Shown: piece after piece, positions 1 through 64,000 of the stretch
Position numbering within the stretch: position 1 is the first letter of the stretch
How the letters are laid out: each line of letters opens with the position of its first letter
Origin: Chrysomallon squamiferum
Taxonomy: Eukaryota > Animalia > Mollusca
Assembly (NCBI GenBank): GCA_012295275.1
Contig: CM022679.1
Span: forward strand, 17,422,001 to 17,486,000
Length of the DNA: 64,000 nt
Direction of reading: 5' to 3'
Program-made: the position numbers and the translations under genes
Notes under the pieces: model-generated
What the model saw: the letters and a program-made list of their open reading frames with translations, nothing else
Database searches by the model: none
Told to the model about the DNA's origin: nothing

Positions 1-595
1 GATCAGTGTTGTATAGTATAGAGTAGTACTGTAATTTACGATTTGCCGATAGTGTAACAGTGTGATATTATACAGAGTAGTGTAGAATAGTGTAGTGTAG
101 TGTAATGTAGTGTAGTGTAAAGTAGTAATATAGTGTAGTATGGCATGGTGTGATCTGTTGTATAGTAGTCCAGCGTAATGTAATGTCGTATAACATAATA
201 TGGTGGGATGTGGTTTGGGGCAGTATAATGTAGTGTACTTTAATGTAGAATAGTACACTGTATAGTAAAATAGTATAGTACAGTGTAGTGCTGTGCAGTG
301 TAGTGTAATGCAGTGTACTTTAATGAAATGTAGAATAGTGTACCGAACTGCAGAGAAGTGTTGTGTGCTGTACTTTGTTCTAGAGTTGTTTGTGTAGTGT
401 AGTGTAGTGCAGCATAGTACTGTGTGGTGTGGTTTATTATAGCGTAGTTCAGATTAGTATAGTATAGTATTGTGAGATTTGGTATAGCGAAGTTTAGTGG
501 TGTAATGTAATGGTCAGATGCTGTAGTGGTTTAATATAATGCTGTGGCTCTATACAGTGTAGTGGTTTAATGTAATGGTATGGTTCTGGGTAGAG
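1..595 (-). repeat. Degenerate (GTAGT/TAGTG)n satellite, the reverse-complement orientation of the adjacent array
   Basis: Runs such as tgtagtgtagtgtaatgtagtgtagtg. The stretch 571-595 (tgtaatggtatggttctgggtagag) reverse-complements to ctctacccagaaccataccattaca, which matches the downstream repeat unit. Confidence 0.85.
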
Positions 596-3500
596 TACAC
601 AACTACTCTCTACAGAACCACATCATTACAGTACACAACAACTCTCTACAGAACATCATCATTACAGTACACAACCACTCTCTACAGAACATCATCATTA
701 CAGTATACAACGACTCTCTACAGGACCATACCATTACAGTACACAACTACTCTCTATACAACCACACATTACAGAATACAACTACTCTCAACAGAACCAC
801 ACATTACAGAATACAACTACTCTCTATAGAATCACATCATTAGTGCACAACTACTCTGTACAGAACAACACCATTACTGTACACAATTACTTTCTACAGA
901 ACCACACCATTACAGTACACAAAGACTCTCTACAGAACAACATCATTACAGAACACAGTTACTCTCTACAGAACCACTTTATTAGAGTATACAAAAACTC
1001 TCTACAGAACCACTCTATTACAGAACACAACTACTCTCAACAGAACCTCATCATTACAGTACACATCTACTCTGTAAAGAACCACACATTACAGAATACA
1101 ACGACTCCGTACAGAACGACACTATTACAGTATAAAACTACTCTATACTGAACCACACTATAACAGTAGACAACTACTCTCTACAGAACAGCACCATTAC
1201 AGTACGCAACTACTCTCTACAGAACTATACCATTACAGTACGCAACTACTCTCTACAGAACTACACCATTACAGTACGCAATTACTGTCTACAGAACTAC
1301 ACTATTATAGTACACAAATGCTCTCTACAGAACCACATTATTACAGTACACAGCTACTCTCTACATAACCTTACCATTACAGTATACAACTACTCTCTAC
1401 AGAAAAGCAACATTACACAACTACTCTCTAGAGAACCTCATCATTACAATACACAACTACTCTCTATAGAACCACATCATTACAGTATACAACTATTCTC
1501 TACAGAACTACATCATTACAGTACACAACTGTTCTCTACAGAACCACACCATTACATACACAATTGCTTTCTACAGAACAGCACAATTACAATATACAAC
1601 AATTCTCTACAGAACATCATCATTACAGTACACAACCACTCTCTACACAACATCATCATTACAGTATACAACGACTCTCTACAGGACCATACCATTACAG
1701 TACACAACAACTCTCTATACAACCACACATTACAGAATACAACTACTCTCTACAGAACCACACATTACAGAATACAACTACTCTCTATAGAATCACATCA
1801 TTACAGTGCACAACTACTCTGTACAGAACAACACCATTACTGTACACAATTACTTTCTACAGAACCACACCATTACAGTACACAAAGACTCTCTACAGAG
1901 CAACATCATTACAGAACACAGCTACTCTCTACAGAACCACTTTATTAGAGTATACAAAAACTCTCTACAGAACCACTCTATTACAGAACACAACTACTCT
2001 CTACAGAACCTCATCATTACAGTACACATCTACTCTGTAAAGAACCACTCATTACAGAATACAACGACTCCGTACAGAACGACACTATTACAGTATAAAA
2101 CTACTCTATACTGAACCACACTATAACAGTATACAACTACTCTCTACAGAACCACACCATTACAGTACGCAACTACTCTCTACAGAACTACACCATTACA
2201 GTACGCAATTACTCTCTACAGAACTACACTATTATAGTACACAAATACTCTCTACAGAACCACATTATTACAGTACACAGCTACTCTCTACATAACCATA
2301 CCATTACAGTATACAACTACTCTCTACAGAACAGCATTTTTACACAACTACTCTCAAGAGAACCTCATCATTACAATACACAACTACTCTCTATAGAACC
2401 ACATCATTACAGTATACAACTATTCTCTACAGAACTACATCATTACAGTACACAACTATTCTCTACAGAACCACACCATTACATACACAATTGCTTTCTA
2501 CAGAACAGCACCATTACAGTATACAACTACTCTTTACAGAACATCATCATTACAGTACACAACTACTCTATACAGAACTACATCATTACAGTACACAACT
2601 ATTCTCTACAGAACCACACCATTACAGTACACAATTGCTTTCTACAGAACAGCACCATTACAGTAGACAACTACTCTCTACAGAACAGCATCATTACACA
2701 ACTACTCTCTAGAGAACCTCATCATTACAATACACAACTACTCTCTATAGAACCACATCATTACAGTAGACAACTACTCTCTACAGAACATCATCATTAC
2801 ACTGCACAACTACTCTCTATAGAACCACATCATTACAGTACACAACTACTCTCTAGAGAACCTCATCATTACAATACACAACTACTCTCTATAGAACAAC
2901 ACCATTACAGTACACAACTACTCTCTACAGAACCCCATCATTACAGTACACAACTACTCTCTACATAACAGCACCATTACAGTATACAACTACTTTCTAC
3001 AGAACCACACCATTACAGTACACAACCTCTCTCTTCAGAACCACACCATTACACTACACACCTACTCTCTATAGAAGCACAACATTACAGTACACAACTA
3101 CTCTCTACAGAAGCACACCATTCCAGTATACAACTACTCTCTACAGAACCATACCTTAACAGTACACAACTAATCTCTACAGAACCTCATCATTACAGTA
3201 GAAAACTACTTTTTACAGAACCACTCTATTACAGTAGACAAGTACTCTCTACAGAACTACATCATTAAAGTGCACAACTACTCTCTACAGAAAAACATAA
3301 TTACAATACACAAATACTTTCTACAGAACCACATCATTACAGTACACAAAGACTCTCTACAGAACAACATCATTACAGTACACAACTACTCTCTATAGAA
3401 CCTCATCATTACAGTACACAACTACTCTCTATAGAACCACATCATTACAGTACGCAACTACTTTCTACAGAACCTCATCATTACAGTACACAACCACTCT

Positions 3501-4910
3501 CTACAGAACGTCATCATTACAGTACACAACCACTCTCTACAGAAAAACACCATTACAGTACAGAACTACTCTCTGCAGAACTACATCATTACAGTACACA
3601 ACTATTCTCTACAGAAAAACACCATTACAGTACAGAACTACTCTCTGCAGAACTACATCATTACAGTACACAACTATTCTCTACATCTACTCTATAAAGA
3701 AACACACATTACAGAATACAACGACTCTGTGCAGAACGACACTATTACAGTATAAAACTACTCTCTACAGAACCACACCATCAAAGTAGACAACCACTCT
3801 CTACAGAACCACACCATTACAGTATACAACTACTCTCTACAGAACCACACCATTACACTATACAACTACTCTCTACAGAACCACACCATTACAGTATACA
3901 ACTACTCTCTACAGAACCACACCATTACAGTACACAACTACTCTCTACAGAACCACACCATTACACTATACAACTACTCTCTACAGAACCACACCATTAC
4001 AGTATACAACTACTCTCTACAGAACCACACCATTACAGTATACAACTACTCTCTACAGAACAACACCATTACACTATACAACTACTCTCTACAGAACCAC
4101 ACCATTACAGTATACAACTACTCTCTACAGAACAACACCATTACACTATACAACTACTCTCTACAGAACCACACCATTACACTATACAACTACTCTCTAC
4201 AGAACCATACCTTCACAGTACAGAACTAATCTCTACAGAACCTCATCATTAAAGTGCACAACTACTCTCTACAGAACAACATAATTACAGTACACAACTA
4301 CTCTACACAACCACATCATTACATTAGACAACTTCTCTCTACATCATTACCGTACACAACTACTCTCTATAGAACATAATCATTACAGTACACAACTACT
4401 CTCTATAGAACCACATCATTACACAACTACTTTCTACAGAACCTCATCATTACAGTACACAAATACTCTCTACAGAACCACATCATTACAGTACACAACT
4501 ACTTTCTACACAACCACACCATTACAGTATACAACTACTCTCTACATAACAGCACCATTACAGTATACAACTACTCTCTTCAGAACCACACCATTACAGT
4601 ACGCAACTACTCTCTACAGAACCACACCATTACAGTACACAACTACTCTCTTCAAAACCACACCATTACATTACACTACACAGAACAACATCATTACAGT
4701 ACACAACTACTCTCTACAGAAGCACACCATTCCAGTATACAACTACTCTCTACAGAACCATACCTTAACAGTACACAACTAATCTCTACAGAACCTCATC
4801 ATTACAGTACACAACTACTTTCTACAGAACTTCATCATTACAGTACCACAACTACTCTCTGTAGAACCACATCATTACAGTACCACAACTACTTTCTACA
4901 GAACCACAGC
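596..4910 (+). repeat. Satellite array, 36-bp unit (type A, consensus about CAGTACACAACTACTCTCTACAGAACCACACCATTA)
   Basis: agaacc recurs at 3805 and 3841 (36 bp). The spurious ORFs repeat a 12-aa unit (TTTLYRTxxLQY). There is an internal duplication offset by 963 bp (ORFs at 843 and 1806 are nearly identical). Confidence 0.95.
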
Positions 4911-6745
4911 ATTACATTACACCATTATAGTATACTACACAGAACAACACCATTACACTATACCACTACACTACACTACACAGAACAACACCCCTAATTA
5001 CACTACACAGAACAACACCATTACATTATACCACTACAGTACACTATCCAGAAACACACCATTACACTACACCACTACACTACAGTACACTACACCACTA
5101 CACCACTACACTACAGTACACTACACCACTACACTACAGTACACAGAACAACACATTACATTACACGACTACAGTACACTACACAGAACAACACCATTAC
5201 ATTACACTACACATTACATTACACGACTACAGTACACTACACAGAACAACACATTACATTACACGACTACAGTACACTACACATTACATTACACGACTAC
5301 ACTACATTACACAGAACAACACCACTACACTACACTACACAGAACAACACCACTACACTACACTACACAGAACAACACCATTACACTACACCACTACAGT
5401 ACACTACACAGAACCACAGCATTACATTACACCACTACATTACACTACACAGAACAACACCATTACATTACACCACTACAGTACACTATCCAGAACCACA
5501 CCATTACACTACACCACACCATTACACTACACCACTACACTACACTACACAGAACAACACATTACATTACACGACTACAGTACACTACACAGAACAACAC
5601 CATTACATTACACCAGAACACTACACAGCACAGAACAACACCATTACATTACACCACTACAGTACACTACACAGAACAGCACCATTACACTACACCACAC
5701 TACACAGAACAACACATTACATTACACCACTACAGTACACTACACAGAACAACACCATTACACTACACCACTACAGTACACAGAACAACACCACTGCACT
5801 ACATTACACAGAACCACACCATTACACTACACTACACAGAACAACACCATTACATTACACCACTACAGTACACTATTCAGAACCACACCATTACATTACA
5901 CCACTACACTACACAGAACAACACATTACATTTCACGACTACAGTACACTACGCAGAACAGCACCATTACACTACACCACTACAGTACACTACACAGAAC
6001 AACACAATTACACTACAACACCAGCGTACACTATCCAGAACCACACCATTACAGTACACTACACAGAACAATACCATTACACTACACCACTACAGAACAA
6101 CACCATTACACTACACCACTATACTACACTACACAGAACAACACCATTACATTACACCACTACAGTACACTACACAGAACAACACCATTACACTACACCA
6201 CTACAGTACACAGAACAACACCACTACACTACATCACACAGAATCACACCATTACACTACACTACACAGAACAACACCATTACATTACACCACTACAGTA
6301 CACTATTCCGAACCACACCATTACATTACACCACTACACTACACAGAACAACACATTACATTTCACGACTACAGTACACTACGCAGAACAGCACCATTAC
6401 ACTACACCACTACAGTACACTACACACAACAACACCATTACACTACAACACCAGCGTACACTATCCAGAACCACACCATTAAAGTACACCACTACAGTAC
6501 ACTACACAGAACAATACCATTACACTACACAGAACAATACCATTACACTACACCACTACAGTACACTACACAGAACAACACCATTACACTACACCACTAC
6601 TGTACACTACACAGAACAACACCATTACACTACACCACCAGAGTACACTATCCAGAACCATACCATTACATTACACCACTATACTACACTACACAGAACA
6701 ACACCATTACATTACACCACTACAGTACACTACACAGAACCACAC
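4911..6745 (+). repeat. Satellite array, about 41-bp unit (type B) built from TACAC/ACTAC pentamers
   Basis: Unit about TACACTACACAGAACAACACCATTACATTACACCACTACAG with shorter variants. Block boundaries are approximate. Confidence 0.9.
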
Positions 6746-7615
6746 CATTACAGTACCACAACTACTCTCTGTAGAACCACATCATTACAGTACACAACTA
6801 CTCTCTAGAGAATCACATCATTACAGTATACAACTACTCTCTAGAGAACCACACATTACAGAATACAACTACTCTCTACAGAAGCACATCATTACAGTAT
6901 ACAACTACTCTCTGTAGAACCATACCATTAAAGTACACAATTACTCTCTACAGAACCTCACCATTAAAGTTCACAACTACTCTCTACAGAACCTCGTCAT
7001 TACAGTACAGAACTACTCTCTACAGAACCACTCTATTACAGTACACCACCACTCTCTACAGAACCCCATCATTACAGTACACAACTACTCTCTATAGAAG
7101 CACAACATTACAGTACACAACTACTCTCTACAGAAGCACACCATCACAGTATACAACTACTCTCTACAGAACCATACCTTTACAATTACTCTCTACAGAA
7201 CCTGATCAGTACAGTACACAACTACTTTCTACAGAACCTCATCGTTACAAGAGACAACTACCTCTACAGAACCACACCATGACAGTACACAACTACTCTG
7301 TACAGAACCACTCTATTACAGTACAAAACTACTCTCTATAGAACCACATTATTACAATACACAACTACTCTGTACAGAATAAGACCATTACAGTATACAA
7401 CTACTCTCTACAGAACAGCACCATTACAGTATACAACTATTCTGTACAGAACCTCCTCATTACAGTGGAGAACTACTCTCTACAGAAAAACAAAATTACA
7501 GTACACAACTACTCTCTACAAAACCACATCATTACAGTACAGAACTACTCTCTACAGAAAAACAAAATTACAGTACACAACTAATCTCTACAGAACCACA
7601 TCATTACAAAACCTG
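6746..7615 (+). repeat. Second block of the 36-bp type A satellite
   Basis: Return of the ACAACTACTCTCTACAGAACC core. The junction variant cagtaccacaactactctctgtagaacc is shared with about 4840-4870. Confidence 0.9.
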
Positions 7616-10600
7616 TACATTACAATACACCAGAACCGCACCATTACATTACACCACTATACTACACTACACAGAACAACACCATTACATTACACCACTA
7701 CAGTACACTACACAGAACAACACCATTACATTACACCACTACAGTACACTACACAGAACAACACCACTACACTACATTACACAGAACCACACCATTACAC
7801 TACACTACACAGAACAACACCATTACATTACACCACTACAGTACACTATCCAGAACCACACCATTACATTACACCACTACACTACACAGCACAGAACAGC
7901 ACCATTACATTACACCACTACACTACACAGAACAACACATTACATTACACGACTACAGTACACTACACAGAACAGCACCATTACACTACACTACACTACA
8001 CAGAAGAACACATTACATTACACCACTACAGTACACTACACAGAACAATACCATTACACTACAACACCAGCGTACACTATGCAGAACCACACCATTACAT
8101 TACACCACTACAGTACACTACACAGAACAAAACCATTACACTACACGATTACAGTACACTACACAGAACAACACCATTACACTACACCACTACAGTACAC
8201 TACACCAGTACAGTACACTACACAGAACAACACCACTACACTACATTACACAGAACCACACCATTACACTACACTACACAGAACAACACCATTACATTAC
8301 ACCACTACAGTACACTACACAGAACAATACCATTACACTACACCACTACAGTACACTACACAGAACAACACCATTACACTACACCACTACAGTACACTAC
8401 ACCATTACATTACACTACACAGAACAACACCATTACATTACACCACTACAGTACACTACACAGAACAATATCATTACACTACACCACTACAGTACACTAC
8501 ACAGAACAACACCATTACACTACACCACTACAGTACACTACACAGAACAACACCACTACACTACATTACACAGAACCACACCATTACACTACACTACACA
8601 GAACAACACCATTACATTACACCACTACAGTACACTATCCAGAACCACACCATTACATTACACCAGTACACTACACAGCACAGAACAGCACCATTACATT
8701 ACACCAGTACACTACACAGCACAGAACAGCACCATTACATTACACCACTACACTACACAGAACAACACATTACATTACACGACTACAGTACACTACACAG
8801 AACAACACATTACATTACACGACTACAGTACACTACACAGAACAGCACCATTACACTACACTACACAGAAGAACACATTACATTACACCACTACAGTACA
8901 CTACACAGAACAATACCATTACACTACAACACCAGCGTACACTATGCAGAACCACACCATTACATTACACCACTACAGTACACTACACAGAACAAAACCA
9001 TTACACTACACGATTACAGTACACTACACAGAACAACACCATTACACTACACCACTACAGTACACTACACCAGTACAGTACACTACACAGAACAACACCA
9101 CTACACTACATTACACAGAACCACACCATTACACTACACTACACAGAACAACACCATTACATTACACCACTACAGTACACTACACAGAACAATACCATTA
9201 CACTACACCACTACAGTACACTACACAGAACAACACCATTACACTACACCACTACAGTACACTACACAGAACAACACCACTACACTACATTACATAGAAC
9301 CACACCATTACACTACACTACACAGAACAACACCATTACATTACACCACTACAGTACACTATCCAGAACGACACCATTACATTACAGCACTACAGTACAC
9401 TACACAGAACAACACTATTACACTACACCACTACAGTACATTACACAGAACAACACCATTACACTACACCACTACAGTACACTACACAGAACAAGACCAT
9501 TACACTACACCACTACACTACACTACACAGAACAACACCACTACATTACACTATCCAGAACCACACCATTACATTACAGCACTACAGTACAGTACACAGA
9601 ACAACACTATTACACTACACCACTACAGTACACTACACAGAACAGGACCATTACACTACACCACTACAGTACACTACACAGAACAAGACCATTACACTAC
9701 ACCACTACACTACACTACACAGAACAACACCACTACATTACACTGAACCAGACCATTACACTACCCCTACACAGAACAACACCATTACATTACACCACTA
9801 CAGTACACTATCCAGAACCATACCATTACATTACAGCACTACAGTACACTACACAGAACAACACCATTACACTACACCACTACGGTACACTACACAGAAC
9901 AAGACCATTACACTACACCACTACAGTTCACTACACAGAACAACACCACTACAGTACACTACACAGAACAACACCAATACAGTACACTACACAGAACCAA
10001 ACCATTACACTACCCCTACACAGAACAACACCTTTACATTACACCACTACAGTACACTATCCAGAACCACACCATTACACTACACCACTACAGTACACTA
10101 CACAGAAGAACAGCATTACCTTACACCACTACAGTATACTATCCAGAACCACACCACTGCACTACACTACACAGAACAACACCATTACATTACACCACTG
10201 CAGTACACTACACAGAACCACACCACACCATTGCACTACACCACTACAGTACACTACACAGAACAACACCACTACATTACACAGAACCACACCATTACAT
10301 TACAGCACTACAGTACTCTACACAGAACAACACTATTACACTACACCACTACAGTACACTACACAGAACAACACCATTACACTACACCACTACAGTACAC
10401 TACACAGAACAAGACCATTACACTACACCACTACAGTACACTACACAGAACAACACCATTACATTACACCACTACAGTACACTACACAGAACAAGACCAT
10501 TACACTACACCACTACAGTACACTACACAGAACAACACCATTACACTACACCACTACAGTTCACTATCCAGAACCACACCATTACATTACAGCACTACAG

Positions 10601-11293
10601 TACACTACACAGAATAACACCATTACCTTACACCACTACAGTACACTATCCAGAACCACACCACTGCACTACACTACACAGAACAACACCATTACATTAC
10701 ACCACTACAGTACACTACACAGAACCACACCACACCATTACACTACACCACTACAGTACACTACACAGAACAACACCACTACATTACACTGAACCAGACC
10801 ATTACACTACCCCTACACAGAACAACACCGTTACATTACACCACTACAGTACACTATCCAGAACCACACCATTACATTACAGCACTACAGTACACTATCC
10901 AGAACAACACCATTACACTATACTACACAGAACAACACCACTACACTACTCACTACTGTACACTACACAGAACCACACCATTACATTATACAACTACACT
11001 ACACTACACAGAACAACACCATTACACTACACTACACAGAGCAACACCACTACACTACTCACTACAGTACACTATCCAGAACCACACCATTACACTACAC
11101 TATACAGAACAACACCATTACATTACACCACTACAGTACACTATCCAGAACCAAACCATTACACTACACTACACAGAACAACACCATTACATTACACCAC
11201 TACAGTACACTATCCAGAACCATACCATTACACTTATAGAACCATACCATTACATTACACCACTACACTACCCAGAACCACACCATTACAGTA
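7616..11293 (+). repeat. Second block of the 41-bp type B satellite
   Basis: accatt recurs at 7681 and 7722 (41 bp). An 865-bp internal duplication is shown by the identical ORF starts at 8079 and 8944. The array ends abruptly into unique DNA at about 11294. Confidence 0.92.
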
Positions 11294-12669
11294 TGTTTAA
11301 AATATACGATTTTCCGTTCATATATATTTTCTTGACGATAAACGTTTTTGCCAGTTGTATAATAACAAGATATATTTCCTGGTAAGACGTGAAATTTACA
11401 ACCACTGGTCTGTGTGTATGTCAGTAGATGAAATCAATTTCTTGAGGCTAATCACAGGAAAGAAAACTACACACAGTTGTGTTTCCAGCCAATATGAAAG
11501 TTAAAATTTCTGATATATCATTTCATGGATCAATATTTACCAGTCTTTTACATTGCCTCTGTAACAACAACCTGCCGACTTAAACCACGAGACAGATAAC
11601 AGACCGCATTTAGGTTCATCTCGCTGACCAGATGTAATAAATCATAACACGGTTTTTACCTAGAAATGGCAAACTGGAGACCATTGATGATCTTGGCGTA
11701 TACTATAATGTTAGAAGGACAAAACTGTATTGATTTTATGACAGATCTCCATGTGTTGTCTACCGAAATCATTTATGATATACAGGGGTGAAGAAATGAA
11801 AGTTCAAATTGTTCAAACTTAAGGCAGTTGTTATAATTTATCAACAGAAATAAAAAAAGTTATGGTTCATGAAATGATGGGAAGGCGACCATAAGTAGTT
11901 TGATTTTATTCAGGGGATTCCAATTAATAACTTTCCTTGCAACCATCAAGAAAAAAAAATTAATAATACAATCCCCCCCACAAAAAACAATTTAAAAGGA
12001 TTACTTTTGCCGGCCATGTTTTCAGAATAATTGCTTTTGAAATAGGGTAATGAAAAACAGTTTAAGCATTAGATATGGCTTGCTGTTTCTTTCTTTGTCT
12101 TCTTGACCCAAAATTAGTTTCCTTCGTTAATTGGTGAAATAAAACGATACATAAACTGAAAGTAATAAGTAGTTTTGAAAAGTCAGAATGTGTTAATTTA
12201 AATACAATCCTGTAATATTGCTCACAAAAAATAATTGAATATAAAACTGCCATAAAATCGATGAAAAAAATCATGACAAAAAAACAAAAAACCACAAAAA
12301 ACCAACAAAAAACAAGAAGAAGAAGAAAATGATTCTACAAGTTGTCCTTTGAGAAATTGCTTTCATAAGAAGAAAACCGATATATCACAGAAATGAATTA
12401 ATTCCAGTTCAATGGACACATTTAGCTAGGAATAAGTTCAATTTAATTTTGTCAAGAAATCTATAAACTGAAGGAAAAACGTAGAAGAAGAAGCAAAATA
12501 TGAAAGAAAAGAGAATGTAATATCAGAAGGATACATTTCTTGAACTGACTTAAGGTTGGTAGTTTTGTGAAATCTCAATAAAATATAACAGTCCCGCCTT
12601 GGAATCCATTACAGTCATTCAGACTTTATTATTTCATTATCTGACGTAACTAGAACAAAATCACGATAG

Positions 12670-12720
<51 letters not shown>
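12670..12720. repeat. (AAT)n microsatellite
   Basis: Read directly from the sequence. Confidence 0.95.
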
Positions 12721-12723
<3 letters not shown>

Positions 12724-13694
12724 CGAACATAACAAATTTTAGTACGATATTACTGCCATCTATTACACTAGCAGTAATTATTGATTCCCATGGCAAAACA
12801 GGAAGCTTTCTTTAGGTAATCAGTTTATTTCCAATAAGAACAAACATCCTGTTATTAGCGCTGAAACAGGATTCAGCAACTTTGACCTGACAAAATAAGT
12901 GTAGCAATTCTGACTACAAAAGTCTTTTGTGAGATTTATGTTAATCTAATTTGTTAATTTAATTTCTACAGAACAGACATTTGTCCAAAAGATTAATCTT
13001 TAAAAAAATATTGCATGATGGTTATTTCTACAAGTACTTAAGGCGCTTGGGCGTTGTTTTAAAAACCCTGAAGAACTTATAGTATCAGAGAAAACTGTTA
13101 ACATGACCAATAAATGTACAGCATCTCAGTGGCACTAGCTTGAAATATAATGACAGGCTTTGAAGCCAGCGCAGCACATGATTTATAAGACGTTATTGTG
13201 TGTGGTGTTCTCTCTATATTAATCTGTACATTGTAAGATCCTTTGTAAGTATTCTCTGAGTGTTGTACATTACGGATGATTCTTAGTATTAAAAAAATTA
13301 TTTGTAGTATCATTGTTAGTCGTCAGTATCAAAACACGCTGAGATACCTTTATTAACAAATATACAATTAAACTTTCTTCTACATTAAAAATATTTTAAA
13401 AAAATAAAAAAAATAAAAAATAAAAAAATGTTCACTTCTAATATTTGTGTGTGTGCGTAAGCGCATGTACCTAGAACTATTTATTATAGAGAAGTTATTC
13501 TTGGACAAATTAGAAAAAAATGCTCAGCTTGTTGTAGGAAAGTTGTGTCCTAATTTTATTGTCTTCTTAATGTAGATTTTGTTAAGTCTCACGATAAAGC
13601 AATTTTTTAAAGTTAACCAAGTTTTTGTGAGACATTGCTTCTAAGACGTACAGTGTCCTGTCCTTTTTTCCTCTTTCAATTTCCACAATATTGT

Positions 13695-14660
13695 TGTTCT
13701 TCAACCAGTCATTAATTTCTTGACCATTCTTCTTCTTCAACCAGAGACTGATTTCTTTAACATTGTTCTTTTTCAACCAGTGTCTGATTTCATTATCATT
13801 GTTCTTCTTCAACCAGTGACTGATTTCTTTATCATTGTTCTTCTACAACCAGTGACTGATTTCTTTATCATTGTTCTTCTTCAACCAGTGACTGATTTTT
13901 TTAACATTGTTCTTCTTCAACCAGTGACTGATTTCTTTATCATTGTTCTTCTACAACCAGTGACTGATTTCTTTATCATTGTTCTTCTTCAACCAGTGAC
14001 TGATTTCTTTATCATTGTTCTTCTTCAACCAGTGACTGATTTCTTTATCATTGTTCTTCTACAACCAGTGACTGATTTCTTTATCATTGTTCTTCTTCAA
14101 CCAGTGACTGATTTCTTTATCATTGTTCTTCTTCAACCAGTGACTGATTTCTTTATCATTGTTCTTCTACAACCAGTGACTGATTTCTTTATCATTGTTC
14201 TTCTTCAACCAGTGACTGATTTCTTTATCATTGTTCTTCTTCAACCAGTGACTGATTTCTTTATCATTGTTCTTCTACAACCAGTGACTGATTTCTTTAT
14301 CATTGTTCTTCAACCAGTGACTGATTTTTTTAACATTGTTCTTCTTCAACCAGTGACTGATTTCTTTATCATTGTTCTTCTTCAACCAGTGACTGATTTC
14401 TTTATCATTGTTCTTCTTCAACCAGTGACTGATTTCTTTATCATTGTTCTTCTTCAACCAGTGACTGATTTCTTTATCATTGTTCTTCTACAACCAGTGA
14501 CTGATTTCTTTATCATTGTTCTTCTTCAACCAGTGACTGATTTCTTTATCATTGTTCTTCTTCAACCAGTGACTGATTTCTTTATTATTGTTCTTCTTCA
14601 ACCAGTGACTGATTTCTTGATAAATGTTTGTCTTCAACCAGTCACAGATTTCTTGACATC
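13695..14660. repeat. 36-bp minisatellite (CAACCAGTGACTGATTTCTTTATCATTGTTCTTCTT)n, about 26 copies
   Basis: ccagtgactg recurs at 13921 and 13957. The core is homogeneous with degenerate units at both edges. Confidence 0.97.
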
Positions 14661-15339
14661 ATTCTTCTTCTGCCATTGTATTCTTCTTAAACCATTCACT
14701 GATCATGACCATCATTCTTCTTCAATAGTTACTGATTTTTTTATCGTTGTTTTTCATCTTGATCTCTTCCTTCATCTTTTTCCATCCACATTACTTTGTC
14801 ATAAAAATTAAAATGATAATGGGTGACATAATGATTTCCTTATTTGTTTGTTTACTACATGTTTATTTTTGTTTAATCTTTTTAGTTTTTTTATTTATTA
14901 GCATTGCTATTTATTAATACTACACTTACAAATTTTACTGATATTCCAACTGTTTTAAACATTTATGTGGGTAATAATAATAAGTTAAATTACAACGCTC
15001 TACTATTTAATTTTTTTTTTTTCTAATTTTCTTCCTTTTCTTCTTGGACATAATCTAAATTCGGTCTGAAACAATTTTTTAATGGAATTTAAAGTATGCT
15101 GATTGTATCCTGTTTGCGGATAGAAGACTTGTAACTGAGGTATTAAAAGAAAACACGCTGCATCTTGATGTTTAGTGTTCAGAAGACATTAATGTGTAAA
15201 TATGTGTGCCCGTATGACTATATGTCACTGTATAAGTAGATATATTTTAGAGTGTCTGAATGTGATAATTGTTTTGTGATTGGACGTTTTAGATACATTA
15301 TTATAAACTAATAATCGTTATATTTTAAATTATTGTATG

Positions 15340-15342
<3 letters not shown>

Positions 15343-15386
<44 letters not shown>

Positions 15387-15392
15387 TAATTG

Positions 15393-15443
<51 letters not shown>
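15343..15443. repeat. Compound (TA)n and (TTA)n microsatellite
   Basis: Read directly from the sequence. Confidence 0.95.
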
Positions 15444-15449
<6 letters not shown>

Positions 15450-17413
15450 GTCGAAGTTCATAAGAAAAATGGATCAAGGAAAGGTTAATAATCGTTGTTT
15501 AAAATTTCAGTAATTAAATATTCATTTCAGAATGAAAAAGAAAAAAATATTACTGTTTAAAATAATTATCAAACAACCACACATTCAGTATTTTTGTGTC
15601 AAGTTTAATTAGCACTGTTTTAAATTAAAATACTTTAATCACATGAAGGACAACCGCTAAATTACCTTCTTTCGTTTGAATGTAGCAGCTTAACTGCGCA
15701 GTGTGACAGCGGCTTTAATGTAATTACGCAGTATTTGAAAGGAAAACAAAGATGATTTGAAACTATTTCTGTTACAGAATCTTGGAAGAATATACAAGAT
15801 AAAAGAATACGAAAAGGTGATCTGAAAATTATAATTATTTTTAAATATAATGTCATTCTATTATAAAAAAAATTATTTGTTACTCATATGATGAAGGCAC
15901 ATTGCATATTTACTCCTATCTCTGAAACCTGCTGGTTATTATTTTTTAATTTATTTACAGTATACATAAATATTTTCTTTCTTTCTTTATTTATTGTTTT
16001 GTAGAGTAGTTGTTGTTTTTATTTTACTTTATTGATCGATACGAATGATTTACCTTTAAAATGTCTTGAACAGTGTATTACATTAATGAAATCCTGGATC
16101 TATCCCATATCGAAAACTATTTTAATTATTCAGTGATTATGAATTTTTTGTTTTACTTTTCTCATACTAATGTTTATATTATTTAGAAGAGTTAGTAATA
16201 TACTCTTATATTTTAATCTGTCTCTGTAATAAGTCTCACACCTACCCGTGAACTGTGTTTGTTACATTTCTACACTTCTTTCACAGCCTACGGATTAAAA
16301 GCACCTGTTTTAATGTGACAGTCCTGTCCACTGAAAATGAAGAACACATCTTGTGTTATGTACATACATAATATTACTCACGAATATGTGCGCCTTAGGC
16401 AAGCTATAACTTGGCATTCTTTACAAACAATTAAAAAAGAAAAAGAAAAATTAAAAAGTAATTACAGCATAATGAAAATTCTCATACGTTGCTATCTGTA
16501 ACGGAAGTATTCTCAGTTTAATTTAAAAATTAATTGTTTACTGTTAGAAAGAAATATGCTCCTATATACTCAGGAATTAATAGTAAAAGCAATATAAAGT
16601 CGTCTTTATTATATATCTGTTGTTGTTGTTATTATTATTATTATTATTATTATTGTTATTATTATATTTAACATTGTTATTATTATTACTGCATACAAGT
16701 CATGATTTATAACATAATCGATGAATAAATATCTATGTCGTTTAATAATCAAAATAAAACCGAAAGAAATACTTTTATTACAACAAACCTAATTAGCGGA
16801 TGCACGTCTATTTCGATGACGAAAAGTTTAAAAAGATAATAATGACACACATTAAACGATCCTGAGCACTAACTAAAGCTTATATTCTGCTTCCGAGCTG
16901 GCAAGACATCCATGATTGTGTTTATATACAAATTCCTAGTCTCTCGAGAAAAAGCAAATGTGATTTTCTGCATCGCCTAGCGAACAGTATTGATTACACA
17001 CTATAACTTGGAGTTTTTCTCTTCCATTCAATTCAGTGCACTTTCTTCAGCAGATCATTAGCTGCAAAATTGCAAATAAGCTAAAGTATTTACCATTAAT
17101 CGACCAAACATTATCATTTAATCAATCGGATCACTAGTTTAATTTTTAATTTTTAATTTTATTTCTTTAGCACACAGATTAACAAAGTAACATGAAGAAC
17201 TTCGTGTTATCAAATGAGCTAGAAACTTTCGAAATAATTAAATAACAGTTTTTAAAAATAATAAGAATGAAGGAATACGAATATGGGAGAGATTGTTAAT
17301 TATTTGGTTATTTTATATTTTTAGACATTGCTACTGATTTTCTTTTTTAATAAAAAATTAAATCAGTGTTTCTGCTTTCTCACTTTTATAATAATTGTTT
17401 TAATTTATTTTTC

Positions 17414-17586
<173 letters not shown>

Positions 17587-20111
17587 CATATACATACCCA
17601 CACAAATATATTTGTTTAGTGAAATCGTTATCTCTTTCTCTCGAGACAACACGCTGTCCTATCCATCAAACTTCACTATAATAAAAATAAATAAATAATA
17701 TCTAACTTTGACATTTTATGCCTTGTCTGAAAGAAATCTCCGATCTTCAGTCTTTTCTTATTAAAGAATCATATTAACTTCGTCAAAATGGCCCTCATAA
17801 ACGAGGATTACATTTGTCTACGTCAAGCCACTTCGATTACCAACGTATTTCGATCGCAAGGAATAATGATTACAATAGTTAATTTTGCTTCATCTTGGTG
17901 CAAATTCGCTTAGTGCAATTGATTAACAAGAAGAGGTTAACTGTGAATGTTGCCCAATTTTCTCAAAGTTTAATATCTACTCTCGGAATAGACTTGACAG
18001 CTAAATAGATGAGATGGATTAGTATCGTTGTCAGATTACAAGCCCTCAATCTGACGTAGCAACAGTTCTTCATTATTGTAAATGATTGTAAAAACGATAC
18101 AAAGTTTTGACAAAAATAATATTTTAAAACACTGAAGACGATTAGTCTTAAAGAAAGACAGTATATAAAAAAGCTGTATTTCGCTGAAGTATTTGATTTC
18201 ACTAAAAAAGGTGAGAAAATAATAAAAGAAAAAAGTAAAATATTTTTAGCGACACTTTTTTTCTATCAGTCTAACAAATATAAGCTGCAGAGGTGGGGAA
18301 AAATGGATAAATTCATGATAATGAGATTTTTAATATAGAATGTCCGTTCTATCCGAAAAATGATCATTAACAACCATACCACATTATTAAAATACACAGA
18401 AAATGTTTTCTTTCAGATATTCCCAATCGATCAGAATTGTTTTACTTGTCTTATAGTTTCCATAAGCCAAAGATTATATAAAATATAAGTATTTCAAGAT
18501 GTTTGTAGTTATTGACATTCGTATTTTTTTTCCGCAAATCAACCAACATAAACATCGAAATGCAGACGATTCGGCGTCAGCTTTGAATAGCAGAAATACT
18601 TGTAAATTGATTACACTTTTATATTTGTACAACCAAAGTGGTGATTGTATCTCAACAGATGAAAAGTGGGGAACATTTTTTTTTTTTTTTTTTTTCTGAA
18701 AGTGAAGAAGAAGAAGAAGAGATACATTAACTTTTACTTTGAGAGACTTAAAGCAAATGTTCAAGTATTTGAAGTATTCTCTGAGTGTTGTACATTATGG
18801 ATGATTCTCGGATCAACCGCCTTTCTGATGACAGCCGACAGCCGTCTGATTGGTCATATGATTTACCAACACGAGATGTGGCGTGATCTAACCCAGACGT
18901 CTACACGTAATGGCTGACAACATAATAAGAACATTGGTGATTGTTATTGTCATCATCATTAGAAACACTACATTAACAAACACAGATTTCAGATGATGAA
19001 TATATATTTTCATTATCTTTTTTTCTTCTCCCTTTTTTGTATCTCGTTTTTTAGATTGTTAATACCAAAGATTGCCGGTTCTGGCGCCAAATGTATGATT
19101 CAGAAATAATTATTTTCATTAATGTTACTGAATAAATTATTTTGTTATTGATTATTTGTTTTCTGAAGAGAACTAGCGATGTGACCAAACTAAAGTTATA
19201 AATATGCTATGTTTACTAATTTATTAAGTAATGTAATATTATGACACATCTTCACTACTTGTTCGAATATTAAATTTATCATAATATGTTATTTAATAAA
19301 TAATCTCTCTCAATTTATTATTCGAAGAATTATTTTAGTTAGGTTTTTATTCGTTCTTAGTATTTCTTCCCTTTTTCCATATTTCATTTATTTAATTTTT
19401 TTTTTTTATTATTAGACTAAAAAAATGAAAATGAAACCAAGAAAACTTTTAATTATGTCACTTTTTTATTGTAGCTAATTTTGGTTTTAAAACATATATT
19501 TTATGAAATAATGCTGACTGGTAATGCAGTATGTCATGGGTTTCAAGTACATAACGGTGAAGCGCTGTTAGCAGGCCTATTGAAATGTATGTGTAATTGG
19601 TTATAAGAAACGCATTATAGATTAATTTAGAATCCTTTGACTACTATAAATTATTGTAAGATTAAAAACGAAATTGACATGTGAATAACGATTTTAATTA
19701 CATAAATAATATTACGGTAATGTAGTTGCCATTTATTTATTCGTCTCATTACCTTTTCCTTCTATAACAGACGAAATGCAAAGAAAAAGAAAACACACGT
19801 TAAAAAGAACTGACAGAATGTAATTAGATACATTGTACTTGTGTCCAGTCAAAACCGTCGGAACAAAGTAAACAGTTTCAGTGCAACGCTGAATCAGTTT
19901 AGGAAATCGGGTACTCTACTTTAAAAGACTGACTCCACATGACTTCCTGTCTTGTCACACGGTAACCGTTTCCATTTAAAACAAATTAGTCTCAGGCGGG
20001 CTAACTTATACATGAATCGTAATATGTGGGTTTATAACGAGTGTCGGCAGCAGAAACAACAAACAATCAGACCTGGGGTGAATGTTCGATGATTAAATCT
20101 CGAAGCCAAAC

Positions 20112-20145
<34 letters not shown>

Positions 20146-21107
20146 AATAAAATTTAAATTGATTTTTAACAGTCAGTAAAGATATTGTCTAATGGAACAT
20201 TTTGAACTCCTTGTTAAATTGTTTCCTGCACGATACACTACTGTGAGCAGGAACAAAGCTCTAGGTGACTCACATCTGTTTCAGGAAACTAGTAGCGTCT
20301 GCCAGTAGCCAATGAACATTGCTGAAGCGTGCTTTTCTAATATTTCCTGACGCCATTTCCGTTTCTTGCGCTACTCTTACAAGAAAATTATATCTATTGC
20401 AAGATAATGACAGAGAAGAAAACAAAAGGCTATAATTACTGACAAACGCAAGTCTGAAAGTAATATGTATTTAACTTAATATTCTTGATAACAATTAATA
20501 CTGAATACAGAAAAAGAAGAAAAGGAGAAAGAAGATTTTTGAAATTAACTCATGCTGGTATTATTATTATTATGTGGATTTGTTTTATCTGGAGTGTAAT
20601 TATATCGTATACAAACACATCAAAATAAAGGAAAAGTTGTTTATGTTTTCTTAAGTCTTTATGTTTAAAGTGATTATAACTTTAATAGTTAACACATGAT
20701 TAGTCCATTGCGTATATATCATGTACATAAGTAACATTTATGCTTCTGAGAATATGAGAAATTAGAAAAGGTTTAATGAAATGGGAAAATATATCTACTC
20801 CATACTTATTAACCATTTACGTCAAAAATAATAATAATAATAATCATAATGATGATGAAAGTAAAGAAGAAAAATTGTACATAACCTGGGTCTATCCACT
20901 GTATTTCCATCATGATTTCTCCTTACAAAAAAAAAAAAAAAAATAAAAAAATAAATAAATAAATAAATAAATAAATAAATCCATATAGGAAAAAAATAAA
21001 TAAATAAAAAATAGGCAAAACGAAGTCATCTCGATGATTAAAATGGTGGATCCGTCCTGATTTATTTTAGCAGCAATATGACATAAATTCAAACTAAAGC
21101 ATTTTCA

Positions 21108-21150
<43 letters not shown>

Positions 21151-21446
21151 TAAGTTTTTTTTATCAAAATGAATTAAAAAAATTATGGTTTGAAATTTAC
21201 AAAAAGTTAAACAAAACCTACAGTGAATGGACAACTATTTAATATATTTTTATAATAAAAATTATTCACTGACAAATATGTGATTGTTTAAGGTGTTAAC
21301 CCTACTGAAATCCGCTGCTGGCACTGCAAAGGCTATTCTCATTAACCAGTCCAGTTTTATTTAATTTTAACTTAAATGTGCTCCTTCTTAATAATATAGT
21401 TTGTTTCTGAACATCTTTGACTGACAGTATTCCTAATGTGGATGTT

Positions 21447-21483
<37 letters not shown>

Positions 21484-22222
21484 TAATAATAATAATAATA
21501 TTGAAAAACAGTTATAAAGATTTATATACTTTTACACTTGTTAAAGTGTTATTAAAATATTAATTATCAGAAAATATAATAATATTTGTTATATATTTCC
21601 TTAGTCTCTGTCTTTTGCGACGCCCGGACACTTTTCCGAGTCCCGACTGTTTTTCAGTAGATATGTTTCTTAGGTCAATATTTTTAAAAATATTATTCCA
21701 CTGCTAAAGCGAAAAGTCATACCGATTTGGATTTGTTTTCTCCAAAATAAATAATTTTATGGTACGGCAACTTTATACGATATTATTAAAGATGGCGTCG
21801 TCCATTCAGTGCATATTTAAGTTTTATAAACACCGCATCTTAGTGGAATTTTGAGATCGAATAGATGGTGCGGCTGGTACAAACCGTTACTTTATTTGGA
21901 TTTCAAACGCAACATTTAAATAAAAATAAAAATTTTAAAAAATCATTTTAATGTGAGTTTACGATAAGGAAAATAAGTTTTATTTACATATATCAATGAA
22001 CTCGATACATTGGTATTTTAGAAAGCCGTGATGCTGGGGCAATGCGGGACCACGACCACGTTGTGGTACTCGTGTAATGGATATGAAAAAAGATTGTAAA
22101 TATGTTATATAAAATTGTCTGTAATTTTGTCCCACTCATGAGAGGGCACATGCAACGTAGGGATACTTTTTGATCGACAGGTCCCATTGTATTACATCAG
22201 TATCAATAATCTTTTTGATTTA

Positions 22223-22268
<46 letters not shown>

Positions 22269-22779
22269 TATAAATAAATGATCAACCTTTCACAAATACA
22301 TTGACTCGGTCTTGCATAAGATTTGCGCACATGACGTACCGAAATCAAGCAGTTGATAAAATTGAGTGTAACGGGTAGACTTACAAATGATTAGGCTGAC
22401 ATCAAAATAAATGAAAAAATATTATAACAGCACTGAAAAGTTATAAAGACTGGAAATTGGCTTGTGTATTTAAAGAAATACAAAATAAATCATTTAACAG
22501 GTTAGGCGAGAGAAAAGAAAAGCGGCTCTTGCAAATAGTAAAATGCTTGCAAGTAATATATTTCTTAAAATTATATTTGATAAAAGATTTACTGAAAATA
22601 TATATTGAATGTTTTAAAAGCTGTTAATAATTTAAAAGATATTGATAATATTTAATAATTTTGAGTAGACAGTTATGTTTAATAATGATGGTAAATGTAT
22701 TTGTGTATGGATAGCACTCAAATCGAACTGGATGTCTAAGCAGTGACTTCGTAAATTCTTTTAAAAAGTCCTCCAAAAT

Positions 22780-23700
22780 TAAAAAGAAAGAAAGCAAGAA
22801 AGCAAGAAATGGATATTACGAAATTCTTTTATTGTGCCGTGTTAAATATATCGGTGCGCAGCATTAAAAAGCGTTGATCGAGACAAAGAATAAAACTTCA
22901 AAGGATGGCTGCTGCAGCTCTGGATGAACATGCTTTTAAGAAATGGTATTTATTTCATTATTTTTATTCAGTTAATAACCTATTTAAAGATAAAAAGGTA
23001 ATTCATTCTTGGCTAATATATATTAAATATATTTAGACAATATTTAATTAGCTAAAAAGAAACCATATTTATTTACTTTCAATATGGACGATGTGAATTT
23101 TAAATGGTGGCACGGCTTTTGCTATTTCGACTTCCGGTGTTCAACAAATTTCATAAAGCTCTTGAAAGAACATTATTTGTATCTGTTTATCTGCAATAAT
23201 ACTAAAATGTAGGTTTACTCGTGGAAAATATAAATAATAATACATCCCTAAACCATTTCTCTTGAATTTGATTTGTTTCGCTGCCTGTTACAGTGTTAGT
23301 AGCATGGACCAACAGGAACGATAACTTGTAACGGCGCAAATTACGTCACGGTAAAAAGCCTCAAGAAGTTTCGCCTATTTAATGGGTTCTGAGAGGGCGA
23401 ACATTGACAATTTCAAAAGTTAATGCATTAATCTTATTCCGCATTATACTCTCAGTTTATTATGCATGCATTTACACAAAAATAATCCAGTTTGAAAAGT
23501 TTGATTAAGTTGAAAAAAGTAGTTAGAAAAGGCGCTTGACATGATACGAACAACCATCCTTACCTTTATCAGTTTAAATCATAAAAAGTTCTGAAAAATG
23601 GATGCAAAATAATTTAATTTGGAAGTTTATAAATTTCCGGAAGCTTCCGATCAAAAAGCACTGTGGCAGCATCGAATGCCGACTAGTGTTTACAAACGTT
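22780..23700 (+). promoter_or_regulatory. CpG-rich promoter/first-intron region of DPF paralog A
   Basis: CpG density is high relative to the gene body. There is an ETS-like ACTTCCGGT near 23130 and a CRE-like TTACGTCA at 23341. Motif function is inferred. Confidence 0.45.
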
Positions 23701-26700
23701 TAAAAGTAATTTGTGGAAATATGTCATTTAACTCGTACACATAGATCTCTATTATTGAGTAGAAATTGCACCAGAGGTCGAAACCTTTTTTTTTTGACAT
23801 CATACCATCTCATACACATTTTGTACTATATATTTTTTCAGATATTATTACGATATCGCCAGCCAAAAAATGAAAAATAATAAAAAATAAAATAAATAAT
23901 TTTAACACACACTGGCACGTGAATATGAAGATGACTATTGTCATTAGGTATCATAATGTGGACACATTACTCTGCTAATACTAATTATTTTTAGCTCAGC
24001 TAGAAGGGTCAAAGTTTAATCTTTCTAACTGTGTGCATGTCGTTGCTGGCAATGTCTTATATCAAAAGTTGTGTCCAATAATGTACTTTTTCATGCCTTC
24101 AAACAAATTTAGAAAAAAAAATTGGCTGAAAATAAAACCAGTGTTCACGGGATCAAATGAAAGATCATTCAGTTACCTTTCAAACACTATGGTGTGTCTT
24201 CTTTGGTGAAAAGAAGTTCCACGTTTGAAAGTAGCATGTGCTTAGTGAAATTGCTGTAGATTTTATGTGCAGCTAGAAAGGTCTGGCGCTGTTTAAAATG
24301 ATTATATTTATATGTTGTTTATATTTTTAATTACTTGTTGGCTGTTTTTCTTCAGTATTCCTACTTTTAGCGTATACATTATAGCATGTGTGTAGCGAAA
24401 TCGCATTCTGAAATAAATGAATTAACATTGTTTTGCCGATTACTATCTTCCATTTAAAACTGGGGGTTATTTTGATTTCAAAATAAACAAGAATCATAAA
24501 CATAACAAACTATGCTACATAATAGAACAATGTATTCAGAGGTATTGATGGAATGCTGAATAAAAATCTAATCACTTTTTACAAATATATAATCATAAAT
24601 TGATCACTTGTAAAACATTATTTTTGCTTGTTGATAAGCTCTGTGAGAGAAAATTTCTCTGAACTTTACGCATACATGTAGGCCTACAATGTCTTACTCG
24701 ATCAAGAAAGATAGTGATTCCTAGCATCCAGAATTGATCATTCAGGTTTTAGTTAATCAGATGTTAATGGCTGAAAAGGAGTTATTTTCATGTATGTGCA
24801 TTTTTAAAATCTATATTGTGGCTAAACAAAAAATATTACACCCAGTACACTTTTATATGTTTTAGTTAACATGTGGGAGATTAAATTTCAATAAAGGTCA
24901 TCTCAAGGTCACGTGTTCCACACAGTCAATTTCAAGGTCATAGCAAAGGTCACACGGTCAGTGTACTCCAATATTTTAAACTGAACAGATTTGGAATCCT
25001 TGTCATATTGCCTTTTCAACAATACCAATTTTATGAAGATTGGCCCAGTATTTCCTGAGATAAGAGGGTTCTATGGTTGGTGGTCACACCCATTTTTGCC
25101 AAAAATCTCCAAGTTCGGTGGGCCATATCTCCCACACCACTGATCCGATTGGGCTAAAATTTCAGATTTGGTGCTGTTGGATCCCAGTCAACAAGTATAC
25201 CAAGTATAAAAATCTGAGACGGTTCGGTTTAACCCATTGGGTGATTTGACACAGAATGACCCATATATATATATATACATACACACATCACTGTATCTTA
25301 ACATATTACTACCAATTATTTAATAGAGTGAAAATTGAAGCTGCTTATGTAAATAAAGTTGTGCTGTTCCATATAAATTGAAAAGGTAATTTTTTTATGG
25401 GCTTGGCAAATTTTATTTTATTTTTTTAATTAAAAATGTGAGATTCAAGCATGTCATTTGAAACCACAGTGTCTATTTGAACTTTTAATCATTCTGCCAT
25501 GTGTCTTGTTGAAAATTTTGGCATGTTTAACTTAAGGTGATAATGATTTGTTTATGGTCCATACAGTTAAATTAGATGAAATTTGTGACTGCTAGAAAAA
25601 TGTTGCTGATCTGCAGATTTTGAACAAATGAAGTTAAATGTTTGATCTAAATGAAATACTAGTCTTGGAAGTTAAAGTTACTCAAATTTTTTATTTATTA
25701 TGTATTTTTTATAACTGAGTTTTTCAAGATATTTGTCTTCAAGAAAATTAATAATGCATCAGGAATAGCAAAAGGAAACATTTGATAGTGATGCAGTGAG
25801 AAAATACGTCTCTTAAGTCACTAATTTTCCAACAAATTTTCTTTTTCTTTGTTGCAAAATACACAGACATATCTTTTTATCTCTAGTATGGGGAGTCCAC
25901 AGTTATATAAAGAAGCAATAGAACAAACAGCAAGTTTCAATACAAGGTTATCCATAGAACGCAAATTACGATTGCCATTCTTGGACTCACAGACAGGAAT
26001 AGCTCAGATTCATAGCACTCTGTATCAACATTACACTCATAGACAGCCAGGTTTGTTTATCTTCATTTTCACTTTTTTTTTTCCGTTCATAAATTCACAG
26101 CTGAGGCTATATTAATTTGAGACTTTTAAGAATTCTGATGAGCTTAAATTCATTCTTGATGTAATTGTTAAAAATAAAAATGCAAGTTTCAATAAACCAC
26201 CTAATTTTGCATTTGAAATGTGGTTTTATTAACATAATATCTATGCAGTTATTATTCCATAATTTTAATTTTTATAAGTTAGTAATTAATGAAATAATAA
26301 GTGAATTTGGTTTTTTCAGGAGATAAACATATATGTGGTCAGTTGTATTCCTATCCAGCCAAACGTTGGAAGAAGAAGAAAAGATCTTTTTTCACATCAG
26401 ATCTCAAAGTGGCTCAGGCTGCTGTTCTGGATGCAGATGCAGGTATTGTTCTATTTTGGCTTGTTGTTCACTTCAAATTTATTAATTCAATATTCGGATA
26501 TTTAATTGTTATTTTATATTAATGGTAAAAATTGTACTCTTTCAGTTTATAAGAAAAACAGAAGAAAAATACTTAAATAGGGATGAATTTTTTTTTTTTC
26601 ACAATGTTTTGAGCTTTTTATGTTTCATTCATAACTTTCTTTAGTTGTTTTTCATTTTCCTTCAACAACATTTGAAAATTTTAATTAATATTTACAGATC

Positions 26701-29700
26701 AGATTCCTGAGTTTACAGTTTCACTGCGCAGAAGACGCCCACCTGGTAATATTTATAAATCTTACATGAATGTATACTTAGACGCATTTCTACATATTTT
26801 TTAAATCTATAATTTGTCAGATGGCAACTTCAGCTAAGACTTTTGCTAACCTATTAATAGTTTTTACATTTCATTGGTGAATAATTGAGCAAAACAAGAT
26901 CTTTTTAAAATTGATGATAAAGGTTAATAAATAAAAAAATCAGTTCTGAACAGATTTATTGTCATAAACTTGCATTTTTTCTTTGAAGCAGTAGTGTTTT
27001 CTACTGTGTCATGGTTTCTCATAATGTCATCACGGAATTGTAACATTCATGATGAAATCAGTTTATTTAAGTTGCAAGGAAAAGCCAGAACAGGGCAGCA
27101 GAGGAACAGGCCAGTTATACTAGTTGTTAAGTAATAATTTGTTTTCATTCATATCTATTTTCCCTGATAGATATACATCATGTAAATTCTGTAGACAGTT
27201 CAGCACATCGTCATGGTGATGATGATGAAGACACACAGACAGAGTCACAGGACCAGTGGTATGAGAATTTTGGGATGTTTGATGAGCCGCCTGATGCTGG
27301 AGAAATGGTCGATGATCAATCAGACATAAGTGATTATGAAGATACAATAAGGAAAAAGAAAAGGAAGGTCAGTTGTCTTGTCCTAGTGATTTTCATTTTA
27401 GCAACAAGTGTAAATGGAAATGGGTCAACTGATAAATCCAAGAATAAAAGAAAGATATCTATCAAATCACATCTTGAAGCATGAATAAGGTCAGAAAAAA
27501 GGTTGTTACAATAAATTTGATGGAGGAAAACAATATAGTGACATACATGTTGTTAGTGAGGACTAAGATAAAGTGAACATTATAACATTAACCATATTAC
27601 ATTTGAAGGCTGGATCATAATTAAAAAGGTTGGTTATATTATTAATGTAAAATTTACATTTTAGCTCGAAAGGTTTTTATTTAATAATTTCATGATACTT
27701 TAAAAATAACAAAGAAAAGAAACATAATCACTTCACAGTATATAAATTTGCAACTTATTATATGTATGTAATTATTAAAATTACAATTACAAAATTTTCA
27801 TTTTTCTCTGTCAAAAGGCATATCCAAAATTAGCTGTTACAAGTTGAAAGTTAATTTGTGAAATGTGTAGATAAGATTTATTTAGTTAAACTTAGCTATA
27901 CTTAATTCTAATGTGTTTATAGCCTGGGCCTGGCAGAGGAAGGAAGAAGAAACAAGAGGTTGACAGAGACAGTATAATTGATGATAAGGAGAAACCCTAT
28001 GTGTGTGAATGTAAGCATTGAAAATGGTTTCTTTAATTTAATGTATTCTAATAATAGTTAATTTTTTAATGAATTGTTATTACAAACAAATCTTGAATTA
28101 AAAAGAATATGCTAAATTAGAAAGCTCAAAAACAACGTGGATGAATCATATTCTTCATTAGGTTTGAAATTTCAGTATTTTTAATCAGAGTAACATTTTT
28201 TTATTTATTTGATTTAATAACCTTTATGGTTTCAAAAGAAATGATAATTATTTTTTTTAAAACATCTTGTAGCTTGTGGTGCTAGATATAAATCACGGCC
28301 TGGCCTGCAATATCATTACACGCACTTCCACAATGGAATGATGGATGAGGACACAGCATCTTTGTCACCAAAACCACAGACACGCTCCAATGGAGGCAAG
28401 TACAGGAAATCCATGCCTCATACTTGTGGATAAAAATCAGGAATCTTTCATATCTTTATTTCTTTGTTGTACAAAACTGCATGCTGTCGTCTTTTTTTTG
28501 TGACTGTTTTTTCTCGTTATAATAGCAGTATTCTTGAGAATATTTGATTCTTATGTTATATCGGCTACTTTTTGTTTAGAAAATCAGTACTTTATAGTCT
28601 TTAAATTAAAAAATAATAATAATAATATTAAAGATTATGTTAATATTTGATTTTTATATTTAAAGTTTTGTACAGTGATACAGACTAATTTGCATTTTAC
28701 TTAAAAATAAAATTAGGCATGTGAGTCATTATTTGAATATGTTTAATGCTCTGGTTAATTAATTGAAATCGTTTTCTTTTTTCTCTTTTTAATTATTGTT
28801 TTTCCACTTTGTCATTCTCTTTTTTATTTTTGCTTTTTCAAAGTTTCACCATTTCCATTTTCTTTTGTTATTTAATATTTTGTTGGTATTTAAAAATATA
28901 TTACTTATTTTCTCTTTTGCTCAAGTGGTAATCATTATTTTTATTTTTTAATCTTCTGAGAATAACATAACAATTTAAAATATGTTTGATTATTTTGTTT
29001 TAGCATGTTAACACATACTGCTGCATGGATGTTATTAATTTGTTTTTGTTCTTGGTTCTTATTGAACTGACATAAAGCTTTACAGATTCTTTTAATGGAG
29101 TTTTCTTTAATACAGATATTTATCTTCTGCTTTAAATGTCAGGACAAATCTTTTGAACTTTGTTTTATCGTACATATTTCTATATTATAAATTGGTATAT
29201 GAAGGAAGAATTCTATAGAAAATTATAAACATAAATTCTTTTCTTAATTTGTGTAGAAATTCATAGGATGTTTTTAATGCAAGTTTATTACAGGCATATA
29301 TGTATTTGAGTTCAAATGCAATTTTATTTTGAACTTGTGTTTTGTTAACTGTTGGCATGCTAATTTGTTTTTTAAATGTGCATGTTTGTTTCAGTTAACT
29401 CTTGTAGCAGCAGACAAAATTACTTAACTTAGTAACTAGAAAGCAGTTTTTAAAATATCTCTATTTTCTGATGATTAAAGATACATATTTGTTAAAATCT
29501 TGCATGAAGCACTAAAAATTATATATTTTGCATGATTAATTAATGTTGTTTGGTCAGAACTTGACATCGTATAGTTTTGAAAAGAAATCAAATTTAAATA
29601 TTAGTAATTTCATTAGGCATTTAGATATGGTGTCTGTGGCTCTCCCAAATTATCTTGATTGACATAAATTTTGTTTGCTCATTTAACATGGCAGTTAAAA

Positions 29701-32700
29701 TCTATTAATTTCTTTATTTTTGTGTCGCTTGAAAAGTGTTGATTTTGTGTTGGAGAGTGTAATTCATTTATCAGTTGCTTCAGATGTCAGAAACAGAACT
29801 CCTCTTCAGTAAAATAGAAATGTTTTATTTTAACAGTTAATTATTACTAAATAATTTACAAATAAATGATGTAGTTTTGACTTATTTCTTGTATGGAACC
29901 TTGAGCTCCTGTAAATAATTTGTCCATAAATTTTGATTTTTTTTCTTCTAATAAATACAAATACCTGTAAAATTTTATGTTTGTTTTATTAAACCTTTTG
30001 CAAATGTTTTTGTTGTAGATTTAATTGTGTACTTTATAGAGTTCAAAACATTCTCAACAGATCAAAGTTTGTATCGTTTATGCATTGAAAGTAAATCGAT
30101 TATACTGAAGTGTGCATTAACCTTTAACTATTATTATTTTAATTTTTAATTTTTAATACTGTTATCATTTTCAATATTTTTACTTTTACCTGAATGTGGT
30201 TGGTACAGAAATTATGTACTAAAATATTATAGCATTAAAAAAAAAAAATGAATGTTATAGGTGATTTCTTATCTGAATGATTGATTTTGCTTTTGCAAAG
30301 ATGTATTTTCTTTCTCCTATATACACTTTTCAGGCGAAACAAGGTAGCTGCATGCATTTATCTGCATTTGTAACATGGGACATGGGTTGGGCACCCAACA
30401 ATTATGGTGTTACTGGTATTATGTCACTCAGAGGGAAGACATGCAATATTGTTGCACAAGTTGTCATTTGAAGCACGTGGGTGGTTAGGGGGTTATTAAT
30501 TAAAATGAAATTATAATGTAAGATACTTTTTACTGTTTTTTAAGTTCAGATTTATAATTTGTTTTTGTTTTTAAATAAATGACATTTTCAGATTCAAGGA
30601 ATCAAATAAAAATCTGAAAATTTTTGTATTTTTAATGGATGAAATACTTTTCAAAGGAGAGGTCTTTTGAAATTCCAAAATGGAGCAGATGATAAACAGA
30701 AAACTAAATATTTTGAAATGAACATTTGCGATCCTTCTTAAGTAGTTTTTAATCATACATTAATTTGATATTTAAAAAAAAAAAAAAAAATAACTTATAC
30801 TACCTTTTTAAAATGGTGATAATTTTAAAAAAAAATACAAATGGTGCATTAACAGCAAGCTACACAAATCACTGGATATGCTTGATTTACAAATTTCACA
30901 TGCCTGTCACATTTTTAATTATTATTTTTTAATCGTAACAAAATGGATGTGTAATGACATTTTCTTTGAAGTGTCTCAGTGGTACAGTGCCTTTCTCGGT
31001 TTGTTTCAGGAGGGAGGCGTGTCTACCGTCGTTAGTTCTTCTAGTCTTCTCTTTCTCTACCAAGACGTTCATAAAAGGATGTACAGTATGTTTAATATGC
31101 TTTAGAAATAAAATTTTCGTCACTTATTCAAATGTCGCTAATCATAAATGGCATCCAGCACCTTTCACATACAGTTTAATCTCTTTTTGTTTTTGTTTTT
31201 TTGTTTTTTTGGTTGTTGTTTTTTATGACAGAAGGGGGAAAGAAGTTAAGTGTCAAAAAGTTGTATTAATACACCATCTTCTCATATTCATTTTTGAGGA
31301 ATTTTTTTGTTTTGTGTTTATTATTTATTTTCATTATTTAAGAAAGATATTTTTATAGCTAAAATATTGAATTTAAAAGTATTGTAATTTTTATCATGGA
31401 ATAAAAACTGTGACACTGAAGTTTCTGTTTAATATTTGCTATTAATTATGACTGATTTTCGAAGTTCATTGTTGCTCACAAACATTTGGTTTTCCTGTTT
31501 TAGCTTTATTGGTGTATGGTGCCATTCATAATTGGTGATTTTCATTGAAGTAAGTAAAGTTAACAAATAAACTAGGTTTTAATCAGTTCCTGAATTTAGA
31601 TGGCTATTTAAAATCTGTTTATACACTTGTTCATTTATTTTATTTTTTATTTTTTAAAAGATATATTTAAAAAAAAAAAAATAACGTTACTTTTATATAT
31701 TTTTATTTTTTATTTTTTAAAGAATAGGAAACAGGGTTGCATGTTGGGTGGGTTATTTAAAAACCTTTGCTTTAGATTCTTTTTATTTAGTTTACAAAGC
31801 TTAGATAGTTCTTTTATAATCCTTCTTTTGCGTAAAAATACACTATCATTCAACCTCAGTATAATACATTGGCTTGACCAATCCTTTGATGTGTGTGAAG
31901 TAAATGATTGTTTCATACATCACTGTCTCATCTCTGCTGTGGCTGTTCCTTACCACAGATTACATATTCTAAACAAAATTGGTTAGGTATTTTTGCAAAT
32001 TTTTCTTCTCTTTTCTGTTTTGATTTTAACACTCTCCCTCTTTTATTGGTCAAAAGAGCCACAGACACATACTAAATGTGTGATTGATAGATTAATATGA
32101 TTTTGTTTCAGAAAACAGTGAAACAGTTTCATAACTTTGTTTCTGTTTAATGTTATGATGTAGAATTTTCTAAATGTATAGATTCATAAAACATTTATAC
32201 ACATAATCCAGTTCTCAAATGACATATTTGCAAATTAAACTTAACATTTTTGGTAACTTCTTGTAGGAATTTATATTTATGTATTATATATTTATTTAAA
32301 CAAAGATAAATGGTATCATGAGGTATTTAAAACAATGACGTTTAAATAAGATCATCTTGATTTATTTTCTTTCAATTTTGCTACAATCAATATTTATTTA
32401 CTTCTTTTTGGATATAAAATTGGATATTCACATTAAAATTTTGTAAGTAAAATGTTTTTAATATAACTAATGTAAAATAATAAAGTATAAGTTTAAAAAA
32501 ATTGTTGACCAAAATGATTGAGAATAGAAATGAATGATAAAGTTAGTAAATAATAATTTGTGGTAAGGGACAGACTCAGCATGTTTTAGTTTCTATTTTT
32601 TTTCTATAAAATATTTTTAGGATTCAGTTTGCTATTTGTTGGGTTTATGCAGATAAATACCTTCGTTTTTTCTTTTTTTTTTATTGGAAGAATTAAGTGA

Positions 32701-35700
32701 AATTCTAACAAAGAAAATTAAATTTGTGCTTTATTGTTATTGTTGTTGTTAGTAGTAGTAGTAGTAGCAGTAGTACTAGTAGTAGTAGTAGTATATTTGC
32801 AGTAAAATAAATTTTTAATAAAAACATTTGTTGTTTTCTAACTTAAGAGAAAACTGAAATAATATTTTTGAAGTGACTGAGGCATTTTCATTTACAGCTG
32901 TATAAACCCTACAATTGCTGTATACTGGACTAATGCACACATATATGTATCAATTTAATTTTTATATTTATTAACTTTTTAAAATTTTGAATTGTGTGTT
33001 TATTCAAAACTTATGTTTTATTTAACAATTTTTTTGAGCCAAGACACCATTGTGTATCCTGTTGTGTTAGAATGTAATGTCTGAAGTAACAAGCAATATC
33101 AGTTGCTCTGTATTTATTTTTAAAAATATTTACAAATTGTTAACAACTATCACTAGTTTTCAACCTGGTAAAGTCTTTTTTGGATTTGCACAGTTTAAAA
33201 ATGTTTATTGATGGTTATTTTCATTCTGAGTGGGGTGTGAGAGACGTGGGGTTGGTGTTTTATATGTGTGTGTGTGTAATATTTTCATTTTCTTCTTTTT
33301 TTTCATACTACACTTTCCTGCATTTAGATACACATACACTTTTAAAATTTAAAAAGTAAATAATGAAATCAGTATTTGGAGGTAAGTAGAAATTGATAAG
33401 ACATATAATTCAACAGAAATGGTACAGATCTAGAAACGTCTTTACCAGTTAAAATGTATTTTACATTAAATCTAATTAAGTTAAAAAGAAAACGTTGTTA
33501 AAAAAAAAAATATTAATAACGGTGAATATTTGATGGGCATTGGTTATACCTTTAAAATGTATTAGTTTTATATGTACAGTGTTCTAATTTGTTCAAAAAT
33601 ATATTTAGTAAAAACATGAAAGATCATTGGTAAAATGATATGTGTACCTAGTGCAAACTGAATTTTATTGCTGTCACTCAGGCATGCATGTTTATCACAT
33701 TAATAGAAACTCTAATACTACTGTTGTGTTTATGTGCATATTCTAAATTTGAAAAGTGTGTGAGTATTTGTTTATATTATTTTAGCAGAGTGTAATGTTT
33801 TTTTTACTGTGTTGTTACAGCAGTGAAAATTACCACAGAGACGAAGCCTGAGTTGAATAGTTATTGTGACTTCTGTTTGGGGGATGCTGCTGACAACAAG
33901 AAAACACAACAGCCAGAGGAACTTGTGTCCTGTAGTGACTGTGGAAGATCAGGTTATTTACTTATTTGTTTTTCAAAAACATTTCATGCAAACTGTACTG
34001 TCTGACAACATCTTCATATGACCATACCATACATTTTTTGGGGGTATGAAAAGTTGTTCAGTTCATATAGACCTGTCATTTTCATTCTAAAATCATCTTA
34101 CAGACACTGTTCCATAATCTTACCTGCTTTTAAGAAATAACATATTCCAGCTATATGCAGCTTAAGGATTTCTTCCAAAACAGCTAACTTTTCTTTATGC
34201 ATAATGAATTCAACTTTATAAAGTTGATGGTGTCCATTTCAAAACTAAATCATAATTTTATCTAATACAGTATATTTATGCTTGACTTGCAACACTCTAG
34301 AGAAACACTGATTTTCATTTAATGTTTGTAAAAACAAAGTTAGTGGTTTTACATGAAAATAGCTAATTTTATATGACAAAAATGATAGTTTATTGCAGTT
34401 GGTGGATATTCTGCAGAAGATACTAATTAAAAAGAATTAAATAAAAAGATATCAGATTACTATTGTCCATAATACTCATCACAAACTTTTCTCTTCTTGA
34501 TTTTCACATTTCTTCCCTACTTGTAATTTAATAGCATATCATATTTTCAGGTCATCCCACATGTCTTCAATTTACACAGAATATGATAGTGTCTGTAAAG
34601 AAATACCCATGGCAGTGCATTGAATGCAAGTCATGTGGACTTTGTGGTACCTCAGAAAACGATGTAAGTTTTATCTACTGTTACAAAACCTAACTTTTAA
34701 TGGGTTATTATTTTTTTTTCAACAGAAAGTTACAAATGGTATTGTTCCCATCTAATCTTCAGTATGCCTTCAGTTATGATTTATAAAGTATGAATGTTTC
34801 TTTCATTTAAAAAATTAAGTATCACCACACTGTAATAGGAAAGATTTGTAAAAATTCTGAATTCTTTACTTTCAAGCAAACTTAGATGGCAGCAGAACAT
34901 ATTTCCAGTGAATAAAGACATCAGCTTGTACAAACTATGTATACACTTAGCCATCTGTCTTTTTAATGTTTTCTTGATAGGAACAAGTTTTATTACACTG
35001 CAGTGAAAATAACTGGAGATTAGCATCCAAAAGGTCATTTAACTAAAATTCCATTATAAAATGTATTAAAAATATTTAGTATTGATTTGTATTAAATGTT
35101 TCAGGATCAGCTGCTGTTCTGTGATGACTGTGATCGAGGTTATCACATGTACTGTCTGACACCGCAGTTGCATGAGGCTCCAGAAGGTGAATTTTACTTT
35201 TTTTTTTTTTTTTTTTTCATCGTGCAATTTTTTTACTATTATTGCATGCTCTTGTAAAAAGATTATGGCTTTTGATGAATAGTTTGATTACAATTCCTGA
35301 ATTGGTAATTGGCAAAATGTTTAATACAATTCAATAAGACACCTGTAATGTTATAAAAGCGTTCTGCACCTTACTGTAAGTTTTTGTTAAATTATAGCCC
35401 GTTAAAATCAAGTCTGTTATTTGTGATATAATTACACAGTATAGCTCTAAAACTGGCATTATATGTTTCTGTTCTTATCTATTGATTAAGGATATTAATA
35501 CCTTGGTTATTTTTGAATAAGCAGATATGTAACAGTTTACTGTTTGACTGTTATTTATGTGTAGTTAAAATTTTTGTTTATATAGGCAGCTGATTCCTTT
35601 TTTTATATCTGTATTACAGTTCAATTATTTAGAAATAAGTAATATTATTTCCAGTATGTTAATAAATCAAATCTGTTTTTATATACGTGTTACAGTATAA

Positions 35701-35849
35701 TTATTTAGTTATAAACAAAAGTAAATTATTTCAAATATCTAAAAAATGTATTTTTCTTAAACTCATGTTATTCACTTTTAGGCAATTGGAGTTGTCATCT
35801 GTGTATTGAAGAGTTCCACGGAGGTAAGAAACCAGCAGGTATGCAGTGA
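22905..35849 (+). CDS. DPF2: d4/DPF/Requiem family BAF-complex subunit (BAF45-like; Requiem N domain, C2H2 finger, double PHD), paralog A, about 392 aa
   Basis: Exons 22905-22945, 25887-26050, 26320-26442, 26698-26745 (less certain 48-nt exon), 27171-27367, 27923-28010, 28273-28395, 33821-33952, 34551-34663, 35105-35186 and 35782-35849 join in consistent phase (1179 nt). Motifs: [119 protein letters not shown]. The symbol denotes the family; it is co-orthologous to vertebrate DPF1/2/3 and fly d4. Confidence 0.95.
24870..25263 (-). mobile_element. Probable non-autonomous DNA-transposon fragment in DPF intron 1
   Basis: GC-richer island with clustered AAGGTCA repeats (24892-24960). It ends in a terminus-like GGGTCATTCTGTGTCAAATCACCC on the minus strand abutting a (TA)n tract. 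The partner TIR was not found. Confidence 0.5.
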
Positions 35850-38800
35850 ATGTTTCTATTGTTAGAGTGAAGAAATAGCTTACTGTCAAAGTGAAGTTCA
35901 TAGACTGAGTGTAGAGTGTGATCACTCTAAGTTTTGACACGTCCTTTTAAAAAACCACAGAGGTCACAACTGGAGATAATTCTCATTTATTACCATTCAT
36001 AACACCATCCACTACAACATTGGTATGTACATCACCATATGAAGCATAAATTGTTGTTGTCATTTGTTCTTTCCTGAAAATAAGGTATTTTTATGTCTAT
36101 TTTAATGTAGTGTTATTAAAAGAAAAATATTGTATGCAAACAAAAAAATGTGCGATGAAGTGGAGTTGATCTTTTATAAATTAAATCATGTTAATAAATG
36201 AAAAACTTTCAGTGTTGTGGTTCTTAGAATTTTGTTTTTATTTACCTCATGATTGTGTTTTATCTAGAATTTTTCAAAGACAAATATTTTGCAATGTATC
36301 AATGTTCTTTTTTTATTCTTGAATATTTTTAAATAATAATTTTTTCTGGGTTTATTTCATGAGAAGAATCTTTAAGAAATTATTGTTTCTTTTATGTGTA
36401 TGAGACAAAAATAAATTTTGAAAAAACAAAAGATTTTACCTTTAAAACACAAAAAAACTAAAATAAATTCACCTCACTGACTCTACCTGTCTTTATTATT
36501 AACCTTTTGTCTCTTAATGCAAGCAATAAGTTTTTAAATATAAAACAAGTCTTAATTATTATTCTGTTTACTGGAATGATAGGCATTTTTAAACATTTTT
36601 AATACTTGTAGTCTGTTACCAGAGTTTGAACAAATAAACTGGTTTGAAGATTGAAGACTCGGACACAAATCTTGTTAAAATTAAAATAATAATCATAATA
36701 CTGTCAAAATTTTTATTTAAAGTCTTCATATTATTTATATTTTAATATGTAAAAGTCAAATTATTATTATTATTATTTTTTATTATTTCACAGATTATTG
36801 TTATTGTTACTAAAATTCTTTGCTTGTTCATGTTGTTCTGGCAAACAATAATAACAAAGAGGAAACCATTAAAATGCTTATGACTTCCAGAATTTAATTA
36901 GTCATTACAGTAAGCAGTTTTAGGTGTTTTTTTTTTTTTTTGTTTTCTTTTTTTACACATAAAAGTAAATAATCAGATATGATAATTTTAGTTTGAATTG
37001 AGGTACAGAATACTTACTATTTCTTGTTCTGAAATATATTTGTCTCTTCTGGAGCTGGTACATATAAATAGTACAATGTCAGGGTTATTATTTTATTTTT
37101 TAAAGATAGTTTATTTTATAAATTTTGTAGTATTTTTTAAAAATATTTCTTTAGCCTTACACTTACTACAGCAATCAGTATGTATTTTTATTTAATTGTA
37201 TAAAAACAGCTAAGAAGAAACCCAAATGAACAAAAAACAAATTCAGCTAAACTAACTGGACCAAAAGGAAAGGGAATATATATATATATATATAAAACAA
37301 CAAAGTTTAGGCAAATAAAAATTCTGGCATTTAGATTAGTTTGTTACAAAATATTTTCTGACATTTGTAGTTACGAATCTGCAGTTTCTTCCAGAGCAGA
37401 CATTGTCATTCACTTGTAACAACCAGTCTACTTGTTTTCACATATATATAACATTAATATTTGTCATTCTGTACCATTTCTTCATCCTCTTATGTTATGT
37501 TACCCATTCATTGCCATGTCAGTTTATTATGTCATTTTATATATGTTAATGTCATTCTTTTATCAATATCTGTCACCATTATTTATGACAAAAAAATACA
37601 GTAGACTGACCTTACAAATATATCCAAAACATTGTTAAAAATAATGAAATAAAATGAATTGTCATATTTAGCATCATTAAACTTCAATGTTTGTGCAATA
37701 ACATATCTTAAAATTCATATCACATTAAATAAATAAAATATCATTCTGTTTTTGTTGTTACATTTCATGAGAATCAATCTGTTGTGTGTATGTTTGTATA
37801 TTATATAAACAGTTTATTAATAGTCTGGTTAAACTGGAGAGCTATCTGCATAATGCATATTCAAAGCCATTTTTTTAAAGTACATAATATATTCTAATTA
37901 AAATGTCACCAACTTATTGAATGTGTTATCACTGCTGTATGTGGTTGTCTATTCATGTAATAATTTGTAAATTACTTGTACTTTAAAAAGTCCTTATAAA
38001 CCAATTCAGTAAATAAATAACAAAAAATAAAAATCTTTCCAAAAACATATCTATTTTATTTGTTAAATTTGTTTATGTGCACCAAGTACTTATTCCTAGC
38101 ACCATTATGTCTTTCTAAGCCGTGTGTTGTTATATATTATTTAACAATTTTAGCTTAGCAGGTTTCTGTGGATTGTATAATTTTATTTGCTAAAATGTAA
38201 TCATTAACAGTTGTTGATAAGTGTAAATTGTAATATAGGAAAAGAGCATCCCAGTGGATGTGAAAAAGAGAGAAAGAAAAAAAGAAACATATTTAAGTAA
38301 ACAGCCCTACCTAATTTGTGAAACTATCCAGGAAGAGGAACTAGTAAGTGGGAGGTAATATGACAGTGCCAGAAGCAGCAATTACCTGCTGCAGTAAAAC
38401 AACTAGAAAATTGTATCAGTTATTTTTATAGATCATCTCTGAGGCTTTATTAACATGCAGAAGAGCTCTGGAAAATTACCTCGATTTACTATGGTCATCA
38501 TAAAGTACTACATAAACTAAACTAGAAAACAATATAAACTAATATTTAAAAAAAAAAAAAAAAAAAATTCCCTTTGGTCAACATAAAAAAGAATAAAACC
38601 CTCTGCCAAAACAAAGTGCTGCTTTTTCAATTAGCAGCAAGCAGCATTAGGGAAGAGTTCTGAAATTACATGTAAAAGAATATATGCATGTGCATTTGTA
38701 TTTATGCCTGTCACTGAATAAATATTACACAACAACTATAACTGTTATATAAAACAAATACATATATATATATATATGTATGTAAAAATAATAATGGGCA

Positions 38801-41800
38801 AGACCCATTATGTGCAGTACCATCCATCTTGTAGTAAACTATAACATAAAATCAAAACAAAATCGAGAAGTATGAAAATATTATTTATTAACTTTAACAT
38901 TATACTTTTTTTATTCCAGCGAATGGAAAGAACATGATAAAGATATACTACTTTCAGATAAGCACTTTCTTCAGTTTGTCAATTTGGCTGTCGAAGGCAG
39001 CTTGTTATTTCCTATACACTGGTAAATACAAAGGTTTCAAATAGAAGATAACATTTGGACTAGCTATAATGACTCATTTCTTGATCACATTATGTCTTAA
39101 AAGGTACTGACGTTGAATGTTGTGGTTTACAATGTTCAAGTGGAACTGAAATTTGACACTATGTAAACTAATATATTTATACACTTACTGAAAGTCATAT
39201 ACAAATAATTTAAAATACTGTCATTTCATTTCCCACACTGGTAACTTAAAAGAAGAAAAACACATACCCAATGTCCATATTTTAACTTCATATAGAATAT
39301 TGTTTATTATAAATGATCATAATTTACCGTCACCTTAGTTTGAAGTTAGCTAGGTATACAGGTAATCTAAATGTGTGATATGTAAAAACACAGAAAATAA
39401 CCCTATTCTTTGTTAAAGTAATTTCAACAAAAACAAGACTTTTTTTCTTAATTTTTTTGTCAAAAACACAATGCTGTAACACTGTAGAGATATTAACATA
39501 CACCAGTAACAATTTAACAAACATAACATTTCTTCTGAACTGAAACAGAAATATTTAACAATTAACAATTGCCATTTCAATCAATTGCATCAAATGTATC
39601 CTGTATGATCTAAGTAAGCCAGATGGACTGGTCAGTTGCTTGTCAAACAGGATTATAAAATATGAAAATCAAAAACAATCCAGTCCACACTTTCATTTAA
39701 AAGGTCAGTCCTGCAACAATGAATCCATTGCATCTGAAGTCCGTGTTTTTTTTTAATACAGGCAGCTGCTTTTTGGTTTATAATAAATGCAAGTGAAATA
39801 TTTTATATTTTAAAAAGTTCTAAAAAAGAATTTCTGATTAAAAACAGTCTTTTGCTGCCATCACAGATAATTGTATACTGTAAAAACCACAGAAATAATG
39901 AAAAATGCCACATTACTGAACAGTATCAAACCAGAGAGAAAACTAGTCTAAGAAAACATATGCAAAGACTGAAAATAACCCTACTTCACAATGATAAAAT
40001 TGTTGGTCCTCAGGACTTAAAATACACCATGATAAGAACAATATCTTACTGAACTTGTTGGGCTAGAAAATTTATGATTTCGTCAGTAACAGTAACTAAC
40101 TACAAGAATTTGGGTGCAGTTACTTCAGAGAAAAATGAGGTTTTTGTCATAGAACTGTAAATATGATTTATTTTTTCCGATAAATAAATGATAGGTAAAT
40201 ATACATTTAGCTTAACTTATAATAAAGACAAATGAAAAAAAAAATAATAATAATAAATAAATAAATAGTAATAAAAATCTAAAAGAAAGAAGGAACAAGT
40301 CTAAAAACAAAGAGCATGAAATACTACAGTTTATGAAAGTCAATATTTTTTGGCACATGTATAACAGGCCAGATAAAAACCTTGTAGATATGTTGGATAT
40401 GAAATAACTGATATTAAACATGAAAATAACTGTATAAATGAAATTTATTTAAATAGTGCCTTCAGAATAGATGAAACAAAATATTAAATAATTTTTAAAA
40501 ACATTTTATTTATAGTTCTAGTAGCAGTGATGATGATGATAATGATAATAATAATAATGTTAAATCAGATAAGAAATTGATCTTCATCAATTAAATAATA
40601 ACTATAATTTTTTTTGTCTTTAAACAAGCAGATCTATGATTTCAGAAACGTTTGCTGATAAAATGAGTTTCAATAGAACAAAGTGAATGCTTTCAGTGGA
40701 CATGCACGCTACAGTCTACAGGCAACTTCCACTCACCAATTCAATAAATAAATAAATAAATAACAAAAAATAAAAATAATAATAAAAATTGATAAAGGAA
40801 AATTATTTATATGCTGTTTGTATCTGTTCAGATTTTGCAGCAAGAGAAAAACAAATCCACTTTCAGTTATTTATTATTCTGAAATAAGAAAGTCATATGA
40901 TTAATTGAAATATTTGTCTAAGAAGTAATATTACAAAATGTCATCTTACCACAGATATGTAATAAAAACAATGTACAAAATATTTGGAACTTGTATATTG
41001 ATTGTACAAATATTGTATAAAAGTATAAACTTTATCTGGCATTAATTTTAGTATAAAAAAGATGTTGTTTTGGCCACATGTTGGGTGGGTTGGTTACAGC
41101 ATTTTCATGATAAATCACATAACATGGTGAATTTAATATACCTATACTACATTCAGACTTTCTCTTTCTCTGAAACATTTTTAGCCTGATTTTAGGAACA
41201 TTTCATTTTAATCATTTAAAAGATCACAAGATTTTGTGTATCTGATATCTTTTTAACCTGATACTAGAAACATTTCATCTGAATCATTTAAAATCTCTGT
41301 ACCTGGAACCACATATATATATTTTTTTTTTCATCTTGTGCACGATTCTAAAAATTTCATCTTAATCATTAAAAAAATAGATGCATATATGAATAAAATG
41401 TGTTTTCTAGATTTGCTTAAATAACAATTGAAGCAATAATTTTTTACAATGTAAACAAAATAAATAAATAAATAAAAATAGAAAATAATAAAAAATAAGA
41501 AGTAAATTAATAAAAATCAACAAAACTGAATAAAAATAATAGTCAACTGTTGTTTTCTTTTTTAAAATTAATATTCTAAAACCAACCAAAAATTTATTAC
41601 AAAAGAATCAAAATGTATGCCAAAAAAATATGTCTGACGAAAAGGTTTATATACATTTAAATATACACAAGACAAAGTATTGGAACTGGAGAAAAATGGA
41701 GGACAAAGAGATGGAAACAGAGAAATATAAGAATTTGATGATAAAATAGGTGTTCTTATAAGAATGAAGAAAAGAATTTGAGTGATGTATCAAATCATGT

Positions 41801-43027
41801 ACAATTAAGATACAGTGATGAAAATTGATTAATCTTGATTCTTATTTACATGTATGATGTACATGTACATATAAACATATATACCAGTTGTTATATACAT
41901 ACATACATACAAAGTATTATCTACAAAATAATAATTATAAAAAAAAAAAAAAAAAATTTGTTTATAAACAGTTGCACCATTCAACTTTATTTTAGAAAAT
42001 TTCAGTTATAATCACAACATTTTTAGAATGTTATGTCTAATGAAGAATCAAGTCATGGTTATATTTTATTATTTCGTTTTCCTTTTTCACTTCTAGAGAC
42101 TGTAATTTCACATAAAGTCTTCTGAGCACTTACTGGAATTGGAAAACAAATTAACTGTATGATCAAATATACAAGTATCTCATACACTATTAAACATTTT
42201 AGGAATAAAATATTCAAACTTAGTCAAAAACTCCAGCACCATGAAAAATACTGAATGAAAAGTATTGTATACAGTTATTAAAATATATTTCATTTTCCAA
42301 AAGCAAAACTTATTTTAAAAATTATACTTATTCTTGAACAGATTAATTTGCTAGACTTTGAAATATTGTCCTTATTGTTGAAGAATAATTAAAAATACCA
42401 ACATTTGTTACTACAAAAGCAATTATCTATTACTTGTATGTGCTCTGAGACAATATGATCCCATACTAAATTAAAAAAAATAAAATAAATACAAGTAATT
42501 TAAAAAAAAAAAAAGCCTGAATAATTTTCATTACTTCTGAAATTATATCTAAATTTTTAATAATATTTTTGTGCAAAATGTTATGCTCTCATTATAAGAA
42601 GTACATTGTGTCACAAATGAAACTACAAAAATCTGAATTAATGTCATTTCCACTGCATGATTCTGTGAAATGAAAAAAGTCAGCACTAATTTAATCAGAA
42701 TGCATCTTAAAATAATAACTCTTAACACTCATTTTTATTTTAAATTTATTTTTTATCTTCTTTTTCAGTTTAAAATAACAATATAAAAAGATAAAAACAA
42801 CAGATGGATTAGGGTTAAGTTGCCCTCACAACTCACTTATCTTTCTTCACTGAATTATTATATGAAAAGATTTTTTAAATACTCTTCTAAATTCAAATAT
42901 ATATTTTTAGAAGGAAGAAAAAGATAATAATAATAATAAATGTATTACTTCCTAATCAGAACATTTTTAAAATACTGAAAGAAAAATTCATTAAATTCAA
43001 AAAATAAAAAATAAAAAATAAAAAAAA

Positions 43028-43059
<32 letters not shown>

Positions 43060-44213
43060 AATAATAATATTAAAAGAAAAAAGAAAAAAACCAACACAAA
43101 ACAATAACAAAAAAACAACAAAAAAAACATCAACAACAAACAAACAATATTAAAATTGTAAATATATATTTTCTTTTTAGCCGAAATAATTAAAATAATG
43201 TTGTATAATCATAAACAGATTATGCATAAATTAAACCTGAGAGAAGTTTTGAAGAAAGATTTGCTCAAACACAATTTCCGCACTTGATTAATCTCTTTTC
43301 TAGGATTAGATTTAAAATATATGCAGTTTTGTAAGATCTATTAAATATTATTTTGATACAATACAAAAAACAACAAAAAAAACCCCCAAAAACGATATCT
43401 ATATTTTGGAGACAAAGGAAGACATTATTTTTTTTTTTTTTTTTTAAATAATATATCAAAAGTATAAAAATATTTTAAAATTTTATGATATAAATCATTT
43501 ATACCAGTGAACAGATTTAACAAGATCAAGATCTGATAGTGAATTAATGTACGATATTGTCTTGGAAATACAGAAAAATAAAGAGGACCAAATCTAGCAC
43601 TGTTTAAAACTGCTGGTGTGTATTAGCCAACATATGCTTTAAAATAAAAGGAAGAAACATCAGTTATATCTATTTCACTTTAGTTACTTCATACTGAAAT
43701 AAAATAGATTGTGATGTTTTATTAGCAACATAGAGGCACTAAATGATATCTGTGATATAAACACTTGTTGATAAATAAAATAAAAATAAATTATTAATTT
43801 TTTTTTCAATGTATTAAAATCAAGTTTATATCAAATATATTGTAAAACTGAGTATTCAGGCAGGCTATCCTTCATTCTGAAACTAATTCTTGTAATATAA
43901 AAAAAGTTTAAAATAGTCAAGATCTTTTTTCACATTATTAAAAAAAAGTAGTTATCCATACAGTAAGATGAATTTCCATTATCCTTTCTTTTATTACTTA
44001 ACTTTACAATACGTTATATCTGATAACTTAAAAACTACAGACACCCCAATCCTATTTTTTAATATCCTTTCTTTCTAAATCACTGCTCTTCAGGATGGGA
44101 GGGGTAGAGCACACAACACAAATCTGACTTTTAGTGCACCATGATATTTAAACCTACCTGTGGAAAATGTACATTTTTTTCAAAATGAAGTATATGAACT
44201 AGAGTAGTCGTGG

Positions 44214-53099
<8,886 letters not shown>

Positions 53100-53800
53100 C
53101 TTCTGGTGCTATTTATTAAGTCACCAAATGGACAGCTAACAGGAACTAAATTTCGAAATCAAGTGGATAAGGTTTATATCAACATCCTCGTTCGACTGTC
53201 GCGAAATTTAAGAATTCCAAATGAAACTCATCCTTAATTGGTATTCACTCTAACAGATCTCGTCCCTTATTCACGCCATCAATTGTTGTCACAGAGGCAA
53301 CGGTATCCATAAATAAAAGAAAACGACATTTTGTGAACAGAATGTCTACCAATACAGTTTAACCTACGAAAACGATGTCTCCATAATCAATGGCGGCTTC
53401 CGATAATATTAATCCGCATCTAGTTATAAGAAATAGGTCTAGGTTCTGTGTAAAATAAACCGTGATTTATTGAGTGAAAATGAATTTTTATCATCTTATG
53501 TATTGGCAAAGATAATTACTTATATAATATTATTTGTTTTTAATATTTATAGAATGAACTGTGGGATAAACAACTGCAGCAGGTTATTCAGATCAGGTCA
53601 AAGAGCAAGCACATGAAAGTTCTTAAGACCCATTTCAATGACCTCCGTTATCGGGTAAATAGGTCAAATGAACCTTGAGTGCTGAATGTGACCCACTGAC
53701 CGCTACATAACTGGCAGCTTGTGTTCACGGTTGATTGTTTTGTAAACATGCCGACTGCGGAAACTGTCTGTTATACTGACTAGTTAATTAGCGATTTACA
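53100..53800 (-). promoter_or_regulatory. PTEN 5' UTR/promoter (CpG-rich)
   Basis: CpG density rises directly upstream of the PTEN ATG. There is a YY1-like CAATGGCGG at 53388. The TSS cannot be determined from sequence. Confidence 0.5.
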
Positions 53801-56565
53801 TATAACCTATGAAAATGAGAGATGTTCATTAGGAAAAGTGTCAAAAATATTAAACATCAGAACAAGTTTATATTCATAATATTGACTGCAACCACACTTG
53901 ACACACTGATTTAGAAATTATTCCATTATCGGATTACGATTAAAAACACTCAGTATGACGCCATTATTAATATTATTATTATTATTATTTTAAAAATAAT
54001 AATTATCATTACATATAATAATTCTTATTAATAACAATAACAAGGAACAGGTAAAGTCAATGCCACATGCAACGATTATATACAAAGTGCAGCAAGCACT
54101 TACTTAGTCTTAAAAATTCTGGAGAAAACAGTAACATATAAAAACTATACAGATTGTTTAGCATTTAAGAATAAATTAATCTGATCAGTTTACCTATTTT
54201 TTGTTGTTAGAAACAAAAAAGAAGGCAGTTCTTTCATGAAACATTTGTTTATATAATTACAATTTACGTACAGGTGCAGAGTTTTCCAGATCACTGCTGT
54301 CTTTGTGTGTAATAATCTGTAATTAGTCCAATGTGAAGTTGATTACTAGTGGCTCTGCGTACCTATAAATCAAGCCAACTGGATTCTGCTTACTTCTTTT
54401 CAATGTTTGTGCATATTTTATTTACTTTCCTAATTATCCATTTATTTTGACAAGTACAATGCACAATCTCAGTATCTATCCTAATGGAGATTAAAAAATA
54501 TGTATGTATTTTTTTTTAATATTTAAGAATCCAAATTAATCTCAACAAAAACAGACAACTGAATAATTTTGGCCACACTTGATAAAATTATCTACAGCAG
54601 AACTATACAATGGACTGATGAGATTGGGATTTAGCACATATTAATATACATTCATGCTGAAATAGAACACAAAAACATCTTAATATGCTTCTATCTCTGT
54701 TTGATTTATACTGAAATGTCATTTACAAAGAGAAAACACAAACACTATTTCATATCAGTTAACATCAAATTTATTTTGCAGGTTTATGATATTGCACTAA
54801 CATTTTGGGTCCTTTTGTCAAACAGAATATATAATTTTAAACAAAAATTACAAAAACAAAAAAAATAAATGTCAGTTATCATTTATTTTACTAAATGTAA
54901 CTGCTACATTAAACAATGACCCTTTATTAGGTTTTAAAAATTTCAGTTAACTCTTAATTTTTCTGATACAGACGAACCCAAAACAAATACAGTGGTACAT
55001 ACCAATAATAAAAATCGTGATTTATTTTCATATTCTGATTAACTGGTTTCAGTTCTGTGATAATCTTCTCCACTTATTCATTTTCCACAATACTTTCTAA
55101 TTAGCTTTAAAAAAAAATTATTACTACTGAAAGTGATTATTTTAAATTGATATTTACATATTTCAGGTTGTCTAAAGTAAAGTTGGTATTATACCAGGTT
55201 TTCATAACATATATGTTCAAAGTATACACTTTCAAAGTTACAGTGTCAGAACAAACACAAATCAATAACAAAACTAACTGTATCTTGTTTAGAAAATATC
55301 ACAATACTGGGATATTCTTTCACTCCAACGAACTGTCTGTGCTTAAACAATTTTAAAGTGCCTCTTCTCAGTTTATTCTGATATTTTAAAATTATAATTC
55401 ACAAAATATTTACTTCGGGGAGTGTGTGGATTTTAAAATTATTATAAACATGAGCTTGACAAATTTACAAAAATTCAGTTTAAATGTTTTTTAAGAACCA
55501 TCCTTTGTATTGTTTGTAATCCAGCAGAAACAAACATAAAATGTATATTTTGTGTTCCAAAAACAGTGCAGCAAATATAACAATAATTTTTTTTTTAATA
55601 CTTTATTGCTTTGCAAATTAATTTTGTTCCCAAATAGTCCATAATCAAAACAAAAATAAAAATAAAATAAACCATACACAAAAAACCTCAATCAAAATAA
55701 AACAATAAAGCTGACAATTTTGTCACACAGCTTGTTCAACTGATAAATAAAAACCTGTCATTAAAGGAATGTTTTTCCTTTTGTTCTACATTTTCAACCA
55801 TTCAAAATAGGTCATTAAGAAAGAAAGACAAAATTGTTTCTTCAAACTATTTATTAACTTATGAATATAAATGTTATGCTAATCATTTTTGATTACTAAA
55901 TAAAAAGAAACAAAGAAGATGAAATATTTTGATCCTAATATCAGACAGCAAAAAAACCCACATTATTAATATTACAGCCTTCTATTTCACATTTTGTAAT
56001 CAATACAAAATGCTTAAAGAAGCTAAATGCTATAAAAATCAAAATATTTGTTTAAAAATATAAAAATCTTTAAAAAAGAGAAAACATAATACTGTTAAAA
56101 AAATGTAATGCAATGACCTCTGTATACAGTGAAAAAAAAACAATAAGTAATATAAAAGAATATCAAAAATGTTCAACCATCTCAGCTCCAAAATAAAGAA
56201 GAAAATAACTAAGTGCAAATAATGTATCTTGATTGAAATGCAAAAAGCTGGTTAAAAATTCTAGTTAGTAAGCTCTCAACGTAAAAAGCACATCTGTACC
56301 ATATTTTTCTAATTTCATCTCTGTAAAATCAATCTAATTAATATAAAAATAAAAACAAATATTCCTTAGAAGCACCATCAATTTTTAGTGGAAATAAAAA
56401 AAACCAAGAAAACCCCCCCCAAAAAAACCAATGAAAAAACACCTCTATGCTCACACCTTTGTGTTCTTTATACATGTGGTGAAATTAGAATAAATATGGT
56501 ACATAGCAAATGTGTGTGTGAACTAACATGGCATTCTTTTGACACAGACAACATCAGAGACTTTT

Positions 56566-58527
56566 TCATTGCTTTTCATTTTCTTTCTTGTCTCCATGGA
56601 ACTCTTCAATGCACAAATGACAACTCCAGTTTCCTGAAATGTTAAACAGAGTTTTTGAATATAATGAAAAGAAATGTCTTGGATTAACTATATTACCGGT
56701 GGCTTTCAGCATTCATAGTACATTTCACCCACTGATCTCTCTGAACTTGTGGTTATCTTCAGTATTTAAAATTAAATTTCCTATATTTAATTTTTTTTTG
56801 ATAAAAGATGAACCACATTTTGTTATCAACACTGATAAGTACATTCACTTAATGAATTGTTTTAAAAAAAAAGTTACTTAATTCAGTAACTAAATATTCT
56901 GACTGTAAAGATTAGAAGTTTTAAAATATATCGTAATTAATAAGTTATTTAAAATAGTTGTCAACATTACCTTCTGGTGCTTCCTTTAATTTAGGTGTCA
57001 GACAGTACATGTGATATCCCCGGTCACAGTCATCACAAAACAGAAGCTGATCCTGAAGCATAACAAACTACATAGTACTATTCAGATTTCCACAGTAAAG
57101 ATGTTTGTATATGCACACACACACACATATGCAAGGATTAGGAACTTCTGAATTACTTTGTCAAATATTGAAATAATATAATTTCATTGTTTTCTTGCAT
57201 TAAGATCTTTATTTTCCTAATGAGTTATTACAAACAAAATGTAGAATATTAGTATTCTGTGCACCAAATTTTAAAGTATTTCATATCTGCATGTTATTCA
57301 TTATGTTGGTGAAATAAATTTTCCTCAAAACGTATTTTGTTAATGTTTTAATTTAGTTTGACAAAAATGTCAATGGCCAAAAAAGCAGGTTGACATACAT
57401 CCGAATTTTCATCTTTAATACACATTCTATGGTGTTTAATTAAAAAAATCAAATCAGTTTATTTGTTTTCAAATATTTTGAGCATTGCAGTATTTAAATA
57501 TACATCACTTTGTAAATGTCAAGGGAGATAATCTAATGAAAACTATTAGGTAGCCAACTGAATATAATCACATCAACATATTAATAGAAACAGAATAATA
57601 ATAACAAGCAGAAATAAAAATAATAAATTACTTACATCATTTTCTGAAGTGCCACAAAACCCACAAGACTTGCATTCAATACACTGCCAGGGGTATTTCT
57701 TCACAGAGACCATTATATTTGGAGTAAACTGCAGACACGAAGGATGTCCTGTAGCAATAATATTTTCTCTAATTAAATACTTATCTTGTATGACATGTCA
57801 ATAAATTACAAACGAACACACATGAACAAAACAATTAATAGTTCAAGCACAAACTAAAACAAATTTAATTATTTAGTTAAATGATACAGAAACTGCAAAA
57901 GTATCTAAATATATCTAAAATTTCACAATATATACTGGTATCAATTAGCCAACAGCAGAATTTTCAACTACAGAAGCTGTTTAAACCCTCTGAACATATT
58001 CAAAAAGAATTATTTTACTTGTCTATTCAGTTAACTGCAATCGATAATTCTACATTACACATTACCAAGTCTCTCAGTTTCCAAAAATCTGAAATACTTT
58101 TTCCCTGAGAAGCAGAAATAGTATTTTACACCAGAGTTTTCAAATTATTTTGCATGTACAAACTTTATTATATGCATAAAATTATTTAAAATATTATATA
58201 AAAAATCCTGCAAGCTATCAGTAAAAGCTCTATATAAAATATAAATGGAATTTCTATCATGTTTTCAGGCTATCTTTTATTCAGAAATCAAAAACACTTC
58301 TGGTCAAGTACTGTGAATAAGGGAACTTGAACCTGTACCTTGATTATTTAAAAAGACATGATAGTTCCTTAAATTTAAATAATATTAAAGACAATTACCA
58401 GATCGACCACAATCAGTGCATGAAATGAGCTCCTCTGGTTTATTGGTTTTCTTGTTATTTGCAGCATCTCCCAAACAGAAATCACAGTATGTATTTGGGA
58501 CAGGCTTCTTTTCTGCATTTTTTCCTG
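56566..58527 (-). CDS. DPF2: Second d4/DPF/Requiem paralog (B), 3' four coding exons (double PHD); 5' exons outside the window
   Basis: Exons 58527-58399, 57748-57636, 57052-56971 and 56633-56566 encode [129 protein letters not shown]. Splice sites and all Zn ligands are intact. The symbol denotes the family. Confidence 0.95.
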
Positions 58528-58711
58528 CTGGAAGAAGGACAAATTTAAATATGAAAACGAAGTTTGGTTTATCTGACAGTTTATTATCTACCCTTGTACC
58601 AGTGAAAATGCTATTTACTGATTGATAATTTAGGTGATTTTAATGTAGTTGCTTCGTAAAGAAAACACTTTTTAACTGGTAAACTATTTAGAACTATTAT
58701 AAATTTATAGT

Positions 58712-59100
58712 CAAGGCCGGATTTCCCATATAAGCTTTCTAGGCTAGAGCCTAGAGCGGCAGTTTATGAAAATTGTTACTGGTCAGTTTGCCACCTGTGC
58801 GACTTTCACGCACAATTGGGCGCTTTTTTTTTCCAAACTGAAAAGTCTAGGAACTTAACTGACAAAACACGCAGTCAGCAAATCAAATTTATATTATATC
58901 TATATGTATCATATAATGATATATCATTATAATATTTTGCGGAAGAACAGAATCGCATATGAGAAAAGGCTTTGTGACGCTAGTAATAGTAATACTAGTA
59001 ATAGCAAAATGGCGCCAACAATGTACGAGTCGATTAGCATATATTTTTTAATATTTTTGCATCGTTTGCATTATAGAGTATTGTGATTTCACTGGCGGAC
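58712..59100 (+). mobile_element. Probable truncated DNA-transposon end (CpG-rich insertion in the DPF-B intron)
   Basis: Starts caaggccggattt, which resembles a hAT terminus, and has an internal palindrome tctaggct-ag-agcctaga. It is CpG-rich within a CpG-poor intron. The second TIR was not found. Confidence 0.4.
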
Positions 59101-59517
59101 AATACTTAATACAATAATGCATCATTTCAAGCATAAGTGTTATTTTCAAAGTAAATATGAACCAATAAAGCTTTCGAATTTTCTAGATAATGGTTCCAGT
59201 ACACTGTACAGTGATGAAGCCTTGCCTTTCTGAGATCAAAGCCTACTCGACAATTCCGACTTCATTACACTTTGGCAGAAATCATGCTTTTAAATAAAAA
59301 AAATCATATTAAACGTAAATACTGCACCAAATAATTAATTTTCGATGTCTTTCACAATTGTACAAAATAAGAAAGTGTAATTACCCATTTCGTTTTTTTT
59401 TTTTTTCACAGGTCAGACCGATGAAAGACTTTCATTACGTTCAAGGGAAATAATTCTGTTTATATTTCCTGTTTTAGATAAAGGTTTTACTGTATATTAT
59501 AATGAATAATCTGAATG

Positions 59518-59760
59518 CAGTGGCGTGCAGAGGGCATCTGAACGGGGGGAGGCATCCAATCAGAGAAAATAACTTAATAAATTTGGTTGATTTATATTTA
59601 AATCGAATAAAGTGTTAATTTTATGTTTCATCTTGGTTTACATCTTCAAAATATCTTCCTTTCTCATAATATTTCTCAGTACTAGGCCTTATAGTTAAGT
59701 CTTTCAGGCATACAATCAAGGTGTTGGCCCCAAGTATCACCAGACCTCTGCATGCCACTA
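59518..59760. mobile_element. hAT-type MITE
   Basis: TIRs cagtggcgtgcagag and ctctgcatgccacta; 8-bp TSD tctgaatg / tatgaatg (7 of 8 match). Confidence 0.8.
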
Positions 59761-60805
59761 TATGAATGTATATATTAATTATTATATATTAAAAAATAAA
59801 TAGATAACTTTTTGATTGATTAAATTTAATTATTTAGAATACTAAGAATTGCATAATGTTATTTTCAGTGTCATGATTTGTCACCCTATCGTTTCCCTTT
59901 CTTCTTTCCTTTCCTTTTCACATTACCCCGTTTCAAAACTATTGATTTACATAGCCTTTATCAGTTTATAGTAGTTTGTTGCAAATGTAGTGATCATCAA
60001 AACACATACATATGTATGTATAAATGTATGTATTATCCTTGAAGGAACAGATTTTCAAAAATAAACTTGTTAAATAGAAACATAAACTAACAAAGAACTT
60101 CAAACAAATCTCTTAGATATCTAACAAAAATTAATGGCAATTTAAAATTTTATTAAACATATTTCTAAATCACATTATTACTATGAGAGTAAACCTACAT
60201 CACTAATGTTGCTTTTAAAACAAGTAAAATTTGCAGTTTGCATGTGAAAAACATACTGAAAGGCTTCACTTTATTTTGTACATTATTGTCAGGAATTAAC
60301 ATTAATTGTTTGATATTTTTCCAAAATCAGAAACACAATTTTAGCCATATTTCTAGAAATTTTAAATTTTGTGTCTGTAAATTTCACAATTATTATGTCT
60401 ATAAATTGAAGTTTAAAATATACTTTATCATCAAGAATAAAACTTTTGAAATGGAGATTCTAAGCAACACTCATTCAAAATATTGAAGCATATTTCATCA
60501 AGTGATGAAATGTTCTGATTTAGGTCATTAGGTTTATTTATAGAATATGTTTTTTATTTTATTATTATTTTTTTACTGTCCAATCAGTATCATCATCATT
60601 ATTATAATGATTAAATAGGTAACTGATATTATGCTTCTTTATTACAAAATTTGAATTTTGAATATTTAATTTTCAGTGTGTATGTGGAAACTCATTGGTA
60701 ATTGTTCACCGATTTATTACTGAATATATTATTTCATTATTAGTAGAAATATAATTATAAAACTTGGTACATGCTAAAATAAAAATAAGATTGAACAGCA
60801 AATTA

Positions 60806-60836
<31 letters not shown>

Positions 60837-61136
60837 ATAAAAAAATAAATTAACAAAAGAATGTGTTTTTTGGGTTTTTTTTAAATAGAACTTTATACAC
60901 ATAATAAATGCTTATAAAAGATCACAAACAAGTGAGCATTCACACTTTATTTCAATAAATAATTACAGCAAGAATTATGACAAAATACTGAGGGATCTGT
61001 TCAGCACTCTTTGCATTTACAAACTGTTTCCCTATAATGAAAATACTTCAGCCAAAATAGAAATAAATAAAAACAGTTTTTGTTTCATACTTGAATAAAT
61101 GATTTAAACAAAGATAAATACCAGATGGATCTAGAT

Positions 61137-61385
61137 CAGTGGCTCCCAATAATTTGGGGGTCATGCCCCACCTCACTTCCTCAAGGAATAAAAGCCACCT
61201 AAGTTCTGAAATGGTTTAGAATGTCCACTAACCAGTGTTGTCACGTTCATTAACAAATTTCATAAAACAAAATTTTATTTATTACTTTTCTTATTTTGCA
61301 TGGCTAAATTTGTTGATTATCATTATTTAGATTGTTTGAAAAACTTAATACATTATTTTCAAATTGCCCTCATTGAGAAACACTG
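61137..61385. mobile_element. hAT/Charlie-like MITE
   Basis: TIRs cagtggctcccaa and ttgagaaacactg; 8-bp TSD atctagat / atttagat, matching the NTCTAGAN target preference of Charlie elements. Confidence 0.8.
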
Positions 61386-64000
61386 ATTTAGATAAAATAA
61401 TACAATAAATATGAAATTAAAGTATAAAAACATTAAACCTTGTCATAAAAACTACGATTTCACATATCATACACTCAGCCTACAAAAAACATGCTAATTA
61501 AACTGTACATACAGCACTGGACAATTTGTCTCTACAAGTGATATTTGTTTTCAGCAACTGTAAAATAAACAAGAAATATAGGCAGACATGTAATGATAAT
61601 GTCCATATTATACAGAGAAAGGTTTTTTTTATTTATATATTTTATTTTTGTTAAAAGGTATACAAAAGATGTATTCATTTTTGTCTTTCTTCCTCGAAAT
61701 GAGTAAAAACAGGCTTAGTCGATGTCTGTAACAGTGTTCTATGTATTCATAAAATTACAAGTTCATAATAAAACTATCAACAGCAAAAGAGAATTTAAAA
61801 AAAAAAAGAAAAGAAAAAAAAAGATTAACTGAGATACAGAATGTAAATGACAACTGGTACACTTAAAAATAATCAGTAATGTTTCACAAATTCCAAATCC
61901 AAGACTTGAGAATTCTATGAAGAAAATATAAATATAGCATTTAAAAATAATGTTTATAATAATCTGAACTAAATTCCTTTTCCAATTTAAAATTCATATA
62001 AATATAAGAATTAAATAAAATTTGAATTACTATAAAACAGTAATATTTAAAAATCTTGCATCATGATTTTCATTCTTATCAGTGCAGCCTGCCACTCAAG
62101 AGTTTGGAACTAAATATAAAACTTTTGTATCCTTGACTGGTTTATCAAAAAAGCCACAATTTCAGCCTTGCTGTCTGTGGAAAGCTGGATATTAAAAAAA
62201 TCCATTACTGCTGAAGCATAAGAATAACTTGTTATAAAGGTTTCCTTCTTCAAGTAATCATTATAAATATAATATGTTAATTACAATACTGAAATGTGCA
62301 AATGTGTCATATAAATATTCATTTATTTATTCATTCTTCATTATAATCTTTGATAATCAGTATCAGTTTTACACTTTGAAAACTGTTTTAAAAAACATAA
62401 AATTTATAAATCTTTGTTGTGTTTTGAGAGATTTCTCACATTTTACATTTACTTAAATTATCATTACAAACAAACAATACTCTTTTCTCTCTAATAACAT
62501 GTAACAAAAACAATCCCCATCTAAACCACCATATCTTATTTCAATGAATCTGTAAAAGAAATAGTCTAAATGAATTTTATGTATTTCCAAATGATTATTC
62601 GCTTTGTTACACATTTAACTTTTACCAAAAATAAATTAAGATACTAATACTGTAAGCAGATAATAATGTGAAGATATTTAACTTGGTTCAGTGATGTAAT
62701 AAGAAACGTGTAGAAAAAGTCCTGATAAACTGAGGATTTGTTTTATATTACTTTCTATGCATTGATCTCAAGTACAGAAATAAACAGGAACTTACAAAGA
62801 AAGTATTTAGATCTTTCATTTGATTCTTTAATATTTAAGGCTTGTATGTATTAGTATCTTTCATCTGAAATGCATTTGTTTCTGACAATATTTTGTACTA
62901 GCTCTCCATGAAATTAATAGCCAAATTCATGTTAAAATTTATTTATATGCTTCCAGCATTGTCTGTTCCCTGTGACTAATTTTTGTTGACAACAATCCAT
63001 GGCAATTACATAAAAAAACAAAGTTTGGATCAAGGTGGACATTTTTCTTTTTTGTTGTTGTTGTTGTTTTTTCATAAATAAAAATTAGGAAACACACACA
63101 CACACACGTGCATGTTTACTCAGTCTTTCCAGACTATATATATTTCTTTGAATAAATGACCTGATAAATGGGAAAAGCCAATTTCCACTATTACCACTAT
63201 CTCATTATTTTATTCTTACAGTTACTGACAAATGCTAGCAGGCTAGATTATATTAAAGTTAATACACTATGTCACTAAAAACAGTAGACAACATTTTATT
63301 ATTTATAAACATTTATTTAATGAGCCTCTTATTTTTTTCAAGCTTACTAAAACTACATTAGCTAGTATATAATTCAAAATAATAGTCTTCATTTTGATGA
63401 AGAAAAGTTTTATTATTTTTTTATTATTAGAAAACAATTTAGTTGAACAGGATCCATGTAACTGTTTTTTCACACTTCACTGAGCAATATTTGTCTGTGC
63501 AGTTAATAAGAGTTCCTCCTTTCTGTATTCTTCATCAAGAAAATCATCAAATGAGCTGTTTGTAAATATGCTGTATACAGCTTGACTCGCAAATCTCAGA
63601 CTGAAATTATACAGTTGTAGACATAAAATAAAAACAAAAAAGAACTTACATAAAGTGTATCAGTGGTGGTATGAATAAATGGTCTAATAAAATAATTTAT
63701 CCTTCCAAGTTATTGCCCTTACTGCTTTGTGTGACCAATCACATCTGAAGACAAAGTCTGACAATAAAAAAACATCGTCATTTTACACTACATAAATTTA
63801 GTTATGCTATGATGCAGACTGATAACTGTAATTTTCTGACACCAGAAGACAGATCCACCCTGCACCCTGTCACAACTACAGCAACTTCCAAATATTGTTA
63901 AACTGTACTCTTTAGTTGTTATACTTCATTAGTAATTAAGATTGGTTGGCAGTAAACAAATAAAACATAATTGGAATAAAGATTTAGACCATTTGTTCAT

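What the first reader, a model, noticed from the sequence alone, without database searches (positions are those of the whole stretch)
22905..58527. Two intact DPF/d4 (BAF45) paralogs in inverted orientation flanking PTEN
Seen: DPF-A(+) -> <-PTEN <-DPF-B(-). The last three coding exons have identical lengths in both copies (113, 82, 68 nt) and the PHD1 exon differs by one codon (132 vs 129). The PHD peptides differ at only 5/38 and 2/27 residues in the two central exons, while many synonymous sites differ and the introns do not visibly align. The C-termini diverge (GGKKPAGMQ vs GDKKENEKQ). Known: vertebrates swap BAF45 paralogs between progenitor and neuronal BAF complexes, whereas invertebrates usually have one PHD-containing d4 gene. 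Inference: an old, lineage-specific local duplication kept under purifying selection, which could allow independently evolved BAF45 subunit switching in an invertebrate.
Basis: partly seen in the sequence, partly recalled or inferred. Interest (0 to 1): 0.8.

Follow-up and report, generated by a model that had tools for sequence, protein, structure and literature searches.

The report
Reader-only d4 duplicate in vent snails
A snail carries, beside its complete chromatin gene d4, an old inverted partial copy that keeps the four histone-reading exons intact and likely lacks the part that anchors d4 in the BAF remodelling complex, so it would be a free histone reader rather than a swappable BAF subunit.

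Summary
In detail: a complete d4/DPF gene (A, + strand, 392 aa), PTEN (- strand, 476 aa) and a second set of four DPF PHD exons (B, - strand) with the stated lengths. A versus B shows near-saturated synonymous change and pN/pS about 0.12, so B is old and under purifying selection. But B is probably not a full paralog. No Requiem_N or C2H2 exon lies upstream in the window, a promoter-like CpG-rich kilobase directly precedes its first PHD exon, and the vent snail Gigantopelta aegis has both a full-length d4 and a 131-aa PHD-only model that matches B at 121 of 131 residues. A 4-nt start exon at 59388 gives the same length and N-terminus. All ten DPF2 histone-binding positions checked are kept. 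A 121-species survey found no d4 gene lacking Requiem_N, the part placed in the BAF core, so B would be the mirror image of Drosophila toothrin: a free reader, not a switchable BAF45. No reads could be laid, so the 5' end is inferred, and a split annotation is not excluded. New variant of a known kind; interest 0.5.

The parts
21500..24100 (.). CpG-rich promoter and first-exon region of gene A
   Evidence: CpG o/e 1.0-1.8 in 500-nt bins against 0.29 in the gene body
22905..35849 (+). Gene A: complete d4/DPF, 11 coding exons (22905-22945, 25887-26050, 26320-26442, 26698-26745, 27171-27367, 27923-28010, 28273-28395, 33821-33952, 34551-34663, 35105-35186, 35782-35849), 392 aa: Requiem_N, C2H2, double PHD
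   Evidence: Open 1179-nt frame; exon 2 hits Pfam PF14051 at E 1e-19; 336 of 377 residues identical to G. aegis XP_041362515.1
44214..53099 (-). PTEN, 9 coding exons, 476 aa
   Evidence: Open 1431-nt frame, all 8 introns GT-AG; named from the recalled phosphatase motif and N-terminus, not from a database call
53000..54100 (.). CpG-rich promoter region of PTEN, at the 3' end of B
   Evidence: 26 CpG per kb, o/e 0.96
54100..56565 (-). Likely 3' UTR of B
   Evidence: CpG-poor, minus-strand base skew (z -3.5 and -3.7); not shown by reads
56566..56633 (-). B last coding exon (68 nt with stop), derived C-terminus
   Evidence: A keeps the C-terminus seen in other molluscs
56971..57052 (-). B exon, 82 nt (PHD2)
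   Evidence: pN/pS 0.08 against A
57636..57748 (-). B exon, 113 nt (PHD1/PHD2)
   Evidence: pN/pS 0.09 against A
58399..58527 (-). B PHD1 exon, 129 nt
   Evidence: pN/pS 0.11 against A; 98% identical to G. aegis XP_041364849.1
58528..59604 (.). CpG-rich, promoter-like kilobase directly 5' of B's PHD1 exon (holds the 857-nt predicted first intron)
   Evidence: 25 CpG, o/e 0.99; the matching kilobase of A has 4, o/e 0.24; 0 of 137 overlapping 1-kb gene-body windows exceed 11 CpG or o/e 0.59
59385..59388 (-). Predicted coding part of B's first exon: start codon plus one base, then a GT donor in the phase the PHD1 exon needs
   Evidence: Only such site in 58528-64000; gives 131 aa, 121 of 131 identical to the G. 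aegis model, same length and start. Inferred; by itself not above chance
59800..64000 (-). CpG-poor non-coding stretch with weak minus-strand skew: 3' end of an unidentified upstream gene, or an intron
   Evidence: o/e 0.17, no d4-like or coding-like exon; G-C skew z -1.7 and -2.5; 0 of 12 frames from 58.9-63.9 kb hit Pfam

Best explanation
B is an old, selectively maintained inverted duplicate of the four PHD exons of the neighbouring d4 gene; it likely has its own promoter and a tiny start exon, likely encodes a 131-aa protein that is only the double PHD finger, and would bind acylated H3K14 without docking into BAF. Shown: the exons, the constraint, the kept binding residues, the CpG-rich kilobase, the same pair of models in G. 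aegis. Inferred: origin by DNA-level inverted duplication (all intron positions and phases kept) with the 5' half never copied or later lost; transcription from about 59.4-59.6 kb (probability about 0.7); function as a free 15-kDa reader that competes with BAF-bound A and with MOZ/MORF-type readers for H3K14ac/acyl nucleosomes and so damps or sharpens remodeller recruitment in some tissue (about 0.45 given the structure; an adaptor role in another complex is the main alternative).
For: B's PHD1 exon finds one protein among 3 candidates of 75-2000 aa: G. aegis XP_041364849.1, 131 aa, not marked partial, Pfam PHD only. G. aegis also has a full-length d4 (377 aa, Requiem_N + PHD); both records list a longest contig of 81,591,406 nt. 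Among the 120 listed of 1867 longer hits none exceeds 80% identity to the short model, so no full-length B-type protein was seen; the B-diagnostic motifs occur only in B itself among 379 fetched proteins. In the G. aegis model the Met stands exactly at the intron-7 junction, whereas the short ant entry starts at an internal Met of the long form. CpG contrast of 25 versus 4 per kb before the PHD1 exon of B versus A. B pair 100/100 support; all four peltospirid rows together 96/87 in a 35-row tree; window A + window B as a clade rejected, p-AU 6e-10. 117 codons: pS 0.68, pN 0.081, pN/pS 95% bootstrap 0.064-0.189, low in all 4 exons. DPF2 positions D274, F275, C276, R300, E326, C330, L342, D346, R350, W369 are kept in 4 of 4 peltospirid proteins (roles from PMC11648877 and PMC11544104). 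Requiem_N lies in the BAF head submodule while the DPF domain is unresolved (PMC11544104).
Against: No read shows B's 5' end or any junction. The start-plus-donor word is expected by chance somewhere in the 5.5 kb (55% of shuffles; 18% with purine context and GTR). A's intron 7 is 5425 nt, so a matching C2H2 exon of B could lie just past the window edge. Databases hold many short PHD-only entries that are truncations or fragments, and gene finders often invent tiny first exons (own knowledge). Intergenic DNA is as CpG-rich as promoters here (o/e 0.95 at 15-21 kb), so the patch marks unmethylated DNA, not a start site as such. B evolves faster than A (9 versus 2 of 117 residues between species, Fisher p 0.059) and departs at 6 (window) and 11 (G. 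aegis) of 92 positions invariant in 16 other molluscs, which also fits relaxation. The two G. aegis accessions are not adjacent, so shared microsynteny is not shown. The competitor role has no direct evidence.
Confidence: 0.55

Rival explanations
1. B is a full-length d4 paralog whose 5' exons lie beyond 64 kb behind a long intron; the G. aegis 131-aa model is a split annotation or a short isoform from an internal promoter. The first reader's subunit-switch idea would then be open.
For: A's equivalent intron is 5425 nt and only 5473 nt upstream of B are visible. 59.8-64 kb is CpG-poor with minus-strand skew, as an intron of B would be. Truncated PHD-only models are common in databases.
Against: The CpG-rich kilobase has no counterpart in A's intron. 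No full-length B-type protein was seen for G. aegis, which has a chromosome-scale record. Two species independently give a 131-aa form with the same start.
Confidence: 0.18
2. B's exons are a donated 3' module: spliced onto the unidentified upstream minus-strand gene (a chimeric reader fusion), or trans-spliced onto A's 5' exons as in Drosophila mod(mdg4) (recalled), giving a full-length d4 with alternative PHD fingers.
For: B's PHD1 acceptor has the same phase as A's intron 7, and A's exon 7 ends at a weak GC donor. The upstream stretch looks transcribed on B's strand.
Against: No protein with B-type PHD fingers and a longer N-terminus was found. An unmethylated gap separates B from the upstream stretch just as one separates PTEN from B.
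Confidence: 0.08
3. B is a PHD-only gene but works as an adaptor: it reads H3K14-acyl marks on behalf of another complex or transcription factor through its derived surface and C-terminus, rather than competing with BAF.
For: Substitutions shared by both B proteins at otherwise invariant positions (V36I, S39T, M56I, L75F, changes at 124 and 127) and a new charged C-terminus, with the binding pocket untouched; long B stem branch of 0.43 then slower change.
Against: No second domain or linker for a partner; the B tail still changes between the two species.
Confidence: 0.14
4. B is a slowly decaying, functionless partial duplicate.
For: Faster amino-acid change than A, and extra departures in G. 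aegis such as G74R.
Against: Open frame, intact splice sites and all zinc ligands after near-saturation of synonymous sites (pS 0.58-0.81, pN 0.05-0.15 per exon), in two species.
Confidence: 0.05

Closest known systems
d4 family / DPF1-3 (BAF45b/c/d), human DPF2
   Same: Double PHD finger about 75% identical to DPF2 (PDB 5B79, 5VDC, 6LTH chain R); ten binding or disease positions kept. Gene A has the full family architecture.
   Different: B has no Requiem_N and no C2H2 finger by present evidence.
Drosophila toothrin and the D4-less paralogs of spider mite and some bony fish
   Same: A d4 paralog reduced to one domain, kept beside a fuller copy (PMC11678306).
   Different: Those keep Requiem_N and lose the PHD fingers; B does the reverse. 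[quoted passage not shown]
Requiem-less isoforms: Drosophila dd4 isoform B (339 aa), a human DPF1 isoform
   Same: A product with PHD fingers and no Requiem_N.
   Different: Those are isoforms of full genes and keep a long middle region; B is a separate locus and is only the DPF domain.
G. aegis XP_041364849.1 (RefSeq model)
   Same: Orthologue of B: 121 of 131 residues identical, same length.
   Different: An automatic model with a generic name; I found no paper that discusses it.
MicroProteins (single-domain truncated paralogs such as Id proteins; recalled)
   Same: One domain of a larger regulator expressed alone, proposed to compete with it.
   Different: They sequester partners through a dimerisation domain; B would compete for a histone mark. 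Analogy only; one search gave no clear precedent in its 10 listings.

Membership tests
d4/DPF1-3 family (gene A) | N-terminal Requiem_N (2/3) domain | tested here: met
   Exon 2 hits PF14051, E 1e-19, above cut-off
d4/DPF1-3 family (gene A) | Central C2H2 finger and C-terminal double PHD | tested here: met
   Aligns to named mollusc d4 proteins and human DPF2 across both; the C2H2 exon alone did not hit Pfam
d4/DPF1-3 family (gene B) | N-terminal Requiem_N domain, called the hallmark of the family in PMC11678306 | tested here: inconclusive
   Absent from the 5.5 kb upstream and from the G. aegis model; DNA beyond the window not available. Most likely not met
d4/DPF1-3 family (gene B) | Double PHD finger of d4 type rather than PHF10 or KAT6 type | tested here: met
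   DPF2/DPF3 chains score 191-208 bits, KAT6A/B 127-141, PHF10 114; groups with peltospirid A
DPF acyl-lysine reader | Zinc ligands and H3K14-acyl / H3 tail pocket residues | tested here: met
   10 of 10 DPF2 positions kept; Cys/His pattern equals A's except one non-ligand His in A
DPF acyl-lysine reader | Measured binding to acylated H3 | not testable with these tools
   Needs ITC or peptide pull-down
BAF45 subunit | Incorporation into BAF through the N-terminal region | not testable with these tools
   The region responsible appears to be missing; no co-purification data
toothrin-like paralogs | Requiem_N kept, PHD fingers lost | tested here: not met
   B keeps the PHD fingers
Retrocopy | Loss of introns | tested here: not met
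   All three PHD introns kept at the same positions and phases

The most novel reading that the evidence does not exclude
Peltospirid vent snails have evolved the first known stand-alone d4 reader gene: a PHD-only microprotein with its own promoter that titrates BAF and MOZ/MORF off acylated H3K14, a natural tunable antagonist of chromatin remodelling and the mirror image of toothrin. A bolder form not excluded: its exons are trans-spliced from the opposite strand onto d4's 5' exons.
Probability: 0.3. Interest if true: 0.72.

Novelty: new variant of a known kind. Interest (0 to 1): 0.5.

Why it matters
B would be the opposite case, kept under selection in two species. It offers a natural test of whether an isolated DPF domain has a job outside BAF and whether cells use free readers to buffer remodeller recruitment. 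It is not evidence for vertebrate-style BAF45 switching. Partial duplicates are common in genomes and the orthologue already sits in RefSeq as an unremarked model, which caps the interest until transcripts and binding are shown.

Tried and rejected
Whole genome: none held, so nothing beyond 64 kb was seen. Reads: no reads were laid, so junctions, start site and expression are untested. Four RNA runs of one study hold 0.31-0.45 of the 726 sampled words of 52900-60000, more than PTEN's roughly 1.2 kb share of that stretch could give, but the words were not located and I do not count this as evidence. Self-tblastx timed out; replaced by blastp of six-frame segments. Metagenome scan: 80 loci kept of 186, none near-identical to B (at most 76% over long matches, 82% over 39 residues). 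50%-cluster search: 150 listed of 9147, best identity 78%, no further B-type protein. Splice-site matrix was trained on models in which several PTEN boundaries were still misplaced; its scores are not relied on. Divergent plus-strand gene from the CpG patch: no coding-like exon, and skew points to the minus strand. PHD-less terminal exon in A intron 7 near 31010: its peptide motif is in 0 of 259 proteins then held; dropped. Accession adjacency as a synteny test: inconclusive. Dating: in a 16-row tree the four peltospirid rows have only 89/89, and a clade of both A proteins plus Haliotis is not rejected (p-AU 0.13), so an older duplication is not excluded. Earlier scan findings: none returned. 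No structure or complex was predicted, since the fold is not in doubt and a negative would carry no weight. Assembly artefact or allele: rejected on dS about 1.8 and presence in a second species.
Full report
Observation. Self-comparison of 11.3-64 kb finds four inverted exon pairs, 33.8-35.8 kb against 58.5-56.6 kb. Gene A models as 11 coding exons, 392 aa, one GC donor after the C2H2 exon. PTEN lies on the minus strand, 9 exons, 476 aa. B has four exons of 129, 113, 82 and 68 nt.

Organism. The closest named proteins are from the vent snail Gigantopelta aegis (Peltospiridae). Window A is 336 of 377 residues identical to its d4, so the window is from a relative, not that species; I did not determine which. 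For scale only: two peltospirid species are dated to 116 Ma, 95% interval 71-184 (PMC7895826, one passage).

B is probably not full length. (i) Five mollusc N-terminal halves hit only A's exons by tblastn. (ii) CpG is depleted in gene bodies (o/e 0.29 A, 0.23 PTEN, 0.23 B) and near 1 at the starts of A and PTEN and in intergenic DNA; the kilobase 5' of B's PHD1 exon has 25 CpG (o/e 0.99), the matching kilobase of A has 4 (0.24), and 0 of 137 overlapping gene-body windows exceed 11. Reading this as gene-body methylation with unmethylated gaps rests on my own knowledge of invertebrate genomes. (iii) B's PHD1 exon retrieves one protein among 3 candidates, a 131-aa G. aegis model with PHD fingers only, and that species has a separate full-length d4. 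(iv) One start codon with a donor of the right phase exists on B's strand in 58528-64000, at 59388, inside the CpG patch; it gives 131 aa with 121 identities to the G. aegis model. Against this: that word is not rare (55% of shuffles, 18% with context); A's intron 7 is about as long as the visible upstream DNA; many short PHD-only database entries are truncations; no reads were laid and no DNA beyond the window was available. I put the stand-alone PHD-only structure at about 0.7.

Age and selection. Over 117 codons A and B differ at 49.5 of 72.6 synonymous and 22.5 of 278.4 non-synonymous sites: dS about 1.8 (near saturation, so rough), dN 0.086, pN/pS bootstrap 0.064-0.189; per exon 0.11, 0.09, 0.08, 0.21. 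This pairwise value sums both branches and A barely changes, so the ratio on B's branch is higher. In a 35-row tree (33 rows I chose by name from the search hits, one per taxon except two for G. aegis, plus the two window proteins) the B pair has 100/100, the A pair 81/0 and the four together 96/87, bootstrap not fully settled. A 16-row tree gives 89/89 for the four, rejects window A + window B (p-AU 6e-10) and does not reject both A plus Haliotis (p 0.13). So the duplication precedes the split from G. aegis and probably, not certainly, follows the split from other gastropods. B changes faster than A (9 versus 2 of 117, p 0.059) and departs at 6 and 11 of 92 positions invariant in 16 other molluscs, where both A proteins depart at none.

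Mechanism. All ten DPF2 positions checked are kept; D274, F275, R300, E326, L342 and D346 form the H3K14-acyl and H3-tail sites (PMC11648877, passages) and C276, C330, D346, R350, W369 affect nucleosome binding or remodelling by BAF (PMC11544104, passages). DPF domains read acetyl, crotonyl, butyryl and other acyl groups on H3K14 (PMC7800603, passages). Requiem_N sits in the BAF head submodule and carries the SWI/SNF contact (PMC11678306 introduction). These last steps are inference.

Comparison with what is known. PMC11678306 (abstract, sections 1, 2.3, 2.4, 2.5, passages of tables, part of the Table S1 hits) reports single d4 genes in molluscs, duplications in crustaceans, chelicerates, Diptera and vertebrates, paralogs that lose the PHD fingers, Requiem-less isoforms in Drosophila dd4 and human DPF1, and no gene without the 2/3 domain. 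B would be the exception. Searches for a prior description (listings only apart from the five papers named) found none; the main text of PMC7895826 does not mention DPF, ubi-d4, PTEN or PHD, and its supplements were not read. The library lacks most subscription journals, so absence from print is not established.

Verdict. Real feature; old constrained duplication confirmed; 'two intact paralogs' and subunit switching not supported; most likely a PHD-only d4 derivative. New variant of a known kind, interest 0.5.

Noticed in passing
window 594-11293: About 10.7 kb of degenerate CA-rich tandem repeat (36-nt and shorter periods); plus-strand stop-free frames up to 1169 aa that keep shifting frame. 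Looks like a satellite rather than a gene.
   Followed up: no
window 13690-14670: 27 copies of a 36-nt unit at 93% matches; the plus-strand frame 13645-14811 stays open for 388 aa. Minisatellite or a repeat-coding exon.
   Followed up: no
window 28396 and 33821/58527: A's intron 7 has a GC donor, and both PHD1 exons start at tandem NAGNAG acceptors.
   Followed up: partly
window 26698-26745: A's 48-nt in-frame exon 4 is conserved in G. aegis, unrelated in Haliotis and absent from Patella and Liolophura: likely a cassette exon.
   Followed up: partly
window about 31010-31035: An acceptor followed by a few codons and a stop in A's intron 7 could give a PHD-less isoform; no support in fetched proteins.
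   Followed up: partly
window 59517-59760: Small element with about 16-nt inverted ends, 130 nt upstream of B's predicted start codon; MITE-like by recall. Could have contributed to B's promoter.
   Followed up: partly
window 45750-45910 and 46639-46806: An inverted pair of about 165 nt at 76% identity inside one PTEN intron.
   Followed up: no
window 59800-64000: CpG-poor, weakly minus-skewed, no coding exon found: the 3' end of an unidentified gene or an intron; 17-nt inverted arms at 63671-63687 and 63984-64000.
   Followed up: partly
window about 59005-59015, also about 21790 and 53390: YY1-like words (consensus recalled) in all three CpG-rich patches.
   Followed up: no
P0002 (G. aegis XP_041364849.1): The G. 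aegis B carries five further changes at positions invariant in 16 other molluscs (S72T, G74R, I118T, E119K, F121I): possible relaxation or divergence in that lineage.
   Followed up: partly
P0031, P0100, P0006: Short PHD-only d4 models in crayfish, springtail and spider; whether any is a real stand-alone gene like B was not checked.
   Followed up: no
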